A stretch of 64,000 nucleotides of DNA. Source: Minisyncoccota bacterium (GTDB taxonomy: Bacteria; Patescibacteriota; Minisyncoccia; Phycocordibacterales; CSBR16-193). The stretch lies in assembly GCA_040905715.1 (NCBI GenBank), contig JBBDRA010000003.1:71075-135074 (forward strand), written 5' to 3'. Positions 1 through 64,000 of the stretch are shown here, in pieces (within the stretch, counting starts at the first letter, position 1; each line of letters opens with the position of its first letter). Under the pieces are notes generated by a model that was given only the letters and a program-made list of their open reading frames with translations, ran no database searches and had not been told where the DNA came from. Position numbers and translations under genes: made by a program.

Positions 1-758
1 CAAAGTATTTTGCCCGCCGGCATATAGAAATAGCTAATATACGACATATTCTATTATCCGGGTTTTACGCGTTTGTACTTTTTGCGCTTGTGTTTCTTCA
101 GCCGGACTTTGGCTCAGCTCTGATCCTAGGGGCTATTTGGCTGGGTATGGTGCTTGTTTCAGGTATTTCTAAAAAGCATCTCATCGCGCTTATTCTCATC
201 GCGGTAGTTACTGTTATCGGTATGTGGTCGTTTGCGCTTCAGGATTACCAAAAATCACGTATCACCTCGTTTCTTGATCCGTTCGCAGATATTCAAGGTA
301 CCGGATATAACGCATATCAATCTATGGTCGCTGTCGGCTCCGGGGAGTTAATGGGCAAAGGAGTGGGGTACGGTACTCAGTCAAAGCTTGAATTCTTGCC
401 GGAATACCAGACAGACTTCATTTTCGCGGCGTTTTCCGAAGAGTGGGGTTTTGTCGGCGTCATTGTGCTCTTTAGCCTTTTTGGCGTGCTGTTTTGGCGT
501 ATTCTCTCAGCGAGCCTGCAAGGTGCCAGTAATTTCGAGATGCTTTTTATGCTTGGTATCGCGGTGTATTTCATGGCTCACGTTATAATTCACACCGGTA
601 TGAATATCGGGCTGTTGCCGGTTACCGGAACAACGATTCCGTTCATGAGTTACGGCGGTACCCACCTGCTTACTGAATTTGTGGCACTTGGTATGATCAT
701 GGCGATGCGTAGGTATCGTCGAGAAGTTCAGATGGAAGGGGTTGAATTGGAGGTATAA
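1..758 (+). CDS. SEDS-family peptidoglycan glycosyltransferase (FtsW/RodA), C-terminal part; 5' end lies outside the window
   Basis: The reading frame is open from window position 3 with no stop. The product has multiple TM helices and an 'LQPDFGSA' motif typical of the FtsW/RodA 'QPDLGTA' region. Confidence 0.7.
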   Translation, partial: KYFARRHIEIANIRHILLSGFYAFVLFALVFLQPDFGSALILGAIWLGMVLVSGISKKHLIALILIAVVTVIGMWSFALQDYQKSRITSFLDPFADIQGTGYNAYQSMVAVGSGELMGKGVGYGTQSKLEFLPEYQTDFIFAAFSEEWGFVGVIVLFSLFGVLFWRILSASLQGASNFEMLFMLGIAVYFMAHVIIHTGMNIGLLPVTGTTIPFMSYGGTHLLTEFVALGMIMAMRRYRREVQMEGVELEV

Positions 759-777
759 TTGTTGCACTATTGAAACC

Positions 778-2121
778 ATGAGGCCAACTCGAGACAGTGT
801 AATATTATTCTTCGGTGACCTGGCGGTCTTTTTTGTATCGCTGTGGCTTACATTGGCGATCCGTCACTTAAGCCTGCCTTCCGAAGAGATCTTTCTTGAG
901 CACCTTGCTCCGTTTTCAGTTCTCTTCGCTGTGTGGGTTGTCGTGTTCTATATTGCCGGCCTTTACGAACGGCGAAGTGTGCTATTTCAGACCGAGCTCC
1001 CAAGACTGCTTCTCAAGACGCAATTTGTGAACATTGCTCTGGCAGTGCTTTTCTTCTACGCTGTTCCATACTTTACGATCACTCCAAAGACGAACCTTTT
1101 CATATATCTCTTTATTTCGTTCGGGTTCATTCTCTTCTGGCGATTGTACGGGCACGGCTTTCTCGGTCCGCGACAAAAGTACAAAGCGGTCATCATTGGT
1201 ACCGGCGAGGAAACTGATGAGCTTGTAGAAGAAATAAACAACGGATCACATCTCGATTTTTCCTTTTTGTTTACGGTTGACCTCAATGAGCTTGATGGTC
1301 TGGACATTCAGACCGATATCATTGAGCGGGTCTACAGCGAGGATGTGCGGGTTATTGTGGTTGACCTTCGTCACCCGGGTATCGAACCGCTTCTGCCGCA
1401 TTTATATAATCTTATTTTTTCCCACGTTCGATTCTTTGATATGCATCACGTATATCAGGAGGCGTTTACACGGGTTCCGCTGTCACTGGTTCGATACAAC
1501 TGGTTTCTTGAAAATGTTTCGGCCAGCCCTCGAATTATGTACGACTCGTTTAAGCGACTCATGGATATACTCCTTTCCGGTACGGTCGGTTTAGCCTCGT
1601 TGCTTCTGTACCCTGCGGTGATTATTGCTATTAAACTCGAGGATGGAGGCCCTATTTTTATTCACCAAGAACGAGTGGGTAAGAACAATCAGCGTATTCG
1701 TGTCACAAAGTTCAGAACGATGACGACCGATGACGGTGGTGAAGAAGATCGGAAAAAGGGGAATCATGTAACACGTGTCGGTGGTTTTTTGAGAAAAACA
1801 CGAATCGATGAATTACCTCAATTATGGAATGTGCTTTCCGGATCTTTATCGCTCATTGGTCCCCGGCCCGAGTTGCCGAGTTTAGTAAGGCAATACGAAG
1901 AGCAGATCCCATATTACGATGTTCGCCATCTAATAAAGCCCGGTCTTTCAGGGTGGGCTCAGCTGTATCATAAAACACCTCCAAAACGAGATATGGACGT
2001 GGTGCAGACTAAGCGCAAGCTCTCCTATGATCTTTACTACATTATCAACCGTTCACCGACCGTCGATCTGGCGATCGCACTCAAGACGCTCAAGGCCTTG
2101 CTTTCACGGAGCGGTACATAA
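778..2121 (+). CDS. Polyprenyl-phosphate glycosyl-1-phosphate (priming) sugar transferase, WbaP/EPS 'bacterial sugar transferase' family
   Basis: It has N-terminal TM helices and a C-terminal bacterial sugar transferase domain ('KFRTMTTD', 'DELPQLWNVLSGSLSLIGPRP'). The ORF track begins at a TTG at 742, but the ATG at 778 is preferred. Confidence 0.7.
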   Translation: MRPTRDSVILFFGDLAVFFVSLWLTLAIRHLSLPSEEIFLEHLAPFSVLFAVWVVVFYIAGLYERRSVLFQTELPRLLLKTQFVNIALAVLFFYAVPYFTITPKTNLFIYLFISFGFILFWRLYGHGFLGPRQKYKAVIIGTGEETDELVEEINNGSHLDFSFLFTVDLNELDGLDIQTDIIERVYSEDVRVIVVDLRHPGIEPLLPHLYNLIFSHVRFFDMHHVYQEAFTRVPLSLVRYNWFLENVSASPRIMYDSFKRLMDILLSGTVGLASLLLYPAVIIAIKLEDGGPIFIHQERVGKNNQRIRVTKFRTMTTDDGGEEDRKKGNHVTRVGGFLRKTRIDELPQLWNVLSGSLSLIGPRPELPSLVRQYEEQIPYYDVRHLIKPGLSGWAQLYHKTPPKRDMDVVQTKRKLSYDLYYIINRSPTVDLAIALKTLKALLSRSGT

Positions 2122-2170
2122 AATGAATGTCTTGTTCGGTGTCTAAGATAGGATGTGATAGATTAAGCAT

Positions 2171-3079
2171 ATGGCAACAAAATCAATTGTTACAGGAGGG
2201 GCTGGATTCATAGGTTCACACCTTGTAGATGCATTGATAGAACGCGGAGACGACGTGCACGTGATCGATGATCTTTCAGGAGGCAAGAGGGAGTTGATAC
2301 ATGAGAAAGCGACTTTTCACGAAGAAACGATCTGCGACCGAGAGGCTATCGCACCGATCTTTGAAGGAGCGGATTATGTTTTTCATACAGCCGCACTCCC
2401 GCGAGTACAGTTTTCTATTGAGTATCCTATTGAGACGCATGAGGTGAATGTTACCGGCACACTCAATGTTCTTAAGGCGTGCGTTGATAGCGGAGTGAAA
2501 AAAGTAGTATTCTCGTCGTCGAGTTCCATCTACGGCGATCAGCCAACTATGCCGCTTGTTGAAGATATGGATCCGGGTCCGAAGTCGCCGTACGGACTGC
2601 ACAAGTACATGGGCGAGTTGTACTGCAAAATGTGGAACGAGATCTATGGGCTTCCGAGTGTGTGCCTACGGTATTTCAATGTGTACGGGCCGCGCCAAAG
2701 TGCCGAGGGTGCATACGCGCTCGTGATCGCAAAGTTTCTTAAACAGCGCGAGGAGGGAGGATCGCTCACTATTACCGGCGATGGTAAGCAGACGCGCGAC
2801 TTTACGCACGTAACTGACGTGGTGCAGGCTAATTTGAAAGCAGCTTCAAGTGATTCTGTCGGCAGTGCAGACGTGATCAACGTGGGAGCCGGGAACAATG
2901 TCTCGATCAACAAGATCGCGGAGTTGATCGGTGGCGAAGTAGAGCATATCGAAGCTAGATATGAGCCCCATGACACCTTGGCTGATAACACGCGGGCACG
3001 AGAATTTCTGAGCTGGGCGCCGAGTGTGACGATAGAAGAAGGGATAGCTGAACTTAAAAAATTACACGGACTTTCCTAG
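2171..3079 (+). CDS. NAD-dependent nucleotide-sugar epimerase/dehydratase (extended SDR)
   Basis: It carries the Rossmann motif 'TGGAGFIGSHL' and a catalytic YxxxK ('YGLHKYMGELY'). Size and overall similarity fit a UDP-sugar 4-epimerase. Confidence 0.7.
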   Translation: MATKSIVTGGAGFIGSHLVDALIERGDDVHVIDDLSGGKRELIHEKATFHEETICDREAIAPIFEGADYVFHTAALPRVQFSIEYPIETHEVNVTGTLNVLKACVDSGVKKVVFSSSSSIYGDQPTMPLVEDMDPGPKSPYGLHKYMGELYCKMWNEIYGLPSVCLRYFNVYGPRQSAEGAYALVIAKFLKQREEGGSLTITGDGKQTRDFTHVTDVVQANLKAASSDSVGSADVINVGAGNNVSINKIAELIGGEVEHIEARYEPHDTLADNTRAREFLSWAPSVTIEEGIAELKKLHGLS

Positions 3080-3098
3080 ATCTGATAATTGAATAATC

Positions 3099-4322
3099 AT
3101 GGCAGATACGTATCATCCAAATAAGAAAACACTAGAGAAGTATGCTGACGTTTTAGTAAATTTTGCTCTGAATAGCGGCAAGGGTATTAAGAAAAATGAT
3201 GTGGTGCGTGTCGTTGTTAACGAGTCTGCAAAGCCGCTGTATATTGAACTTCAAAAGGCTGTATTGAAAGCCGGTGGGCATATTATCGGTGTGTATCGGC
3301 CGGATGACGATCGATCGTTTAATTTTGCAAAAGCTTTTTATGATCTGGCCAACGATAAACAGCTGAAGTATTTTCCGGCAAATTATATGAAAGGTATGGT
3401 TACCGATGTCGATCACAATATTGTGATCATAAGCGAAGCAGATAAGCAGGCTCTAAAAGGTGTTGACCCAAAGAAGATGATGGCTCGCGGGCAGGCGATG
3501 AAGAAGATCCATGAGTGGCTAGACGAGAAGGAAAATAACGGGAAATTTACCTGGACACTAGGCTTGTACGGCACGCCGGCAATGGCGAAAGAAGCGGGTC
3601 TCTCAGAAAAAGAGTATTGGAAGCAGATCACCAAGGCTTGTTTTCTCGACAAAAAAGACCCTATTGCTGAGTGGAAAGCCGTGGCAAAAGAGCTCGAAAC
3701 GATTCGTCGAAAGCTCAACAAGCTTAAGATCGAGCAGGTTCACCTTCAGGGCGAGGATGTTGATCTTACCGTGAAAATAGGTGCAGATCGGAAGTGGGCC
3801 GGAGGAAGCGGGCGCAATATTCCAAGCTTCGAGCTTTTCACGTCGCCTGATTGGCGCGGGACGAACGGATGGATCAGATTCAATCAGCCACTCTACCGTT
3901 ATGGCAATCTTATTAAAGATGTAGAGCTCGAGTTCAAGAACGGCAAAGTTCTTAGAAGCAAGGCGTCTAAGAACCTGAAACTTTTGCAGGAAATGATCAA
4001 TACAAAAAATGCAGATAAAGTGGGTGAATTCTCACTGACCGACAAGCGTCATTCGCGCATTACCAAGTTTATGGCAGAGACGCTGTTTGACGAGAATGTG
4101 GGCGGCAAGTACGGTAACACCCATATTGCGCTCGGAAAAGCATACTCAAATTGCTATAACGGCGACATCACAAAAATGAAGGCGAAGGATTGGCAGAAGG
4201 TCGGGTTCAATGATTCTTCGGTTCACACGGATATTGTCTCAACAACAGACAGAACGGTCACCGCAACACTCCAGGACGGGAGCGAAAGGGTGATTTATAG
4301 GAACGGGCAATTTCAGGTCTAG
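3099..4322 (+). CDS. Aminopeptidase, probably M29 (AmpS/PepS) family
   Basis: The 407-aa soluble protein has N-terminal resemblance to thermophilic M29 aminopeptidases, but no motif was verified. Confidence 0.4.
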   Translation: MADTYHPNKKTLEKYADVLVNFALNSGKGIKKNDVVRVVVNESAKPLYIELQKAVLKAGGHIIGVYRPDDDRSFNFAKAFYDLANDKQLKYFPANYMKGMVTDVDHNIVIISEADKQALKGVDPKKMMARGQAMKKIHEWLDEKENNGKFTWTLGLYGTPAMAKEAGLSEKEYWKQITKACFLDKKDPIAEWKAVAKELETIRRKLNKLKIEQVHLQGEDVDLTVKIGADRKWAGGSGRNIPSFELFTSPDWRGTNGWIRFNQPLYRYGNLIKDVELEFKNGKVLRSKASKNLKLLQEMINTKNADKVGEFSLTDKRHSRITKFMAETLFDENVGGKYGNTHIALGKAYSNCYNGDITKMKAKDWQKVGFNDSSVHTDIVSTTDRTVTATLQDGSERVIYRNGQFQV

Positions 4323-4398
4323 GCCGGAGTAGCCGGCAAAAACGCTTTGCGTTTTTGCCTTTCCTGCGCTAGGATACGTCTATTATTGATTCGAACGA

Positions 4399-5829
4399 GT
4401 GTTTTTGACCGCCATGATCGCCAAATACCGTTTCAGCGCACTTATCATCTTACTCCTCCTTGTTGGGCTGGGGTATTTCATCTATTCAACGCAGACCACT
4501 GAAGATTCAAATTTTCCGTTTCAACTCGGACTTGATCTTTCCGGCGGAACCGAGCTTATTTACGAGGCAGATGTTTCTGAGCTATCCGAAGGTGATGTGG
4601 ATGGCGCAATGCAGAGTCTGCGTGAAGTTATAGAGCGCCGAGTGAACGCGCTTGGAACCGGAAGTCCTATCGTTCAGACCGAGCAGGCCGGAGTCCTTAC
4701 CGGTGAAATATCTCATCGGCTGGTTGTGGAGTTGCCGGGAGTGACGAATATTGAAGAGGCAACAGCGATGATCGGTGAGACGCCGGTACTTGAATTTAAG
4801 TTATTGAGAGAGGGTGCGTCTCCTATTGACGGTGCAGGAATAGAAGTGCAAACAAGTGACGGGACCAGCACGCTTCAAGCGCAGAATGGTACTTCTACCG
4901 ATGCTTCATCAGACGATCGATACGAAGCTACCGGCTTAACCGGTCGTTATCTTAGCGATGCTCAGCTTCAGTTTAATAACGTTACCGGTGAGCCGCTCGT
5001 GACGCTTCAGTTCAATAGCGAAGGCGCGGATCTGTTCGCCGATATAACTCGCGAGAACCAAGGAAGGATCCTGGCGATATTCCTGGATGGTGTGCCAATT
5101 TCACAGCCGGTTATCCGTGACACGATCACGGGCGGTCAGGCACAGATATCAGGCGGATTTGGTGGGCCGGACGGTGTTGAGGAAGCGCGTGAGCTCATGA
5201 ATAACCTTAAGTTCGGCGCACTGCCAATGCCGGTTTCGCTTGTGAACACGCAGACGATCGGTCCGACACTTGGTCAAGAGACATTGAATGCGGGTGTTTT
5301 TGCCGGTTTGATCGGTCTGGCTGGAGTGACACTGTTCTTACTTGCGTGGTATCGGCTCCCCGGACTCGTTGCTACTGTGTCACTTGTACTCTATATAGTA
5401 CTTATGCTGGCCCTTTTTAAGATTTTGGGCATTACTCTGACCGCAGCCGGTATTGCCGGCTTTATTCTCTCGGTCGGTATGGCGGTTGATGCAAATGTTT
5501 TAATATTTGAGCGTCTCAAAGAAGAGCGTCGGGCTGGTCGCGATCTTCAGGATGCAATTCACGCCGGTTTTGCTCGGGCATGGCCGTCGATCCGTGACGC
5601 TAACATCTCAAGCATCATCAGTGCGGTGATTCTGTACTGGATGGGCACATCACTGGTAAAAGGGTTTGCACTGGTGTTCGGGATCGGTGTGCTGGTATCT
5701 ATGCTCACCGCTATCACGGTGAGCCGCACATTACTGCTTGCACTCGCGAGTGAACAGGTAGGGAAGACCACCGCTTTGCTTTTTGGTTCCGGAGCTGAAA
5801 CAACGAGATCGCAGGATACGAAATACTAA
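4399..5829 (+). CDS. secD: Protein translocase subunit SecD
   Basis: It has an N-terminal TM helix, a large periplasmic domain and a C-terminal six-TM bundle ('LIFERLKEE'). The secF gene follows it. Confidence 0.85.
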   Translation: MFLTAMIAKYRFSALIILLLLVGLGYFIYSTQTTEDSNFPFQLGLDLSGGTELIYEADVSELSEGDVDGAMQSLREVIERRVNALGTGSPIVQTEQAGVLTGEISHRLVVELPGVTNIEEATAMIGETPVLEFKLLREGASPIDGAGIEVQTSDGTSTLQAQNGTSTDASSDDRYEATGLTGRYLSDAQLQFNNVTGEPLVTLQFNSEGADLFADITRENQGRILAIFLDGVPISQPVIRDTITGGQAQISGGFGGPDGVEEARELMNNLKFGALPMPVSLVNTQTIGPTLGQETLNAGVFAGLIGLAGVTLFLLAWYRLPGLVATVSLVLYIVLMLALFKILGITLTAAGIAGFILSVGMAVDANVLIFERLKEERRAGRDLQDAIHAGFARAWPSIRDANISSIISAVILYWMGTSLVKGFALVFGIGVLVSMLTAITVSRTLLLALASEQVGKTTALLFGSGAETTRSQDTKY

Positions 5830-5878
5830 ATACCTGCCTGCGCAGGCAGGCTGAATACTTCACTTCAACACTAACACT

Positions 5879-6814
5879 ATGTTTATCACTCAGAACAAAA
5901 CAATATTCTTTGCTGTTGCCGGCGGACTTGCGGCGCTCGCTCTTGTAGCGATCCTGTCGTTCGGTCTTAAATTCGGCATTGAATTTACCGGTGGTTCTAC
6001 TTTTGAGGTGAGATACGAGACTGAGCGCCCGGCCCAGGAACGAGTTGAAGGAGTCATCACGCCGCTATTCGATCGCAGCGTATCTGTGCGCCCGGCGGGT
6101 GACAGCTCATACATTATCCAGACACCGTTTGTTCAAGACGATGAGCACAGCGAGGTTATGGAACAGCTGTCATTCGGGGGAGAGTTGGAGGTGATTGAAG
6201 AGCGATTCAGTTCGGTTGGCCCGTCTATTGGCGAGGAGCTTCGGGCGAAAGCGCTAGTCGCGATCGCTTTGGTCGTGACCGGTATCGTGCTGTTCGTGGC
6301 ATTTAGTTTTCGGCGGGGAATGGATACAGAGGGCAACTATCTTAACGAAGGAGTTTCATCGTGGTATTACAGCCTGGCGGCGATCGTTGCGCTCATCTTT
6401 GATATTCTTATTCCGACCGGTTTGTTCGCGCTTTTGGGCGTTGCTCTTGGGGCAGAAGTTGATGTTCTGTTTGTGACGGCTCTGCTCGCGATCATCGGTT
6501 TCTCAGTGAACGATACGATCGTGGTCTTTGACCGGGTTCGTGAAAATTTGCAAGTTAATCGAGAGACAAATCACAAAGAGAATTTTGATGAAACAGTTGG
6601 CAAAAGTTTGACTCAAAGTTTTGCCCGCTCGATCAATACATCGCTTACTACGTCGCTTGTGCTGATCGCGTTGTATGTATTCGGTGGTGCCGTAACCCAG
6701 GCGTTCGCGTTGACGTTGCTGGTCGGCGTACTTGCCGGTACATATTCCTCCTTATTTATCGCCTCACCGCTCTTGGTCAAATTTCAAGAATGGGGAGAAA
6801 AGAGAAATTCATAA
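5879..6814 (+). CDS. secF: Protein translocase subunit SecF
   Basis: It shows SecF membrane topology with conserved 'GFSVNDTIVVFDRVREN' and lies immediately downstream of secD. Confidence 0.85.
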   Translation: MFITQNKTIFFAVAGGLAALALVAILSFGLKFGIEFTGGSTFEVRYETERPAQERVEGVITPLFDRSVSVRPAGDSSYIIQTPFVQDDEHSEVMEQLSFGGELEVIEERFSSVGPSIGEELRAKALVAIALVVTGIVLFVAFSFRRGMDTEGNYLNEGVSSWYYSLAAIVALIFDILIPTGLFALLGVALGAEVDVLFVTALLAIIGFSVNDTIVVFDRVRENLQVNRETNHKENFDETVGKSLTQSFARSINTSLTTSLVLIALYVFGGAVTQAFALTLLVGVLAGTYSSLFIASPLLVKFQEWGEKRNS

Positions 6815-6820
6815 AATTTG

Positions 6821-6848
6821 TTGACATCCCCTCGCAGATGTATATAAT
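6821..6848 (+). promoter_or_regulatory. Sigma70-type promoter upstream of the 16S rRNA (TTGACA-N16/17-TATAAT)
   Basis: TTGACA sits at 6821-6826 and TATAAT at 6843-6848. A structured leader with several inverted repeats lies between this site and the 16S 5' end. Confidence 0.55.
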
Positions 6849-7079
6849 GGTCCATACCTCAGGAGATGGGGTTTTATTTTGACTAAAGGGTCCTTTGACA
6901 ACTAAATATTGACGGAACAACTTCGACGTAAAAATCGGAGTTCCGACCAACGCGTCGGAATTGTTTTTTCTTTTGTTCCGTCCACATTAATTACCCTCAT
7001 ATCGGTTTCGATCGATATGAGGGCCCCGTCTTCTTTTTGAATCAAATTGAAGACAAAATGATCAATACTCTTTTAGTTA

Positions 7080-8549
<1,470 letters not shown>

Positions 8550-8769
8550 ATTTTTCTGAGTTCGCCACCGGTGAACTCAGTGAAACGGTCGGTCCTGCAC
8601 CTCGATCGAGTGCAGGAAAAATCCTTCGTGGCGTATGTCATGAAGGGCAAAGGTTTTGGTCTCGGAGCCTCAAGTCGAGATCATGTGGACGGAACGAAAG
8701 AGAGAAGAATTGTCTAAGATCCTCATTGTTGACAATCAGCAATGGGGATTTTGTATTCAGCTTCTTCCC

Positions 8770-8798
8770 TTTACAATAGAGCGTATGTATGCTATACT
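8770..8798 (+). promoter_or_regulatory. Candidate sigma70 promoter (TTTACA-N17-TATACT) for the small-ORF/FlgM-like operon
   Basis: TTTACA sits at 8770-8775 and TATACT at 8793-8798 with a 17-nt spacer. Confidence 0.4.
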
Positions 8799-8853
8799 TG
8801 CTTTCTATTGTTAAAGTTGTTCTTTTTAAACCACCTACGCTCACGGAGGATCC

Positions 8854-9030
8854 ATGAGTACACCCCAACACATTCGTAGTCTTCTGGGTATGAAGAAGGT
8901 TGCGGAAAAACAGCTTCGAGAGCAAGAGCAGAATCCGGATCGCCGCGGTGGCGAACCGGAAGCAATCGGTACTATTGCCAAGCGTGAGCTGGATCGCGTG
9001 ATCCACGAGCATCGCAAGGCAAGCAACTGA
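8854..9030 (+). CDS. Small hypothetical protein (58 aa); not in the ORF track because it is under 60 aa
   Basis: It runs ATG 8854 to TGA 9030 (MSTPQHIRSLLGMKKVAEKQLREQEQNPDRRGG...). It sits directly upstream of the FlgM-like gene, whose GGGAGG site follows its stop codon. Confidence 0.3.
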   Translation: MSTPQHIRSLLGMKKVAEKQLREQEQNPDRRGGEPEAIGTIAKRELDRVIHEHRKASN

Positions 9031-9042
9031 GGGAGGATCGCT

Positions 9043-9243
9043 ATGTCAGGAACGGACTCAGGGGATTCCCAAGGACGGGAACGGAATGATGATCTCGATA
9101 TGGATCGGGCGGCACAGACAGTGCGTCGGGTGAAAGCTCAGATCGAACAAGGGACGTATCCGGACATTCCCGAAAATCACATGCTCGAGCAGTGCTTGGT
9201 TCCGCTTGCTCGGGACATGGGATATGCCCATCTCACTGATTGA
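9043..9243 (+). CDS. FlgM-like anti-sigma-28 factor domain protein (66 aa)
   Basis: The C-terminal 'VRRVKAQIEQGTYPDIPENHMLEQCL' matches the FlgM C-terminal sigma-28-binding motif (RV..LK.AI..G.Y.VD...IAD.L). It is preceded by GGGAGG with a 7-nt spacer. Confidence 0.5.
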   Translation: MSGTDSGDSQGRERNDDLDMDRAAQTVRRVKAQIEQGTYPDIPENHMLEQCLVPLARDMGYAHLTD

Positions 9244-9310
9244 TCCTGGGGCGGAGGCGGAGGAGAAAGAAGCATCTGTCGGAGGGTCCATTTGGTCCGA
9301 TCGCTGATGC

Positions 9311-9347
9311 AAGACCCTGATAGGCAACTATCAGGGTCTTTTTTTGT
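9311..9347 (+). terminator. Rho-independent terminator after the FlgM-like gene
   Basis: A 13-bp stem (aagaccctgatag / ctatcagggtctt) with a gcaa loop is followed by TTTTTT. Confidence 0.7.
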
Positions 9348-9351
9348 ACTA

Positions 9352-9380
9352 TTGACAATATACTATATTAATAGTATGAT
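9352..9380 (+). promoter_or_regulatory. Sigma70-type promoter (TTGACA-N17-TATGAT) for the GH108 muramidase operon
   Basis: TTGACA sits at 9352-9357 and TATGAT at 9375-9380 with a 17-nt AT-rich spacer. Confidence 0.5.
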
Positions 9381-9434
9381 TATATCAGATATAACCAGGG
9401 TGGTTATTGCCGTTATTTTCAAACAGGGAGTTTA

Positions 9435-10040
9435 TTGATGCGATATACGATGCTGCTTCTTACGTTAGTTGTCACGACTATGGTTGCGACAACCGCTTTC
9501 GCAGACGAAACACCGGAGACGACGTTTCAGAAAGCGACGGCATTTGTGCTCGATTCTGAGGGTGGCTACAGCGATCATGTTGCAGACACCGGAGGTGCTA
9601 CCAACTATGGAGTTACTCAGGTCGCCTACGATTCCTGGCAAGATTCTTTGGATAAGAGGCGTCGACCGGTTTCCCAGATCGAGTTGTGGGAAGTCAAAGG
9701 CATTTATTATGCTTACTGGCTTGAGGCTCGTTGCTATGAGATCGAGGAGGTTTCTCCGGCGCTAGCGATCGCTCATTTTGACTGGGCGATCAATGCGGGG
9801 CCATCACAGGCGATGCGAACGCTTCAGCGGTGCATCGGGACCGAAGCTGACGGCATTTGGGGTCCGAAAACCCGTGCTGCATTTCTGAAAAGCGATCCGG
9901 CAGAGGTGCTCGAGGAGTATTTCGAGCGCCGCGAGCGGTTCTACCGGAGTCAGCCTGAAGAGCGACGCGACGCGTTTCTCTCTGGCTGGCTGAATAGACT
10001 CGATAAACTTCGAAATTTTCTATCAGATAGGGAAGAATAA
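9435..10040 (+). CDS. Secreted peptidoglycan hydrolase: GH108 lysozyme domain + PG_binding_3 domain
   Basis: It has a signal peptide (MMRYTMLLLTLVVTTMVATTAFA). The GH108 signature is 'EGGYSDHVADTGGATNYGVTQ'. The C-terminal 'GIWGPKTRAAF' fits a PG-binding-3 domain. Confidence 0.7.
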   Translation: MMRYTMLLLTLVVTTMVATTAFADETPETTFQKATAFVLDSEGGYSDHVADTGGATNYGVTQVAYDSWQDSLDKRRRPVSQIELWEVKGIYYAYWLEARCYEIEEVSPALAIAHFDWAINAGPSQAMRTLQRCIGTEADGIWGPKTRAAFLKSDPAEVLEEYFERRERFYRSQPEERRDAFLSGWLNRLDKLRNFLSDREE

Positions 10041-10207
10041 TGGTGCTCAGAATTGAAGAAAACGAAACCGGCGGATGGAATGCGGAAGTTGTACATGAAG
10101 AAGATCAGCAGATTAAGGTGGCAAAGAAGGACGGGGTTGGGGGAGTCTTCCTCTGCCTTCTTGTCGCAACCCTGGTCATCCTGATTCTCTTGGCAGCTGT
10201 CTGGTAA
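10040..10207 (+). CDS. Small membrane protein (55 aa) with a C-terminal TM helix, translationally coupled to the muramidase (stop/start overlap TAATG)
   Basis: The ORF MVLRIEENETGGWNAEVVHEEDQQIKVAKKDGVGGVFLCLLVATLVILILLAAVW is followed by a strong terminator. It is not in the ORF track because it is under 60 aa. Confidence 0.4.
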   Translation: MVLRIEENETGGWNAEVVHEEDQQIKVAKKDGVGGVFLCLLVATLVILILLAAVW

Positions 10208-10229
10208 TGAGAATGAATCGACTCTCGAA

Positions 10230-10262
10230 GAACGTTTGCTCCGGCAAGCGTTCTTTTTTATT
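10230..10262 (+). terminator. Rho-independent terminator
   Basis: A 10-bp stem (gaacgtttgc / gcaagcgttc, one G-U pair) with a tccg loop is followed by TTTTTTTATTTTT. Confidence 0.7.
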
Positions 10263-10402
10263 TTTATTGCATTGATTATGACGGTTTCTTGTCTGAAAGA
10301 GGGATTTTTGGTAGTGTAGGCGGGTGTGAGGGTATTTCTATATGGCGTGTAAGTAAACTTGCTTTGCCGGCGCTCGGACGAAACGATAACTAGTTCTCGA
10401 TC

Positions 10403-10721
10403 GTTCCTCACTTGGCAAAGTAAGCAGAGCTTTCACACGCTTCACTCAGACGAAATGCCGCTTGGCGCTTGAATGCATTTGCCTTTCAGAAATTATTTGT
10501 GTGCAAGCACCCAAAATTTCTTCAATGCAAATGCGCTCACTATCGTGAGCAGCGCCTCGCTCCTCATTTGCGCGTGTAAGCAAAGCTTTCACGCGCGGCA
10601 CTCGCGAGTCATGCGAGAGCGAGCACAGCTCTCTTCAGCTTCACTCGGGTAACACTGTGAGCAAGCTCCCGTGTTACCCTCGCTTGCTGAAGATCTGGCT
10701 CTCGCACGACGTCGCTCACTT
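10403..10721 (+). repeat. Cluster of tRNA-5'-half-like repeats (CTCAYTTG-N6-TAAGCAAAGCTT) and palindromes upstream of tRNA-Ile
   Basis: Units start at about 10406 and 10562. Each mimics the tRNA leader 'gctcacttg' + acceptor 6-mer + 'TA' + a D-arm-like 'AGCaaAGCTt'. Several perfect hairpins lie between the units. Confidence 0.6.
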
Positions 10722-10797
10722 GCGCGTGTAGCTCAGCTGGTAGAGCATTCGACTGATACTCGAAAGGTCCCAGGTTCGATCCCTGGCACGCGCACCA
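10722..10797 (+). tRNA. tRNA-Ile (anticodon GAT), CCA encoded
   Basis: A manual cloverleaf fold gives acceptor GCGCGTG/CACGCGC, D-arm GCTCAGCTGGTAGAGC, anticodon loop CTGATAC and T-arm CCAGGTTCGATCCCTGG. The length is 76 nt. Confidence 0.9.
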
Positions 10798-10802
10798 TAA
10801 AA

Positions 10803-10838
10803 TAAATAACCGGCATTTTGTGCCGGTTATTTATTTTA
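10803..10838 (+). terminator. Bidirectional rho-independent terminator after tRNA-Ile
   Basis: The stem aataaccggca / tgccggttatt is flanked by A-rich sequence upstream and a T-rich tract downstream. Confidence 0.7.
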
Positions 10839-11065
10839 TAGACGACAGTCAGGGATCGAACCGTGAAGGGGACGGGAAACGGTAGTTTCCCGTGGAGGAA
10901 AATACTAAAAACCGAGAGGTTTTTAGAGCGCAGCGCAAGCGAGCAGTGAGTGTCCCTGGCACGCGCACAAGAATTCTCCCTAGGTTTAACCTAGGGAGAA
11001 TTTATTTGTATGAAAGTTCAAATTCTACACTGGATACAAAATACTGAATACACTATACTGTTTCT

Positions 11066-12028
11066 ATGATGATCGTATTCTGGACAATTGTTTTTATTGC
11101 CGCACTGATCGCGTTGGTCAAAGGGGCGGACTGGCTGATAGGCGGAGCCGAGCGTATCGGTCTTGCTGTCGGCATGTCTTCCTTTATTATCGGTGTGACG
11201 ATCGTTGCTATCGGAACATCGTTCCCGGAGCTTATTGCTTCAATCTCTGCCCTTATGAAGGGAGTGCCGGAAGTGATCGTCGCGAACGCTGTTGGTTCGA
11301 ATATTACAAATATTCTTTTGGTTATCGGTCTGTCTGCTCTTATAGGCCGTCAGCTTTCGGTTGAGAAGAATCTGATAGATCTTGATCTTCCGCTTTTAGC
11401 AGCGGGGACGGGAATCTTTCTAGTTGTTGCTTGGGATGGAACGATCAACCCTCTCGAGTCGATCGTCCTTGTCCTTAACTTCGCTGTGTATCTCGTTTAT
11501 ACGGTCACTCAACGAGACAGGACGGTGGTGCATTTACCGGAAGAAGAGATTTCCAAAGAAGAGCAAAAGCATCCGAAACGTTACATAAAAAAAGACATAG
11601 TGCTTATAATTTGTGGAGCAGCCAGTCTTGCTCTGGGTGCTCATTTTCTTATCGATTCGATCATTGTTTTCTCTACCCTTCTTGGGTACTCAACGGGATT
11701 GATCACTATCACTGCGGTGGCGTTGGGAACATCTCTGCCGGAACTTGCTGTTTCAGCTCGGGCGGTAATTCAAGGTAAAACGGAAGTAGCAGTAGGAAAT
11801 ATCTTTGGATCAAACGTTTTTAATATCCTCATGGTTGTCGGTGTTCCGGGTATTTTTAGTACGTTGCCGCTCGATGAGCAGACGCTCGCTGTCGGTGTCC
11901 CGGTTCTCGCATTGGCTACTTTCCTTTTTGTTATTTCAGGTATTTCACGATGCATTCATGCATGGGAGGGAAGCTTCTATCTTTCGCTGTACATACTCTT
12001 TCTCGCTAAAGTGTTCGGATTGTTTTAA
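11066..12028 (+). CDS. Ca2+/Na+ antiporter, CaCA family (YrbG-like)
   Basis: It has two internal alpha-repeats ('GTSFPELIASISALMKG' and 'GTSLPELAVSARAVIQG') and 10 TM helices. Confidence 0.7.
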   Translation: MMIVFWTIVFIAALIALVKGADWLIGGAERIGLAVGMSSFIIGVTIVAIGTSFPELIASISALMKGVPEVIVANAVGSNITNILLVIGLSALIGRQLSVEKNLIDLDLPLLAAGTGIFLVVAWDGTINPLESIVLVLNFAVYLVYTVTQRDRTVVHLPEEEISKEEQKHPKRYIKKDIVLIICGAASLALGAHFLIDSIIVFSTLLGYSTGLITITAVALGTSLPELAVSARAVIQGKTEVAVGNIFGSNVFNILMVVGVPGIFSTLPLDEQTLAVGVPVLALATFLFVISGISRCIHAWEGSFYLSLYILFLAKVFGLF

Positions 12029-12073
12029 GCAGTATATTGCTAATATGGCTAGAACATGGTATTGTATTTTCTT

Positions 12074-13492
12074 ATGCCATTTAGAAAAAAAACAAAAATT
12101 GTTGCAACGATAGGTCCGGTAAGTCAGGACGAAAAAACTCTCGAGAAATTAGCCAAGGCCGGAATGAATGTGGTGCGTTTAAATTTCTCTCACGGTGATT
12201 TTGAAGAACACCAGGGCAAGGTGGACGCAGCCCGTGCTGTCGAAAAAACGATCGGCCGACCGATCGCTATTCTCCAAGACCTCTCCGGTCCGAAGATCAG
12301 GATCGGAGATTTTTATAAAGAAAAGGTTGTACTCAAGAAGGGAAGCGAATTTACTCTTACAACTCAAAAGATCGTAGGCGATGAAACAAAGGCGCATGTG
12401 AACTATAAGTTGCTACCCAAGGAACTCGCTAAGGGTGACCAGGTATTACTTGATGATGGAAAAAAACGCCTCACCGTGGTTCGTACTACAAAAACAGATG
12501 TGGTCTGCAAGGTTGTCGTAGGCGGTGAAACAAAAGGTCGCCGTGGAGTTAATCTCCCGGGTGCAAATATTTCTATCGATGCTCTAACACCTAAAGACAA
12601 AAAAGATCTTGAATTCGGTATTACAAACGACGTTGATTTCATTGCGCTCTCATTTGTTCGTCGGCCGAAGGATGTGACAAAGCTCCGCACTATTCTCAAG
12701 AAGCGTGGTTCGGATGCGATGATCATCTCGAAGATCGAGACACAGGAAGCTATAACAAACATCGATGAGATCATTGAATTATCTGACGGTATCATGGTTG
12801 CCCGCGGTGACCTAGCTATCGAAGTGCCGGCTGAAAAAGTTCCGGAGTTGCAGAAAGAGATCATTGCTAAATGTAATCGTCTTGGTAAGCCGGTTATTAC
12901 CGCCACTCAGATGCTTGAGAGCATGATCCACTCACCGGTACCGACACGCGCTGAGGTGTCCGACGTTGCTAATGCTATTTTTGACGGTACCGACGCGGTT
13001 ATGCTCTCGGAGGAAACAACGCTTGGTGAATATCCGGTTGAGGCGGTCGAGACAATGGCCCGTGTTGCTCAAGAGGTGGAAAGTAATTATAAAGAGCGTT
13101 ATGCACTAAACGGAGGCGTGGAAATTAGTACGACTGATGCCGTAACTACATCGGTTGTAGAAACATCTCACGATATAGATGCCACTCTTATTGTTGCGGC
13201 TACGCTAAAAGGATTCAGTGCTCGCATGCTCTCACGGCACAAGCCGCTTCCGCTGATCCTCTCGCTTACACCAAACAAGAAAACCTGGCACCAGCTCCAG
13301 TTGTCGTTTGGTGTCTTTCCGGTTCTCACAAAAGAGTTAACGTCGGTTGAAGATGTTTTTGACGCGGTACGAGTTCAGGCACCTAAGTTCAAGTTAGCAA
13401 AGAAAGGCGACAAGGTTGTCGTGGTTGCTGGTGTGCCGTTCTCTTCCAAGTCACCTATGGAGACGAACATGATGCTGGTGGAAACGGTATAA
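12074..13492 (+). CDS. pyk: Pyruvate kinase
   Basis: The N-terminus 'KTKIVATIGP' is PK-like and 'MVARGDLAIE' is the PK active-site region. The ORF track starts at 12056, but the ATG at 12074 fits PK N-termini. Confidence 0.85.
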   Translation: MPFRKKTKIVATIGPVSQDEKTLEKLAKAGMNVVRLNFSHGDFEEHQGKVDAARAVEKTIGRPIAILQDLSGPKIRIGDFYKEKVVLKKGSEFTLTTQKIVGDETKAHVNYKLLPKELAKGDQVLLDDGKKRLTVVRTTKTDVVCKVVVGGETKGRRGVNLPGANISIDALTPKDKKDLEFGITNDVDFIALSFVRRPKDVTKLRTILKKRGSDAMIISKIETQEAITNIDEIIELSDGIMVARGDLAIEVPAEKVPELQKEIIAKCNRLGKPVITATQMLESMIHSPVPTRAEVSDVANAIFDGTDAVMLSEETTLGEYPVEAVETMARVAQEVESNYKERYALNGGVEISTTDAVTTSVVETSHDIDATLIVAATLKGFSARMLSRHKPLPLILSLTPNKKTWHQLQLSFGVFPVLTKELTSVEDVFDAVRVQAPKFKLAKKGDKVVVVAGVPFSSKSPMETNMMLVETV

Positions 13493-13529
13493 GAAATTTG
13501 GTACAGTTTTTCTGTCGCGAAGGGCACGT

Positions 13530-13828
13530 GGCGGAATTGGTAAGCAAAGCTTGCTCCGGCTGCGCTCAGGAAAAATAAAAGTAAACTTTTGTTTTCTCCT
13601 TCGCTTGTCGGAGTAAGCAAAGCTTCCTTGAACTGCGTTCAGACGGAACGAAAATAAATTTTCGACCGCTCCTCACTTGTTCAAGTAAGCAAAGCTTGCT
13701 CCGGCTGCGCTCGCGGATCATGCAAAAGCAAGCTTTTGCGCGATACCGCTCACTTGCCGGAGTAGACGCGTACCGCTTCTATATCTTTAAACATATATAG
13801 TTACAATAGTGTAGAGTAATATAGGTTC
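13530..13828 (+). repeat. Second cluster of tRNA-5'-half-like repeats (…TCACTTG-N6-TAAGCAAAGCTT…) upstream of tRNA-Leu
   Basis: It has at least three units carrying the same TAAGCAAAGCTT core as the 10.4-10.7 kb cluster. One unit copies the tRNA-Leu 5' segment 'ggcggaattggta'. Another carries 'tagacgcgtac', identical to tRNA-Leu positions 8-18. Confidence 0.6.
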
Positions 13829-13912
13829 GCCGTGGTGGCGGAATTGGTAGACGCGTACGCTTCAGGAGCGTATGTCCTTACGGACATGGAGGTTCAAATC
13901 CTCTCCACGGCA
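13829..13912 (+). tRNA. tRNA-Leu (anticodon CAG), long variable arm, CCA not encoded
   Basis: A manual fold gives acceptor GCCGTGG/CCACGGC, anticodon stem TACGC/GCGTA with loop TTCAGGA, variable arm TGTCCTTACGGACAT and a T-loop TTCAAAT. Confidence 0.85.
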
Positions 13913-13940
13913 CCGGTACAAAGAGACAGTGCGGCTTTAC

Positions 13941-13972
13941 AAAAAAACACCTGATCGATCAGGTGTTTTTTG
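13941..13972 (+). terminator. Bidirectional rho-independent terminator
   Basis: aaaaaaacacctgatcgatcaggtgttttttg has a palindromic stem flanked by an A-run and a T-run. Confidence 0.65.
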
Positions 13973-13992
13973 TTGTGTAATAAGGTTCTATG

Positions 13993-14313
13993 TTAGCGCC
14001 TTTCAACCGTTCTTTCATTCGTAGCGTCCACTATAAAGTCTACGAGCTCTATCAGGAGCCATCCAATAATTGCGTAGATAAGGATGGCAAAGAGGGTCGA
14101 GAATTCTAAGATAAAGTTTGCTTCAACCACAGGCGTGGGAAACATTCCCTGGAACGGCACTAGCAACGGCTCGGTCATGCCGTATATCCAAGCCACAAAG
14201 CCGGCATTTGGATTGGCTCCAAGCAGTTTAAGTACTAACCGGAGACCAAGAAAGATCAGAACAAGGCCTATAATTATATTGATCAAGCGAAGGAGAACTA
14301 TACGAGTTGTCAT
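13993..14313 (-). CDS. YggT/Ycf19-family small integral membrane protein
   Basis: The 106-aa protein has two TM helices and resembles YggT proteins, but the family assignment is uncertain. Confidence 0.4.
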   Translation of the reverse strand: MTTRIVLLRLINIIIGLVLIFLGLRLVLKLLGANPNAGFVAWIYGMTEPLLVPFQGMFPTPVVEANFILEFSTLFAILIYAIIGWLLIELVDFIVDATNERTVERR

Positions 14314-14480
14314 AATGAAGTAAAACTAAGAATAAATAATACATACTGCTTATTATATTAAGACAGGATAACCCCTGTATTTCTTTCAATAACAGGTTGT
14401 TGTCATATTTTAGAATTGTTTATACCACAATGTCTTGAAAATTTTACGGGCACTATCCTTTGTAGTATCATTTTGAAGTA

Positions 14481-14843
14481 ATGAAGAAACGACCTCGAAC
14501 AGTAGTCCGCTCGCAGGCAATGTATGATAAGTATGTGCAATACAAGGAGACTGCTCCAGAGGGGTGCCCGCTTTGCAAAGCTAATCCTATTAAAGAGTAC
14601 AAGTACTGGAAACTCATTCCGAATGATTTCCCCTATGACGTGATCGCCCAAGAGCACTGCATGCTGATACCCAAAGACCATACCGGATTCTTTGAAGATC
14701 TCAGCGAGGCGGCAAAGAGTGAGTACTACGCGCTGCTCAAAAAACTCGATCACTTTGATTCGCTGTTCAATAACTTTCAAAAAAACCAGACGATCCCCGA
14801 GCATTTTCATGTGCATTTGATCACCTATAAATTAGCCCAGTAG
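14481..14843 (+). CDS. HIT-family (histidine triad) nucleotide hydrolase/transferase
   Basis: It carries the histidine triad 'HFHVHLI' near the C-terminus and a CxxC ('CPLC') in the N-terminal part. Confidence 0.55.
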   Translation: MKKRPRTVVRSQAMYDKYVQYKETAPEGCPLCKANPIKEYKYWKLIPNDFPYDVIAQEHCMLIPKDHTGFFEDLSEAAKSEYYALLKKLDHFDSLFNNFQKNQTIPEHFHVHLITYKLAQ

Positions 14844-14855
14844 CATAACTTCCTT

Positions 14856-16223
14856 ATGAAACAGTACACCCACTATTTTAAAGATAAACACATCACCGTA
14901 ATGGGTCTAGGGTTGCTGGGGCGCGGCGTGGGAGATGCTCGTTTTTTGGCTGAACAAGGGGCTAAGGTGTTGGTAACTGATCTCAAAACCGAAGACGAGT
15001 TACGGGAGAGTGTTGAGCAGTTAAAAGAATATGAGAATATCTCGTTCGTGCTCGGTGGGCACCGCGAAGAAGATTTTGCCGGTAAAGATGGAGAGAATGT
15101 GCCGGATATGGTGATCAAGGCTGCCGGCGTGCCGTTTGATTCGCCGTATGTTCAGGCAGCTCAAAATGCCGGCGTGTCGGTGACCATGTCGACAGCACTG
15201 TTCGCTAAGCTCACCCCGGCAACGATCATAGGCATAACCGGCACGCGGGGGAAGTCGACCGTTACTCATCTTGTTGCGGATATCCTCGAAGCATCGGGCA
15301 AGAATGTGTTTCGAGGAGGGAACGTACAAGGGGTTTCGACACTAGAGCATCTGCCGGAGAGTACCGAAGGGGAAGTTGCCGTGCTTGAGCTGGACTCGTG
15401 GCAGCTACAGGGATTCTCTGAGGAAAAGATATCTCCGCACATCGCTGTGTTCGCTACATTCAAGGCTGATCACATGAACTATTATACTTCAACCGGGCTC
15501 AGTACAGGCAAAGCGATGGATCGGTATCTCGAAGACAAGGCGAACATTTTTAAATATCAAACTGCTGATGATCTGTTGGTGCTGGGTGAGCAGTGTGCCG
15601 AGATCATCCAAGAGAAATATTCCAATATAAAAAGCAATGTCGGTATTGCTTCGGCGAACGATGTGCCGGATGACTGGTCGCTACCACTTCCCGGTGAGCA
15701 TAACCGGTCGAACATTGCCTGTGCACTGAAAGCAGTAGAGTCATTTGATATACCAAGCGCAACAATCCGGCAGGCGGTAGAAAATTTCAAGAGCGTACCC
15801 GGTCGTCTTGAGAGTATTGGTCTAGTGAGTGGAGTGGAGGTGTACAACGACAACAACGCAACCACACCGGATGCAACCGTCGTCGCTCTCAGTGCACTTA
15901 GGAGCAAGGCGTCTAAGTCAGTGGTGTTGATCGCCGGCGGTGCGGACAAAGGGCTCGAGACCAATGAGCTACTCGAAGCAATTCAGAAATATTGTAGAAC
16001 GGTTGTGTGGTTGCCGGGAACCGGGACAGATCGTATAAAAGATAGCGTTGAAGGCGTTGAAACATTTGAGGTTAAAAATATGCAGGAAGCGGTAGAAAAA
16101 GCCTTTGATAAAGCAGAGGAAACGGATACCGTGTTGTTCTCTCCGGCCTTTGCGTCGTTTGGGTTGTTTAAGAATGAATATGACCGTGGAGAAAAATTTT
16201 TACAGGAGATACAGGAGCTGTAG
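14856..16223 (+). CDS. murD: UDP-N-acetylmuramoyl-L-alanine--D-glutamate ligase MurD
   Basis: It has the Mur ligase P-loop 'GITGTRGKSTVTHL', an N-terminal Rossmann-like MurD domain, and sits with murC and a PgeF-like gene in a dcw-type context. Confidence 0.8.
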   Translation: MKQYTHYFKDKHITVMGLGLLGRGVGDARFLAEQGAKVLVTDLKTEDELRESVEQLKEYENISFVLGGHREEDFAGKDGENVPDMVIKAAGVPFDSPYVQAAQNAGVSVTMSTALFAKLTPATIIGITGTRGKSTVTHLVADILEASGKNVFRGGNVQGVSTLEHLPESTEGEVAVLELDSWQLQGFSEEKISPHIAVFATFKADHMNYYTSTGLSTGKAMDRYLEDKANIFKYQTADDLLVLGEQCAEIIQEKYSNIKSNVGIASANDVPDDWSLPLPGEHNRSNIACALKAVESFDIPSATIRQAVENFKSVPGRLESIGLVSGVEVYNDNNATTPDATVVALSALRSKASKSVVLIAGGADKGLETNELLEAIQKYCRTVVWLPGTGTDRIKDSVEGVETFEVKNMQEAVEKAFDKAEETDTVLFSPAFASFGLFKNEYDRGEKFLQEIQEL

Positions 16224-16284
16224 AAATGCCCGCCCGAGGCTGGTCAGCCTCTGCCTGAAATATCACCTGCGTCGTATAAATGTA

Positions 16285-16330
16285 TTAAAAAACGGCTCGA
16301 TCCTTGGATCGAGCCGTTTGATTTCCTTTT
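16285..16330 (+). terminator. Bidirectional terminator between convergent murD and the PgeF-like gene
   Basis: A 13-bp perfect stem (aacggctcgatcc / ggatcgagccgtt) has an A-run upstream and a T-rich tract downstream. Confidence 0.65.
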
Positions 16331-16348
16331 TGAGAAGGTCAGCAAGAG

Positions 16349-17227
16349 TCAGCCAGAGAAGACCAGTATGCCGTTGCGCCCGCTTGCGTTGCCATCCCGT
16401 CGATGCGAATGCCATTGGTGCGCACCCGTAGGGGAAAGATCGCTTGCGGTGCAAATGGTGTCGTATTCAGCACGTACGTTGTATTCCCTGAACTGTGCCT
16501 GCACCAGCGCACGCACATCGATACAGCCTTCCCTCCTTCGCCCCGGGATCAGGGTGTTGGTAACGAAGCTGCCCCAGCGGGTCTGGATGTAGTTCGTGAG
16601 AATTTCGTTAAAGGTGCCGTAATCGGCGCGGTCGAACGGGTGCTTGAACATCGAGGCGCGGATGCCGCAGACGCTGTGCGCCGAGAGATCTTCCGGTGAG
16701 CAGCCCGGGTAAGACGCGAATTGAGTCATCAGGCGTTGGACCACCGAGTCAAAGTCTCGGGACGATGAGGGTGCTCGGTGAAGGTTGTGGTCAACCAAGG
16801 AATTTCGTCCGGTGTGGAGCACGTATACTTCACCGGTTCGGTGGCACTTTACCACGGTCGTGTGGCAGTCTGCGGTCCGAAACAGTGCTCCTACCGTCGG
16901 CGAGTCAGGAGGAAGTATCACTCCGTCAGTCGCTACTCCTCGGTGAATGGTCACATTGCCGATCGAAATAGTTGGCTCAAACTCGTCGGCGGTAGTGATC
17001 CGGGTGTTGCTTTCGCTGAGATTGGGGACCAGGATGTCCGTGAGTCCGTTCTCTTCAGCGATCGCTTGAAGGGTCTCCAGGTCTGCTCGTGCGACGTTGC
17101 TCTCTCCGGTGGGGTCATCACCGATCCAGCGGTAGCGAAAGTCCAGTGGTTTTCCGTACAGCTGAATGTTGACATCTCCATGGACGCGCAGTCGCTTGGT
17201 CGGCTTGGTCTGTAGGGTTGGTGGCAT
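16349..17227 (-). CDS. YfiH/PgeF-family (DUF152, 'laccase-domain') purine nucleoside phosphorylase / peptidoglycan editing factor
   Basis: It carries the 'RTADCHTTVV' (TADC.P-like) motif and a C-terminal 'HSHRRDG..GR' like the YfiH 'SYRR' region. Its GC content is higher than the flanking genes, so many spurious ORFs overlap it. Confidence 0.55.
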   Translation of the reverse strand: MPPTLQTKPTKRLRVHGDVNIQLYGKPLDFRYRWIGDDPTGESNVARADLETLQAIAEENGLTDILVPNLSESNTRITTADEFEPTISIGNVTIHRGVATDGVILPPDSPTVGALFRTADCHTTVVKCHRTGEVYVLHTGRNSLVDHNLHRAPSSSRDFDSVVQRLMTQFASYPGCSPEDLSAHSVCGIRASMFKHPFDRADYGTFNEILTNYIQTRWGSFVTNTLIPGRRREGCIDVRALVQAQFREYNVRAEYDTICTASDLSPTGAHQWHSHRRDGNASGRNGILVFSG

Positions 17228-17360
17228 AATACGCTCCTCAAAAAAGGTTCACTGAGTTCTACTGAGTAAGGACAGCTTGAAGGATTAAAGCACATTGAAC
17301 TTCATGCGTCAATTTATCGTGCATATATTGTATGCATGGCAGGTGTGCTATAGTTGCGCT

Positions 17361-18698
17361 ATGGAGAAAAAACACTACTATTTCATCGGCATCGGAGGCA
17401 TCGGTATGAGCGCGCTGGCGCGAATGATGCTTAATGAAGGCCATACAGTAAGCGGGTCAGACCGGGCTCAGTCTAAGCTTACCGAAACCCTCGAGACCGA
17501 AGGAGTTTCTGTGGTATACGAGCAAAACGCTCAAAATATTACGGATGAGATCGATCAGGTGGTGTATACAATGGCGATCCCACAAGATCACCCGGAGCTT
17601 GCGGCTGCACGTGAAGGGGGACTGGTGACACTCTCATACCCCGAGATGCTCGGTGAGATCTCCAAGGACAAGTACACCATAGCGATCGCGGGTACGCACG
17701 GCAAAACAACCACAACAGCAATGGTGGCGCGTATTCTCATTGAAGCCGGATACGATCCGACAGTGATCGTCGGTAGCTTGCTTCGTAAAGGTTCGGTTGA
17801 TACATCGACTGACACAGCTGAAAAAGAGCAGTGGGGTTCGAATTTTATTCCCGGCAAAAGCGACTATCTTGTTGTTGAAGCGTGCGAGTACAAGCGCTCA
17901 TTTCTGCACTTGAATCCGAACGTGCTTATCATTACGAATATCGAGGAAGATCATCTCGACTACTATAAAAATCTAGCTGATATTCAGTCAGCGTTCGATA
18001 AGCTTGCGGAGAAGGTTCCCTCTGACGGCGCAATTATTTGTAACCCGCAGAGTACAAATGTGATGCCGGTTGTGGGACGGTATCGCGAGCACGTTGTTGA
18101 TTACACACAAACACCGCTCGACGGGGTCACCTTGAGGGTTCCGGGCGAACATAATAAGGCAAATGCGCAAGCAGCGCTTTCAGCAGCTGCGACTCTCGGT
18201 GTGAAGGGCTCAGCAGCTCAAGATGCATTGAGTGGATTTGAAGGAACGTGGCGACGCTATGAATATAAAGGCGAGCAAAAAGTCGGGAAGGCTACCGGCG
18301 CTCTTTTCTATGATGATTACGCTCACCACCCAAGTGAGATCAAGACCACCCTCGCTGCATTTCGCGAGCAGTATCCTGACCGAAATCTGCGCATTATTTT
18401 CCAGCCTCACCTCTATTCGCGCACGTCTCAGCTACTCGATGCCTTTGCGGAAAGTTTTGAGCAAGCAGACGAAGTGATCGTGGCACCGATCTACGCCGCT
18501 CGAGAAGATCCCGCAGAAGGTGTAGACAATCACGCACTTACCGAGGCGATCGTGAAGCACGGTACTCCCGCGAATGTTCGCGCTCTTGATTCATTTGAAG
18601 CGATCGCCGAATATATCTCTGACTCACTTGAGCCGAGCGATCTAGTGGTCACCTTCGGCGCCGGCGATATCAGCGCTATTCACAGTCATTTTGTGTAG
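17361..18698 (+). CDS. murC: UDP-N-acetylmuramate--L-alanine ligase MurC
   Basis: It has the MurC N-terminus 'HYYFIGIGGIGMSALA' and the P-loop 'GTHGKTTTTAMVARIL'. The ORF track start at 17295 is probably an upstream extension, and the ATG at 17361 is preferred. Confidence 0.85.
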   Translation: MEKKHYYFIGIGGIGMSALARMMLNEGHTVSGSDRAQSKLTETLETEGVSVVYEQNAQNITDEIDQVVYTMAIPQDHPELAAAREGGLVTLSYPEMLGEISKDKYTIAIAGTHGKTTTTAMVARILIEAGYDPTVIVGSLLRKGSVDTSTDTAEKEQWGSNFIPGKSDYLVVEACEYKRSFLHLNPNVLIITNIEEDHLDYYKNLADIQSAFDKLAEKVPSDGAIICNPQSTNVMPVVGRYREHVVDYTQTPLDGVTLRVPGEHNKANAQAALSAAATLGVKGSAAQDALSGFEGTWRRYEYKGEQKVGKATGALFYDDYAHHPSEIKTTLAAFREQYPDRNLRIIFQPHLYSRTSQLLDAFAESFEQADEVIVAPIYAAREDPAEGVDNHALTEAIVKHGTPANVRALDSFEAIAEYISDSLEPSDLVVTFGAGDISAIHSHFV

Positions 18699-18724
18699 CC
18701 CTACGCAAGCGCTCTCTGCTATAC

Positions 18725-20041
18725 TTGAGGTGTATTATTATGCTTAAGTTACCCTCTTCATCAACGCTCTATATCAGTAGTGCCTGTATTGTCATAGTAG
18801 GCGCTATTACTATGCTTATATTTGCTCCTCACTTAGAGCTTGGATCTATTGAGTACGATGCTTCCGAGGCTTCTGCGACAGGTGTGGTTTCTAGCGCAAC
18901 AAGTACACAAGGAGAGAAAGAGAAGGAAGATGATCCGGTCGAGACCGTAGCGCATGTTGAGACACCTGATTCGGTCCGAGCGATCTATATGACCACCTGC
19001 GCCGCCTCTACACCAAGTTTCCGACAGCGCCTTACTGACTTGCTCAAAACAACCGAGGTTAACTCGATCGTGATCGATATCAAGGATTACTCCGGCGGGA
19101 TCAGTTTCCCGGTGAATGACCCTGAGCTTAAGCCTGCGCAAGGGATCAATTGTTTCGTGCCGGACATGAAAGAGTTCATTGAGGAGCTTCACGAAATGGG
19201 CGTCTATGTTATCGGTCGCATCACGGTCTTTCAGGATCCGTTCTATGCCAGACGCAATCCGGACGTAGCGGTTCAGCGAGGAGACGGAAGTGTCTGGACA
19301 GACGGCAAAGGACTTAGCTTTACCGACCCGAGCGCGCGTCAGGTGTGGGAGTATACGATCACGCTTTCCCAGGAGTCGTATGCACTTGGATTTGATGAGC
19401 TGAACTATGACTACATTCGGTTCCCCTCTGACGGAAACATGAAGGACATCAAGTTTCCGGTCAGTGGCGACCGAGCCAAGGACGTAGTGATTGAAGAATT
19501 CTTTGCGTATTTGTTTGAGAAAGTAAATGACCCGGAAGTGTTCCCGAACGGCTCACCTGTCACCTCGGCTGATCTGTTCGGTATGGTAACAACGAATTAC
19601 GATCATCTCGGTATTGGCCAGGTGCTGGAGCGAGCGATGCCGTACTTTGATTATATCGCCCCAATGGTTTACCCGAGCCACTATCCAAACGGCTTCAACG
19701 GTTGGGCGAATCCAAATCATTACCCGTACGAGATCATCAAATACACCATGAGCCGTGGAGCTGACCGAGCGGTGGCAACAACCACGAGTATTGCTTTTTC
19801 CGGCGCAAAACGGATCGGCACCAGCACACCTGCCGTGTATGAAAAGGAGGTGTACGACAAAGACAAGCTTCGTCCGTGGCTTCAAGATTTTGACTATGGT
19901 GGGGACTACGGACCCGACGAAGTTCGGGCACAGATCCAAGCAACCTACGACGCCGGGCTCGACAGCTGGATGTTGTGGGACCCGGGAAACTACTACACCC
20001 GCGAGGCGCTCAAATCAGCCAGTAGTTCAGGAGGAATGTGA
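18725..20041 (+). CDS. Membrane-anchored putative glycoside hydrolase (DUF4015/COG1306-like TIM-barrel)
   Basis: It has an N-terminal TM helix. The motifs 'SIVIDIKDYSGGISF' and 'GFDELNYDYIRFPSDG' resemble the DUF4015 putative glycosyl hydrolase family. Confidence 0.4.
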   Translation: MRCIIMLKLPSSSTLYISSACIVIVGAITMLIFAPHLELGSIEYDASEASATGVVSSATSTQGEKEKEDDPVETVAHVETPDSVRAIYMTTCAASTPSFRQRLTDLLKTTEVNSIVIDIKDYSGGISFPVNDPELKPAQGINCFVPDMKEFIEELHEMGVYVIGRITVFQDPFYARRNPDVAVQRGDGSVWTDGKGLSFTDPSARQVWEYTITLSQESYALGFDELNYDYIRFPSDGNMKDIKFPVSGDRAKDVVIEEFFAYLFEKVNDPEVFPNGSPVTSADLFGMVTTNYDHLGIGQVLERAMPYFDYIAPMVYPSHYPNGFNGWANPNHYPYEIIKYTMSRGADRAVATTTSIAFSGAKRIGTSTPAVYEKEVYDKDKLRPWLQDFDYGGDYGPDEVRAQIQATYDAGLDSWMLWDPGNYYTREALKSASSSGGM

Positions 20042-20092
20042 TACCGGTAAAATTTTTCTTACAGATACTGTTTGGTGTGATAAAATGCAGAC

Positions 20093-22003
20093 ATGAGTAA
20101 TGAAGAGCGTGTAACGTACTTTGCGAAAACTGATTCACGCAATCGCCAAAAAACCTTCGGCATTAAAGCGAAGGACCGGAGCCGTCATGTCTATGTGATC
20201 GGAAAGACCGGCATGGGAAAGTCCACTCTGCTTGAGAACATGGCGATCCAGGACCTCCGCAATGGCGAGGGTATCGCTTTCATTGATCCGCACGGCAAGA
20301 CCGCTGATCTCTTGCTGGACTATGTACCGGAAGAGCGTCTCGATGATGTGGTATATTTTGCCCCGTTCGACATGGAGCATCCGCTCTCTTTCAACGTGAT
20401 GGAGGATGTCGGGGCTGATAAGCGCCACTTGGTAGCAAGTGGCTTGATGAGTAGTTTCAAAAAGATCTGGATAGACGCGTGGTCCGCACGAATGGAGTAC
20501 ATTTTAAATAACATTCTCTTAGCGCTTTTGGAGTACCCCGACTCAACCTTGATGGGAGTGAACCGAATGCTTGCTGATAAAGATTATCGAAAGAAGGTGG
20601 TAGAGAACGTCACTGACACCTCGGTCCGGGCGTTTTGGACCGATGAGTTTGCCAAGTACGGCGAGCGGTATATGCAGGAGGCCGGCGCCGCTATCCAGAA
20701 CAAGATCGGTCAGTTTATTTCCAATCCGGTCATTCGCAATATCATTGGTCAGCCACATTCCAGTTTTGATCTGCGTCGGATCATGGATGAGCGTAAGATC
20801 GTGATCATTAACCTCTCCAAGGGGCGAGTCGGCGAGACGAACGCCAACCTCTTGGGCGGTATGCTTATCACCAAAATGTATCTCTCTGCCATGTCGCGCG
20901 CCGACACTGACCCGGAGACCATGGAGAAGTTGCCGAACTTCTATCTTTTTGTGGATGAGTTCCAGTCCTTCGCCAACGAGTCCTTTGCCGACATTCTCTC
21001 CGAGGCACGTAAGTACAAGCTGAACCTCACCATGGCTCACCAGTATATCGAGCAGATGGATGAGACCGTGCGCGCCGCGGTCTTTGGCAACGTCGGTACT
21101 ATGATCACCTTCCGTGTGGGAGCATATGACGCTGAGTTCCTCGAGAAAGAATTCGAGCCGGTCTTTGATGCCAACGATCTGGTGAACCTCGGCTTTGCGC
21201 AGATCTATTTAAAGCTGATGATCGACGGTGTGTCCTCGCCGCCATTCTCAGCTATTACCTTGCCACCGTTAGAAGAAAAAGACACCTCGCACAGAAACGA
21301 GGTTATTGATGCGTCACGGGCGAACTATTCGAAGTCGCGCGAGGAGGTAGAAAAGTCTATTAACGAATGGCAAGGTATTCATGTGAAAGACTATGAAGAA
21401 TCACCGGCGGATAAGCAGCAGAAGAAGAAACCCAAAAGGGACCAGCAGAAGGATCAGCAGAAAGACCCGTCAAAAGCACAAGGTACCGACCGGCAGCGAG
21501 GGGAAGCAAGACCGCAATCACAACACTCCGGGCACAGCAACGGGGCTTCTCAAAAGCCGGCGGAAGGAAAGAGTAGCGATGAGTTGCGTGCCGCGCTTGC
21601 AGCTATCAGCAAGCAGGTAAGTCAAGGTCAGAAGACAGATCAGACGACCAATCAGAAGGAAAATAAATCTAAACAAGAGAATAGTGCTTCTCGATCGGAT
21701 CGGAAAAGACCACGAAAAGATACGTCCGGCACATCTCTCAAAGATGCGCTTAAAGAGCGAGGCCTGCTTGGTAGCAACGACTCAGCACCAAAGGAAAAAG
21801 AAGAAGTGAAAGAACAGCCGGACAAGAGCGAAAAAATGAACGAAAAGAAGAGCAAGGATGAAAGAGACAACAAAGAAAAAGATCAACAAGAGAGTATTCC
21901 GGAGGAAAAACCAAAAGAAAAGAAATTTCGAGAAGTCCCCCGAGAAGTCCTCGATGAGCTTCTTGGTGCTGACGAAGATGACCCAAAGAACGCAAAACGC
22001 TAA
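20093..22003 (+). CDS. VirD4/TraG/TraD-like (TrwB_AAD_bind-type) P-loop ATPase with a ~200-aa disordered K/E/D/Q-rich C-terminal tail
   Basis: It has Walker A 'IGKTGMGKST' and Walker B 'FYLFVDEFQSF'. Its overall architecture resembles type IV coupling proteins. The tail (residues ~440-636) is low-complexity. Confidence 0.45.
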   Translation: MSNEERVTYFAKTDSRNRQKTFGIKAKDRSRHVYVIGKTGMGKSTLLENMAIQDLRNGEGIAFIDPHGKTADLLLDYVPEERLDDVVYFAPFDMEHPLSFNVMEDVGADKRHLVASGLMSSFKKIWIDAWSARMEYILNNILLALLEYPDSTLMGVNRMLADKDYRKKVVENVTDTSVRAFWTDEFAKYGERYMQEAGAAIQNKIGQFISNPVIRNIIGQPHSSFDLRRIMDERKIVIINLSKGRVGETNANLLGGMLITKMYLSAMSRADTDPETMEKLPNFYLFVDEFQSFANESFADILSEARKYKLNLTMAHQYIEQMDETVRAAVFGNVGTMITFRVGAYDAEFLEKEFEPVFDANDLVNLGFAQIYLKLMIDGVSSPPFSAITLPPLEEKDTSHRNEVIDASRANYSKSREEVEKSINEWQGIHVKDYEESPADKQQKKKPKRDQQKDQQKDPSKAQGTDRQRGEARPQSQHSGHSNGASQKPAEGKSSDELRAALAAISKQVSQGQKTDQTTNQKENKSKQENSASRSDRKRPRKDTSGTSLKDALKERGLLGSNDSAPKEKEEVKEQPDKSEKMNEKKSKDERDNKEKDQQESIPEEKPKEKKFREVPREVLDELLGADEDDPKNAKR

Positions 22004-22021
22004 TTATATACCGTTTGGATA

Positions 22022-23356
22022 ATGTCTTGGAAGATCGCACAAACACTCATTCTTATTGCGATTTTCTCTGTGCCGGTGTTTTCACTCCAGGCAGATCATG
22101 CGATCAATATAAATACAGCGAGTGTGGAGATGCTCCAAGAGCTCACCGGTGTCGGAGAAGTAAAGGCCGGTGACATTGTTGCGTACAGAGATAATAATGG
22201 CCACTTTAGTTCGATCAGCGAGATTGAAGAAGTGAGCGGTATCGGCCCGGCAACCTTCAACGGTATAAAAGACCACATTACGGTAAGCGGTTCTTCCGAT
22301 ACTGATACAGACGACACTGATGACGACGATGATACAGATACCAAGGAGGAGGAAAACACCACGGACGACTCAAAGAGTGAAGAAGACGCAGAGAGAAGTA
22401 GTTCCAGCTCCGGCGGTAGCGATGACTACGAGAGCAAGATGGAGTCACCACTTTCGGTCTCGCTCGATCTCTCACCCTCTGTTGCTGTGGCCGGAGCCCC
22501 GGTAACCTTTATGGTCGATGCACGCATTGAAGAGAGTGAGGCAAACACAACTTCCTTTGATTGGAATCTGGGCGATGGTACCCAGGCACAGGGAAAGGAA
22601 GTGACGCATATCTATGCAGCTCCGGGTACGTACGTTGTGGTGATCAATGCTGAAACACGCACAAAAGAAGCGCGGATCAAAGAGACGATCACGGTCCACG
22701 AAGGAGGTGTATCGATACGTGACGTCTCGCTTTCTCCCGATGGGTCGATCACCCTCACCAACAATGACGTTCAGGAATATCTGCTGACCGGTTGGCATCT
22801 TTCAGCCGGTGGGCAGACATATACGATCCCCGACGATACATTCATAGCCGGAGGCAGCTCGATCACCTTGCCTTCGGTGGTTACCGGCCTGGAGCTTGCC
22901 CGGCCGGATGTCTCACTCTTGTATCCGAACGGCGATCTAGCCGATAAGTATAATACACAGGAGCCAAAACAGGCTGATGCCTCACAGACTAGATTAGAGA
23001 CCAACCCAAGCAATTCAGCGCCTGTTCAGTCGGCAGCTGAGAATGCGGTTGCCGAAGAAGAAGACGGTGAAGCGGGTGATGAAGGAGGCGGGGAAGTACG
23101 AGGCACGACAAGCGTTGCCGCTTCGGTCTCGCTTTCTGATTCATCCGGCAAGCTCTGGCCGTGGCTTGCCGGCTTGCTTGGCGTCGTTGCGCTGGGTATA
23201 CTCGGGTTTATCGTAGCAAAGCCCCAGGAGGGTCTTGAGGAAGGTCTTGTAGCCCAAGAGACAGCAGAAACAGAGATAGCAGCAGGTGATTCCGCTGATG
23301 ATTACGAGATCTTAGAGAGTCTTCCTAACGACGAGAGGCAGAAACGAAACGTATGA
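22022..23356 (+). CDS. ComEA-like helix-hairpin-helix DNA-binding protein fused to an acidic linker, a PKD domain and a lamin-tail (LTD) domain, with a C-terminal membrane anchor
   Basis: It has a signal peptide and a ComEA HhH segment 'INTASVEMLQELTGVGEVKAGDIVAYRDNNGHFSSISEIEEVSGIGPATF'. The PKD domain reads 'NLGDGTQAQGKEVTHIYAAPGTYVV' and the LTD reads 'LLTGWHLSAGGQTYTIP'. A TM helix sits at the C-terminus. Confidence 0.6.
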   Translation: MSWKIAQTLILIAIFSVPVFSLQADHAININTASVEMLQELTGVGEVKAGDIVAYRDNNGHFSSISEIEEVSGIGPATFNGIKDHITVSGSSDTDTDDTDDDDDTDTKEEENTTDDSKSEEDAERSSSSSGGSDDYESKMESPLSVSLDLSPSVAVAGAPVTFMVDARIEESEANTTSFDWNLGDGTQAQGKEVTHIYAAPGTYVVVINAETRTKEARIKETITVHEGGVSIRDVSLSPDGSITLTNNDVQEYLLTGWHLSAGGQTYTIPDDTFIAGGSSITLPSVVTGLELARPDVSLLYPNGDLADKYNTQEPKQADASQTRLETNPSNSAPVQSAAENAVAEEEDGEAGDEGGGEVRGTTSVAASVSLSDSSGKLWPWLAGLLGVVALGILGFIVAKPQEGLEEGLVAQETAETEIAAGDSADDYEILESLPNDERQKRNV

Positions 23357-24537
23357 TCGAATCTCACTTTAAAGTACTTATCGTCGTTACCCGAGGAACA
23401 GTCGGCGGAGCCCAGACCTCTGTGTTCAACCTTGCCCGCCAACTCGCTCGAAGCCCTCAGGCAGACGTGACCGTCGGCTCCGGCGAGGGAGAGCACCTGG
23501 CACTGCGCTGCCGGGCCGCCGGTATTGAGCACGTTCGATTCGAATACTTACGCCGTAGCCTTAATCCGATCTACGCCGTGCGCTCGATCGCCGAGTTTGT
23601 GCGGCACTTTAATCAAGAGCAGTACGATGTTGTACACATCAACAGCTCAAATGCACTTTTTGCCGCCCTCGCCGCAAAACTCTCAAAGAAAAAACCATGG
23701 ATCGTGTTTACATTCCGCGGTCTCTCGCTCCTCGACGAGCACTATGAGATGTCGAGCCTAAAGCGACGACTCTATATCTGGATATACCGGATCCTGCTCG
23801 CGTTCGTTGATGAGCCGGTCTTTGTGAGTTTTGAGAATTTCGAGACCGCCACGCGGATGGGGCTGGTTAAGGAAGGCGCCGGCACCGTGATCTACAACGG
23901 ACTGGACCCTGAGGAGCTTGTCTTTGAAGATCGCTCTGAGGCCCGGCAGGCGCTCGCTGAGTTATCCGGCGCGAAGATAACCGACGAGACGTTTCTTATC
24001 GGATCGATCGGCCGACTGGCGTACCAGAAGAATTATGAGTTTTTGATAGATCAAATTGCTGATCTGTCGGGTAAGCATCCTTTACTCAAAGTTGTTATTA
24101 TTGGCGATGGTCCTTTACATAAAACTATCCTTGGCCATATTCGGAGAGAAGGGCTTGAGCAAATAATATATTTGCCCGGCGAGATCCCTGAAGCTTCTCG
24201 TTATATGAGAGGTCTTGATCTTTTTGTTCTACCAAGCCGGTACGAGGGGCTTTCGGTCACCCTGATAGAGACGCTCTTTGCCGGGGTGTCGGTCCTTGCC
24301 TCGGATGTCGGTGGAGCGCGTGAGCAGTTCGAGCAAGCGCCGTTTCAGGTATATCCTTTGGATAACAGCGAAGAATTTCAGAAGCGTCTCTCGCGCTTGA
24401 TCGAGCACGCGGATGTGCGGGCCGAGCTCGCCGAGGCAAACAAAAACCGCGCAAACGATTTTCACATCAGCAAAACCGCCGCCGGGTACCGGAGCGTGTA
24501 TAATGAAGCACATAATACATCACGGTCGCAATCGTAG
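23353..24537 (+). CDS. Glycosyltransferase family 4 (GT-B, Glycos_transf_1)
   Basis: The C-terminal GT1 motif 'EGLSVTLIETLFAGVSVLASDVGGARE' is present. Its start overlaps the upstream gene's stop (ATGA). Confidence 0.7.
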   Translation: MIESHFKVLIVVTRGTVGGAQTSVFNLARQLARSPQADVTVGSGEGEHLALRCRAAGIEHVRFEYLRRSLNPIYAVRSIAEFVRHFNQEQYDVVHINSSNALFAALAAKLSKKKPWIVFTFRGLSLLDEHYEMSSLKRRLYIWIYRILLAFVDEPVFVSFENFETATRMGLVKEGAGTVIYNGLDPEELVFEDRSEARQALAELSGAKITDETFLIGSIGRLAYQKNYEFLIDQIADLSGKHPLLKVVIIGDGPLHKTILGHIRREGLEQIIYLPGEIPEASRYMRGLDLFVLPSRYEGLSVTLIETLFAGVSVLASDVGGAREQFEQAPFQVYPLDNSEEFQKRLSRLIEHADVRAELAEANKNRANDFHISKTAAGYRSVYNEAHNTSRSQS

Positions 24538-24540
24538 ATT

Positions 24541-25614
24541 ATGAACACAAAACCGAAAGCATTATATATCAGACGGGATCATTCACGTGAGCCGTTAAAA
24601 AAGAGGATCGTTTCAACATGGCGTCATTTTGCGTATTACACCGGTCAGGAAGGGTTTTTTGAAGAAGCGCTTGCGTCCCAGTTTGATGTGACAGAACAGA
24701 CCGCTGAAGCGTTTCTAAAGAGTGGAAAGAATGCTCAAGGGTACGATGCGGTTGTTGTGAATTTTAAGTGCGATCACAAAGCTATTGCGTCAGATCGATA
24801 TGAAGCAATGAGGATTATCGCTGAAGGTGTTTCAGTACCAACAGTGTTGTTTATCGGACTTGACCGCGCCGCGCATATGCCCGTTAACGAGGTTTTGGAT
24901 CAGTATGATGTTGTGGTAAAGCGAGAGCCGTTCATCGACCGCGACAGGTATTCCTTGTCAGAAAGCAATAAGCACAAGATCATCGCGTCTATGCTTTCAT
25001 GTCCGCTGTTACGCCGGGAGAAAACGCCGATCGTAAAACCGATCACATGGCTCACGAACCAGCGTCAAACCGCTCAAGAAAATGAAGCGTATAAGTATGA
25101 CGTGTTCTTTTCGGGGGCGGTCACGCGAGAGAATGATGTACGACCGGATGTATGGCGACGGGTCCTCGAGGAGCCAGACATTAACGCGTACGGCGGACTA
25201 CAGCCGAGCGCCTCACGTGATCGTCTGCCCGATCCTGAACTCGAGTTCGGCAAGCTGACACCCCAGGAGTTCATTGATACGATCCATCGTTCAAAGATAA
25301 ATCTTGCCCTCGACGGGATCGGCGAGTTCACGTACCGGCATAATGAGCTGTGGCACCTGGGTGCGTTTATGATCAGCAGTCCTTCGTTTCGTGATCTGGA
25401 GATACCGCTTCCGGCCAAAGAAGATGTACATTATGTCTCATACAACAACCTCGATGAGTTAATAGAGAAGATCCACTACTATCTCGAGCATGACGCAGAG
25501 CGGAATAAAATTGCTCACGCCGGAAAGGAGATGTTTGATCAATACTACAACCCAAAGAGTCACGGGCGAGATATAAAGCAAGCGGTAGATCAGCTGCGTA
25601 TTAGTGGAGAGTGA
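24541..25614 (+). CDS. CgeB-like glycosyltransferase-domain protein (Glyco_trans_1_2-like C-terminus)
   Basis: The C-terminal 'NNLDELIEKIHYYLEHDAERNKIAHAGKE' resembles the conserved end of the CgeB/DUF3880 family. Confidence 0.4.
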   Translation: MNTKPKALYIRRDHSREPLKKRIVSTWRHFAYYTGQEGFFEEALASQFDVTEQTAEAFLKSGKNAQGYDAVVVNFKCDHKAIASDRYEAMRIIAEGVSVPTVLFIGLDRAAHMPVNEVLDQYDVVVKREPFIDRDRYSLSESNKHKIIASMLSCPLLRREKTPIVKPITWLTNQRQTAQENEAYKYDVFFSGAVTRENDVRPDVWRRVLEEPDINAYGGLQPSASRDRLPDPELEFGKLTPQEFIDTIHRSKINLALDGIGEFTYRHNELWHLGAFMISSPSFRDLEIPLPAKEDVHYVSYNNLDELIEKIHYYLEHDAERNKIAHAGKEMFDQYYNPKSHGRDIKQAVDQLRISGE

Positions 25615-26005
25615 TGATATAGTATCGACTATGGAAACAGGAGCACTCGCCATATCCACAATCATATTTCTAAGTGTTTGTTTGTTCTTATTGGTTAATA
25701 ACAAAAGATTGCGTGATGAACTTCGACGAGTGGAGAAAGAGAAGCAAGAAGAGGAAGAATCATTTGAACGGTCAGGTGGTTTAGAGGAATATCACGCTGA
25801 ACGTCAGCGAGTGAAAGATGAGCGCAAAGATAGCATTCTTGTTCTTTTCGAGGGCAAGAAGAAGATCAAGAACGCTGACGTTGTGAATGTGTTGGATGTA
25901 TCCTCGGCAACAGCGACCCGGTATTTGGATGAGTTGGAGGAAGAAGGACGTATTCAACAGAATGGCACAACCGGAAGAAGCGTGGTATACGTAGCGGTAA
26001 AATAA
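25604..26005 (+). CDS. Small membrane-anchored protein with a coiled-coil and a C-terminal winged-helix (HTH)-like domain
   Basis: It has an N-terminal TM helix and a charged coiled-coil. The C-terminal 'VVNVLDVSSATATRYLDELEEEGRIQQNGTTGRSVVY' looks like a wHTH. The true start may be the ATG at 25631. Confidence 0.35.
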   Translation: MESDDIVSTMETGALAISTIIFLSVCLFLLVNNKRLRDELRRVEKEKQEEEESFERSGGLEEYHAERQRVKDERKDSILVLFEGKKKIKNADVVNVLDVSSATATRYLDELEEEGRIQQNGTTGRSVVYVAVK

Positions 26006-26045
26006 ACAGCTCACATTGCTTGTGAGCCGTTTAGAAAGCCTATAT

Positions 26046-27239
26046 ATGGCGGAAAACCAACAAAAACCAAAGATACTGATCGTTATTAGCAACCTCGAAG
26101 TCGGTGGTGGTGCTCAGCGGGTTGCATCTACAGTCGGGAACGAACTGAGTGATAAGGGCTTTGAGACGCATCTGCTTACGTTCTATGAATATCCGCAGAC
26201 GTATCCGTATTACGGGGTTTATTATAGTAGGCATGAGAAGCCAAAGAAATTCAGTAAACCGATAAAAGCAGTGATGCGGGTTTGGGATATTGCACAGTAT
26301 TGTAAACGACATAATATACAAACGACAGTAGCCTTCCTTGAAGAGGCGAGTTTTTATTCCATACTAACGAAGCTTTTTTTCAACAGAAGTAGAATAATAG
26401 TTTCAGTGAGAAACAATCCTCATTATAGAAACACATTATATAAAGTCTTAATGCGGCTCCTATATCCATTTGCTGACAGAGTGATCTCTGTCACAAGAGG
26501 TATTGAAGAGATCCTAAAAAAAGATTATAAATTAACGAACACAGCGACGATATATAATCCGATTGATAAAGAGATGATAGAAAAAAGAGCAGAAAACCCC
26601 CTTCCGGAAGAATTTCGCTGGGTAGAAAATAGAACACCTTTATTTATATCTATAGGACGTTTGGTCCAACAAAAAGGTCAATGGCATCTCGTACGCGCGT
26701 TTCAAAAAGTTGTGGAAAAAAATAATGATGCAACGCTTGTCCTTGTCGGGGATGGGAAATTGAAAGATAAACTAAAAAAACTCATTGCTGATTGCGGCTT
26801 GAATAATAATGTTTTTTTGTTCGGAAAACAGAGCAACGTTTTTTCTTTTCTTAAAGCAAGTGATGTATTCATATTTAGTTCTCTCTGGGAAGGGATGCCT
26901 AACACGGTACTTGAAGCTCTTGCAGTCAATTTGCCGGTTGTCACAACTGATTGTGCTACTGGTCCGCGTGAGATCATCGCGCCGGAGCTTGGTATTTTTG
27001 AAAATATTACATACCCCTACATGACACAGTATGGTATTTTGACCATGCCGCTTGGTTTTGAACAAATTTGGGAAAGCAGTGAATCATGCGCATTGACGCA
27101 AGAGGAGAAAGTATTTGCTGATGCTATGATACAGATCTTAGAAAAACCGCTCAAAGATCGGCTAACCGGTCTTAAGGCGTTTCAAATGAATTCTGTTATT
27201 GAGCAGTGGTGTAGAGTAGTTAGCGAGAAGGAGGAATAA
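26046..27239 (+). CDS. Glycosyltransferase family 4
   Basis: The N-terminal 'ILIVISNLEVGGGAQRVA' and C-terminal 'EGMPNTVLEALAVNLPVVTTDCATGPREI' are GT4 motifs. The ORF track starts at 26016, but the ATG at 26046 is preferred. Confidence 0.7.
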   Translation: MAENQQKPKILIVISNLEVGGGAQRVASTVGNELSDKGFETHLLTFYEYPQTYPYYGVYYSRHEKPKKFSKPIKAVMRVWDIAQYCKRHNIQTTVAFLEEASFYSILTKLFFNRSRIIVSVRNNPHYRNTLYKVLMRLLYPFADRVISVTRGIEEILKKDYKLTNTATIYNPIDKEMIEKRAENPLPEEFRWVENRTPLFISIGRLVQQKGQWHLVRAFQKVVEKNNDATLVLVGDGKLKDKLKKLIADCGLNNNVFLFGKQSNVFSFLKASDVFIFSSLWEGMPNTVLEALAVNLPVVTTDCATGPREIIAPELGIFENITYPYMTQYGILTMPLGFEQIWESSESCALTQEEKVFADAMIQILEKPLKDRLTGLKAFQMNSVIEQWCRVVSEKEE

Positions 27240-27933
27240 TATCGAGTCGTGGCCGTTCAGTTCTTCGATCGTTTTCTACGGACTGTTCGTCTCGCCGTAA
27301 GGCGATCGTGTTTTTACAGCTATCAATTACATACCAGTGGCCGCCTGCAAGCAGTTCGCCAACAACTCGAGTAACGCCCGAAAAAGAAATGTGATCATCA
27401 AATATGAGACAGCCTCCATCTCTTACGTACGGTGCGAATTTATCTGCATCCTTGCGGCAGGCTTCATATGAGTGATCTGCATCAATAAAGACAAGGTCAA
27501 ATGTACTATTTTCTGGAACAGCAACATGATGACTGTTCCCTTGTATCGTTTTGATTATATCTTTCCAGGGATCAGTTGTTTCCTGGAAGGATTCAAATGT
27601 ATCCTGTTGTCCTTCAGACATTGCATCGTTATTCCAAGTATCAATGCAGTACAAAAACACGGATGTTTCAGGGTTTCTCTTGCTATCTATAAGACCTTGT
27701 GCAATAACCGCAGTTGACGCGCCTCGGTAGGATCCAATTTCAAGTGCAACTCCAAGCTTGTGGTGATTGATCATCATGCGGTACAAAAAAAGCCGCTCTT
27801 CAGTGTTCGTTGTTCCTTTTGCTTTACTTGCACTGCCGACAATTCTCCCAAGTTGTTTTAAGGGAAAAAAAGTTGTTAGGTAGTGATTGTAAAATCTCCG
27901 AATTTTATTTTTTATTTTTTTTATAAATTTCAT
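27220..27933 (-). CDS. Class I SAM-dependent methyltransferase (Methyltransf_24 / O-MTase-like)
   Basis: It carries 'LEIGSYRGASTAVIAQG' and 'FDLVFIDADHSYEA', typical of the Methyltransf_24 / OMT family 3. Confidence 0.55.
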   Translation of the reverse strand: MKFIKKIKNKIRRFYNHYLTTFFPLKQLGRIVGSASKAKGTTNTEERLFLYRMMINHHKLGVALEIGSYRGASTAVIAQGLIDSKRNPETSVFLYCIDTWNNDAMSEGQQDTFESFQETTDPWKDIIKTIQGNSHHVAVPENSTFDLVFIDADHSYEACRKDADKFAPYVRDGGCLIFDDHISFSGVTRVVGELLAGGHWYVIDSCKNTIALRRDEQSVENDRRTERPRLDIIPPSR

Positions 27934-27950
27934 GTTTGTTTTGTAAGGTT

Positions 27951-28826
27951 TTAATCTTTTGTGTGATACCCAAAAAAGGGAGATAGGAAATTATTGATTT
28001 GATCGTTTAAATATTTTATATCATCAGGCTGTAGAGCATCTTTGTAACCGCCCACCTTCCCTTGACGGACTTTATAGCTTTGTTCGTCTTTTGTTTCTCC
28101 TGCGCCAAATCGTCCTTTAATATAAAGTTCACCAGAACGTTCACGTTTTTTCATATTGTCGAATGCTGAAAATGCAATAGCTTGAGTGAGAGCCTCTTCT
28201 TTCAAAGGAAGACCTAATATGTTTATTAGACGGACCATTTCATGATAGGTGTCACTAGACATGTCTTCATAACGAAGCAAGGTAAATGATGCAGGTATTT
28301 TTTGAGCGTTATTCCAGTGGTTAAGAAAGGTAATAAGCTTGCGTATGCCAAACCGATCATCTCGTATGAAATCGCTCAAAGTACCTTCAAATACTTTTTG
28401 ACGATGTGTGCAGTGAAAATAGTAAGAAACCAGTACGTCTCGAGGATCCCGGACAAGCAAAACAACTTTTTTTGTTTCAAAAGCGGTTTTGTCTGCATTT
28501 AACTCTTCAGAAGGTACGTTGATAGGCTGAGCGTACGTGCTTCCATCATGAACAAAAACTATATGTGGTATATCAGAAATTTGGTGACGTAGGTCTGTAA
28601 TGTCTTCTTGGTGGTCGAGCGGTTTACCATGGAGCGCGGCTACGTAGGCGCTGATGATCATTCTGAGCCAACTTCTTCCCGATTTTGGGTAAGATACGAT
28701 CATGACCTCGGCAAATCTGTTGCGATGCATTTCTGGGTATTCTCGAGAAAATGGCCCGCTTCCAAGACCAATGTATTTTGCTGTCCGATACCACTTTTCT
28801 GGATGTAGATATGATCTTATTACCAT
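27951..28826 (-). CDS. Sulfotransferase (PAPS-dependent, Sulfotransfer_1-like)
   Basis: The 5'-PSB motif is 'YPKSGRSWL' and the 3'-PB motif is 'LLVRDPRDVLVSYY'. Confidence 0.7.
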   Translation of the reverse strand: MVIRSYLHPEKWYRTAKYIGLGSGPFSREYPEMHRNRFAEVMIVSYPKSGRSWLRMIISAYVAALHGKPLDHQEDITDLRHQISDIPHIVFVHDGSTYAQPINVPSEELNADKTAFETKKVVLLVRDPRDVLVSYYFHCTHRQKVFEGTLSDFIRDDRFGIRKLITFLNHWNNAQKIPASFTLLRYEDMSSDTYHEMVRLINILGLPLKEEALTQAIAFSAFDNMKKRERSGELYIKGRFGAGETKDEQSYKVRQGKVGGYKDALQPDDIKYLNDQINNFLSPFFGYHTKD

Positions 28827-29554
28827 GTTGTGTATAGTTGAGAAAATACATCTTCCACTTTTGACCTTAGTAGCTCCTCGCTTTCAGAAGGTAAAGCATT
28901 TTTATTGCTACTTCCTCCGTGCCAAGAAGAAAATATATTTGCAAGTCCTGGATCGATAGCTGCAGCATCTTCTTCTGCATTTTCATACCTGATCAGTATG
29001 GGATCCAATTCTTTTTCCTTAAGCAGCAAGTACTCTTCAGCAAGGCCTCTCCAAAGAGTTGAAAATAGAGTTATACCGCCTACTGAATTAACTCCACCAT
29101 AAGGTTCAACTACACTTAAATGACGGTGTGGCTTGGTCCAGCTAACATATGCGTAGAGTGGGTGGCGGATTAGAAAAACAACATCTTGAACATTGTGCCG
29201 ACTAAAGAAATTCATCACCGGCATCATGTTAAATAGGGCGGTTTGACCGTGTTCTTTTACATAGCCAAGGTAGTTGACCAAGTTTTCATCAATCGTTTTG
29301 TCCAAGACAAGTTGAAATCCTGATCGTTTGTAGAAGGTTGCGCAAGATGTTTCGTTAGGGTATTCCTCATATCCGTTGATTACTTGTCGAGCATTATATT
29401 CAGGCAAATTTTGATCTGCTGACATATATTGCCTGGGCACGAAGCTCGTGTCAGGCTTTGAAGAGTGGAATGCCCCATAACCGCTTTTTGGAATAAGGGT
29501 ATTCAGTGCGCTTGACCCAGAGCCTCCTCGTGAGCAAAAAAAGTGATACCTCAT
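28820..29554 (-). CDS. Sulfotransferase-domain protein (Sulfotransfer_3/Stf0-like), tentative
   Basis: It has an N-terminal P-loop-like 'FFCSRGGSGSSAL' and 'VVFLIRHPLYAYVSW' resembling a 3'-PB. Its start overlaps the upstream sulfotransferase stop. Confidence 0.4.
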   Translation of the reverse strand: MRYHFFCSRGGSGSSALNTLIPKSGYGAFHSSKPDTSFVPRQYMSADQNLPEYNARQVINGYEEYPNETSCATFYKRSGFQLVLDKTIDENLVNYLGYVKEHGQTALFNMMPVMNFFSRHNVQDVVFLIRHPLYAYVSWTKPHRHLSVVEPYGGVNSVGGITLFSTLWRGLAEEYLLLKEKELDPILIRYENAEEDAAAIDPGLANIFSSWHGGSSNKNALPSESEELLRSKVEDVFSQLYTTW

Positions 29555-29564
29555 GATGATAGTA

Positions 29565-30173
29565 TTAGCGACGTTTAAAAATAGATAGTTGTCCAGTATT
29601 TGTATCTTGATTCATTACTGGGATCTGGTCAAACTCTGAGTCGATCATTGCTCTTGGAAGAAGGTCGTTCGTTCGTATTGCCAAGTATGTTTTCGTGCGT
29701 TTAATAATATTTTGAAGTGTGTTTTTAGCATCCTGTTCATTAAGATGATGAAAAACACCAAGGAAAAGAACTATATCATAGGAAGGAAGAAGTAAATCGG
29801 CATTTTCATGTTCAAATTTTCCCCAATCATTGATGTCCGCCTGTCGAAATTCAAAAGAAAGATTATCTTTCTCTTTTTCAAATAACTCATTGGCAAGTGT
29901 TATTGAAATATCTTGGATGTCGAATCCATGGATGAGACGTATACCTTTTTTGAAAAACTCATATGAAATTAAACCTTCTGCGCACCCAAGATCGAGCAGC
30001 GTCGCGTTTTTGCAGATTGTCGTAGTCGCGATTTCTTCAAGTCCACGAAATCGTGTTGAAATATCAACACCTTCTCTTCTTCCTTGTGTATTTAAAACAG
30101 TACTTTTGAAGTAGGGTTGATCACTTTCTTTACTGTAGCCCTTTACGGATTGTTTTCTTTTAAAAAAAATCAT
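29565..30173 (-). CDS. Class I SAM-dependent methyltransferase
   Basis: It has motif I 'LLDLGCAEG' and motif post-I 'HGFDI'. Confidence 0.6.
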   Translation of the reverse strand: MIFFKRKQSVKGYSKESDQPYFKSTVLNTQGRREGVDISTRFRGLEEIATTTICKNATLLDLGCAEGLISYEFFKKGIRLIHGFDIQDISITLANELFEKEKDNLSFEFRQADINDWGKFEHENADLLLPSYDIVLFLGVFHHLNEQDAKNTLQNIIKRTKTYLAIRTNDLLPRAMIDSEFDQIPVMNQDTNTGQLSIFKRR

Positions 30174-30268
30174 GAGCTTTTCTTAGGGTGCTATTGCAGG
30201 AAGCAGAATTATCTTAGATTCTAACCACAATACCATATACTCTTTGTTTTTAGAGTATGGCGTGGTTG

Positions 30269-31114
30269 TTATTTGAGCATGTTGTTAATTTTATACCAAA
30301 GTCGGCTTGTATAGTAGAAAATAGTAAGAAGAGCTGCTAGTAAATAACTCCACATAACGTGCCCTAAGCGTGTCAGTATATTGTTTGAGGAGGTGTTTGG
30401 TGCAAGGATGCCCGTTGAGTTATTAACAGTGATTCCGTTAAAAGTAAGTGGTTTTGGTAGATGTGCTTCGTGATGTGGGTACTGAGGTATTAGTTTGGCA
30501 AGGTTCAACACCCCTTTTTCATCTGGCAGCTTAACATCATGTGTCGTTAGTGTTGTAGAAGAATGTGTGTGCTGTGCGATCGAGTGCAGCGTAGGCCGAT
30601 TGATCGATCCATCAATAAAACAGAAGTCTATCTGTGTGTCTCTAGGTAAATTATCGATAGCCTTTTCGCTCGGTGCGTTAACGAAGGTAATAAATTTATC
30701 GTAACTTGAACCTAGTGCATAATAGATATTTATGTCACAGGTGTATATATGACCAGCACCGTTCTTTTTGAGTGCTTCAGCCATAAACATTGAACTCGTA
30801 CCGATCCATGTACCGATCTCAAAAATAATGTTTGGTTTAAGTTCTCGCACTAATAAATAAAGATAAATACAATCTGATAAACCGGTTGATCCAGCGATGG
30901 TTCCGTTTGGGGTTCGCCTGATAGTTGGGAGTTCTTCTTTGGGGGTTGCGTGTAGATTCTGGTGAATCTTTTGAAATTCAGGCATACGTTCTAGTACTTC
31001 TTCGGCATATGTTTCCCATAAATGGGACGGCATTACGTTTTTATCCATAATGTATTTATAGTTTAAGATGCCCGAAAAGTGATCCGGTGTCATACGCCAG
31101 TATACCTTTTTCAT
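30269..31114 (-). CDS. Class I SAM-dependent methyltransferase (Methyltransf_24-like) with a C-terminal TM helix
   Basis: It carries 'IIFEIGTWIGTSSMFMAEAL' and 'DFCFIDG'. The ORF overlaps the upstream GT-D gene by 59 nt, so the true start is probably a downstream Met at about 31093 or 31048. Confidence 0.5.
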   Translation of the reverse strand: MKKVYWRMTPDHFSGILNYKYIMDKNVMPSHLWETYAEEVLERMPEFQKIHQNLHATPKEELPTIRRTPNGTIAGSTGLSDCIYLYLLVRELKPNIIFEIGTWIGTSSMFMAEALKKNGAGHIYTCDINIYYALGSSYDKFITFVNAPSEKAIDNLPRDTQIDFCFIDGSINRPTLHSIAQHTHSSTTLTTHDVKLPDEKGVLNLAKLIPQYPHHEAHLPKPLTFNGITVNNSTGILAPNTSSNNILTRLGHVMWSYLLAALLTIFYYTSRLWYKINNMLK

Positions 31115-31805
31115 TCAGCTCTGCCGCAAGAATTGTTGCAGTAACTCCACCAGAAATTGCAATGAGGGGGTTTTTAAATTGATTGGCTTCATTTGTGATC
31201 TTTTTAAGTAGTGTGTGATAGTACTTGTAGGTGTTGTGGGATGGAATGGGAATTGAGGTTGCTGGTGAAATGTGCTTGGCTACATCCTGCCCGCTGCCTA
31301 CATAAATGACATCTCTTTCCTTAAATAAGGAAAGAACAAGTTCTTTATATTCTTCGGGGTTATCGTCTATTACATCTTGTAAGCGAAAGCAGAAAGGTGA
31401 CCCGTACACAGCGCCTTTCTTGAGAAGAGGTAACGCAGCGTATTTCGGGGCTCGCCAGTTTTCCGGTGTGCTGTTGCGCTCAGCGTAGTTCTTGGTCAAG
31501 AGAAGATCAAGTGGGACTGCCAAAAGATAGGTTTTTGGTCCGGCGTAGCCTGCAAGAACGTTAGTCAACTTTCTTTTGAGCGTTGCGTTTTGCGTTTGAT
31601 GTACGGCGGGATAACCGACGGTATAGTTAAGCTCGCCGTCACCGTATCGGACGATGCCGACGTTGCTATTTTTGATGTATTCAATTGTCTCGCGGTCTGA
31701 GAGAAACCGAAAATCTTCAAGAGAAGCGTTGAGTTTGAATGGATTGCATGCAAGCCGTGCGGCAATTCTTGACCAAACCTTCAGTTTTCGGATCTTTTTG
31801 TTCAT
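31056..31805 (-). CDS. GT-D type glycosyltransferase (DUF1792 family)
   Basis: The N-terminal 'VRYGDGELNY' matches the DUF1792 '(R/K)(F/Y)GDGE' signature of GtfC/dGT1-type GT-D enzymes. Confidence 0.5.
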   Translation of the reverse strand: MNKKIRKLKVWSRIAARLACNPFKLNASLEDFRFLSDRETIEYIKNSNVGIVRYGDGELNYTVGYPAVHQTQNATLKRKLTNVLAGYAGPKTYLLAVPLDLLLTKNYAERNSTPENWRAPKYAALPLLKKGAVYGSPFCFRLQDVIDDNPEEYKELVLSLFKERDVIYVGSGQDVAKHISPATSIPIPSHNTYKYYHTLLKKITNEANQFKNPLIAISGGVTATILAAELNEKGILAYDTGSLFGHLKL

Positions 31806-32689
31806 ACGTGTTTCCAGTGAGAGAGGTCTCTGTTGGTCAGACGCTCGAGTTTCTCGATGTCTGTATAAAAGTATTCTACCAGTTCTTGTTTGAACGTGTC
31901 TGAGAGAGGCTTCGCTCCGCCGATGAGTTTCTGGACGAACGGAAGGTTCCGTAGGCTGCGGCGGATGCCGAGTGCTTTCTTAAGTCGGCCAGCCAATTTT
32001 ATAAGCCGGCGAGCAAGAGGTGAGCGAGTTGCTTTCCTGCGGTGAATAACCGGGAAGTCGTTTCTGCCGTCGTCCTCAACACCGAGAAACGAGAGGGTTT
32101 TTTGGTAGACGGCTTTCGGGTCTTTCTTGAGGTCGTCGTAGAAGATAACAAGTACTCGGTCTTCTCCTGCTTGCTTAAATACACGTTCGAGCTGCTCGCC
32201 GGTCCGGCAGATCTCGCCGTAGCGAAGTTCACCGTTGTTGGTATCACCGGGTTGGCGCGGCTTTTTGGTGTCTATTTGCTTATGTTTTTCCCACGCTTCT
32301 TCCGGAGCATGTGCTTGCTCAGATCCTTCATAGACACGTTGCCAGTAGAGAGACTCGAACATCTCTATCGGATTGCGGAGCATTACGATAAACCGGGTGT
32401 CGGGATTATGTTCAAGAATGTTTGGAATAGCTTCCGGGGTCCGTAGAAGTCGTGTCGGTGCTCCGCCGAGAGCCGTGTGCCCGGCGGCGCCGGCGAATGC
32501 CTGAGCAAGATATTCCTCGCGTGTGCGGTATTTGTCTCGGGCGCGAGAATAGGCGGTGTAGTACTCAGCCTCTTTTGGTTCCGATACGAATATATCCGGA
32601 TGATCGCGTAGGTACTCGGAAAGCGCGGTGGTGCCGCATTTTGGCGCGCCGAGAATAAAGAAGGTGGGCTGTGGTGTGTTCGTGAACAT
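31802..32689 (-). CDS. Sulfotransferase (PAPS-dependent)
   Basis: The 5'-PSB is 'ILGAPKCGTTALSEYL' and the 3'-PB is 'IVMLRNPIEMFESLY'. The coding sequence is GC-rich relative to neighbours. Confidence 0.7.
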   Translation of the reverse strand: MFTNTPQPTFFILGAPKCGTTALSEYLRDHPDIFVSEPKEAEYYTAYSRARDKYRTREEYLAQAFAGAAGHTALGGAPTRLLRTPEAIPNILEHNPDTRFIVMLRNPIEMFESLYWQRVYEGSEQAHAPEEAWEKHKQIDTKKPRQPGDTNNGELRYGEICRTGEQLERVFKQAGEDRVLVIFYDDLKKDPKAVYQKTLSFLGVEDDGRNDFPVIHRRKATRSPLARRLIKLAGRLKKALGIRRSLRNLPFVQKLIGGAKPLSDTFKQELVEYFYTDIEKLERLTNRDLSHWKHV

Positions 32690-32692
32690 TTC

Positions 32693-33418
32693 TTATACAC
32701 GCTTGAGCTTCTGTTTGAGCGATCGCTTCCATCGGCGAAAGTAACCGATCAGGACGCGTTTGTTTTGGAACACTTTTTTGAGAAAGAGCCGCGCTCTGTT
32801 TTCAAGACGGTCCAGTTGTGTATTCCGATCTACTTTTTGAGCGTATACGGTTGAGCTGGCGATACGCGGCTTTTTGAAGTGAGGAGACCGATATACGGTT
32901 TCGTCGACAAGGCGAGAGACGCCTTCCCAAGTAAGAGCGTCGTGAAAGGCAACAATGCCGCCGACGGCAACTTTGGGAAACCACAACTCAAGATCCTCTT
33001 TGGCAGATTCGTAGGAATGATCGCCGTCGATAAAAAGCAGTCCGATCGTTTGGTTGTAGGTGCCGGCGAAGGTCTCGGCGGCTTCGGCCGAGGTCGATAC
33101 GATCGGTGTTACACTCTGAGCAACACCGTGCTTTTCCAGATTATTTTTAAATTCATCAAACGTCCATACCTGGCCGAACAGTTGTTGGTGTTCCTTGGAT
33201 CCGGTGTGTGGATCGATCGCGTACACCCGCGCGCTGTTTCCCTCGGTTGACCCCGAAGCCAGACAGAGTGTCGAGCGTCCCTTCCAGGAGCCGATCTCGA
33301 CAATAGCCATATCACTTGGGCACGCTTGAGCAAGTGTATAGAGAACCGCTCCTTCTTTGTCGGTTAGCCAGCCGTCAATAGACCGCATCGACCGGAGTGT
33401 TGTAGCAAGATTAATCAT
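32693..33418 (-). CDS. Class I SAM-dependent methyltransferase (Methyltransf_24-like)
   Basis: It carries 'IVEIGSWKGRSTLCLASG' and 'LLFIDGDHSYE'. Confidence 0.55.
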   Translation of the reverse strand: MINLATTLRSMRSIDGWLTDKEGAVLYTLAQACPSDMAIVEIGSWKGRSTLCLASGSTEGNSARVYAIDPHTGSKEHQQLFGQVWTFDEFKNNLEKHGVAQSVTPIVSTSAEAAETFAGTYNQTIGLLFIDGDHSYESAKEDLELWFPKVAVGGIVAFHDALTWEGVSRLVDETVYRSPHFKKPRIASSTVYAQKVDRNTQLDRLENRARLFLKKVFQNKRVLIGYFRRWKRSLKQKLKRV

Positions 33419-33473
33419 GATGGTATACGATCATATGTATGCGAGAATGAGTACAGGCTGATCTATAGTATAG

Positions 33474-34745
33474 ATGCAAGCAGTGTATAATTTTTCTATG
33501 GTTAGAGCAAAAGAACGATTGAAGCATTTATTGCGCTGGAGCGAGCAATATACGAAAACCGATATGATCTACGCGGCTCGGGGCGGGTTTTGGTTAACCG
33601 TGGGTAAAATCGTTCTCTCCGCCACCTCGTTTGCTACGATGGTGGTGTTTGCCAATCTGCTTCCGGCTGAAATATACGGTAACTATCAGTTCGTGCTTGC
33701 TACGGTAAGCGTACTGACCATTTTTTCACTGCCGGGTATTAAGAACGCCCTGGTGCGTAGTGTGGCTCGGGGAGATGAAGGATCATTCCTCACGGCGTTC
33801 TGGGTGAGAATGAAATGGTCAGTGCTTACAAGTATTGCGTTGGGTTGTGTCGGGCTTTGGTATTTTTGGAATGAGGATGTTCTTCTTCTCGCGGCTTTTC
33901 TCGTCGCAGCCTTTTTGTTCCCACTGCGAATGGCTGAACCAACGACTGAGCAGTTTTGGCAAGGGAGAAAACAGTTCAATATACAGATAGCGACACATTT
34001 GATCGTGACCTTTGCTTCAGCGGTGGCCGTTATGGCGACACTGTGGGTAACCGATAATCTTGTCTACATCCTTCTGGCTTTCTTTGGAGTTCAGGCGGTA
34101 TTCGGGATTGGTGTGTATCTATTTACGATGTCTCGGTTGCGCAACCACCGCGTTGATAAAGATATGGTCTCTTACGGCAAGTCGTTGACGGTCATGAGTG
34201 TCATAGGGACAGCTGCAGACCATTTAGATAAAATACTCCTGTTTGCGTTTCTCCCCCCGGCCCATCTCGCGGTGTATTCTTTTGCGATCGATCCGGTAAA
34301 AAAGGTGAAGGGATTTTTCTCGATCAAAGAGCTTGCTCTCCCTAAACTCAGTCAGCACGGAGTTGCCGGTGAGGCTCGAAAGAAAAAAGTGTTTTATAAG
34401 ACGCTTCGATTGTTCGCGGTATCAGTGCCGGCGGCGTTTTTGCTTGCGGTAAGCGCGCCGTATATCTATGAGTTCATATTTCCTCAGTACGTTGAGTCAG
34501 TTGTATATTTTCAGGCATTGACCGTTCTTGTTGCATTCACGCCATTTGCCATCTTTGGCGCGTCACTTCTGGCGGAGATGAAAACAACCTCACAATACAT
34601 ACTTCAGATCACGGTGCCTTCGCTTAAGATACTTTTCTTTTTTGTCCTTATACCGCTGTGGGGCATCTGGGGGGTCGTCTTTGCTATTGTTGTAGCTGAA
34701 ATAGTGCGAGGAGTGTTAGTGACGTTCTTGTACTGGCGGATGTGA
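33474..34745 (+). CDS. Oligosaccharide/polysaccharide flippase (Wzx, MOP superfamily)
   Basis: It has 12 predicted TM helices and a Polysacc_synt-like N-terminus ('AARGGFWLTVGKIVLSATSFATMVVFANLL'). The start may be the ATG at 33498. Confidence 0.65.
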   Translation: MQAVYNFSMVRAKERLKHLLRWSEQYTKTDMIYAARGGFWLTVGKIVLSATSFATMVVFANLLPAEIYGNYQFVLATVSVLTIFSLPGIKNALVRSVARGDEGSFLTAFWVRMKWSVLTSIALGCVGLWYFWNEDVLLLAAFLVAAFLFPLRMAEPTTEQFWQGRKQFNIQIATHLIVTFASAVAVMATLWVTDNLVYILLAFFGVQAVFGIGVYLFTMSRLRNHRVDKDMVSYGKSLTVMSVIGTAADHLDKILLFAFLPPAHLAVYSFAIDPVKKVKGFFSIKELALPKLSQHGVAGEARKKKVFYKTLRLFAVSVPAAFLLAVSAPYIYEFIFPQYVESVVYFQALTVLVAFTPFAIFGASLLAEMKTTSQYILQITVPSLKILFFFVLIPLWGIWGVVFAIVVAEIVRGVLVTFLYWRM

Positions 34746-34799
34746 TCGCTGAATAAATAACAGGTGCAGTGGTGTATACAGTATGTTATCTGATATAGT

Positions 34800-37052
34800 G
34801 TGCGATATATGAAAGACGTGAATGACATTATTCGGTATGCGGTCATCGGACTGGTAATGCTGGTGCCGGCCGTGGCGCTTATTGTTGCCAACGATCTGTT
34901 CTTTCCGTACATCACCGGAAAGAACATTATGTTTCGGGTGTTGGTAAGTCTGGCACTTGCCGGCTGGCTCTTGCTCGCTGCTGCGGATCCACGGTATCGA
35001 CCGCATCGCTCACCGATGCTGTATGCGCTTTTACTATTTGTGCTGGTTGTGGGGCTGGCTGATCTATTCGGTATAAGTCCCGCCCAAAGCTTGTGGTCGA
35101 ACTTTGAGCGAATGGAGGGCTTCGTTACGATACTTCACCTGCTCGCGTTCTTTGTCGTAGCAAGTTCTGTTCTGACAACCGAGCGATTGTGGAGCTGGTT
35201 TTTTCACATATCTATTGGCATCTCGGTCATTGTCGGACTGCATGCTCTAGGAGGTGATTCGGTACGAGCAAGTAACCTGCTCGGAAACTCGATCTACGTG
35301 GCGATCTACATGCTCTTCCATGCTTTCCTGGCGTGCTTGTTCTTGGTGCGGACGTGGGGGAAGCATATCGGATACACGATCAGCTACGGCGCGATCATTG
35401 CGTTTTTGATATTGATCATGATGCTGACCGATACGCGAGGTACCATGCTCGGACTTCTCGTGGGCTTTGGTGTAATGGCGCTTATAGTTGCTGTTCTTGG
35501 GAGGGGATATCCGGCACTTCGTAAGATCGCTCTTGGGGTGGTTGCACTCGGTTTGATCACTGCGATCGGATTTGCTTCGGTTCTGACTATAAACAATGCG
35601 TATCCTGACGTTGCTGAGGAGAATAGTTTTGTGCAAGCAGTAAATGATGTGCCGGTGATCGGTACGCTCGCGTCGATCAATCTTACCGGGGTCAATAGCG
35701 GTACAACCCGTCTCTACATTTGGGGAATCGCTCTGCAGGGTCTGGAAGAGCGTCCGGTGCTTGGTTGGGGGCAGGAGAACTTTGGTGTGGTGTTCGATAA
35801 AAACTATGACCCGATCCTCGCTACTCGTGAGCAGTGGTTCGATCGCGCTCACAATACGTTCGTCGACTGGCTTTCGGCGGCCGGTATTCTTGGTCTGCTC
35901 ACGTATGTCTCACTGTACGGGGTATTACTCTGGCTTATCTGGAGAGACCCGAGTGAGAACTGGCCGTTTCTCGAGAAGGTGGTGTTGACCGGTATGGTCG
36001 TGGCGTATGCGGTACATAATCTATTCGTGTTCGACAGTATCACGAGCTATATTCTGTTCTTTGTGGTGATGGCGTATGTCGCTCGACAGACTGCTTCGGA
36101 TGATCGGCGCGTGCTTGCCGCTTTGCCGGCGGTAAATATGCCGGTGTACAGTGTTGTTGCATCACTCGCGCTGGTGGGGGTCATCGCTTCGATCTATATG
36201 ACGGCATACCGGCCGTATGTAGCGAGCAATGAGCTTTTAACCGGACTTCGTAATGTGGCAATGGATCAATACGAAAGTGGACTTCCGCATTTTGAGAACG
36301 CTCTGGCGTACGCAGAAAGAGGAATTGGTTCTCAGGAGATACGCGAACAGATCGCTCAGACAGCAGCGGATCTAATAAATCAGGACGTAGACCCGTCGAT
36401 CACCCAAGGGTATGTTGAGTTAGGAGATTCGGAACTTGAAAAACACGCCGAGAGTTTTCCTCACGATACGAGGCCGTATGTTGTGTGGGGGCAAATGCTG
36501 ACAGAGGCCGGTCAGTTTGAGTTGGCGGAAGAGAGGCTGCTTTCGGGACTGGAAACATCGCCACACAAACAGATGATCATGTTTCAGTTAATGAGCATTC
36601 ATGTTGAGCAAGGACAGTACGAGGAAGCGGTAGAGTGGAGCAAGCGGGCATTCGAGTTGAATCCGGATTATGATCAGGCGCGTATTCGCTACGCGATCGC
36701 GTTGCGATATGCCGGGGAAATGGAGCAGGCAGAAGAAGTGCTTGAGCCGCTCGGAGAATCCGCTCTTTTTAGTGATCAGCTTCTGGGGCCGTACCTGGCA
36801 AGAGGCGAGTATGAAGAGCTTATAGCGGTACGCCGACAGCGTGTTGAGATACTCAATGAACGCCTAGAAGCAAGTGAGGATCCCTCAGTTCTTGAACAGG
36901 TCGCGCAGGAGCGAGTGTTGATCGCTGTGACCTATTACGAGATGGGGGACTCAGAGCGAGCGATCCAAGAGTTTGAAAGTATAAAGGCGGACTACCCGAA
37001 CTTTGCCTCGCAGATCGACTCGTACATCGAACGAATTCAGGAGGAACGGTAA
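34800..37052 (+). CDS. O-antigen ligase/polymerase-like (Wzy_C) polytopic membrane protein fused to C-terminal TPR repeats
   Basis: The multi-TM N-terminal 420 aa contain a 'WFDRAHNTFVDWLSAAGILGLL' Wzy_C-like motif. The C-terminal ~300 aa are TPR-like ('AVEWSKRAFELNPDYDQARIRYAIALRYAGE'). Confidence 0.5.
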   Translation: MRYMKDVNDIIRYAVIGLVMLVPAVALIVANDLFFPYITGKNIMFRVLVSLALAGWLLLAAADPRYRPHRSPMLYALLLFVLVVGLADLFGISPAQSLWSNFERMEGFVTILHLLAFFVVASSVLTTERLWSWFFHISIGISVIVGLHALGGDSVRASNLLGNSIYVAIYMLFHAFLACLFLVRTWGKHIGYTISYGAIIAFLILIMMLTDTRGTMLGLLVGFGVMALIVAVLGRGYPALRKIALGVVALGLITAIGFASVLTINNAYPDVAEENSFVQAVNDVPVIGTLASINLTGVNSGTTRLYIWGIALQGLEERPVLGWGQENFGVVFDKNYDPILATREQWFDRAHNTFVDWLSAAGILGLLTYVSLYGVLLWLIWRDPSENWPFLEKVVLTGMVVAYAVHNLFVFDSITSYILFFVVMAYVARQTASDDRRVLAALPAVNMPVYSVVASLALVGVIASIYMTAYRPYVASNELLTGLRNVAMDQYESGLPHFENALAYAERGIGSQEIREQIAQTAADLINQDVDPSITQGYVELGDSELEKHAESFPHDTRPYVVWGQMLTEAGQFELAEERLLSGLETSPHKQMIMFQLMSIHVEQGQYEEAVEWSKRAFELNPDYDQARIRYAIALRYAGEMEQAEEVLEPLGESALFSDQLLGPYLARGEYEELIAVRRQRVEILNERLEASEDPSVLEQVAQERVLIAVTYYEMGDSERAIQEFESIKADYPNFASQIDSYIERIQEER

Positions 37053-37063
37053 TACACTTCTTA

Positions 37064-38128
37064 GTGTCGGGTATGAATATCGAAGAACAGAAACCACTTG
37101 CTCCGTTAACCACGTTCGGTGTTGGTGGACCCGCTACGTATTATGCGCGGGTGACCACGGTCGACGAGTTAGAGGAGGCGCTTGCACACGCGCGGGAGAA
37201 TCAGCTCCCGGTTTTTATTCTCGGGGGAGGCTCCAACGTGGTCATTGACGATGCGGGGCTCGACGGTCTTGTGATTCATTGCGCACTCACCCGAGTGGGT
37301 TATGAGGAGAAAGAAGAAGGGCAGGTGGAGGTGGTTGCCGGGGCCGGCGAGCGTTGGGACGAGCTGGTTGCAGACACAGTGAATCGCGGGTTATGGGGGC
37401 TCGAAAATCTCTCCGGCATCCCCGGCAGTGTCGGGGCGGCACCGGTTCAGAATATCGGCGCGTACGGGGTGGAGATACAGGATGTGCTGGAGTGGGTCGA
37501 GGCGGTGGATATCGAGACCGGCGAGAAGAAGGTGTTCTCGCCCCAGGAGTGCGAGTTTGCGTATCGCTGGAGTTACTTTAAATCAAACGAAGGCCGGCGC
37601 TGGGTCATTGCCCGGGTGGCGTTTCGGCTTGCTGTTGAGACAAATCCAAAACTTTCATACAAAGACCTTCAGGAGTATTTTACGGACATGTCTGTGCAAC
37701 CGTCGCTGGCTGAGATACGCGAGGCGGTATTGACGATACGGGCAAAGAAGTTTCCCGACCTCACTGAGCTCGGAACCGCCGGCAGTTTTTTTACTAACCC
37801 GATCATCTCACGCCAGGAGCTTCCCCGCCTCCTCGAGAAGTACCCGGAGCTTCCGCACTATGAGGTTGATGATCAGGATGTAGACGACAAGGATGGAAAA
37901 CAGCGGGTGAAGGTGTCGGCCGCCTGGATACTCGACAAAGCGTGCGGACTCAAGGGGTATCATCGTGGTCCGGTCCGGTTGTTTGAGCGCCAGCCGTTGG
38001 TTGTGGTGGCTGAGCGAGGGGCAACAGCTGCGGATATTCATGCGTTGGCAGATGATGTGCAAAAGCAGGTCCAAAAGGCAACAGGTATTACACTTGCTCG
38101 CGAGGTGCGCTATCTGCCGGAAGAATGA
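37064..38128 (+). CDS. murB: UDP-N-acetylenolpyruvoylglucosamine reductase MurB
   Basis: It has an FAD-binding N-terminus 'LAPLTTFGVGGPATYY…ILGGGSNVVIDD', a MurB C-terminal domain, and an acidic insertion (DDQDVDDKDG). Confidence 0.8.
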   Translation: MSGMNIEEQKPLAPLTTFGVGGPATYYARVTTVDELEEALAHARENQLPVFILGGGSNVVIDDAGLDGLVIHCALTRVGYEEKEEGQVEVVAGAGERWDELVADTVNRGLWGLENLSGIPGSVGAAPVQNIGAYGVEIQDVLEWVEAVDIETGEKKVFSPQECEFAYRWSYFKSNEGRRWVIARVAFRLAVETNPKLSYKDLQEYFTDMSVQPSLAEIREAVLTIRAKKFPDLTELGTAGSFFTNPIISRQELPRLLEKYPELPHYEVDDQDVDDKDGKQRVKVSAAWILDKACGLKGYHRGPVRLFERQPLVVVAERGATAADIHALADDVQKQVQKATGITLAREVRYLPEE

Positions 38129-38185
38129 TACGAAAGAATAATAGCAAAATGAGGATAGTAGTTTTTCTTTGGTATACTCTAAGGC

Positions 38186-39961
38186 ATGTCTAAAAGCTCT
38201 TCAAGAAATACGAAAAGAAACACGAAAGCTACCGCCGGCCGAACGTATCCTGCTCACGGCGGGGACCTGAAAGATCTTTTGTATGCCGGAGACAGTGACG
38301 ATCTTCGTGAGCGCATTGCGGGTGCCGTGCGCATCATATTGACTCCGCGTCAGCTGTGTGACCTGGAGCTGCTTTTGGTGGGTGGATTTTCTCCGTTGGA
38401 AGGGTTTATGGATGAGGTGACATATCGCAGTGTCGTGGATACGATGCGTCTTCCTGGTGGTGCAGTGTGGCCGATGCCGATCGTGCTTGATCAAGATCGG
38501 GTACATGTGGCTGAGGGCGATGAGGTTGTACTGTGTGACAGCTACAACAAACCGCTTGCGCTATTGCAGGTGACATCTATCTACAAGCCGGACAAGACAG
38601 CCGAAGCCGAGGGTGTGTACGGGACAACGGACAAGTCGCATTTCGGTGTGCGGTATCTATTTGAGAAAACTGGTTCAACTTACATTGGTGGTCCGGTCAC
38701 CGGTATTAGTTTGCCGGAGTATTTTGATTTTACCGAGTACCGTCTCACCCCGCGGCAGTTGCGTGACCGGTTCAGTGAGCGAGGTGTCTCGCGCGTGGTT
38801 GGATTTCAGACACGCAATCCGCTTCACCGTGCCCATCATGACCTGATCCGTCGGGCTGCTCGCGATCACGGTGCGCTGGCGCTCGTTCATCCGTCGGTCG
38901 GAGTCACCAAGGACGGGGATATTGATCACGTGACCCGGGTCAAGGCGTATAAAGTGCTCCACGAAAATTATCTCTCAGACATTGCCGAGCTTTCTTTGCT
39001 TCCGTTGGCGATGCGAATGGGCGGTCCGCGTGAGGCACTGTGGCATGCGATCATCCGAAAGAATTACGGATGCACGCATTTTATTATCGGTCGTGATCAC
39101 GCGGGTCCGGGAAAGAACGAGGCGGGCGAACCGTTTTATGGGGATTACGATGCTCACGAGCTCGTTGCTCAATACGCAGATGAACTGGGTATAGAAGTAG
39201 TGCCGATGAAGAAGGTTGTGTATGTTGAGGAAAAAGATGAGTTCATACCTGAAGATGAAGTTTCACCGAATCAATCAATAAAAGAACTATCGGGTACGGA
39301 GGTGCGCCGCCGGCTTCTCGAGAACGAAGATATTCCGGAATGGTTCTCGTTTCCCGAGGTTGTTTCGATTCTTCGTAAAAGTACTCGTAAAAATAATCAG
39401 GAGAACGGACAGGTGGGCACGACCCGTGGTGCCGTTATCTTCTTCACCGGTCTTTCCGGTTCCGGCAAAACAACAGTAGCCCGAACGCTTGCGGCATATA
39501 TCCTTGAGCGGTATAACCGCGAGGTGACATTGCTCGATGGGGATGTGGTTCGAGAGAATCTTTCAAAAGGACTAACCTTTTCAAAAGAGGATCGAGACAC
39601 CAATGTTGAGCGGATCGGTTTTGTTGCCGGCGAGGTTGCCAAGCACGGAGGTCTCGCGATCTGCTCTGCCATCGCACCATATATAGCGGCTCGAGAAGCA
39701 AATCGGCGCCGAGTGAGCGCAAACGGTGAGTATATTGAGGTGTATGTCTCGACGCCGCTGGAAACCTGCGAAGCACGCGATGTGAAAGGGTTGTACGCCG
39801 GAGCACGGGCAGGGAACATAAAAAATTTCACCGGCATTTCTGATCCGTACGAGGAGCCGACCGATCCCGAGATCAAACTTGATACGAGCGCGCAAACACC
39901 ACAGGAATGTGTTGCCACTATTGTTGCGTATCTTGAATCTCGTGCACTTCTTACTGAATAA
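38186..39961 (+). CDS. Bifunctional sulfate adenylyltransferase (ATP sulfurylase) / adenylyl-sulfate kinase (PAPS synthase)
   Basis: The ATP-sulfurylase motifs are 'GFQTRNPLHRAHHDL' and 'GRDHAG'. The C-terminal APS kinase has a P-loop 'FTGLSGSGKTTVA' and 'CSAIAPY'. Confidence 0.85.
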   Translation: MSKSSSRNTKRNTKATAGRTYPAHGGDLKDLLYAGDSDDLRERIAGAVRIILTPRQLCDLELLLVGGFSPLEGFMDEVTYRSVVDTMRLPGGAVWPMPIVLDQDRVHVAEGDEVVLCDSYNKPLALLQVTSIYKPDKTAEAEGVYGTTDKSHFGVRYLFEKTGSTYIGGPVTGISLPEYFDFTEYRLTPRQLRDRFSERGVSRVVGFQTRNPLHRAHHDLIRRAARDHGALALVHPSVGVTKDGDIDHVTRVKAYKVLHENYLSDIAELSLLPLAMRMGGPREALWHAIIRKNYGCTHFIIGRDHAGPGKNEAGEPFYGDYDAHELVAQYADELGIEVVPMKKVVYVEEKDEFIPEDEVSPNQSIKELSGTEVRRRLLENEDIPEWFSFPEVVSILRKSTRKNNQENGQVGTTRGAVIFFTGLSGSGKTTVARTLAAYILERYNREVTLLDGDVVRENLSKGLTFSKEDRDTNVERIGFVAGEVAKHGGLAICSAIAPYIAAREANRRRVSANGEYIEVYVSTPLETCEARDVKGLYAGARAGNIKNFTGISDPYEEPTDPEIKLDTSAQTPQECVATIVAYLESRALLTE

Positions 39962-40049
39962 ACGTCAAAACTGCAAATAACAGGCACGTTCTTCAAAAGG
40001 TGCCTTAAAACTTGAAACAGGCCTATTCAGCGTGTATGCTGGTACAGTT

Positions 40050-42626
40050 ATGCTGAATACGATCAAGAAACTATTTGGAGATGAAAGCGCCCGAGCACTT
40101 AAACCGCTCTGGCCGATCGTGACTCAGATCAATGAGCTCGAGGAGGGTATCAAGGCCCTATCGGATGAAGAGCTTAAAGCAAAGACTGACGAGTTCAAGC
40201 GCCGACTGAATCCGCCGGAAGGCAGGGCTGAGACGCTTGATGACATTCTCCCTGAGGCGTTCGCGGTCGTTCGCGAAGCTGCTCGGCGCACACTCGGCGA
40301 GCGGCACTTTGACGTACAGCTGTTAGGAGGTATCGTGTTGCATCGCGGGAACATCGCGGAGATGAGAACCGGTGAAGGAAAGACCTTGGTGGGAACACTG
40401 CCGACCTATCTCAATGCGCTAACCGGAAACGGTGTTCATATTGTTACGGTGAACGACTACCTCTCACGGCGTGACGCGGTCTGGATGGGCCAGATCTACC
40501 ATTTCCTTGGACTCCAGGTCGGCGCGGTCAACACCCAGGTGTCGTATCTGTACGATCCGGCTCGTGCTGAATCACTTGATAAAGAGCGAGACGAAAAAGG
40601 GTCGTTCAAGGTCGTTGATGACTATCTGCGCGAAGTAGCTCGTCCCGAAGCGTACGCGGCAGACATTACGTACGGAACCGACAGCGAATTTGGGTTTGAC
40701 TATCTGCGCGACAACATGGAGCAGGACGCAACCCGGCTTCGACAGCGCGGATTTAATTTTGTGATCATTGATGAGATCGACTCTATTCTTATCGATGAGG
40801 CACGAACACCGCTCATCATCTCGGTTCCGGCGGCTGAGTCTGAGCAGCTATACCAGACGTTCACCTCGATCGCGCGTCAGATGAAAGTGAATGAAGACTA
40901 CGAAGTAGATGAAAAGATGAAGGCGATCTCACTTACTGACGATGGTATCAGCAAGGCGGAGCGTCTATTGGGCGTGGATAATATCTATACAGAAAAGGGA
41001 ATCAAGTACGTGCACCATCTTGAAACCGCCGTACGAGCTAAGGCGCTCTTCGAGCGTGATACTGATTACGTGGTTCGTGATGGAGAGGTGGTGATCGTGG
41101 ATCAGTTTACCGGACGTCTCCAGCCGGGGCGCCGATGGTCTGAAGGATTGCACCAAGCGATCGAAGCAAAAGAGGGGATCGAGACGAAGCATGAGTCACG
41201 TACTGCCGCGTCTATTACGTATCAGAACTATTTCCGGATGTACCCGAAGATCGCCGGAATGACCGGTACGGCTATTACCTCGGCGGAGGAGTTCCGAAAA
41301 GTGTACAACATAGATACGCTTGAGATCCCGACAAACAACCCGATCCAGCGAAAAGATCTCAATGATTTTATTCTTCAGACCGAAGCCGGAAAGCTCAAGG
41401 CGATAGCGCGAACGGTAAAGGAGCGCCACGATAAAGGGCAGCCGGTATTAATCGGTACTATCTCGATCGAGAAGAACGAGATCCTTTCTGAATATCTGAA
41501 AGCAGAAGGAGTGCCGCACAAGATGCTGAACGCGAAGAACCATGAGAGTGAAGGAGGCACCATCGCGCAAGCCGGACAGAAAGGAGCGGTTACGGTCGCG
41601 ACCAACATGGCCGGTCGTGGAGTGGACATCAAGCTTGGAGGAAGCCCAACGACTCCGGAGCTTGCCCGAGAAGTGAAAGATCTTGGTGGACTGTATGTTC
41701 TGGGAACCGAGCGGCACGAAGCGCGAAGAATCGATGATCAGCTTCGTGGTCGTGCCGGGCGACAGGGTGACCCGGGTGAGACGCAGTTCTTCGTCTCGCT
41801 CGAAGATCGTTTGATGCGAGTATTTGCCTCAGACAGGATTAAAGGCATGATGGGTCGGTTCGGCATTGCTGAGGACGAACACATCGAAAATCGAATGATC
41901 ACCCGTGCGATCGAGAGTGCCCAGCGAAAGATCGAGGGACTCAACTTCGATGCACGTAAGCGTATTCTTGATTTTGATAACATTCTTGACCATCAGCGCA
42001 AGACAGTGTATAGCCAGCGGCGAACTATTCTTACCGGTGATCTTGAGATGGTTAAACTTGAAGTGGCTCGACTTATGGACGGCGCTCGCGAGGACGTTGT
42101 CGAGATGATCGAAAAGCGCCAAAAAGAGCTTGGTGAGGAGGCGTTCTATACCGGTGCTCGCAAGGTGGTTTTGCAGACCATCGACATGTTGTGGGTGGAG
42201 CATCTTGAGGTAATGGACCACCTTCGAAACAGCGTGAATTTGCGCGCGTACGGTCAGCACGATCCATTAACTGAATACAAGAAAGAGGGAGTTCGATTGT
42301 TTAGTGAACTTCAGGAGTCGATCGAGAATGAAGTTCTCAAGAGCCTTATGAATCTAGAAGGTGAGAACATTGCCATGGGCGGATTTGGCAAAACTGTTGC
42401 CCAGCATCAAGACCCGTCTCAGGTCGCCGCTGTTAACACAACTGGTACGCCGCCGGAAGGATCGTCACAGCTTCCTCCTGTTTCTCGAGGGCTTCAGCGT
42501 CCATCCGGAAAGAGTTTTGGTCGTAATGAAAAGGTGATCCTGGTGAAAGATGGAGAGGAGATGGAGATCAAATACAAGAAGGCCGATCCGTATTTCAAGC
42601 AAGGCTGGCGCATCAAGAGTAAATAA
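40050..42626 (+). CDS. secA: Preprotein translocase ATPase SecA
   Basis: The N-terminus 'MLNTIKKLFGDESARALK' is canonical for SecA. The Walker A is 'EMRTGEGKTLV' and DEAD-like motifs are present. The ORF track starts at 40032, but the ATG at 40050 is preferred. Confidence 0.9.
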   Translation: MLNTIKKLFGDESARALKPLWPIVTQINELEEGIKALSDEELKAKTDEFKRRLNPPEGRAETLDDILPEAFAVVREAARRTLGERHFDVQLLGGIVLHRGNIAEMRTGEGKTLVGTLPTYLNALTGNGVHIVTVNDYLSRRDAVWMGQIYHFLGLQVGAVNTQVSYLYDPARAESLDKERDEKGSFKVVDDYLREVARPEAYAADITYGTDSEFGFDYLRDNMEQDATRLRQRGFNFVIIDEIDSILIDEARTPLIISVPAAESEQLYQTFTSIARQMKVNEDYEVDEKMKAISLTDDGISKAERLLGVDNIYTEKGIKYVHHLETAVRAKALFERDTDYVVRDGEVVIVDQFTGRLQPGRRWSEGLHQAIEAKEGIETKHESRTAASITYQNYFRMYPKIAGMTGTAITSAEEFRKVYNIDTLEIPTNNPIQRKDLNDFILQTEAGKLKAIARTVKERHDKGQPVLIGTISIEKNEILSEYLKAEGVPHKMLNAKNHESEGGTIAQAGQKGAVTVATNMAGRGVDIKLGGSPTTPELAREVKDLGGLYVLGTERHEARRIDDQLRGRAGRQGDPGETQFFVSLEDRLMRVFASDRIKGMMGRFGIAEDEHIENRMITRAIESAQRKIEGLNFDARKRILDFDNILDHQRKTVYSQRRTILTGDLEMVKLEVARLMDGAREDVVEMIEKRQKELGEEAFYTGARKVVLQTIDMLWVEHLEVMDHLRNSVNLRAYGQHDPLTEYKKEGVRLFSELQESIENEVLKSLMNLEGENIAMGGFGKTVAQHQDPSQVAAVNTTGTPPEGSSQLPPVSRGLQRPSGKSFGRNEKVILVKDGEEMEIKYKKADPYFKQGWRIKSK

Positions 42627-42801
42627 CAGGGTGCCGCCTTTAGTATAGAGGGAGGTAGAGAATACAATAGAAGAGTCATGAGCTCGAAAGCTCTTGGGGT
42701 GTAGCCCGTCATACAGTGTATGGCGGGTTTGATACAATGCAGAACTTCCCTCCCTGTTAGTTTGCTCTGAGGGGATATAATGTTTGTGGTATAATCAGTA
42801 C

Positions 42802-43338
42802 ATGAAATATTGGCTTAAGAATAACGTGGCGTTACTTATAGCACTTACACTGCCGGTTATTCTTATTGTCGCTATTGTATTTGTGGTCTATGTCCCGCGT
42901 GTATTTGCGCCTGAACCACAGTACGATCTTCTCTATGGTGTTCCGTATGACGGTCCGCGCGTCATGGGACACTGCTCGTTTGGCTATGAGGTGTTAGATG
43001 GCGTCCTCGAGCAGCGCATAACCAACAGTTGTGATGAGGGTGATGAGCCGGAGGCTTTGTACGATCTTTTTGTGCATCGTGTAGCGGATGGCGAGAATGA
43101 AAGTATATCGTTCGATGAGGCTCGACAACTGACTCTTGATGAGAATGTTGAGGCTCCGGATGGATATTCGCTGGTTCATAATTCTAATCACCGCGGTATC
43201 TTTGAATTGTTCGGCACCTCCGGCGGGCGCACGTGGTATCTTGAGCACGGTGTTGCTCGCCGGTCTATTGAGCTTGATAGATCAGCTTCACCGTACTACT
43301 ACAATATTCAATTTTACGGCTGGATCATAAACGAATAA
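42802..43338 (+). CDS. Hypothetical membrane-anchored extracytoplasmic protein
   Basis: It has an N-terminal TM helix and no recognised domain. The ORF track starts at 42784, and an alternative ATG lies at 42802. Confidence 0.4.
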   Translation: MKYWLKNNVALLIALTLPVILIVAIVFVVYVPRVFAPEPQYDLLYGVPYDGPRVMGHCSFGYEVLDGVLEQRITNSCDEGDEPEALYDLFVHRVADGENESISFDEARQLTLDENVEAPDGYSLVHNSNHRGIFELFGTSGGRTWYLEHGVARRSIELDRSASPYYYNIQFYGWIINE

Positions 43339-43349
43339 CATACATTTCT

Positions 43350-44381
43350 ATGGATAGAGACACATTGGTTGCACAGCTGAAGCGAGCACTTGATCAGGGT
43401 GAGATAACTGCTCAGGAGGTTCAGTCTATTGTGGCGCCGTATAAAGAGGATCCGGAAGACAAGAATCTCGTTTTGATCCGTATACTTTCGTATATCGGCG
43501 GCGCCATTATTTTGATGGGCGTGATCGTGTTTGTGGTAATGAACTGGGATCAACTCGGATCATTGGCTCGTGTACTTTTGAGTTTGGGCGTAAGTGTCTT
43601 TGCGTACATTCTCGGTGTTGTTGGGTACATGACCACAACTCTAGATAGATTGAAAAGAAGACAGTCTGAATTTGTGGCAAATGCGCTGCTGCTCATAGGT
43701 GTTGTTCTGTTTCCGATCGGGTTAGCGGTGTTGCTGCACGAAGCGGGTATGCAAGTTCACACCGCCGGCACGCAAATAGTGATCAGTGCTTTTAGTGTGA
43801 TCCTCGCTATTGCGTCATACCTATTGCTTCAAAAGCTTCGACTTTTCTTGTTGGTTGCGATTATTCTGGGTACGTGGTTTTTGGTGGCGTTCATTAATTT
43901 TACGACTGACCACGGCAACGCCGTGCCGTTCGATAGTTTTTATCTATATCAGTGGCTCACGATCGTGATCGGGACAATGTATATCGCCGGCGGACAGTGG
44001 CTTGTTCAGCGAGGTGAGCAGTCGCTTTCCGGCGCGCTATATGCGTTTGGCGCTATTGGCATACTTGGTGCCGGGCTTGCGGGAGGTGATCTTTGGAACC
44101 TTGCGTATCCTCTTTTGTTGATTGGCGGGTTTGCCGGCAGTGTATATCTTACGAGTAGAAGTATTCTTGTTGTGTCATCGTTGGCACTTATCGTCTATCT
44201 CATAAAGATCACGTCAGAGTATTTTCCGGATGCGGTAGCTGCATGGCCGATCGCGCTTATTGCGCTCGGAGGTGTTATCATAGCAGTCAGTTACGGTGCC
44301 TATCGTTTGCATCAACGAATGAAAACATCATCACATACTGAAGCAGATCAATTTAATAGTTCTCAAAACCTTCGTCTATGA
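43350..44381 (+). CDS. Polytopic membrane protein with a soluble N-terminal domain (DUF2157-like)
   Basis: About eight TM helices follow a soluble N-terminus 'MDRDTLVAQLKRALDQGEITAQEVQSI', but the family assignment is uncertain. Confidence 0.4.
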   Translation: MDRDTLVAQLKRALDQGEITAQEVQSIVAPYKEDPEDKNLVLIRILSYIGGAIILMGVIVFVVMNWDQLGSLARVLLSLGVSVFAYILGVVGYMTTTLDRLKRRQSEFVANALLLIGVVLFPIGLAVLLHEAGMQVHTAGTQIVISAFSVILAIASYLLLQKLRLFLLVAIILGTWFLVAFINFTTDHGNAVPFDSFYLYQWLTIVIGTMYIAGGQWLVQRGEQSLSGALYAFGAIGILGAGLAGGDLWNLAYPLLLIGGFAGSVYLTSRSILVVSSLALIVYLIKITSEYFPDAVAAWPIALIALGGVIIAVSYGAYRLHQRMKTSSHTEADQFNSSQNLRL

Positions 44382-45040
44382 TAGAAACACTCATAACGTT
44401 TATTGAAGAGACATTGATCCCGCTTGGAGGCGTGGGACTTTTTCTTGCGTCAATCATTGAAGAGGTGGTCGTACCGATCCCGGCAGCCGTGGTTCAATTG
44501 GGTGCCGGGTATTTTTTGTTGCCGAATGAAGTAACGACTGATTTTGCAGTTACTATGATCTTTTCAATTATTGTGCCTATCGCACTTGGCGTGTCGATCG
44601 GGTCGCTTGCGATCTATTATCTCGGGTACTTCACCGGAAAACCTTTGCTTGAGCGCTGGGGTAAATATGCGGGTTTAAGCTGGCGTGGTGTAGAAAGAAG
44701 GCATGACAAGTTTAAGAGCACGCAGGCGGACGCCACGGTGTTGTTCTTCTTGCGAATTGCCCCTCTTGTGCCGAGTGCGGTCATCTCGCTGTCTTGCGGT
44801 GTTATTCGCATGAAGCTCTGGAAGTATCTGCTCTATACCTTTTTGGGAACCATGATCAGGGTGGCATTTTTGGCAATGATAGGTTCGCAGGTCGGTGTAT
44901 TCTATCGTCAGTACTGGACGATCATTGATCGATTCGAATACGTGATACTGATGGCTGTTCTTGTCTCCTTCTTTATATTCATGTTGTATAAATTAGTGTG
45001 GTTTCGGTACCAAGAGTCACCTCGTAGATCAATATCGTAG
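44378..45040 (+). CDS. DedA/VTT-domain membrane protein
   Basis: The DedA core 'GGVGLFLASIIEEVVVPIPAAVVQLGAGYF' and its membrane topology are present. Its start overlaps the upstream stop. Confidence 0.65.
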   Translation: MIETLITFIEETLIPLGGVGLFLASIIEEVVVPIPAAVVQLGAGYFLLPNEVTTDFAVTMIFSIIVPIALGVSIGSLAIYYLGYFTGKPLLERWGKYAGLSWRGVERRHDKFKSTQADATVLFFLRIAPLVPSAVISLSCGVIRMKLWKYLLYTFLGTMIRVAFLAMIGSQVGVFYRQYWTIIDRFEYVILMAVLVSFFIFMLYKLVWFRYQESPRRSIS

Positions 45041-45597
45041 TGCGTAGTATGAACTTATTTACTGATTGGTTTAATAGCATTGCTGCCTCTGCTGTGTTGG
45101 TGGGGATGGCGCTTATTGTCCTATACCTCATAGCTGTTTGTTTCTCGTGGGTGAGGTTTTTTGCTTTTCTTCGGGAGAAGTTGCATACATATCATCTTTG
45201 GCTGGGTTTTCTTATTTCAACCGGAGCGTTGATCAGTACGCTGATCTACTCACAGATAATCGCTTTTGAGCCGTGTGAGTTTTGTTGGTGGCAGCGGGTT
45301 GCGATGTATCCGCAAGTGCTTATTTTTGGTGTTGCACTATTTAGAAGAAGACTTGAAGAATATGTCGTGCTGATCATGTTGTCTGTCATAGGTATGGTGT
45401 TAGCCGTTATTCATATTAGTATTCAGTTGCGTGATGACACTATATTTTGCCTGCCAGGAGAAGTGAGTTGCAGTACTATTTACATCACCGAGTTTGGTTT
45501 TATAACTATGCCGGTAATGTCGCTTACGGTCTTTACCATACTTGCCTTGATCGCCGGCAACGGTTTGTACGAACAACGCAAGAGCGCTCGAGTCTAA
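45040..45597 (+). CDS. Disulfide bond formation protein B (DsbB/BdbC family)
   Basis: 'FEPCEFCWWQRVAMYP' matches the BdbC 'EPCxLCWYQRIxMYP' motif. A second Cys pair 'CLPGEVSC' lies in a periplasmic loop. There are four TM helices. Confidence 0.6.
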   Translation: MRSMNLFTDWFNSIAASAVLVGMALIVLYLIAVCFSWVRFFAFLREKLHTYHLWLGFLISTGALISTLIYSQIIAFEPCEFCWWQRVAMYPQVLIFGVALFRRRLEEYVVLIMLSVIGMVLAVIHISIQLRDDTIFCLPGEVSCSTIYITEFGFITMPVMSLTVFTILALIAGNGLYEQRKSARV

Positions 45598-45622
45598 GTA
45601 GCTATATAGTCGTACGTCCGGT

Positions 45623-46756
45623 GTGGATAGTATCTCCTATGCACAGTCTGAGATGATGCGTGGTGTGGTACGATTAGACTATCTTCACATGTCTCGTGAC
45701 ATCATACAGCTTAGTTACTTTTTCGCTCTTCTGGTCGCTGCAGCGGTGCTGATCGGACTGGTGTTTCTGCCGTATATACCGGCTATCTTTTTTGCGATCG
45801 TGTTAGCGATCGTTTTTTATCCACTCCATCAAAAAATACTGGATGCAGTTAATGGACGGGCTTGGCTTGCGTCGACTCTGAGTACCACGGTTGTTTTGAT
45901 AGTAATAATCATTCCGCTTGTTATCTTCAGTATCTTGCTGTTTCAGGAAGCCTCAAGACTCCTGTCCCTCATAGCCGCATCTGAGTTTAATCTTGATGAC
46001 TCACTTACTGCGTTTGTGGAATGGGTCGCTGCTTTTTCGCCGACCATAGCTGAGTATATTGGCTTGTATACGTTGGATATTGCTCCGCAGGAGCACATCG
46101 CTCAGGGTATTTCGTGGGTACTTGAGAGAGCGAACATGTTCGTTGGTCAGGCGTTTCGAATCGTGATAGCGGGCGCGATCAGCTTGCTCGCCCTTTTCTA
46201 TCTTTTTCGGGATGGTGATCGTGCGGTGCGCTATCTTGTTCGGGTCACGCCACTCGCGCGCGGATACGAAACAATGATCCTGCACAAAATAAAAGATGCG
46301 GTAAACTCAGCTGTTCTTGGGAGAATACTTACAGGAGTTATCCAAGGGGTGCTTACAGCTGTTGCGCTCAGTGTCGTGGGTATACCGGCGCCACTGCTTT
46401 GGGGGGCTGTTGCGGCGGTCCTCTCTGTAGTGCCTATGTTGGGTCCGGGTTTAGTTATCACGCCGGCCGCGCTGTATCTTATTGCGATCGGCAATACGTG
46501 GAGTGGGGTCGGGTTAATTGGATGGGCGGTCCTAGCCATCTACCTTGTGGATGATATTTTGGGACCTATCTTTATTGAACGGGGCATGAAAATTCATCCG
46601 TTTTTGATCCTTGTTTCTATATTAGGAGGTGTGTCGTTGTTCGGTCCTATTGGTTTCGTGGCCGGTCCGGTTCTACTTGCATTGCTCTTTGTACTGCTCG
46701 ACATGTATCCGATGATCCTTGAGAAAGAATTGTCAGCGAAACAAACAGATATATAA
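45623..46756 (+). CDS. AI-2E family transporter (PerM/UPF0118)
   Basis: It has eight TM helices and a conserved C-terminal core 'LGRILTGVIQGVLTAVALSVVGIPAPLLWGAVAAVLSVVPMLGPGL'. Confidence 0.6.
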   Translation: MDSISYAQSEMMRGVVRLDYLHMSRDIIQLSYFFALLVAAAVLIGLVFLPYIPAIFFAIVLAIVFYPLHQKILDAVNGRAWLASTLSTTVVLIVIIIPLVIFSILLFQEASRLLSLIAASEFNLDDSLTAFVEWVAAFSPTIAEYIGLYTLDIAPQEHIAQGISWVLERANMFVGQAFRIVIAGAISLLALFYLFRDGDRAVRYLVRVTPLARGYETMILHKIKDAVNSAVLGRILTGVIQGVLTAVALSVVGIPAPLLWGAVAAVLSVVPMLGPGLVITPAALYLIAIGNTWSGVGLIGWAVLAIYLVDDILGPIFIERGMKIHPFLILVSILGGVSLFGPIGFVAGPVLLALLFVLLDMYPMILEKELSAKQTDI

Positions 46757-46759
46757 CGT

Positions 46760-48019
46760 ATGGCCGATCGCACTCAAAAAAACGCTCCCTTGCGAGTTTT
46801 GATGTTCGGCTGGGAATATCCGCCGTATAATTCAGGTGGCCTTGGCGTGGCTTGCAAGGGGTTGGTCGAGGCGCTCGCTGCCGACGGAGTAGAAGTGACG
46901 TTTGTATTGCCAAAGCGTATACCGGTAACTGACACGTCGTGTCGTTTTATTTTCGCTGATGATTCAGAAGAAATGGTAACCAAAGAAGGTACGCCGGTCT
47001 TGTTGTCCGCGTATCTTACCGCTGAAGAGTATCGACTGCGACGTGAGAAGTACGGAGGCAGCGGCGCGTATACGATCTATGAAGCGGCAGCAGAATATGC
47101 CGAGAATGCACGTGCGATCGCTCGTGATCATGTCGGTGAGTTTGATGTAATTCATGCGCACGACTGGCTTACGTTCGGGGCGGGTATTGCTGCAAAAGAA
47201 GAATTAGGCAAACCCCTTGTGGCGCATGTTCACGCTACTGAGTTTGATAGAGGTGGCGGCAATCAGGTCAATGAATACGTATACGGTATAGAGCGAAAAG
47301 GTATCGAAGCGGCTGATCAGGTTGTGAGTGTTTCGGCTTTTACAAAGAATATTCTCACAACTCATTATGGAGTTGACGATCAAAAGATCATGCCAATTCA
47401 TAACGGTATTAATGCGGCGGAATATGCTCCTGACAAAATAGCTACTGATCATGTGGTCCAACTGAAGCGATGCGGATATAACATTGTGTTATTTGTCGGG
47501 CGCCTAACTCTGCAAAAAGGGCCAGACTACTTTGTTCAGACAGCTGCAAGGATTCTTGACCATGAACCGTCTACAATATTCGTTGTTGCGGGTTCCGGCG
47601 ATATGCATCAGCGTATGCTTCGCGATGTTGCGGCTGCAGGTCTAAGTAACAAGTTCATTTTCGCCGGGTTTGCGCGTGGGGCTGATCTTGCTCAGTTATA
47701 CAAGGCGGCGGATCTCTATATTATGCCGTCTGTCTCTGAACCGTTCGGCATCACTCCGCTTGAGTCACTTATTAATGGCACGCCGGTGTTGATATCAAAA
47801 CAGTCCGGAGTGAGTGAGTGTCTCACTAATGCGCTTACGGTTGATTTTTGGGATGTGGAAGAAGCGACCAATAAAGCGGTGTCAGTACTGAGGCACCCCG
47901 GTTTGAAGAAAACGCTGTCAAAGAACGGGTATCAGGATGCGTTGCAACAAACATGGCAAAAGGCCGCGGATAAGGTTCGTGAGCTCTATGCTACAATGGT
48001 GTTAGTCACGAAGAACTAA
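46760..48019 (+). CDS. GT-B glycosyltransferase (GT4/GT5-like; likely alpha-glucan/glycogen synthase-type)
   Basis: The N-terminal 'VLMFGWEYPPYNSGGLGV' and C-terminal 'ADLYIMPSVSEPFGITPLESLINGTPVL' are GlgA/GT4-like, and it lies next to GH57 and GH15 genes. Confidence 0.6.
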   Translation: MADRTQKNAPLRVLMFGWEYPPYNSGGLGVACKGLVEALAADGVEVTFVLPKRIPVTDTSCRFIFADDSEEMVTKEGTPVLLSAYLTAEEYRLRREKYGGSGAYTIYEAAAEYAENARAIARDHVGEFDVIHAHDWLTFGAGIAAKEELGKPLVAHVHATEFDRGGGNQVNEYVYGIERKGIEAADQVVSVSAFTKNILTTHYGVDDQKIMPIHNGINAAEYAPDKIATDHVVQLKRCGYNIVLFVGRLTLQKGPDYFVQTAARILDHEPSTIFVVAGSGDMHQRMLRDVAAAGLSNKFIFAGFARGADLAQLYKAADLYIMPSVSEPFGITPLESLINGTPVLISKQSGVSECLTNALTVDFWDVEEATNKAVSVLRHPGLKKTLSKNGYQDALQQTWQKAADKVRELYATMVLVTKN

Positions 48020-48039
48020 TTCTCTTTCTTTTATTTGTT

Positions 48040-49284
48040 ATGACCTCTGTTTGTTTTTATTTTCAGGTTCACCAACCCTTTCGACTCGATAAACATAGTA
48101 TTTTTGATATTGGAACGGGCAAGCCGTACTTTAGTGCTTCGGACGGAACCGATCTCGATAATCAAGCAATTTTAAACAAGGTGGCGGGGAAATGTTATCG
48201 ACCGATGAACGATCTTCTGCTGGGGCTTTTGGAGCGTCACCCGCAGTTTCGGGTGTCGTTCTCTGTTACAGGCACGGTTCTTGAGCAGCTCGAGCAGTAT
48301 GCTCCGGATGTGCTTGACCAGTTCAAAGAACTTGCGAAAACGGGTCGTGTTGAGTTTCTCAACGAGACATATCATCACTCGCTCGCGTTCATTCACTCGC
48401 CGGAAGAATTTAGGCGGCAGATACAGATGCACACAGATAAGATGAAGGATCTGTTCGGTATTACACCGAAGGTGTTTAGAAATACAGAGCTTATATATAA
48501 CAACGATCTTGCAGATGTCGTACAAGAACTTGGCTTTACCGGTATGCTTGCCGAGGGCGCAGACCATATTCTTGGCTGGCGTTCACCTAACTTCGTGTAT
48601 CGGTCTCTTGGGAAAAAACCGTTGCCGCTTTTACTAAAAAATTACAAGCTGTCTGACGATATCGCGTTTCGATTCGGAGAGAAAGGATGGAAAGAATATC
48701 CACTTTCAGCTGAAAAATTCGCTAGCTGGGTAAACAGCAACCACGGCTCAGGTGATGTTGTTAATCTCTTCATGGACTACGAAACATTTGGCGAGCACCA
48801 ATGGGAAGATACCGGTATCTTTGAGTTTATGAAGGCGTTGCCGACCGAACTGTATCGACACCCGGATACCGTGTTTGCTACTCCCTCTGAAGTGCTTGCC
48901 TCAGCCGATCCGGTCGGTGAGATCGATGCCCCGCATTACGTGTCATGGGCAGATGTTGAGCGAGATCTGTCGGCGTGGCATTCAAATGACATGCAGGCTG
49001 ATGCGCTCCGCAGTGTTTTCGATCTTGAAGAAGACGTTCTTTCCAGTGGTGACGAGCAATTGATCGACGATTGGCGTCGACTGACCACCTCGGATCATTT
49101 TTATTACATGTGTACGAAGTGGTTTGCTGACGGCGACGTTCATACTTATTTTAATCCGTATCAGTCGCCGTACGATGCTTTTATTGCTTACATGAACGTT
49201 ATCCATGATGTACAATTACGGGTAAAGGAGATCCAATCGAAGCGTGAGGCGGGCGAGCCGGTACCGTTGCGCAAGGTTACCTGA
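48040..49284 (+). CDS. Glycoside hydrolase family 57 (alpha-glucan-active)
   Basis: The GH57 N-terminal signature is 'CFYFQVHQPFRLDK', and the size and context fit. Confidence 0.65.
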   Translation: MTSVCFYFQVHQPFRLDKHSIFDIGTGKPYFSASDGTDLDNQAILNKVAGKCYRPMNDLLLGLLERHPQFRVSFSVTGTVLEQLEQYAPDVLDQFKELAKTGRVEFLNETYHHSLAFIHSPEEFRRQIQMHTDKMKDLFGITPKVFRNTELIYNNDLADVVQELGFTGMLAEGADHILGWRSPNFVYRSLGKKPLPLLLKNYKLSDDIAFRFGEKGWKEYPLSAEKFASWVNSNHGSGDVVNLFMDYETFGEHQWEDTGIFEFMKALPTELYRHPDTVFATPSEVLASADPVGEIDAPHYVSWADVERDLSAWHSNDMQADALRSVFDLEEDVLSSGDEQLIDDWRRLTTSDHFYYMCTKWFADGDVHTYFNPYQSPYDAFIAYMNVIHDVQLRVKEIQSKREAGEPVPLRKVT

Positions 49285-49321
49285 TCAAATGAAGGGCTGA
49301 TCTTTTGGCAACCTAACACTA

Positions 49322-49753
49322 TTGCAACCTATGTTCATTAAACACAATTACTCACATCCATTACTTCGCAAGTTTTTGAGTCGTCACGAACCGCAGAATG
49401 TTCGGCCGGTGCGGGCCGGAAGCGCACGCATGCGTCAGTATCTTTCGGTGTGGCGAAGACAGCCTGAAGCTGCTCGTGTGATACGAGAGTGTCAAAGGGT
49501 TGATGAGGAAAATGCGTTCAAAGCGATCGATGGCTCTGCGGTATATACATTGGTAGACCTCCATGAGTTGCTTCGGCGTTTAGAAACAGAACACTACGAG
49601 CATCACACCGGTGGCACATGCAATGATTTTTCCTGTTGGTTGCGTGATGTTTGGAACGAAGAGATCGCGGCTGAACTTATCAGTCGAGCAGCTGCTCAGG
49701 CGGAGGCGGCAGCTATTCTTGAGCGACTATGTCGCCGACGGGGCGAGCTGTAA
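49322..49753 (+). CDS. Hypothetical protein (GC-rich orphan ORF); true start uncertain
   Basis: This is the only long ORF in the 49.3-49.8 kb gap. It has coding-like composition, contains 'HHTGGTCNDFSCW' and has no recognised domain. Confidence 0.3.
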   Translation: MQPMFIKHNYSHPLLRKFLSRHEPQNVRPVRAGSARMRQYLSVWRRQPEAARVIRECQRVDEENAFKAIDGSAVYTLVDLHELLRRLETEHYEHHTGGTCNDFSCWLRDVWNEEIAAELISRAAAQAEAAAILERLCRRRGEL

Positions 49754-49807
49754 AGACAGGGCGGTGTAAAAGTTTCAAAAGAGAAGGTAAAACGACAAAT
49801 GTAATCT

Positions 49808-51796
49808 ATGTCACGCTCATTAGTTCTTGGTAACGGTACAATATTAGTTTGCATGGACGCAGCCGGTCAGGTGCGTGATTTTTACTTCCCGTATGTTGGG
49901 CACGAAAATCATATTGCATCTGGTGACGCGTTGAGCGTGGGTGTGTGGGTTGATAATGAGCTGACCTGGATAGGCGATGAGGGGTGGCACGTAAAGGTTG
50001 ATTACGAAAAAGAGACTTTGACCTCGAATATTGTAGCGTCTAATGACCGCCTTAAGATCAATGTATATTTCCGCGATGTGGTATATAACGAAGACAACGT
50101 TCTTATTCGACACGTCACAGTGGAAAACCTGGGGCACAAACGTGATGTTCGTGTATTTTTTAATCAGCAATTCACTATCAGCGCAACATCGCATGCAGAT
50201 ACGGCATACTATAACCCTAATGAAAAAGCAGTCGTTCACTATAAAGGGCGTCGAGTATTTTTGATAAGCGGACGGGCAAATGGTGAGTCGTTTCAGGATT
50301 ACACGGTCGGTTTATTCGGTGTAGAAGGGAAAGAGGGGACATGGCGTGATGCAGAAGATGGAGAGCTAGCAAAAAATCCTATTGAACACGGATCAGTGGA
50401 TTCAACGCTCGGATTTCATCTTACGTTGAAAAAAGGCGAGTCAACAGAGATCACCTATTGGGTGTTGGTCGGGGAGACATACAAGGAAACAAAACACCTT
50501 CATGAGATGGTCGCTCGTAAAACAGCGAAGCATATTCTCAAGAGCGCTCCTGATTTCTGGCGGGCCTGGGTCAATAAACGTAATTTTACATTCTCCGGGT
50601 TGAGCAGTGACGTTGTCGATCTATTTAAAAAATCGCTATTGATATTGCGTACACATTGTGACGATCGCGGTGGCATACTGGCTTCCGGAGACGGCGCGAG
50701 CGGTATGTACGGCAAGGATACGTATGGGTATGTTTGGCCCCGTGACGGTGCTTTTATTGCGCTCGCGCTTGATCATGCCGGGTACGACGATGTTGCTCAT
50801 CGTTTTGTTGAATTCACGCACGATGTACTGACAGAGAAAGGATATATTTTGCATAAATATCAACCGGACCGATCGCTTGGAAGTTCGTGGCATCCGTGGA
50901 TCCAGGAAGGTGTTGAGCAGTTGGCGATTCAGGAAGACGAGACCGCTTTGCTCCTCGTCATGTTCTGGGAGCACTATAAACTCAATAAAGATCTTGAGTA
51001 TTTGGAGGTAGTGTATAACTCATACGTGAAGCGTATGGCGGATTTTCTTGTTTCGTATCGGGACGAGAAAACCGGCCTGCCGAAGCCGAGTTATGATCTG
51101 TGGGAGGAAAAAAACGGTGTTTCTACATTTACGTGTGCCAGTGTCTTTGGAGCGCTGAACGCAGCCTGCCAATTCGCAACACTTCTTGGAAAAAATGATG
51201 ACGCGAAGCTCTATCAAGAAACAGCGGTCACTGTACGTGAGGGTATTTTGACTCATCTGTACGATAGTGAGGCAGGGTATTTTGTAAAGTTGTTGAATAT
51301 AAATAATGACAAGATCGAATATGATAAAACAGTAGATGCGAGTAGTTTTTACGGGATATTTCGATTTAATATTCTGCCACCGGACGATGAGAGACTGCAA
51401 CGTACGTTTCAGCTCACCCGAAAGGAACTTTCAGATCCGATCCCGACCGGCGGAGTGGCTCGTTACAAAGGAGATACATACTTCACGGTCGATCATCAAT
51501 TACCTGGTAATGCCTGGTTTGTGACAACGTTGTGGTTCGTGCAGTATACGATCTTGAAAGCAAAGACGATCGATGATCTTTCGGGCATTAATGAGGAGCT
51601 TGAGTGGGTCGCTCAGCACGCGCTAGCTTCCGGGGTTCTTTCCGAGCAGATCGACCCGCACACCGGCGAACAGGTTTCGATAGCACCGCTCGCCTGGAGT
51701 CACGCAGAGTATGTCTACACCGTGATCAATTATATGGAAAAACTCGAAGAGCTTGGTGGAAGTGAGGCTACTGCTCCGATCGAAGACGTGATCTAG
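49808..51796 (+). CDS. Glycoside hydrolase family 15-like (glucoamylase/glucodextranase-type) protein
   Basis: 'YGYVWPRDGAFIALAL' matches the GH15 catalytic-domain signature. It has an N-terminal beta-sandwich region followed by an (alpha/alpha)6 region. Confidence 0.65.
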   Translation: MSRSLVLGNGTILVCMDAAGQVRDFYFPYVGHENHIASGDALSVGVWVDNELTWIGDEGWHVKVDYEKETLTSNIVASNDRLKINVYFRDVVYNEDNVLIRHVTVENLGHKRDVRVFFNQQFTISATSHADTAYYNPNEKAVVHYKGRRVFLISGRANGESFQDYTVGLFGVEGKEGTWRDAEDGELAKNPIEHGSVDSTLGFHLTLKKGESTEITYWVLVGETYKETKHLHEMVARKTAKHILKSAPDFWRAWVNKRNFTFSGLSSDVVDLFKKSLLILRTHCDDRGGILASGDGASGMYGKDTYGYVWPRDGAFIALALDHAGYDDVAHRFVEFTHDVLTEKGYILHKYQPDRSLGSSWHPWIQEGVEQLAIQEDETALLLVMFWEHYKLNKDLEYLEVVYNSYVKRMADFLVSYRDEKTGLPKPSYDLWEEKNGVSTFTCASVFGALNAACQFATLLGKNDDAKLYQETAVTVREGILTHLYDSEAGYFVKLLNINNDKIEYDKTVDASSFYGIFRFNILPPDDERLQRTFQLTRKELSDPIPTGGVARYKGDTYFTVDHQLPGNAWFVTTLWFVQYTILKAKTIDDLSGINEELEWVAQHALASGVLSEQIDPHTGEQVSIAPLAWSHAEYVYTVINYMEKLEELGGSEATAPIEDVI

Positions 51797-51941
51797 TCCG
51801 CGTATGTTGTGAGGCGTGTTAGGATAATGAAGAAGATGTTCAAAGAGAGTATGTTGGAGAGTTTGCTAGGGGATAGTTTTGGAAAGAAAACTCGCCTGCC
51901 TGCTGTCTATAGCAGAAGAGGGTTGTAACTAATTAAACTAT

Positions 51942-52310
51942 ATGTATATCATCACTCGTTGGCTACTTATCGCGCTCTCACTCGTTGTCGCTGCTTGGAT
52001 CGTCAGCGGTGTTTCTCTGAATGGGCTTTATATAACACTTATCGCGGCTGCACTTTTGGGTTTGGTGAATGCGATCATTCGACCGGTCCTTATCTTGCTT
52101 ACCTTGCCGATCAATATTGTAACCCTGGGATTGTTTATCTTGGTCATCAATAGCTTCCTGTTCTTGTTTGTCGCAAGTTTTGTTGATGGATTTGAAGTTG
52201 ATGGATTTGGGTCGGCATTTCTCGGGGCGCTCGTGGTTTCGATCGTGAGCTTTCTTGGAAATCGGCTTATTGTCGCCCAGCAAAAACCTCGTAGCGCAGT
52301 ATCGAATTAA
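51942..52310 (+). CDS. YvlD/DUF360 (Phage_holin_4_2 superfamily) small membrane protein
   Basis: It has four TM helices and a conserved 'LGLVNAIIRPVLILLTLPINIVTLGLFILVINSFLF' core. Confidence 0.55.
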   Translation: MYIITRWLLIALSLVVAAWIVSGVSLNGLYITLIAAALLGLVNAIIRPVLILLTLPINIVTLGLFILVINSFLFLFVASFVDGFEVDGFGSAFLGALVVSIVSFLGNRLIVAQQKPRSAVSN

Positions 52311-52345
52311 TAACGGCGAAAAAGCATTTAAAATAAAATCTACGT

Positions 52346-53242
52346 ATGACCACCATCGTTACTCACAGCGCCCGTTTTCATACTGATGATGTGTATGCCG
52401 TTGCTACCCTCGAGCTGATCCTTACAAAGCGAGGCGAAGGGCTTCCTCGTGTTGTGCGAACTCGACAGCAGGAAAAAATAGATGCGGCCGATATTGTTGT
52501 CGATGTTGGCGGGGTATATGATCCGGAGAAAAAAAGATTTGATCATCATCAAGGCGGACTCGAACCGAGGACAAACAGTATTCCCTACGCTTCGTTCGGT
52601 CTTGTGTGGCGTGAGTACGGGGAAGAGCTTGCGGGAAGTTCTGCGGTGGCTGAGGCGATCGAACATAAACTTGTTCTCTCAATTGATGCGAATGATAACG
52701 GAGTAGATCTCTCTGCGTCAGTGCTCGAGGGCATTGAGGTCTACACGCTTGATGATCTGATCGGTTCGTTTGTGCCGGCATATACCGAAAGCGAGCTTGA
52801 TATCGATAAGCAGTTTCGCTATGTGTGTGATATTGCTAAGGCGCATCTTTTACGTGTTATTGCTCACAAACGTGCGGTGGAGGTTGCACGAGAGGCGGTA
52901 GAGGAGGCTTATCAGAAAGCCGCGGACAAACGGATCATCGAGCTTGACTATCCGGTGCCGTGGAAGGAGGTAATAGCGCAGTACTCAGAGCCGCTTTACA
53001 TGGTGTATCCGATCGAGGCTGACGGCAAAGAGCAGTGGTACGTACGCACTGTTCCTGTGGAGAAGAACAGTTTTGATAATCGTAAGGATCTGCCTGCAAG
53101 CTGGGGCGGATTAGAAGGTGAGCCTTTCCGGCAAGAGACTGGTTTGGACGATGCTATTTTTTGCCACAAAGGGCTTTTCTTGGCCGGGGCTTATTCGCAT
53201 GAATCCGCGCTTATACTTGCTCAAAGAGCGGTAGAAGCATGA
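52346..53242 (+). CDS. MYG1/UPF0160-family metal-dependent hydrolase
   Basis: The N-terminal 'VTHSARFHTDDVYAVATL' matches the MYG1 'THSGxFHADE' motif. Confidence 0.6.
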   Translation: MTTIVTHSARFHTDDVYAVATLELILTKRGEGLPRVVRTRQQEKIDAADIVVDVGGVYDPEKKRFDHHQGGLEPRTNSIPYASFGLVWREYGEELAGSSAVAEAIEHKLVLSIDANDNGVDLSASVLEGIEVYTLDDLIGSFVPAYTESELDIDKQFRYVCDIAKAHLLRVIAHKRAVEVAREAVEEAYQKAADKRIIELDYPVPWKEVIAQYSEPLYMVYPIEADGKEQWYVRTVPVEKNSFDNRKDLPASWGGLEGEPFRQETGLDDAIFCHKGLFLAGAYSHESALILAQRAVEA

Positions 53243-53243
53243 T

Positions 53244-53272
53244 AAATGGCTCACAAAGCATGTGAGCCATTT
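53244..53272 (+). terminator. Terminator-like hairpin after the MYG1-like gene
   Basis: aaatggctcaca-aagca-tgtgagccattt is a 12-bp perfect stem. A related hairpin (gctcaca…tgtgagc) lies at 26007-26030. Confidence 0.4.
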
Positions 53273-53354
53273 AATAAGGGTGGTTTTGAGCTTTTTTCGT
53301 TAAAAAATGGCTTAAAAACTGGATACTGACCACTGAATACGCTATACTCCCCGT

Positions 53355-54386
53355 ATGGCATTTGTAGATGAACTCACGGTACATATAAAGGCAGGGAAAG
53401 GAGGGGACGGCGTTGTACGCTGGCTTCGGGAGAAATTCAGGCCCAAGGGCGGCCCGGCTGGCGGTGACGGCGGAGACGGCGGAGATGTGTATATTCGCGC
53501 GGTCCGTGACCTCTCTATCCTGCAGGGGTACACGCACACCAAGGAGTTTCGAGCCGAAGATGGAGGCGATGGAGGCAAAAAAAGTTTGCACGGCAAGAAC
53601 GGTGAGGACCTGACCATCGATCTTCCGATGGGTGCGAAAGTAACGAACCAAACCACGGGCGAGGTTTTTCAGCTTACACGAGCTGACGAGACAATTCGTA
53701 TTCTTGAGGGAGGAAAAGGTGGTCTGGGTAATGAGCAGTTCAAGTCAGCAACGAACCAACAGCCTCAAGAATGGACTCCGGGCACAAAAGGCGAAGACGC
53801 AGATTTTCATATAGAACTAGAGTTGATAGCCGACGTAGGTTTTATCGGACTGCCGAGCGCCGGCAAGTCTACGCTTCTCAATGAACTCACGAATGCGCAC
53901 AGCAAAGTTGCGGCGTATCACTTCACCACGCTTGATCCGCACTTAGGGGAATACCATGGCTATATTTTTGCGGACATTCCCGGACTGATCGAAGGAGCTT
54001 CCGGCGGGCGAGGATTGGGCCATACATTTTTGCGTCATATTAAAAAGACCGCTCTCTTGGTTCACTGTGTCTCGTTTGAAAATGAGGACATGGTGCAGGC
54101 ATACAAGACGATTCGCAACGAACTTGATAAGTATGACGTCTCGCTCACGGATAAACCCGAGCTGATCGTGTTGACCAAAAGCGACGTGGTAGATGAAGGG
54201 ATCGTCAGCGAAATGCTGGCAGCGTTTACAAAGATCGGTCAGCAGGTGATAGCGGTTTCTATTATTGATGAAGCGCTGATCAAAAGGCTTGGTGACACGA
54301 TCGTTGAGTACGTTCGTGACAGTGAACAAGTAGAGGCAAACCATCCTGCTGATAAAGACGATGAGGAAGAGGACGTCATGGAATAG
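53355..54386 (+). CDS. obg: GTPase Obg/CgtA
   Basis: It has the Obg N-terminal glycine-rich fold ('KAGKGGDGVVRWLREKF…GGDGGDGGDVYIRA') and the G1 motif 'GLPSAGKSTLL'. Confidence 0.85.
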   Translation: MAFVDELTVHIKAGKGGDGVVRWLREKFRPKGGPAGGDGGDGGDVYIRAVRDLSILQGYTHTKEFRAEDGGDGGKKSLHGKNGEDLTIDLPMGAKVTNQTTGEVFQLTRADETIRILEGGKGGLGNEQFKSATNQQPQEWTPGTKGEDADFHIELELIADVGFIGLPSAGKSTLLNELTNAHSKVAAYHFTTLDPHLGEYHGYIFADIPGLIEGASGGRGLGHTFLRHIKKTALLVHCVSFENEDMVQAYKTIRNELDKYDVSLTDKPELIVLTKSDVVDEGIVSEMLAAFTKIGQQVIAVSIIDEALIKRLGDTIVEYVRDSEQVEANHPADKDDEEEDVME

Positions 54387-54433
54387 CGGTGTGTTAGAAT
54401 TGGTGAGATAGATATTAGTATGATCACATCTGT

Positions 54434-55879
54434 ATGACCACATATTTTCCGACAATTGGACTAGAGATACACGCGGAATTGAATACGGTGACCAAGATGT
54501 TCTGTAACTCCAAGAATGATCCCGACGCAGAACCAAACACCAACATCTGTCCGGTTTGCATGGCGCATCCCGGTACACTGCCCACGATCAATTTTGAGGC
54601 GGTTAAGCATGTGATCAAAGTCGGTCATGCTGTAGGCGGTACGATCGCTGATTTTACAGAGTTCGATCGAAAGAATTATTTTTATCCGGATATTCCTAAG
54701 GGATATCAGATAAGTCAGTACGAGCATCCGTTGGTTTCGGGTGGCGCGCTACACGATGTTGAGCTTACGCGTATACACCTTGAAGAGGACACGGCAAAAT
54801 CTACTCACGATCAAGGTGATTACAGTCTCGTTGACTTTAACCGAGCAGGGGTGCCGTTGATGGAGCTTGTGACCGAACCGGTTATTACAAGCGGTGAGCA
54901 AGCTGCCGCGTTTGCGAAAGAACTTCAGCTGCTTCTGCGGTATCTTGGGGCAGGTGAGGCTAATATGGAGAAGGGGCAGATGCGCGTCGAGGCGAATATT
55001 TCAGTAAGTGCGGATAAAGATGTTTTTGGTACAAAAGTAGAAGTTAAAAACCTGAATTCGTTTCGGTCAGTTGAAGGAGCTATCGCGTGCGAGATAGAAC
55101 GACACACAAAGGCACTTGAGAGCGGTGGTGAAGAGATCATTCAGGAAACACGTGGCTGGGATGAGCAAAAACAGACCACATTCTCACAGCGACAGAAAGA
55201 AGGATCAGCAGACTATAGGTACTTTCCGGAACCGGACTTGCCGAAGATCTGGATCTCGCGCGTGCCGGAATTTCAGCCGGATAAGATCACGAAGGAAATG
55301 CCCGAGTTGCCATGGGAGCGACGAGAGCGCTACGCAACGAGTTATGATCTCGATACGCAGACGAGCGATATATTTGTGCAGTCACTGCCGTGGGCAGCTT
55401 ACTTTGAAGCGGTCATAAAAGAGATCGGTGAGGACCCAAAACAACAAAAACTGGCGGTGAACTATATCACTTCAGATTTCATTGGCTTGATGAAAAAGGA
55501 CGAGAACGTGCCGTACTTTGCTGAAGTTGACCCGGCGCGTTTTATCGATCCGATACATTTCGCTAAGGTTATAGAGATGGCGGCCGAACAGAAGCTCTCT
55601 TCACGTGGGGCAAAAGACCTGCTTGCTACGCTGTATCGAGAGGGCGGTGATCCTGAGGAGATAGCTGAAAAGGAAGGACTGCTTCAGAAAAGCAACGAAG
55701 GAGACCTTGCGCAGATAGTGAGTGATGTAGTTGTCGAGAATCCGGACGAAGCAGAGTCGTATAAGCAAGGAAATGAGAAAGTGCTTCAGTTTTTGGTCGG
55801 GCAGGGGATGAAGAAGAGTAAAGGTTCGGCGAACCCGCAGGTTTTAAAGGAATTGTTTGAGAAGGAGTTGGCAGCCTAA
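54434..55879 (+). CDS. gatB: Asp-tRNA(Asn)/Glu-tRNA(Gln) amidotransferase subunit B
   Basis: The N-terminal 'PTIGLEIHAELNTVTKMFC…CPVCMAHPGTLP' is diagnostic for GatB, and the C-terminal region is GatB/YqeY-like. Confidence 0.85.
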   Translation: MTTYFPTIGLEIHAELNTVTKMFCNSKNDPDAEPNTNICPVCMAHPGTLPTINFEAVKHVIKVGHAVGGTIADFTEFDRKNYFYPDIPKGYQISQYEHPLVSGGALHDVELTRIHLEEDTAKSTHDQGDYSLVDFNRAGVPLMELVTEPVITSGEQAAAFAKELQLLLRYLGAGEANMEKGQMRVEANISVSADKDVFGTKVEVKNLNSFRSVEGAIACEIERHTKALESGGEEIIQETRGWDEQKQTTFSQRQKEGSADYRYFPEPDLPKIWISRVPEFQPDKITKEMPELPWERRERYATSYDLDTQTSDIFVQSLPWAAYFEAVIKEIGEDPKQQKLAVNYITSDFIGLMKKDENVPYFAEVDPARFIDPIHFAKVIEMAAEQKLSSRGAKDLLATLYREGGDPEEIAEKEGLLQKSNEGDLAQIVSDVVVENPDEAESYKQGNEKVLQFLVGQGMKKSKGSANPQVLKELFEKELAA

Positions 55880-55892
55880 GGAATTGAGATAC

Positions 55893-55920
55893 TTGCGTTG
55901 TTTTGTTTGAATGGTATAAT
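55893..55920 (+). promoter_or_regulatory. Candidate promoter with an extended -10 (TGgTATAAT) for rnpB
   Basis: TG sits at 55912-13 and TATAAT at 55915-20. The -35 is weak (TTGCGT at about 55893). Confidence 0.4.
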
Positions 55921-55923
55921 ATA

Positions 55924-56402
55924 GAAGGTGATATGTTGGACGATCGCTGAGTTTTTTTTGCAAGAACTTAGAGGAAAGTCCGGACACTTATTTCTGTTCC
56001 GTCTTTGACGGATAACGGATCTAAAATGGTAGCGGCTCCGACGCTTCGGCATAGCCGAGGTGCGGAGCTCCGACTCCATCATATGATGGACGTCGGAGGT
56101 AACACCCGTCATCCGCCCCAGGCGGAAGAGGTGCGAGCAGTGACGCTCGATTCCGAAAGGATAGAGATTCCAGGAATGGAATAACCTTTATATAAGCTTG
56201 AGGTTTCCTTAAACGAAATTGAAGGGTGAAACGGCTAAATCCTTACCCAAGTGCAAGGCCGTACTCCAATGCTCTTGTAACAACAAGGTTTCATTGGTTT
56301 GTGCCGCACGAGCTGTCTGGTAACAGACAGCCCAGATAAATGATCGTCCAGGGCCCTCTTTTAGGGGTTCGGACAGAATCCGGCTTACAGACATATCGCT
56401 TC
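55924..56402 (+). ncRNA. rnpB: RNase P RNA (bacterial type A-like) with extra inserted helices
   Basis: Conserved P4 strands are GGAAAGTCCGGAC (5') and ACAGAATCCGGCTTA (3'). An AGGGTGAAACGG (P10/11-like) motif is present. P1 pairs GAAGGTGATATGT with ACATATCGCTTC, and a terminator follows. Confidence 0.75.
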
Positions 56403-56408
56403 AAAACA

Positions 56409-56437
56409 CAAAAACCCGCCGAAAGGCGGGTTTTTGA
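56409..56437 (+). terminator. Rho-independent terminator after rnpB
   Basis: aaaaacccgcc-gaaa-ggcgggtttttg. Confidence 0.8.
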
Positions 56438-56585
56438 GTATCCTTTTGGATGGAATAGAACAAATGAATTTGAATGGTGTAATGTGCCCTGTGTATAAGA
56501 TGCATTGATGAGTTTCCGCTGGTAATATATTATTGATGCATTAACCTTTATCAGTAGCTATTAGTAAGTAGCCGCATTTTAAAAT

Positions 56586-59081
56586 ATGGTACGTATTCCT
56601 TTACTTTCTCGATTGATCGATTCTTCAGCCGCTCGAACTGAGCCCTCACCGCACGCAGGGCAAGCACTAACCCTGGTATCTCGTGGTATTCTGATCGGAC
56701 TTATATTCCTTCTGCCGTTGTTTTTTGTACCTTCCGCGTTGGTAACATTCCCTTTCTCAAAAATATTATTGGGTGAGGTGTTCGTCATTCTTGCTTTCAT
56801 TCTCTATCTGATCACGGTTTTGCGGCGCGGTGAGTTCTCGTACCCTCGACACATCGCTCTGCTGGCTATTCCGACAGTAGTTGTTGCGTACTTGCTTGCA
56901 TCCCTCTTCAGTAGTACGCCTGCTCACTCATTGTTCGGGTATGGGTTTGAGCCGACAGCGTTTAGCTTTATTCTGGTGCTATTCCTGCTTCTGTTCCTTG
57001 TCGTTCAGTTGTTCCAAACAAAAGAACATATTTTTTACGCATATCTTGCGTTCTTCGGCGCCTTCATTCTTCTAGGCGTTTTTCACCTACTTCGTTTTAT
57101 TGGCGGCCCGGATCTTTTGTCGTTCGGAATTTTCCCTTCAATGGCGTCAAACACTATTGGTAGTTGGAATGATCTCACAGCCTTTTTTGCGGTGGGTACT
57201 TTGCTGTCACTCGTTACGCTTGAGGAGCTTCGCCTTCGAACTGCGTTTAGGAGCGTGATCTACGTTGTTTTCGGTGTTTCTCTCGTGTTCCTCATTATAG
57301 GTAATTCTGCTGTCGTCTGGTACGTTCTCGGCTCGATCTCGCTGCTTTATCTGATCTATGCATTTTTGATGCGAGACAGTTCAGTAGAAAGCGAGACGGA
57401 CTCGACCGGACCACGTGTTAGCGTGAACGCATTGATCGTATTGATCATTTCGGTCCTATTCGTGCTTGTTGGAGGATCGATCGGCGACAGCGTGTCACAG
57501 TACTTGGGCATTTCAACATTTGATGTTCGTCCGTCATGGACAGCAACATTTAATGTTGCCCGAAGCACGCTTTCCGATTCTCCGATCGTTGGAGCGGGTC
57601 CTAACCACTTCTCATATGAGTGGAATAATTTCAAGCCTGATGGTGTAAACGAAACACAGTATTGGAACACCGAGTTCAACTACGGTGTTGGTCTTGTTCC
57701 GACATTTCTTGTGACCACAGGCCTTCTGGGTGCGCTCGCTTGGATATTCTTCTTGGGCACAATCGGCTATCTCACAATTCGCACGCTCTTCCGTGTTAAT
57801 TTGGCTCCGCTGAACAGGTACCTTACTCTTTCGTCCGGCGCTGTTACCATCTTTCTCTGGTCCATGGCGATCGTGTCGGTTCCGGGTACGGTGATGATCG
57901 CCATAACATTTGTGTTTACAGGTCTTTTCCTTGGATCTGTAGTTGGCAATGGAGTTGTAGATAAACATCTTCTTAAATTCTCAGCTTATCCGCGAGCCGG
58001 ATTTGTTGCAGTCCTTGTTCTCGTATTACTGTTACTGTCCTCGGTCGTGTTCGGGTATGTTCTCGGTCAGAAAACTGTTGCATCAGTATTCTTCCAACGC
58101 AGCTCCCTCGCTGCCGGTGAAGGAGAGCTTGAAAACTCAGATCAACTCATGAGACAGGCTATTCAGTTAGATGAGAACGACATATACTACCGTAGTCTCT
58201 CTCGCATCAATATTGCACAAGCAAATACGCTTGTGGCTGAGGCTGGAAATGATGGATTTTCAAATCAGCAGGAAGCTGAGTTTACGCAAAACTTCCAGGA
58301 CGCCATCGTTGCAGGTGAGATCGCGACTCAAGTGAAGCCGATTGACGCACAGAATTGGTCAGCACTCAGTGGGATCTTTCACCAAGCTGTTCAGTACGGT
58401 ATCGACGGCGCTTATGATCGGGCAGATCAAGCTCTTGCAGAAGCGATCGAACGAAATCCAAAGAGTCCGGCCCTTCGGCTTCAGCGCGCTCGTCTTGAGA
58501 TAGCGAATGAGGATCTTCAGGCCGCTCGAACATATATCGCGGAAGCACGAGAGTTAAAATCAAACTACACAGAAGCGATCTTCCTTCTTGCTCAGATCGA
58601 AGCGTCCGAGGGTAATATCGCAGAGGCTATCGCACAGACTGAGCAGGTAGCGAACCTGGCACCACGTGACGCAGGATTACTCTTCCAGCTTGGATTACTC
58701 TATTACCAGGACGAGAATTATTCAGGTGCCGTACAGGCTCTTGAACGAGCAACGGAGCTTGTAGAGGGATACGCAAACGCTCAATACTTCCTGGGGCTCA
58801 GTCAGTACCGCCTAGGAGATACCGAAGAAGCGATCGCACTGTTTGAGGAGCTTATAGAAACAAATCCAGACAATAGCGACCTACAGCAGATCCTTACGAA
58901 CATGCGAAATAATTTCCCACTCTTTGAGGGTGTAAGTGATCCTATCAGCGATCAGGTAGATAGTGATGCAGAACTCCCGGTAGAGGAGACTTCTCCTGAA
59001 GAGGGTACAAGCGAAGCGAACATTAGCGAAGACGAGGTTGTCGAGGGTGCTGATGCCGAAGGGGGGACAGATGAAGAGTAG
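56586..59081 (+). CDS. O-antigen ligase/polymerase-like polytopic membrane protein with C-terminal TPR repeats and an acidic tail (paralog of 34800-37052)
   Basis: It has about 12 TM helices and the motif 'GAGPNHFSYEWNNF…NTEFNYGVGLVPTFLVTTGLLG', analogous to the Wzy_C motif region of the 34.8-kb gene. The C-terminus carries TPR-like repeats and a D/E-rich end. Confidence 0.45.
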   Translation: MVRIPLLSRLIDSSAARTEPSPHAGQALTLVSRGILIGLIFLLPLFFVPSALVTFPFSKILLGEVFVILAFILYLITVLRRGEFSYPRHIALLAIPTVVVAYLLASLFSSTPAHSLFGYGFEPTAFSFILVLFLLLFLVVQLFQTKEHIFYAYLAFFGAFILLGVFHLLRFIGGPDLLSFGIFPSMASNTIGSWNDLTAFFAVGTLLSLVTLEELRLRTAFRSVIYVVFGVSLVFLIIGNSAVVWYVLGSISLLYLIYAFLMRDSSVESETDSTGPRVSVNALIVLIISVLFVLVGGSIGDSVSQYLGISTFDVRPSWTATFNVARSTLSDSPIVGAGPNHFSYEWNNFKPDGVNETQYWNTEFNYGVGLVPTFLVTTGLLGALAWIFFLGTIGYLTIRTLFRVNLAPLNRYLTLSSGAVTIFLWSMAIVSVPGTVMIAITFVFTGLFLGSVVGNGVVDKHLLKFSAYPRAGFVAVLVLVLLLLSSVVFGYVLGQKTVASVFFQRSSLAAGEGELENSDQLMRQAIQLDENDIYYRSLSRINIAQANTLVAEAGNDGFSNQQEAEFTQNFQDAIVAGEIATQVKPIDAQNWSALSGIFHQAVQYGIDGAYDRADQALAEAIERNPKSPALRLQRARLEIANEDLQAARTYIAEARELKSNYTEAIFLLAQIEASEGNIAEAIAQTEQVANLAPRDAGLLFQLGLLYYQDENYSGAVQALERATELVEGYANAQYFLGLSQYRLGDTEEAIALFEELIETNPDNSDLQQILTNMRNNFPLFEGVSDPISDQVDSDAELPVEETSPEEGTSEANISEDEVVEGADAEGGTDEE

Positions 59082-59163
59082 TCTCTACGACGTTTTGCTA
59101 TATCCTCGGTGAGTTGACATGATGCATGGATAACGTACCGTGTTTAACGCGGCGTAGTTAAAT

Positions 59164-60852
59164 ATGGTCACTAAACTTATCCAATTCATTCATAGAGAAG
59201 TGGCTGGCATCCATCAGGCTGCTTACGTCCTCGGTGTATTTGCTTTGAGCTCGCAGTTGCTGGGGCTTCTTCGGGACAGGTTGCTCGCCGGTCTTTTTGG
59301 AGCAAGTCGAACACTGGATGTGTACTATGCGGCATTTCGTATACCTGATCTACTGTTCCTTACGGTCGCCTCGATCGTATCGCTTTCGGTATTGCTACCG
59401 TTTTTCGTTGAGCGTCTCGAGCGTGATCGTGAGACGGCAAAGATCTTTCTTGATCGAGTCTTCTCTATCTTCTTCCTAACGGTTTCTGTGCTCAGCATTG
59501 TTGCGTTCTTTGCTATGCCGTATGTGTTGCCGCTAATATTTCCGGGATTTGCAGGAAGCGACCTAGCACAAGCGATCAGTCTTAGTCGTCTCCTCCTTCT
59601 CTCACCTATCTTGTTGGGGATCTCAAATTTGTTGGCGGCAGTAACTCAGGCCCACCAGCGCTTTTTATTGTATGCAATTAGCCCACTCCTGTACAACCTC
59701 GGGATCATTGCCGGTGGGATCGCTGTATTCTTTGAGCCGTCGCTGGGCATAACCGGAGTAGTGTATGGAGTATTATTCGGAGCGGTATTGCACCTGGTGG
59801 TTCAGGTGCCGTTCGTGATCTCAAAAGGGTTTTTGCCACGTTTTACATTCTCCTGGAATACCCCCGAGATCTGGAGAGTCTTATTTTACTCAGCACCTCG
59901 GCGTATCGCGCTTTCGATCAACCACATTGCCATTATCTTTCTAATATCGATCGCTTCGCTTATGGCTGAAGGGTCGATCGCGATCTTCCAATTCTCGTTT
60001 AACCTTCAATCAGTCTCGCTTTCTATTATTGGAGCGAGTTATTCTGTAGCGGCATTTCCGGCATTAACTCGATTGTTTGCAAAAGGTGACATGCAAACAT
60101 TTCTTCAGCAGTTTACGACCGCAGCCCGTCATATCGTTTTTTGGGCGCTTCCGCTTACCGCGCTCTTTATTGTTTTACGTGCCCAGATCGTTCGAACAAT
60201 ACTTGGTAGCGGTAGTTTTGATTGGGCTGACACTCGTTTAACCGCTGCCGCTTTGGCACTTTTTATAATTTCACTTGTGTTCCAGGCGCTTATGCTTCTG
60301 TTTGTGCGAGGTTATTTTGCGGTTGGCAATACGCGTACTCCATTTTTGATTAATATTACTTCAGGCGCGGTAATGGTCGTGAGCGCATTCGGCCTCTGGT
60401 ATCTGTTTGAAGCAAGCGTGCTATTTAGAACGGTTCTGGGCACAGCGTTGCGGGTGACAGATCTCGACGGGATCATTGTATTGGTTCTTCCGCTTGCTTA
60501 CACTCTTGGATTTCTATTAAATGGTGTGCTGTTGTGGTTCTGGTTTGAGCGTGATTTCGGGCATAGCTTGAAGGGTGTTTTTTCGTCTTTTTGGCAAAGT
60601 TTGGCTGGCGCTGTTCTCACCGGTCTAACCGCCTACGGATCTCTTCAGGTATTAAGCGGATTCTTTGATCTTAATACGTTCTTGGGTATCTTTCTCCAGG
60701 GCGCATGTGCCGGTTTGGTTGGCGCAAGTGCCGGCCTTGGTGTATTGTGGTTACTTGGATCTAGTGAACTCAATGAGCTGTGGAGCTCTCTTTCGCGTCG
60801 ATTTGGGCGGAAAAATGTCGTTGCGAGCGGGACAGACACGCTGGAGAACTAA
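59164..60852 (+). CDS. murJ: Lipid II flippase MurJ (MviN)
   Basis: The MurJ N-terminal signature is 'SSQLLGLLRDRLLAGLFGASRTLDVYYAAFRIPDLLF', and it has 14 TM helices. Confidence 0.8.
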   Translation: MVTKLIQFIHREVAGIHQAAYVLGVFALSSQLLGLLRDRLLAGLFGASRTLDVYYAAFRIPDLLFLTVASIVSLSVLLPFFVERLERDRETAKIFLDRVFSIFFLTVSVLSIVAFFAMPYVLPLIFPGFAGSDLAQAISLSRLLLLSPILLGISNLLAAVTQAHQRFLLYAISPLLYNLGIIAGGIAVFFEPSLGITGVVYGVLFGAVLHLVVQVPFVISKGFLPRFTFSWNTPEIWRVLFYSAPRRIALSINHIAIIFLISIASLMAEGSIAIFQFSFNLQSVSLSIIGASYSVAAFPALTRLFAKGDMQTFLQQFTTAARHIVFWALPLTALFIVLRAQIVRTILGSGSFDWADTRLTAAALALFIISLVFQALMLLFVRGYFAVGNTRTPFLINITSGAVMVVSAFGLWYLFEASVLFRTVLGTALRVTDLDGIIVLVLPLAYTLGFLLNGVLLWFWFERDFGHSLKGVFSSFWQSLAGAVLTGLTAYGSLQVLSGFFDLNTFLGIFLQGACAGLVGASAGLGVLWLLGSSELNELWSSLSRRFGRKNVVASGTDTLEN

Positions 60853-60961
60853 TAAACTGCAAATGTGCGGTCAATGCACGTAACTGGATGTCAGGTAGCT
60901 ATTTCATGGGTAAAAAGTTCGATTTTTGTAAAGGAAGTGTTAGTGTAGAAGGGTATTCATT

Positions 60962-62782
60962 ATGGAACATAGTCAGATCAGAAATTTTAGTATTATAGCT
61001 CACATTGATCACGGCAAGTCTACGCTTGCCGATAGAATGCTCGAACTCACTCACAGTGTTGAAGATAGGCGCATGCAGGATCAGGTTCTTGACTCGATGG
61101 AGCTTGAACGAGAGCGAGGCATTACCATAAAAATGCAGCCGGTTAGAATGGCGTATTCCTCGGATCGTTCAGGAAAAAAAGAGTCATATATTTTGAATTT
61201 GATTGATACCCCGGGGCATATTGATTTTTCGTACGAAGTATCACGAGCAATGAAGGCTGTAGAAGGAGCGATCATGTTGGTAGATGCAACTCAAGGAGTT
61301 CAGGCGCAGACACTGACAACGCTTCATATGGCGCAGGATCTTGGTTTGGTTATTATCCCGGTTCTCTCTAAGGTCGACTCTGATCTTGCGCGTATTGACG
61401 AGGTAAAGCTCGAAGTCGCTGAGCTTCTTGACTGTTCTCCCGATGACGTGATCGAGACATCCGGAAAGACCGGGGCAGGTGTGGCTGAACTTCTTGAAGA
61501 AGTAGTTGAGCGCGTGCCGGCGCCTGAGATAACTGACGAGAAATCACTCAAGGCGCTCGTGTTTGATTTTGAGTACTCGAATCATCGCGGTGTTATTGTG
61601 TATGTACGATTGTACTCAGGTAAGGTGAGTGCAAAAGATGATCTGCAATTTCAGGTAGCAAATGAGCGCTTTGGCGCAAATGAGGTTGGTGTGTTCACTC
61701 CACAGCTCCTTGCAGCGGATTCGCTGTCAGCCGGCGAGATCGGCTACATTGTGACCGGTATCAAGGAGCCTGGTATTGCCTCAGTAGGTGATACGATCGC
61801 TCGGGCCGGTGATTCGACTCCGGTGCTGGATGGGTATCAAAACCCGGCTCCGGTGGTCTGGGCATCGATCTTTCCGGAAAGCCAAGATGACTTTGATTAT
61901 GTGCGCCGCGCGCTAGATCGGCTGAAACTTGAGGATTCCTCGCTTTCCTTTGAAGAAGAAAGTTCCCGCGTGCTTGGCCGCGGCTTTCGATGCGGGTTTT
62001 TGGGGATGCTTCATCTTGAGATTGTTACCGAACGATTGAAGCGTGATTTCGATTGTGCTGTTATAACAACGGCTCCAAGCACGACGTACGAGATAGAGTA
62101 TGTGGACGGTACGACTGATACCATTTACACGCCGTCCGAATTTCCTGAAGGTCAAGAAGTAAAGACTGTCTACGAGCCCGTCGTCTCACTAACAATAATC
62201 ACTCCACCGGAGTATATCGGCAATGTTACTCAGATCTTATATGAACATGAAGCCACAACAGGTTCCTCGGATAATTTTGGTGATAACCGAACTGCTATCA
62301 AAGCAATAATGCCGCTTCGAGAACTTATGCGGGGCTTCTTTGATGACGTGAAGCGTGTGTCGGCCGGATATGCGTCAGTTTCGTATGAGGTGGGTGAGCG
62401 AGCACAGGCAGATGTAGTGCGTATGGATGTGCTGGTGGCAGAAGAGGAGGTGCCGGCCTTAACACGCATTATATCCCGACAAAAGGTTGAGCATGAGGCG
62501 CGGCAGGTGGTTGATCAACTTTATACTATACTGCCTCGACAGATGTTCACGACAAAAATTCAAGCGCGCTCGGCCGGGCGAATCATTGCGTCAAAGACAC
62601 TCTCGGCGCTTAAAAAAGACGTGACCGCGAAGCTCTACGGTGGCGATATTACTCGTAAGCAAAAACTGTGGAAGAAGCAAAAGGAGGGGAAGAAGAAAAT
62701 GCGTTCCCAGGGCAAGGTGAATATACCTCACGAAGTATTCTTGAAAATGATGCGTCAGCAAAATTCGCCTGATTCTTCCTAA
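60962..62782 (+). CDS. lepA: Elongation factor 4 (LepA)
   Basis: The N-terminus 'IRNFSIIAHIDHGKSTLADRMLE' is LepA-like, with G-domain motifs and a LepA C-terminal domain. Confidence 0.9.
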   Translation: MEHSQIRNFSIIAHIDHGKSTLADRMLELTHSVEDRRMQDQVLDSMELERERGITIKMQPVRMAYSSDRSGKKESYILNLIDTPGHIDFSYEVSRAMKAVEGAIMLVDATQGVQAQTLTTLHMAQDLGLVIIPVLSKVDSDLARIDEVKLEVAELLDCSPDDVIETSGKTGAGVAELLEEVVERVPAPEITDEKSLKALVFDFEYSNHRGVIVYVRLYSGKVSAKDDLQFQVANERFGANEVGVFTPQLLAADSLSAGEIGYIVTGIKEPGIASVGDTIARAGDSTPVLDGYQNPAPVVWASIFPESQDDFDYVRRALDRLKLEDSSLSFEEESSRVLGRGFRCGFLGMLHLEIVTERLKRDFDCAVITTAPSTTYEIEYVDGTTDTIYTPSEFPEGQEVKTVYEPVVSLTIITPPEYIGNVTQILYEHEATTGSSDNFGDNRTAIKAIMPLRELMRGFFDDVKRVSAGYASVSYEVGERAQADVVRMDVLVAEEEVPALTRIISRQKVEHEARQVVDQLYTILPRQMFTTKIQARSAGRIIASKTLSALKKDVTAKLYGGDITRKQKLWKKQKEGKKKMRSQGKVNIPHEVFLKMMRQQNSPDSS

Positions 62783-62983
62783 GCAGGACAAAGAAACGTG
62801 GACTAATACATAGGAGCACCCGCGCTGAACGCAAAGATCATGCTCAGTATGACAAGAATAGCGAGTACAGCAAATGCGTACTTGATTCGTTTTTGATTTC
62901 CCGGATTAAACATCATAATACAGATATCATATCACCAATGAGCGTGTTGCCAAGTGTTTTTCTGTGCATGATATACTGTTTCT

Positions 62984-63373
62984 ATGAGTAGCCGTCTTCA
63001 TTCAAAACGTCTTCTCAAACGGATTGTTTACTCAAAACCGTTTGTGATATTTTTGGTTATAGTAACGGCGTTTTCCTTGAAGGCTGCTTGGGGGGCGTAT
63101 CAGAAAATGAGTGAGAGCGGGGAGCGGGTCGCGATCGCCCAGGCAGAAAAGCAAGAGTTGCAGGAAGAGCGGGAAGTTATCAGCGAGAACCTTGAGCGCC
63201 TGCAGACACGGCGAGGGATAGAGGAGGAGCTTCGCAAGAAGTATAGTCTGACGAAAGAAGGGGAGGAAATGGTGGTCATTGTAGACAGTCAACCGGAACA
63301 AGTTGCTGAGGAGACAAAAGAGAAGTCGGTATTCGGTCAGATCTGGGGTGCGGTAGTTAACTTTTTTGATTGA
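62984..63373 (+). CDS. Septum formation initiator FtsB/DivIC-like protein
   Basis: It has one N-terminal TM helix, a coiled coil and a conserved C-terminal 'IEEELRKKYSLTKEGEEMVVIVD' resembling the FtsB 'ARE.LG…GE.V' motif. It is preceded by an extended -10 promoter (TGATATACT). Confidence 0.5.
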   Translation: MSSRLHSKRLLKRIVYSKPFVIFLVIVTAFSLKAAWGAYQKMSESGERVAIAQAEKQELQEEREVISENLERLQTRRGIEEELRKKYSLTKEGEEMVVIVDSQPEQVAEETKEKSVFGQIWGAVVNFFD

Positions 63374-63413
63374 CGATAAGAATGAATTTAAGTAGGTTTA
63401 AATGGGTTTTGCA

Positions 63414-63484
63414 GCGGATATAGTTCAGTGGCAGAACGGATGCTTCCCAAGCATCAGACGCGAGTTCGATTCTCGCTATCCGCA
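63414..63484 (+). tRNA. tRNA-Gly (anticodon CCC), CCA not encoded
   Basis: The fold gives acceptor GCGGATA/TATCCGC, a D-arm GTTCAGTGGCAGAAC, an anticodon stem GATGC/GCATC with loop TTCCCAA and a T-arm GCGAGTTCGATTCTCGC. Confidence 0.85.
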
Positions 63485-63523
63485 CAGGTGTGCATATTTT
63501 TATTTCAGTAAAATTCCTTACTA

Positions 63524-63596
63524 CTCCCCGTAGCTCAACTGGATAGAGCAGTCCCCTCCTAAGGGACCGATGTTGGTTCAAGTCCTGCCGGGGAGA
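63524..63596 (+). tRNA. tRNA-Arg (anticodon CCT), CCA not encoded
   Basis: The fold gives acceptor CTCCCCG/CGGGGAG, a D-arm GCTCAACTGGATAGAGC, an anticodon stem GTCCC/GGGAC with loop CTCCTAA and a T-loop TTCAAGT. Confidence 0.8.
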
Positions 63597-63645
63597 CAAG
63601 AGACAAAAGCAAATACAGCACCAGTTAGAAACTGATGCTGTATTA

Positions 63646-64000
63646 TTTTGGTGCCTGGGGGCGGACTCGGGGTCAGCTCACATCAATATTTTCGTGCGCT
63701 TCGCTTCGAAAATATTGTGTGCCCCCCCGGGGCTCGCCCGTCGTACTCGCTATCACTCCGTGCGACACGTCTCCGCCTTTCTCGTCCGCACAGAGGCGCA
63801 GCAGTGCGCCTTTTCTCCAGATACACAAAAACCGCCTCGCGGCGGCTTGTTTTGGTGCCTGGGGGCGGACAGAACATCTTGGAAACCCACGGTTTTCCAA
63901 CACTCCCTCCGGTCGCTGCCTTCCTCCACGGGGAGAAATACTTCTCCCCGACCCCCTCTTGGTTCGAGTCCGTCTACCACATAAAACAATACAGCACTAG
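63646..64000 (+). repeat. GC-rich tandem repeat (~204-bp period) whose copies begin with the identical 21-mer TTTTGGTGCCTGGGGGCGGAC; candidate structured ncRNA(s); runs off the window end
   Basis: The identical 21-mer sits at 63646-63666 and 63850-63870. Copy 1 holds an 11-bp hairpin (caatattttcg…cgaaaatattg), GGGG/CCCC long-range pairs and two terminator-like hairpins (63795-63816; 63832-63853). Confidence 0.45.

Follow-up and report, generated by a model that had tools for sequence, protein, structure and literature searches.

The uncultured MAG analysed here, an ultra-small CPR bacterium of Candidatus Paceibacterota, probably coats its cell surface with a glycan that is both sulfated and methylated. 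The genes span positions 23353–39961 of the window, that is, the whole 64-kb stretch of DNA analysed (Table 1). Every gene listed by the initial annotation is an intact ORF, and profile searches with Pfam (gathering scores) and NCBIfam/TIGR (model-specific cut-offs) gave family matches above the Pfam gathering scores for all of them except 28820–29554. This confirms the assembly genes, namely two GT4 enzymes, a Glyco_trans_1_2 (CgeB-like) enzyme, a GT-D enzyme, a Wzx flippase and a Wzy/ligase-like protein fused to TPR, as well as four SAM methyltransferases, two canonical PAPS sulfotransferases and the PAPS synthase Sat/CysC. The observation made in the initial annotation is thus confirmed and its interpretation partly supported; the gene list was real throughout, but it had omitted MurB (37064–38128) and a winged-helix-like ORF (25604–26005).

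Table 1. Features of the glycan locus and of two enzymes upstream of it (window coordinates)
Feature	Position	Strand	Evidence
Bac_transf polyprenyl-phosphate glycosyl-1-phosphate transferase, candidate priming enzyme	742..2121	+	Pfam Bac_transf 180 bits
NAD-dependent sugar-nucleotide epimerase/dehydratase	2171..3079	+	Pfam Epimerase 223.5 bits
GT4 glycosyltransferase	23353..24537	+	Glycos_transf_1 90.6 bits, Glyco_transf_4 72.5; native GC 0.53
Glyco_trans_1_2 (CgeB-like) glycosyltransferase	24541..25614	+	Pfam 49.2 bits
Winged-helix-like ORF, 133 aa	25604..26005	+	sub-threshold HTH matches only; GC 0.43
GT4 glycosyltransferase, low-GC island	26016..27239	+	Pfam 116.4 bits; GC 0.40
Methyltransf_24 / O-methyltransferase-type, 237 aa	27220..27933	-	Pfam 70 bits; Methyltransf_3 24.2 vs cut-off 22
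ST1, PAPS-type sulfotransferase (Sulfotransfer_1)	27951..28826	-	Pfam 95.5 bits
X, sulfotransferase-fold protein, unannotated family	28820..29554	-	fold only
Class I SAM methyltransferase (Methyltransf_31/25/11/12)	29565..30173	-	Pfam; GC 0.36
Methyltransf_24 methyltransferase, 281 aa, low GC 0.40	30269..31114	-	Pfam 49.3 bits; Methyltransf_3 27.5 vs cut-off 22
GT-D (DUF1792) glycosyltransferase, paired with ST2	31056..31805	-	Pfam GT-D 51.9 bits
ST2, PAPS-type sulfotransferase, native composition	31802..32689	-	Sulfotransfer_1 58.1 bits, Sulfotransfer_3 56.3 bits
Methyltransf_24/TylF-type O-methyltransferase, 241 aa, native composition	32693..33418	-	Pfam 98.7 bits; TylF 30.7 vs cut-off 23
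Wzx-type flippase (Polysacc_synt)	33474..34745	+	Pfam 61.4 bits; ~10 hydrophobic segments
Wzy_C polytopic membrane protein with C-terminal TPR	34800..37052	+	Wzy_C 64.5 bits, TPR_19 47.7 bits
MurB, UDP-N-acetylenolpyruvoylglucosamine reductase	37064..38128	+	NF000755 345 bits vs cut-off 277
Sat/CysC, bifunctional ATP sulfurylase / APS kinase, PAPS synthase	38186..39961	+	PUA_2 + ATP-sulfurylase 275.6 bits + APS_kinase 192.6 bits

We consider it likely that the locus builds an undecaprenyl-phosphate-linked oligosaccharide that is sulfated and methylated, and we propose the following steps. A priming phosphoglycosyl transferase would begin the chain, and the two GT4 enzymes, the Glyco_trans_1_2 enzyme and GT-D would extend it at the cytoplasmic face. 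On this face the four SAM-dependent methyltransferases, three of which are of the Methyltransf_24/TylF/caffeoyl-CoA O-MT type, would O-methylate the chain, and ST1 and ST2 would O-sulfate it with PAPS that Sat/CysC supplies out of sulfate and ATP; X may have a further tailoring role. Wzx would flip the tailored unit over the membrane, and the Wzy_C-TPR protein would polymerise it or pass it to its final acceptor. The resulting surface glycan or glycoconjugate would be anionic and in part hydrophobic. A role of this glycan in host or episymbiont attachment is speculation. The joint presence of PAPS genes and sulfotransferases in a polysaccharide cluster has been called a hallmark of the synthesis of sulfated polysaccharides, in a study with a chemically verified case (PMC11641403), and sulfated synechan is made by a Wzx/Wzy cluster with two sulfotransferases (PMC8205485). 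This locus design is known already in other bacteria and is undescribed so far in the Paceibacterota group.

The candidate priming enzyme scored 299.1 bits against TIGR03025 (cut-off 295.55), has five hydrophobic segments and is the sole priming phosphoglycosyl transferase candidate within the window; the epimerase next to it scored 174 bits against the GalE model, below its cut-off. Both had been described as lying upstream at 0.8–3.1 kb, and both are real, but they are 21 kb from the locus, with SecDF, a 16S rRNA gene, pyruvate kinase, MurD, MurC and further genes between. The Bac_transf enzyme may belong functionally with the glycan locus, although its distance counts against the proposed pathway.

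The ST1, ST2 and PAPS-synthase assignments passed the HMM check that could have refuted them, and ST1 and ST2 also carry the expected motifs. The ST1 translation contains SYPKSGRSWL and VLLVRDPRDVLVSYY (motifs PKSGRS and RDPRDVLVS), and that of ST2 contains GAPKCGTTAL and IVMLRNPIEMFESLY (motifs PKCGTT and RNPIEMFES). Among PDB entries ST2 matched 3rnl (E 2.9e-26) and, weakly, heparan-sulfate 3-OSTs. The third sulfotransferase that had been claimed, X, has no sequence match in Pfam, NCBIfam or PDB and belongs to a small, unannotated family; a high-confidence structure model shows a sulfotransferase fold, and by this fold only X is confirmed as sulfotransferase-like. It retains the 3′-phosphate motif, but a GGSGS loop stands where PKxGT(T/S) is expected, with an invariant G11 in place of the usual P-loop (5′-PSB) catalytic lysine. 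Given the missing lysine, X may be inactive or doing something else.

ST1 and X lie in a cassette with the order MT-X-ST1-MT, whose first gene is the methyltransferase at 29565–30173 and whose last is that at 27220–27933. The order is conserved in a second CPR contig (L016) at 69–85% identity and in a cyanobacterium (L014) at 44–50%, with identities to L016 and L014, respectively, of 79 and 44% for ST1, 81 and 50% for the first methyltransferase and 85 and 50% for the last. The cyanobacterial cassette, from a member of the Xenococcaceae, lies behind a Wzm/Wzt ABC exporter and adjoins GT4 and GT2 genes. The best PDB relatives of ST1 are cytosolic SULTs (SULT2B1) and the glycopeptide sulfotransferases Teg12/14 and StaL, which act on small molecules and glycopeptides rather than polysaccharides, and this counts against a glycan as substrate. 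Moreover, the Methyltransf_31 enzyme is generic, with weak UbiG and ChlM-type matches. The imported cassette could on these grounds act on a non-glycan substrate, either a lipid or a small molecule such as a phenolic compound or a peptide, and have nothing to do with the neighbouring glycan genes. We regard this as very improbable, since all three contexts found for the cassette lie amid glycosyltransferases and glycan exporters (Wzx in the window and L016, Wzm/Wzt in the cyanobacterium), and PKS, NRPS and lipid-synthesis genes are not adjacent.

The locus consists of two layers. The native core comprises the Methyltransf_24/TylF methyltransferase, ST2, GT-D, Wzx, Wzy-TPR, MurB, Sat/CysC and SecA and is conserved in related Paceibacterota. 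The block at 25.6–31.1 kb, which bears the cassette, has a GC of 0.36–0.43 and a GC3 of 0.28–0.41, compared with about 0.50 and 0.50–0.62 in the flanks. In L016 the cassette proteins are 69–85% identical to those of the window, compared with 35% for the adjacent Wzx and 48.5% for the adjacent Wzy-TPR; the block reads as a recent import. The locus as a whole therefore reads as a trait of the lineage, one part of which came in recently, and not as an oddity of a single genome. In the core, ST2 has orthologues at 74–75% identity in two Paceibacterota MAGs and at 44% in L007. The GT-D counterparts in L018 and L020 (58–62%) come immediately after ST2, the ST2-GT-D pair adjoins Wzx in three Paceibacterota genomes, and the methyltransferase at 32693–33418 is 83% identical to its L020 homologue. 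Wzx, which is oriented divergently from the tailoring operon, shares 45–47% identity with the Wzx adjoining ST2 in L007, L018 and L020.

The synteny comparison bore out the expected linkage of sulfotransferases, O-methyltransferase-type genes and Sat/CysC in related Paceibacterota and in a Woesebacteria genome. L007 holds an ST2-like gene, Wzx, Wzy-TPR, MurB, SecA and Sat/CysC together. A locus of like kind but larger is present in LejiaA_56_15, the closest relative, with at least two sulfotransferases, at least three methyltransferases and about nine glycosyltransferases, which weakens the earlier view that such a locus is unusual for a reduced-genome bacterium. The 50-kb contig of this relative carries the ST2 orthologue, the second sulfotransferase, the methyltransferases and Wzy-TPR-MurB-Sat/CysC, and glycan genes occupy the roughly 19 kb between Sat/CysC and ST2.

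Whether the product is a polymer depends on the Wzy_C-TPR protein, in which residues 1–467 hold all the hydrophobic segments. By its sequence it is a candidate polymerase, ligase or O-oligosaccharyltransferase; the Wzy_C family (PF04932) spans all three. A short sulfated, methylated oligosaccharide might be moved en bloc by a PglL/WaaL-like Wzy_C-TPR enzyme to pilins, surface-layer proteins, lipid or cell wall, with the TPR part recognising the acceptor. Consistent with this, Wzy_C-TPR is a conserved backbone gene, kept beside MurB/SecA in L006 (54%), L007 (42%) and L008 (35%), and the glycosyltransferases upstream of it vary; LejiaA_56_15 has an additional Wzy_C protein without TPR, a possible polymerase, and the window has one Wzy_C protein only. 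The GT-D family is best known in the glycosylation of serine-rich adhesins, and our GT-D has a weak TIGR03728 match (63.9 bits, below the cut-off). Neither a chain-length regulator nor an LCP-type ligase was recognised, which counts against the proposed pathway; the lack of the former would suit en bloc transfer. However, neither an acceptor protein nor a sequon stands out, a TPR domain is a generic module, and sequence does not distinguish a polymerase from a ligase (the search gave TPR matches only). We consider this reading rather unlikely.

Sat/CysC scored 778.6 bits against NF004040 (cut-off 669), and the catalytic motifs of both domains are intact (QTRNPLHRAH, GRDHAG, GLSGSGKTT and LDGDVVR). 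The locus had been said to end with this enzyme; the enzyme stands, but MurB precedes it, so the end is not simply Sat/CysC. MurB follows Wzy-TPR in L006 and L007 as well, and is a backbone gene rather than a tailoring gene. Sat/CysC itself, 5.5 kb from ST2, is outside the tailoring cassette and is a member of a conserved Wzy-MurB-SecA-VTT-DsbB backbone, in which its slot varies among relatives (MurB-Sat-SecA, VTT-Sat-DsbB or ABC-Sat-Wzy). Because its composition is native (GC 0.52), the backbone is conserved, and within 10 kb of the Levybacteria copy there is no sulfotransferase, the adjacency to the glycan locus is partly inherited synteny. The prediction of a sulfated glycan from a PAPS synthase beside sulfotransferases agrees with the chemically verified case.

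These features, the intervening MurB and the 52–57% identical homologues in free-living Dyella and Thiohalorhabdus would also suit a housekeeping Sat/CysC that activates sulfate for assimilation (PAPS to sulfite, sulfide and cysteine), with the sulfotransferases tapping the general PAPS pool. Nevertheless, in none of the six inspected CPR loci does cysH, sir or cysJI occur less than 10 kb from Sat/CysC, and the window has none of these, nor cysK, a CysQ-like gene or a sulfate importer. In four of six lineages sulfotransferases lie on the Sat/CysC contig within about 20 kb, and in a Woesebacteria glycan locus Sat/CysC is flanked directly by a CysQ-like Inositol_P gene and by Sulfotransfer_3, followed by a methyltransferase. 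A complete assimilatory role also fits poorly with the minimal biosynthetic capacity ascribed to CPR bacteria generally, as in two accounts (PMC8672522; bioRxiv 10.1101/2025.01.22.634366). We therefore judge the housekeeping role unlikely, and favour a Sat/CysC that would serve sulfation alone.

The low-GC island opens with the 133-aa winged-helix-like ORF, a possible regulator, whose L016 counterpart is 60% identical, occupies the equal position and has HTH_24 on record. The Glyco_trans_1_2 enzyme before it and the island GT4 after it are 59 and 79% identical to their L016 copies. The listed ORF at 30269–31114 overlaps GT-D by 59 nt, and thus its real start may be further downstream. The stop codon of an upstream HHH/PKD gene overlaps the start codon of the GT4 gene at 23353–24537.

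The stretch at 23353-39961 holds 17 ORFs lying back-to-back in three strand blocks (plus, then eight genes on minus, then plus), as found by ORF calling, and families were assigned to these ORFs by Pfam and NCBIfam scans. The list of glycan-assembly and tailoring genes drawn up for this stretch in the initial annotation, which was made from the sequence alone, proved correct in the ORF calls and in both family scans, and the small winged-helix ORF was absent from it. Tailoring genes are dense, with three sulfotransferase-fold proteins and four methyltransferases for four glycosyltransferases. The same annotation had described a glycan set followed by a bifunctional ATP sulfurylase/APS kinase that makes PAPS (Sat/CysC); both are present, but MurB intervenes between the Wzy-TPR protein and Sat/CysC. 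The WbaP-like priming transferase and the epimerase that it placed upstream are likewise real, but SecDF, a lone 16S rRNA gene, pyruvate kinase, MurD and MurC lie between these two genes and the locus. Immediately upstream, the gene for a VirD4/TraG-like coupling ATPase (20093-22003) precedes one for a protein with ComEA-like HHH_3, PKD and lamin-tail domains (22022-23356). The stop codon of the latter and the start of the first GT4 gene overlap, so that this pair, which is related to DNA uptake or type IV secretion, may share a transcript with the glycan genes. Promoter and terminator scans were uninformative, and promoter-like sites were rarer than in shuffled sequence.

Genes of the glycan locus and associated genes (window positions; genes of the minus block in transcription order)
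Feature	Position	Strand	Remark
WbaP-like transferase (Bac_transf)	742-2121		above TIGR03025 cut-off
Epimerase	2171-3079		21 kb from locus
GT4	23353-24537	+	Pfam/NCBIfam scan
Glyco_trans_1_2	24541-25614	+	Pfam/NCBIfam scan
133-aa ORF	25604-26005	+	winged-helix matches, sub-threshold only
GT4	26016-27239	+	Pfam/NCBIfam scan
Methyltransf_24/TylF	32693-33418	-	1st in minus block
ST2, Sulfotransfer_1/3	31802-32689	-	2nd
GT-D	31056-31805	-	3rd
Methyltransf_24	30269-31114	-	4th; 281 aa
Methyltransf_31/25/11/12	29565-30173	-	5th
X	28820-29554	-	6th; no family match
ST1, Sulfotransfer_1	27951-28826	-	7th
Methyltransf_24	27220-27933	-	8th (last)
Polysacc_synt/Wzx	33474-34745	+	Pfam/NCBIfam scan
Wzy_C plus TPR	34800-37052	+	Pfam/NCBIfam scan
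MurB	37064-38128	+	Pfam/NCBIfam scan
Bifunctional Sat/CysC	38186-39961	+	Pfam/NCBIfam scan
SecA	40032-42626	+	Pfam/NCBIfam scan

Two of the tailoring enzymes, ST1 and ST2, score above the Pfam gathering thresholds, as the initial annotation had expected of them: ST1 reaches 95.5 bits with Sulfotransfer_1 (cut-off 22), and ST2 reaches 58.1 bits with the same model and 56.3 bits with Sulfotransfer_3 (cut-off 27). Sulfotransferase motifs were taken to be a 5'-phosphosulfate-binding loop P-K-x-G-(T/S)-(T/S) with a catalytic lysine and a 3'-phosphate-binding R-x-P...S. Both loops carry the lysine (PKSGRS in ST1, PKCGTT in ST2), and the 3'-phosphate motifs read RDPRDVLVS and RNPIEMFES, respectively. 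By profile and motif ST1 and ST2 are thus PAPS-dependent sulfotransferases, for which sulfate transfer is predicted. The closest solved structure to ST2 is the bacterial sulfotransferase 3rnl (E 2.9e-26), with heparan-sulfate 3-O-sulfotransferases matched weakly. The PAPS-synthase assignment held as well, since Sat/CysC scores 778.6 bits against the equivalog NF004040 (cut-off 669), exceeds the cut-offs of both domain models (TIGR00339 and TIGR00455) and contains PUA_2, ATP-sulfurylase and APS_kinase domains. ATP sulfurylases are marked by the motifs QxRNP/HxxH and GRD, and APS kinases by a P-loop GxxGxGK(S/T) and DGD; we found QTRNPLHRAH, GRDHAG, GLSGSGKTT and LDGDVVR. Therefore, from its score and motifs, both PAPS-making half-reactions look intact.

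Proteins identical to those encoded here are on record from Candidatus Paceibacterota MAGs. The link between Sat/CysC and sulfotransferases extends to relatives, which share a backbone of Wzy-TPR, MurB, Sat/CysC and SecA. In the nearest species representative, the Paceibacterota isolate LejiaA_56_15 (Sat/CysC 77% identical), the ST2 orthologue and Sat/CysC lie ∼19 kb apart on one 50-kb contig, the gap holds GT4 genes, two Wzx and two Wzy_C genes, and three methyltransferases and a second sulfotransferase follow past ST2. The ST2-GT-D pair adjoins Wzx in two more Paceibacterota MAGs (ST2 74-75%, GT-D 58-62% identical). A variant order is present in the Paceibacterota contig L007 (ST2-like, Wzx, Wzy-TPR, MurB, a transposase, SecA, NUDIX, VTT, Sat/CysC, DsbB), and in Zambryskibacteria the order is ABC, Sat/CysC, Wzy_C, SecA ... 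VTT ... DsbB. In Woesebacteria (GCA_020429045.1, 9186-13728), a CysQ-like Inositol_P phosphatase, Sat/CysC, a Sulfotransfer_3 protein and a methyltransferase stand in a row within a NeuB/GT2/MurJ/PMT_2 glycan locus. Sat/CysC could instead be a housekeeping assimilation enzyme merely placed in the conserved backbone, and no sulfotransferase was found within 10 kb of it in the Levybacteria and Zambryskibacteria contigs; it is linked to one or more sulfotransferases in the window, L007, LejiaA_56_15 and Woesebacteria, and no PAPS/APS reductase or sulfite reductase was found within 10 kb of Sat/CysC in the CPR (Patescibacteria-type) loci compared or in the 64-kb window. We regard the housekeeping role as improbable. 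Sat/CysC may serve sulfation exclusively. The first interpretation is supported in part: the linkage on which it was built recurs in relatives, but the locus, rather than being peculiar to one reduced genome, is a trait conserved in the clade and carries a cassette of imported genes. As regards the remainder of the PAPS cycle, which is more complete in Woesebacteria than in the window, tblastn with the Woesebacteria protein found no CysQ-like PAP phosphatase in the window, the nearest thing to such a gene being one of the MYG1/DHH family at 52346-53242.

Per-gene composition sets the imported part off. GC is 0.36-0.43 and GC3 is 0.28-0.41 in the genes at 25604-31114, which run from the winged-helix ORF through the 281-aa methyltransferase. 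Elsewhere in the window, including GT4a, ST2, the TylF-type methyltransferase, Wzx, Wzy-TPR, MurB and Sat/CysC, GC is ∼0.50 and GC3 is 0.50-0.62, except that GT-D (0.45) and Glyco_trans_1_2 (0.49) are intermediate in GC. Inside the low-GC block lies a cassette of four genes, Methyltransf_31, X, ST1 and Methyltransf_24, which is present in the same order in a second CPR contig from a JGI metagenome (L016) with 69-85% protein identity. L016 also shares GT4b (79%), the winged-helix ORF (60%) and Glyco_trans_1_2 (59%), and its adjoining genes for Wzx (35%) and Wzy-TPR (48.5%) have diverged far more than the cassette, which indicates lateral exchange of the latter. The only non-CPR relative found is cyanobacterial: in a Xenococcaceae genome (GCA_029979685.1, 4884-12182) the cassette keeps the same order at 44-50% identity, has a GC of 0.27 and comes immediately after a Wzm/Wzt-type ABC exporter, with further methyltransferase and glycosyltransferase genes following it. 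Thus one tailoring module serves an ABC-dependent pathway in the cyanobacterium and a putative Wzx/Wzy pathway in CPR. A cassette that tailors some non-glycan molecule is very unlikely in our estimate. ST1, whose closest solved structures come from cytosolic SULTs and from the glycopeptide sulfotransferases Teg12/14 and StaL, would fit such a role, but glycosyltransferase genes accompany the cassette in the window, L016 and the cyanobacterium. A search around the low-GC island found no mobile-element genes, insertion sequences, flanking repeats or tRNA integration sites. Moreover, the same population is represented by two independently made assemblies (99.8-100% nucleotide identity), each of which starts at 34809, in the first bases of Wzy-TPR, and in a sibling MAG ST2 is on a 1.6-kb fragment; the shared break and the fragment hint at strain-level variation, and glycan cassettes upstream of Wzy-TPR may be variable.

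Protein X, which the initial annotation had called a third, weaker sulfotransferase, has a sulfotransferase fold and a 3'-phosphate motif, but it matches no curated family and does not carry the lysine of the 5'-phosphosulfate loop. No match was obtained in Pfam or NCBIfam, and nothing significant by phmmer against PDB, by a profile of its 47-sequence family against PDB, or by hhalign against ST1 and ST2; Sulfotransfer_3 was matched weakly by just 3 of the 47 relatives (best E 4.6e-4). Fold comparison, the one method that placed X, gave the sulfotransferase fold. Four relatives were returned by a word-indexed search and 170 representative clusters by an exhaustive profile search of 1.84 billion proteins. 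In the alignment of 47 sequences G10, G11, G13, R130 and P132 are invariant, S138 (45/47), H131, H145 and E191 are nearly so, and [RK]33-P-D is conserved. R130-x-P132-x5-S138 is in register with the 3'-phosphate motif of ST1, and in the P-loop (GGSGS; family form G10-G11-x-G13-[ST]) the position of the catalytic lysine aligns with the invariant G11, R9 being conserved in only 5/47, all close relatives. The family thus differs from canonical PAPS sulfotransferases (the olefin-synthase sulfotransferase domain 4gox, TPST1/2 and 3rnl), to which X has no significant sequence match, in its loop GG[S]G[ST][TS], which has neither lysine nor arginine, and in its own motifs [RK]-P-D, K..R-H and R-[YF]-E. 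By its fold and conserved motifs, X therefore belongs to an unannotated family of proteins with the sulfotransferase fold, and it may or may not be catalytically competent. The public annotation shortens X to 201 aa and so drops the GGSGS loop; homologues support the predicted 244-aa form, among them a Logan copy of 244 aa that falls into the same 90% cluster. A Walker-A kinase was also considered for X and was ruled out on two grounds: a lysine is missing from the loop, and kinases gave both lower scores and shorter alignments than sulfotransferases did.

From the family assignments, motifs, fold, synteny and composition observed here, the following mechanism is probable. Glycosyltransferases would build an undecaprenyl-phosphate-linked oligosaccharide, which up to four SAM methyltransferases (three of the Methyltransf_24/TylF/caffeoyl-CoA O-methyltransferase type) would O-methylate and which ST1 and ST2, perhaps with X, would O-sulfate using PAPS from Sat/CysC; Wzx would then flip the tailored oligosaccharide across the membrane, and the Wzy_C-TPR protein would polymerise or ligate it. 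Of the components of a Wzx/Wzy system, the window has the four glycosyltransferases, a Polysacc_synt flippase and a Bac_transf priming transferase, the last of these at a distance of 21 kb. For the final step, the Wzy_C domain scores 64.5 bits in a polytopic membrane protein, but this family covers polymerases and ligases alike, and against PDB the protein has TPR matches only. The glycan might, instead of being polymerised, be handed over whole to proteins or to some other acceptor, an alternative that concerns the last step only and that we consider unlikely. Across the window, Pfam assignments (ORFs of at least 150 aa outside the locus) contained no chain-length regulator (PCP), OPX or dedicated attachment enzyme.

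Sulfation fed by a local PAPS supply has precedents. In rhizobia, the sulfate-activation genes nodPQ are grouped with the sulfotransferase gene nodH and PAPS feeds a glycoconjugate, and in strain NGR234 the Nod-factor fucose is both 2-O-methylated (NoeI) and sulfated (NoeE). The present locus resembles these systems in the logic of its PAPS supply and in the pairing of sulfate with methyl groups, but acceptor and enzymes differ: the Nod acceptor is a lipo-chitooligosaccharide made by NodABC, for which no gene exists here, and NodPQ is of the CysD/CysN-CysC type rather than a fused Sat/CysC. The sole sequence tie, ST2 against NoeE, is confined to the P-loop and scores 16.5 bits (cut-off 500). 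Hence the locus works like Nod tailoring but is no member of it. Another parallel is the capsule cluster of Vibrio sp. KMM 8419, whose sulfated polysaccharide is chemically proven and which contains PAPS-synthesis genes and several sulfotransferases inside a polysaccharide cluster, a combination that its authors termed a hallmark (PMC11641403). Vibrio, however, activates sulfate by a second cysD/cysN/cysC copy, it exports by an ABC/Kps-type route, a set of methyltransferases is not described for it, and it is a free-living proteobacterium with normal sulfur assimilation. The xss cluster of Synechocystis sp. PCC 6803, which makes synechan, is Wzx/Wzy-dependent, as is predicted for the present locus, and likewise has two sulfotransferases of different subfamilies, glycosyltransferases (many in xss) and a regulator (putative here), and the number of its sulfotransferases agreed with the sulfate stoichiometry (PMC8205485). 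As published, xss lists neither PAPS-synthesis genes nor methyltransferases, both of which are found here, and it exports through the outer membrane via PCP/OPX, neither of which the window shows. The locus is set apart from known clusters by its fused Sat/CysC, its unusually dense tailoring, the X family and its CPR host. The design principle is already published and is unchanged by our results; their value lies in the parts list and in the lineage, a CPR group in which such a system has not been described. A full-text literature search found no publication tying CPR, Patescibacteria, Parcubacteria or Saccharibacteria to sulfotransferases, sulfation or sulfate activation.

The surface chemistry of CPR/Patescibacteria is, to our knowledge, almost wholly uncharted, yet these cells are believed to be host-attached. 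The genomic prediction of a glycan that is anionic and methylated is well supported and provides a concrete target that can be tested in enrichments and environmental samples. The locus also offers a reason for organisms of minimal biosynthesis to retain an ATP-costly PAPS synthase, and it extends the few bacterial groups for which sulfated glycans are predicted by a lineage outside the cyanobacteria and the marine proteobacteria. For enzymology, it adds a compact methyltransferase-X-sulfotransferase-methyltransferase cassette and an unannotated sulfotransferase-fold family. A broader reading, which we put forward as possible rather than probable, is that sulfated and O-methylated surface glycans are inherited in a Paceibacterota clade and recur across CPR lineages with Sat/CysC; sulfate assimilation would be absent there, with Sat/CysC solely feeding glycan sulfation, cassettes would be swapped with distant phyla such as cyanobacteria, and X would found an unrecognised class of glycan sulfotransferases, or be a PAPS-handling partner of ST1, without the P-loop lysine.

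Several other features of the window were recorded. Cell-wall genes are scattered around the locus without a compact dcw cluster (FtsW 90-758, MurD 14856-16223, MurC 17295-18698, MurB, MurJ 59164-60852), and the adjacency of Wzy-TPR and MurB is kept in relatives. Directly upstream of MurJ, 56586-59081 encodes an 831-aa protein that has 11 hydrophobic segments and, at its C-terminus, a TPR domain, the architecture of Wzy-TPR; its membrane part has no Pfam match. The 16S rRNA gene (7091-8553) stands alone, the 23S gene not being in the window, and a GH108 lysozyme/PG_binding_3 ORF (9435-10040) and tRNA-Ile (10722-10797) follow ∼1-2 kb downstream. In an AI-2E-family transporter gene (45623-46756), the sibling assembly L001 has ∼100 nt in place of the 683 nt at 45927-46610, which reflects either a variant with a deletion or a gap in the assembly. 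The RNase P RNA (55928-56403; 100.5 bits, gathering score 100) is 476 nt long against a model of 367 positions, and this length suggests lineage-specific insertions.

Follow-up and report, generated by a model that had tools for sequence, protein, structure and literature searches.

Comparison with related contigs shows, at the level of sequence, that a minus-strand block of tailoring genes is a four-part mosaic, composed of an exchanged piece A, an orphan low-GC methyltransferase gene, a resident GT-D gene, and an exchanged piece B. The block lies in the window, the whole stretch of 64,000 nucleotides analysed here. We assign a probability of about 0.7 to the whole account, namely that this is the mosaic tailoring block of a Wzx/Wzy-type surface-glycan locus whose pieces were exchanged within the locus. 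The window proteins are 100% identical to proteins of Paceibacterota metagenome-assembled genomes, and the window DNA is 99.98% identical to GCA_040879545.1.

The block spans 27,220-33,418 and contains eight consecutive minus-strand ORFs (Table 1), as the text of the initial annotation stated; the seven genes of its title were a miscount. The surrounding locus is otherwise on the plus strand, as had been described, and the sole other minus-strand ORF of at least 150 aa treated as a gene in the whole window is located at 16349-17227. The tight coupling of stops and starts noted earlier corresponds to overlaps of 7 nt (28820/28826) and 4 nt (31802/31805). Seven of the eight enzyme assignments hold by Pfam matches above the gathering score, which comprise three Methyltransf_24 (70, 49, and 99 bits), one Methyltransf_31/25 (46 bits), two Sulfotransfer_1 (95.5 and 58 bits), and one GT-D (52 bits). 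The exception is the second assigned sulfotransferase, ORF3, which has no Pfam, NCBIfam, or PDB match by sequence. The flanking Wzy_C protein bears TPR repeats at its C-terminus, as indicated by TPR family matches. The PAPS synthase gene is situated 5 kb downstream of the block, and its product contains ATP-sulfurylase (276 bits), APS_kinase (193 bits), and PUA_2 (144 bits) domains. The flanking genes also include a Bac_transf priming transferase, although its distance of 25 kb from the block counts against the account.

Table 1. Features of the tailoring block and its neighbours, in window positions
Feature	Position	Strand	Basis or remark
HTH, small winged-helix regulator	25604..26005	+	weak HTH_24 and Fe_dep_repress matches
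GT4 glycosyltransferase	26016..27239	+	Glycos_transf_1, 116 bits
MT24, Methyltransf_24 (TylF/CmcI-type) O-methyltransferase, 237 aa	27220..27933	-	PF13578, 70 bits
ST1, cytosolic-SULT-like PAPS-type sulfotransferase, 291 aa	27951..28826	-	PF00685, 95.5 bits
ORF3, unannotated family, ~240 aa	28820..29554	-	remote sulfotransferase / P-loop-kinase-like fold
MT31, Methyltransf_31/25 class I SAM methyltransferase, 202 aa	29565..30173	-	PF13847, 46.5 bits
Intergenic gap, 95 nt, with hairpin	30174..30268	-	L002 collinearity ends here
Orphan Methyltransf_24-like methyltransferase, 281 aa	30269..31114	-	PF13578, 49 bits
GT-D fold glycosyltransferase	31056..31805	-	PF08759, 52 bits
ST295, HS3ST/3RNL-like sulfotransferase	31802..32689	-	PF00685 58 bits, PF13469 56 bits
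Methyltransf_24 O-methyltransferase, 241 aa, first in block	32693..33418	-	PF13578, 98.7 bits
Wzx-type flippase, divergent from block	33474..34745	+	Polysacc_synt, 61 bits
Wzy_C membrane protein (O-antigen polymerase/ligase/O-OTase family)	34800..37052	+	PF04932, 64.5 bits
Fused ATP sulfurylase-APS kinase (PAPS synthase), 591 aa	38186..39961	+	three domains, one protein

The block is predicted to sulfate and O-methylate a Wzx/Wzy-type glycan. A lipid-linked repeat unit would be built by the plus-strand GT4 and GT1-like genes together with GT-D. On the cytoplasmic side, two canonical PAPS-dependent sulfotransferases of different subfamilies would sulfate the unit and four SAM-dependent methyltransferases would decorate it, as probably would ORF3, a divergent sulfotransferase-fold enzyme. 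The fused ATP sulfurylase/APS kinase is the presumed source of the PAPS donor. Wzx would flip the decorated unit, which the Wzy_C-TPR protein would then polymerise or transfer. We infer the substrate, the modified positions, and the operon structure of the block.

The nearest solved structure to ST1 by sequence is SULT2B1 (E = 1.8e-12), and ST1 is also near the glycopeptide sulfotransferases Teg12/14 and StaL. ST295 matches 3RNL (E = 2.9e-26) and heparan sulfate 3-O-sulfotransferases (~1e-4) in the PDB. The kinship of ST1 with small-molecule enzymes would suit a different product, either a lipid or small molecule or a short glycan put on surface proteins by the Wzy_C-TPR protein, a possibility that we take seriously but think doubtful. 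Besides polymerases, O-antigen ligases and O-oligosaccharyltransferases belong to the Wzy_C family (PF04932), the protein here carries TPR repeats, and no chain-length regulator is seen in the window, all in keeping with a protein-linked glycan. Acceptors could then be pilins or an S-layer, with the Wzy_C-TPR protein as a PglL/PilO-type O-oligosaccharyltransferase; this would alter the acceptor, not the tailoring chemistry. However, four glycosyltransferase genes and a Wzx flippase surround the block, ST295 resembles carbohydrate sulfotransferases, and related cyanobacterial genes lie within Wzm/Wzt polysaccharide-export loci. A Wzx/Wzy-type glycan is the substrate we favour.

ORF3 is probably a third, divergent sulfotransferase, as suggested by remote matches of family profiles and of a structural model. 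Its family comprises 170 clusters among 1.84 billion representatives, and the sole recurring Pfam match in it is Sulfotransfer_3, weakly matched by 5 of 50 members (best E = 4.6e-4). The hhalign comparison of the ORF3 and ST295 families (probability 43%, E = 2.5e-4) lines up the 3'-phosphate-binding R-x-P...S motif and the sulfotransferase 'RYE' motif. The best PDB match of the AF2 model (pLDDT 96.5) in Foldseek is SULT2A1 (E = 7.5e-3, probability 0.96, TM 0.42-0.47), followed by Stf0 and then by NMP kinases. An N-terminal GGSGS motif is conserved in the family and favours the start that gives 244 aa over the one called by NCBI, which gives 201 aa.

The family is without the conserved lysine of the sulfotransferase 5'-PSB loop, and NMP kinases score similarly in Foldseek, features that would also fit an enzyme of this P-loop-like fold that acts as a phosphotransferase or binds nucleotides. 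With the adjacent methyltransferase, such an enzyme would form a WbdD-like, methyl-phosphate-type cap. MT31 is always paired with ORF3, and the same adjacency, MT31 then ORF3, is seen in the metagenome contig with P0125, which is unrelated. The WbdD kinase has the eukaryotic protein-kinase fold, which differs from that of ORF3. In a cyanobacterium, the MT31-ORF3 pair directly follows Wzm/Wzt, which recalls the kinase-plus-methyltransferase terminator WbdD (PMC3482155). Nevertheless, the GGSGS(T/S) motif is also without the Walker-A lysine required by P-loop kinases, and the recurring Pfam match, the aligned motifs, and the top-ranked structural matches are all to sulfotransferases. We therefore consider the phosphotransferase reading unlikely and treat ORF3 as a probable sulfotransferase.

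Base composition is not uniform across the region. When 20-40 kb is segmented with two boundaries, the best solution is a low-GC segment at 25,420-31,400 with a GC of 0.401, versus 0.511 outside (log-likelihood gain 103, far beyond chance). The AT-rich tract reported in the initial annotation is thus real (40% versus 51%), but its limits are 25.4-31.4 kb rather than 27.2-31.8 kb. It starts ~1.8 kb ahead of the strand switch, taking in the plus-strand HTH (GC 0.43, GC3 z = -2.3) and GT4 (GC 0.396) genes, and ends at ~31.4 kb within the GT-D gene, in which GC drops across the 3' third. Third codon positions account for most of the shift, with a GC3 z of -2.3 to -5.1 in all seven genes between 25604 and 31114; the orphan methyltransferase gene has a GC of 0.397. 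The two genes at 31.8-33.4 kb, previously given as 55-58% GC, measure 52.9% and 51.4%, with peak 400-bp windows of 54% and a GC3 z of +0.9 for ST295 and +0.7 for the methyltransferase. This piece is at genomic background GC, not GC-rich, and composition alone would have missed it.

Piece A (26.0-30.25 kb, ~4.2 kb) consists of the plus-strand GT4 gene and a cassette of MT31, ORF3, ST1, and MT24. Contrary to what had been proposed for the low-GC piece, its limits are not those of the minus-strand block, since GT4 is included and the homology boundary is at ~30.25 kb. Piece A is shared with L002, an independent JGI metagenome contig, whose collinearity by blastn stops at window position 30,249. 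The identity at four-fold degenerate sites is 0.52 (223/430) in piece A and 0.26 (59/226) in orthologues on its flanks (Fisher test, p = 2e-10), where the relatives, here and below, are metagenomic contigs and flank divergence represents only 2-4 genes per comparison. Protein identity is 69-83% within piece A and 35-60% in the flanks. It reaches 83% for MT24, 81% for MT31, 79% for ST1 (other homologues at most 50%), and 80% for GT4, which has a four-fold site identity of 0.52 and next-best relatives at most 47% identical. GT4 and MT24 are convergent with a 20-nt overlap, and L002 has a convergent overlap of the same length. The HTH orthologue in L002, annotated HTH_24/MarR, is 60% identical; its four-fold sites (0.22) are saturated, and HTH is thus part of the old flank rather than of the exchanged piece. 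Judged by these sites, piece A has far more recent common ancestry with this CPR contig than its flanks have.

On protein comparison, the closest non-CPR relatives of piece A are cyanobacterial. The cassette order is kept in Xenococcaceae contigs at 44-51% protein identity, with 51% for MT31 and 49% for MT24. MT24, which is 47% identical to its counterpart in cyanobacterium SU2, adjoins the ST1 orthologue in L002 and in both cyanobacteria. The top ST1 matches in species-representative genomes are Microcystaceae (45%) and cyanobacterium SU2 (44%), and the best 80 of 571 matches include no further CPR genome. An NJ tree of ST1 places the two CPR sequences beside three cyanobacteria, which form their sister clade; the node that joins both groups has 97% bootstrap support. 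As the two clades are sisters and not nested, the direction of transfer is not given by the tree.

The cyanobacterial genes reside in Wzm/Wzt loci, with all four cassette genes in Xenococcaceae MO_207.B15 (44-51% identity) and the ST1-MT24 pair in Unicellular cyanobacterium SU2 (44-47%). These loci use ABC transporter export with a Wzt_C domain, whereas the locus here is of Wzx/Wzy type. Their GT4 gene is co-oriented and is no orthologue of GT4 here (24% identity), and their GC is 26-28% compared with about 40% here. By analogy only, this context resembles the WbdD terminators of E. coli O9a/O8, in which a methyltransferase and a second transferase are found beside Wzm/Wzt. In the cyanobacterial Wzm/Wzt context, the cassette enzymes could likewise cap the non-reducing end, the part recognised by the Wzt C-terminal domain (PMC3482155). 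WbdD is, however, one protein with a kinase, and a sequence relationship to the cassette was not found. To our knowledge, capping is not part of the mechanism of the Wzx/Wzy pathway, which the CPR locus uses.

The 95-nt gap next to piece A contains a hairpin (RNA fold -20 kcal/mol, z = -2.8). The orphan methyltransferase beyond it has a hydrophobic C-terminal tail and is called at 259 aa by NCBI versus 281 aa here. No relative was found in any of the loci compared; the L002 spacer may hold what is left of the 3' end of the gene, a weak match (E = 0.018). The nearest solved structure to GT-D is GalT1/DUF1792 (PDB 4PHR, E = 1e-18). GT-D is 58-62% identical in protein sequence to its counterparts in contigs L008 and L010, with saturated four-fold sites (0.27-0.34). 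Wzx shows 45% protein identity in L008, L009, and L010, also with saturated synonymous sites. By these comparisons, both GT-D and Wzx appear to have been in the locus for a long time.

Piece B (31.8-33.4 kb) consists of the ST295 gene and the methyltransferase gene at 32693..33418 and is common to higher-GC Paceibacterota. Its four-fold site identity to L010 is 0.55 (120/219), whereas the neighbouring GT-D and Wzx genes have 0.30 (50/169; p = 7e-7). At the protein level, piece B is 75-83% identical to L010 and L008. ST295 has a four-fold site identity of 0.48-0.52 to both contigs, and its Paceibacterota homologues are graded at 75, 74, 67, 63, and 52% identity. The methyltransferase is 82-83% identical to that of L010 in protein and 83% in nucleotide sequence, with 0.57 at four-fold sites. 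Pieces A and B are shared with different relatives and differ in GC, and thus have separate histories. The four-fold sites bear out the earlier conclusion that at least two pieces acquired by horizontal transfer went into the block, although the reasoning and map behind it were partly wrong.

No att site, tRNA, or transposase was found at 27.2, 31.8, and 33.4 kb, the positions singled out previously for mobile-element remnants. The term island, in the mobile-element sense, is therefore inapplicable, and the exchange resembles a replacement of alleles inside the locus. The inverted orientation of the block is real but not a recent event. The divergent arrangement of Wzx and sulfotransferase-GT-D is kept in L008, L009, and L010, all from other Paceibacterota; together with the conserved GT4/MT24 overlap, this indicates that the strand switch is old locus architecture. 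Exchange thus appears to have occurred by replacement at conserved locus positions, like serotype switching of O-antigens and capsules, and not by mobile-element insertion.

The lack of scars would also agree with a history free of horizontal exchange, in which the AT-rich tract arose in place and the cassette similarity reflects stronger protein constraint. In 3 of 3 contexts examined, a cyanobacterium included (GC 0.26-0.28 versus 0.38-0.39 for the host), the cassette has a higher AT content than its host, and its low GC in each host could partly be a property of the genes and not of donor composition. L008 has a like GC drop beside its GT-D gene, making a gene-class effect conceivable. AT-richness of this origin would be attributed to relaxed selection or AT-biased mutation in weakly expressed accessory genes. 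We nonetheless consider such a history improbable. Constraint on the protein would not leave four-fold sites unsaturated (0.52 and 0.55 versus 0.26 and 0.30 in flanks), for which composition alone predicts an identity of 0.24-0.30, and both the placement of CPR with cyanobacteria in the ST1 tree and the want of other CPR among the best 80 ST1 matches stand against it. It is very improbable that the low-GC tract is DNA of another organism misassembled or misbinned onto a Paceibacterota contig, despite the metagenome-assembled source and the abrupt change in composition, as the sequence is recorded twice at NCBI (in a contig of 523 kb and in JBBDKD010000003.1 of 38 kb), the junction on the left (GT1-like, HTH, GT4, convergent MT24 overlap) recurs in L002 at 74% nucleotide identity, and genes overlap across internal boundaries, for example at 31802/31805.

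Exchange within the locus has counterparts in known systems. The variable, low-GC central regions of O-antigen and capsule clusters such as Salmonella enterica rfb likewise carry tailoring, glycosyltransferase, and Wzx genes between conserved genes, include stretches whose GC differs and is lower, and exchange genes by replacement at a constant locus, leaving no mobile-element scars. In O-antigen clusters, segments of differing, low GC have been read as separate histories (PMC3715488). Salmonella rfb differs in its enterobacterial host, compared with a reduced-genome CPR bacterium here, in having Wzx and Wzy as the lowest-GC genes, both at background GC here, and in encoding sugar-nucleotide pathways where sulfotransferases and methyltransferases are found here.

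The predicted tailoring chemistry also has precedents. In mycobacterial glycopeptidolipid, CmcI/TylF-type sugar O-methyltransferases, which are rhamnosyl O-methyltransferases, and PAPS-dependent Stf sulfotransferases act on one glycan, a combination like that of the block. In rhizobial Nod-factor sulfation (NodH/NoeE with NodPQ), a dedicated PAPS synthase is near the sulfotransferases, as here. The enzymes of these two systems act on lipids or oligosaccharides rather than on Wzx/Wzy repeat units, and the NCBIfam matches to RhmsylMtase and NoeE are weak, far under the family cut-offs (18 vs 400 and 16.5 vs 500 bits). Sulfotransferases are found in Wzx/Wzy EPS clusters (PMC8205485). Compared by description, the Synechan (xss) cluster of Synechocystis sp. 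PCC 6803 is also of Wzx/Wzy type and has glycosyltransferases and two sulfotransferases of distinct subfamilies (PMC8205485). No XssS/R/Q regulator, PCP, or OPX genes of that cluster are seen here, whereas four methyltransferases, GT-D, and an adjacent PAPS synthase are present here.

Sulfated polysaccharides and sulfotransferase-bearing EPS clusters have been called a cyanobacterial speciality (PMC8205485). At the gene level, as far as sequence comparison goes, the CPR locus argues against such a speciality, and so does the broad distribution of ST1 and ST295 homologues across taxa. A mosaic variable region in a polysaccharide locus is long known from O-antigen loci; here it is found in an unusual lineage, a CPR bacterium with a tiny genome.

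The block contains eight genes, all on the minus strand, as the text of the initial annotation stated under a title that gave seven. Among the open reading frames of at least 150 aa that were treated as genes, the window holds only one other minus-strand gene, and all the rest lie on the plus strand. The gene overlaps claimed at 28820/28826 and 31802/31805 are real. The block is embedded in a Wzx/Wzy-dependent assembly locus composed of a flippase, a Wzy-family protein, three GT4/GT1-like genes plus the GT-D gene, and a priming enzyme located 25 kb from the block. A promoter and terminator scan was uninformative, with fewer promoter-like sites than in shuffled sequence and none in the divergent gap at 33.42-33.47 kb, and no operon is claimed from it.

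Genes of the minus-strand block and of the surrounding glycan locus
Gene	Position (nt)	Strand	Product (aa)	Remark
Bac_transf priming transferase	742-2121			180 bits
GT4	23353	+		upstream of block
GT1-like	24541	+		upstream of block
Small HTH gene	25604	+		upstream of block
GT4	26016-27239	+		converges on block, 20-nt overlap
Methyltransf_24 (MT24)	27220-27933	-	237	
Sulfotransfer_1 (ST1)	27951-28826	-	291	
ORF3	28820-29554	-	244	no Pfam match
Methyltransf_31/25 (MT31)	29565-30173	-	202	
Methyltransf_24-like	30269-31114	-	281	
GT-D	31056-31805	-	249	
Sulfotransfer_1/3 (ST295)	31802-32689	-	295	
Methyltransf_24	32693-33418	-	241	
Wzx	33474	+		downstream of block; Polysacc_synt 61 bits
Wzy_C-TPR	34800	+		downstream of block; Wzy_C 64.5 bits
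MurB		+		downstream of block
Fused ATP sulfurylase/APS kinase (PAPS synthase)	38186-39961	+		downstream of block

The window DNA is 99.98% identical to contig JBBDKD010000003.1 of GCA_040879545.1, and two window proteins are 100% identical to Candidatus Paceibacterota MAG proteins in NCBI, on a 523-kb contig. An exact-protein look-up with the Wzx product returned no record. The spacer between the MurB and PAPS synthase genes of JBBDKD010000003.1 contains a 100-N gap (1200-1299 of this locus, L001), where the window has 27 nt.

The GC content of the window is 0.483, and GC3 averages 0.518 (SD 0.047) over background genes. A two-boundary scan of 20-40 kb delimits a low-GC segment at 25,420-31,400, with a GC content of 0.401 vs 0.511 outside and a log-likelihood gain of 103. 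Third codon positions account for most of the shift: GC3 is 0.27-0.41 (z of -2.3 to -5.1) in the seven genes between 25604 and 31114, and the GT-D gene is intermediate (z = -1.5). The AT-rich tract described in the initial annotation is real, but its limits were misplaced: it begins ahead of the strand switch and takes in plus-strand genes. The 55-58% GC given there for 31.8-33.4 kb does not hold, as ST295 measures 52.9% and the 241-aa methyltransferase gene 51.4% (GC3 z of +0.9 and +0.7), which is ordinary for the genome. Codon-usage distance singles out ST295 (z = 3.0) although its GC3 is normal, a signal dismissed as short-gene noise. The remaining minus-strand gene, a Cu-oxidase_4/YfiH-PgeF-like gene between murD and murC (16349-17227), deviates the other way (GC 0.578, GC3 0.66, about +3 SD). 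From its composition, it may be another acquired gene.

A segment was regarded as exchanged if it combined atypical composition with an ancestry shared with another lineage more recently than that of the flanking genes. ORF3 serves as a rare marker: a word-indexed search gave four matches, whose neighbourhoods reveal a conserved gene order of MT31, ORF3, ST1, and MT24, referred to here as the cassette. L002, a CPR-like metagenome contig (JGI 3300023283), is sequentially composed of Wzy_C, a group of Wzx, MT31, ORF3, ST1, and MT24, and convergent GT4, HTH, and GT1-like genes. The remaining four block genes are absent from L002, which is collinear with 25,096-30,249 of the window at 74% nucleotide identity. 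The GT4 and the four cassette proteins are 69-83% identical between the two loci, whereas the flanking GT1-like, HTH, Wzx, and Wzy proteins are 35-60% identical. At four-fold sites, the identity is 0.42-0.59 for these five genes (pooled 223/430 = 0.52) and 0.17-0.31 for the flanks (pooled 59/226 = 0.26; Fisher p = 2e-10). The flank value is near the 0.24-0.30 predicted by composition alone in parallel comparisons with L008 and L010, two related Paceibacterota contigs. Thus, the segment at about 26.0-30.25 kb, termed piece A, split from its L002 counterpart much more recently than the surrounding locus. Its GC3 is also atypical (z of -3.1 to -5.1), so that piece A displays both properties of an exchanged segment.

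A metagenome scan with the GT4 protein found no more cassette-bearing contigs; its best matches were 43-47% identical and on contigs of 2-3 kb. On one metagenome contig (L094), a GT4 homologue adjoins an HHH-PKD gene. In the window, a ComEA-like HHH-PKD protein and a VirD4/TraG-like coupling ATPase (636 aa) are encoded at 20093-23356 (+), between the Mur ligase genes and the glycan genes.

Piece B (31.8-33.4 kb) consists of ST295 and the 241-aa methyltransferase gene. Homologues of ST295 in Paceibacterota show graded identities of 75, 74, 67, 63, and 52%. In L008, L010, and a third related contig, L009, ST295 occupies the same position, transcribed away from Wzx and in translational coupling with a GT-D gene. 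The two piece B proteins are 75-83% identical to those of L010/L008, with a four-fold identity of 0.48-0.58 (pooled 120/219 = 0.55). In contrast, four-fold sites are saturated in the neighbouring GT-D and Wzx genes (58-62% and 45% protein identity, respectively; pooled four-fold identity 50/169 = 0.30, with Fisher p = 7e-7), which makes piece B a second, independent exchange. Piece B shows recent ancestry only, its composition being typical (z of +0.7 to +0.9). Its partner lineages have 54-59% GC in these genes. The GT-D and Wzx genes behave as old residents of the locus. The two acquired pieces of the initial annotation hold in substance on the four-fold sites, but their basis and boundaries need correcting, and the observation as a whole is partly confirmed.

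The GT-D protein scores 51.9 bits against PF08759 (gathering threshold 27) and matches the GalT1/DUF1792 structure (PDB 4PHR) over residues 23-243 with an E value of 1.1e-18. It was rejected as an SP_1767 equivalog (63.9 bits vs a cut-off of 290.75). A recombination breakpoint within the GT-D gene was considered, as DNA similarity to L008/L010 stops and GC falls at about 31.35 kb. However, the C-terminal region of the GT-D gene of L008 is itself less conserved and lower in GC. Immediately past the GT-D gene of L008, GC falls from about 0.59 to about 0.42, and the GT and MT genes that follow are a different set, indicating the same mosaic architecture with different cargo. L008 (7373-9965) and L010 (3741-6251) have two Wzx paralogues in tandem beside the ST-GT-D pair, compared with a single copy in the window.

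No fetched locus contains a relative of the methyltransferase gene at 30269-31114. The Methyltransf_24-like genes of about 282 aa in cyanobacterial and L008 loci were considered as orthologues but are not detectably so (E = 0.03 to 5). A weak match (E = 0.018) links the gene to a 267-bp spacer of L002 (1955-2221), whose translated end, WYKIIKIIK before a stop, resembles the C terminus of the methyltransferase, WYKINNMLK before its stop. The match suggests that a 3'-end remnant of the gene persists in L002, and it may represent the trace of a deletion. On the minus strand of the window, a hairpin of -20 kcal/mol (z = -2.8) is located at 30174-30268, exactly at the end of the L002 homology.

Direct and inverted repeats within 24-35.5 kb are short, chance-like matches, none of which brackets 25.4, 27.2, 30.25, 31.8, or 33.4 kb. 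No tRNA gene lies nearby, the nearest being at 13.8 and 63.4 kb, and a recombinase domain is absent from every ORF of the region. A mobile genomic island is therefore rejected, as the region has no integrase or transposase, flanking direct repeats (att), or adjacent tRNA. The att or transposase remnants that the initial annotation proposed to look for at 27.2, 31.8, and 33.4 kb are likewise missing from these boundaries. The picture is one of allelic replacement at fixed positions.

The cassette also occurs in cyanobacteria (loci L004, 4884-14782, and L012, 6669-13168). In Xenococcaceae contigs, it directly follows Wzm/Wzt, and in cyanobacterium SU2, an ST1-MT24 pair follows a Wzt that carries a Wzt_C domain. 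In cyanobacteria, the cassette may serve an ABC-transporter pathway by building a cap that terminates the chain. In Xenococcaceae, the cassette is followed by an 859-aa protein without a Pfam domain. The next-best homologues of ST1 do not exceed 50% identity. In a set of 185,579 species-representative genomes, its two best matches are cyanobacterial (45% and 44%), and the best 80 of 571 matches include no CPR genome. In a neighbour-joining tree, the two CPR sequences of ST1 group with a sister clade of three cyanobacterial sequences, and this grouping has a bootstrap value of 97%. Wherever the cassette was examined, it is richer in AT than its host, with a GC content of 0.36-0.43 vs 0.47-0.49 in L002 and 0.26-0.28 vs 0.38-0.39 in the cyanobacterium.

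ST1 scores 95.5 bits against PF00685 (Pfam gathering threshold 22), and ST295 scores 58.1 bits against PF00685 and 56.3 bits against PF13469 (threshold 27). ST1 is SULT-like, matching SULT2B1 at 1.8e-12 as well as Teg12/14 and StaL in the PDB. ST295 is closest to 3RNL (2.9e-26) in the PDB and resembles heparan sulfate 3-O-sulfotransferases. The two are predicted to be canonical sulfotransferases of different subfamilies. Together with the PAPS synthase, they would provide the genetic potential for a sulfated glycan.

ORF3 has no Pfam or NCBIfam match and falls outside PF00685, PF13469, and PF03567. Its family comprises 170 clusters at 50% identity in an exhaustive profile search. An alignment of 50 sequences displays conserved G10-G11-x-G13-S14 after the first strand, (R/K)33-P34-D35, R130-H131-P132, S138, R144-H145, G153-G154, W168, and R189-(Y/F)-E191. 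The N-terminal loop, GGSGS(T/S), contains no conserved Lys or Arg; the 5'-PSB loop of the sulfotransferase fold is a strand-loop-helix with a Lys. Conservation is complete or almost complete at R130, P132, and S138, which match the 3'-PB motif (R...S) of ST295 and ST1 in alignments. Five of the 50 members reach Sulfotransfer_3 weakly (best E = 4.6e-4), and hhalign pairs the ORF3 and ST295 families with a probability of 43% (E = 2.5e-4), placing R-H-P...S on R-N-P...S. An AlphaFold2 model from a deep alignment has a pLDDT of 96.5. In a Foldseek search of the PDB, its first match is SULT2A1 (E = 7.5e-3, probability 0.96-0.97, TM 0.42-0.47), followed by Stf0 (TM 0.41) and then NMP kinases; the two sulfotransferase matches reach only TM 0.41-0.47 at E about 1e-2. 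These profile, alignment, and structure matches make the sulfotransferase label of the initial annotation plausible but unproven: the fold class is probably right, and the donor and chemistry are inferred only. PDB sequence searches with ORF3 profiles gave nothing even at E = 10, and pattern scans of genome and metagenome contigs for the family gave nothing either. Wider alignments (A2, A4) were too divergent for search patterns, and domain fusions in longer family members were uninformative. The NCBI call WDZ82_00340 (L001, 10001-10606) starts 43 codons late and predicts 201 aa. It omits the N terminus that is present in all homologues and contains GGSGS, the most conserved motif of the family; the 244-aa ORF3 is thus the better call.

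In the proposed mechanism, ST1 and ST295 would sulfate a lipid-linked repeat unit in the cytoplasm, and the methyltransferases would O-methylate the same unit, both ahead of flipping by Wzx. Cytoplasmic modification is the simplest reading given the PAPS synthase in the same locus. Wzy_C-TPR would then either polymerise the unit or pass it to a protein or lipid acceptor. O-antigen and capsule loci show the same mosaic pattern as the block, and the synechan cluster is the characterised case of a Wzx/Wzy cluster with two sulfotransferases. The synechan authors regarded sulfated polysaccharides and sulfotransferase-bearing clusters as a cyanobacterial speciality, otherwise unknown in bacteria (PMC8205485). 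The homologue lists of the sulfotransferases, with 1,232 and 1,742 matches over many phyla, weaken this view at the gene level. For unnamed homologues, the names of their clusters gave no taxonomic information. A literature search on sulfotransferases in Patescibacteria or the candidate phyla radiation found nothing relevant.

CPR bacteria, or Patescibacteria, have very small genomes, typically with unlinked rRNA genes, and their attachment to hosts is believed to run through the cell surface. The window contains a complete 16S rRNA gene (7091-8553, +) without an adjoining 23S gene, followed by a GH108 lysozyme-like ORF (9435-10040) and tRNA-Ile (10722). A class A RNase P RNA (55928-56403, +) barely reaches the Rfam gathering score (100.5 vs 100) and carries insertions, spanning 476 nt vs 367 model positions. 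An alpha-glucan set of GT4/GT5 glycogen-synthase-like, GH57, and GH15 glucoamylase-like genes (46760-51796, +) suggests storage-glucan metabolism in a reduced genome.

To our knowledge, CPR glycans are essentially uncharacterised. Here, one Paceibacterota genome devotes PAPS synthesis, two to three sulfotransferases, and four methyltransferases to a single glycan. Its tailoring genes swap as cassettes among CPR lineages, like serotype genes in well-studied pathogens, and one cassette is common to CPR and cyanobacteria. This is a classic polysaccharide-locus mosaic in a new host and changes no paradigm; the added value lies in the CPR host, the cyanobacterial link, and ORF3, which represents a compact, unannotated family with a probable sulfotransferase fold, comprising about 170 clusters at 50% identity and suited to biochemical work. 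A broader reading, to which we give only about one chance in ten, is that MT31-ORF3-ST1-MT24 is a portable module for a sulfated, O-methylated sugar epitope that moved between unicellular cyanobacteria and CPR, that ORF3 represents a previously undescribed sulfotransferase-fold family, and that the module, placed after Wzm/Wzt in cyanobacteria, may build a chain-end cap read by the C-terminal domain of Wzt. If this portable-module reading is true, the Paceibacterota cell would carry a surface epitope resembling that of cyanobacteria, possibly as a sign of physical (episymbiotic) contact with them or of mimicry.
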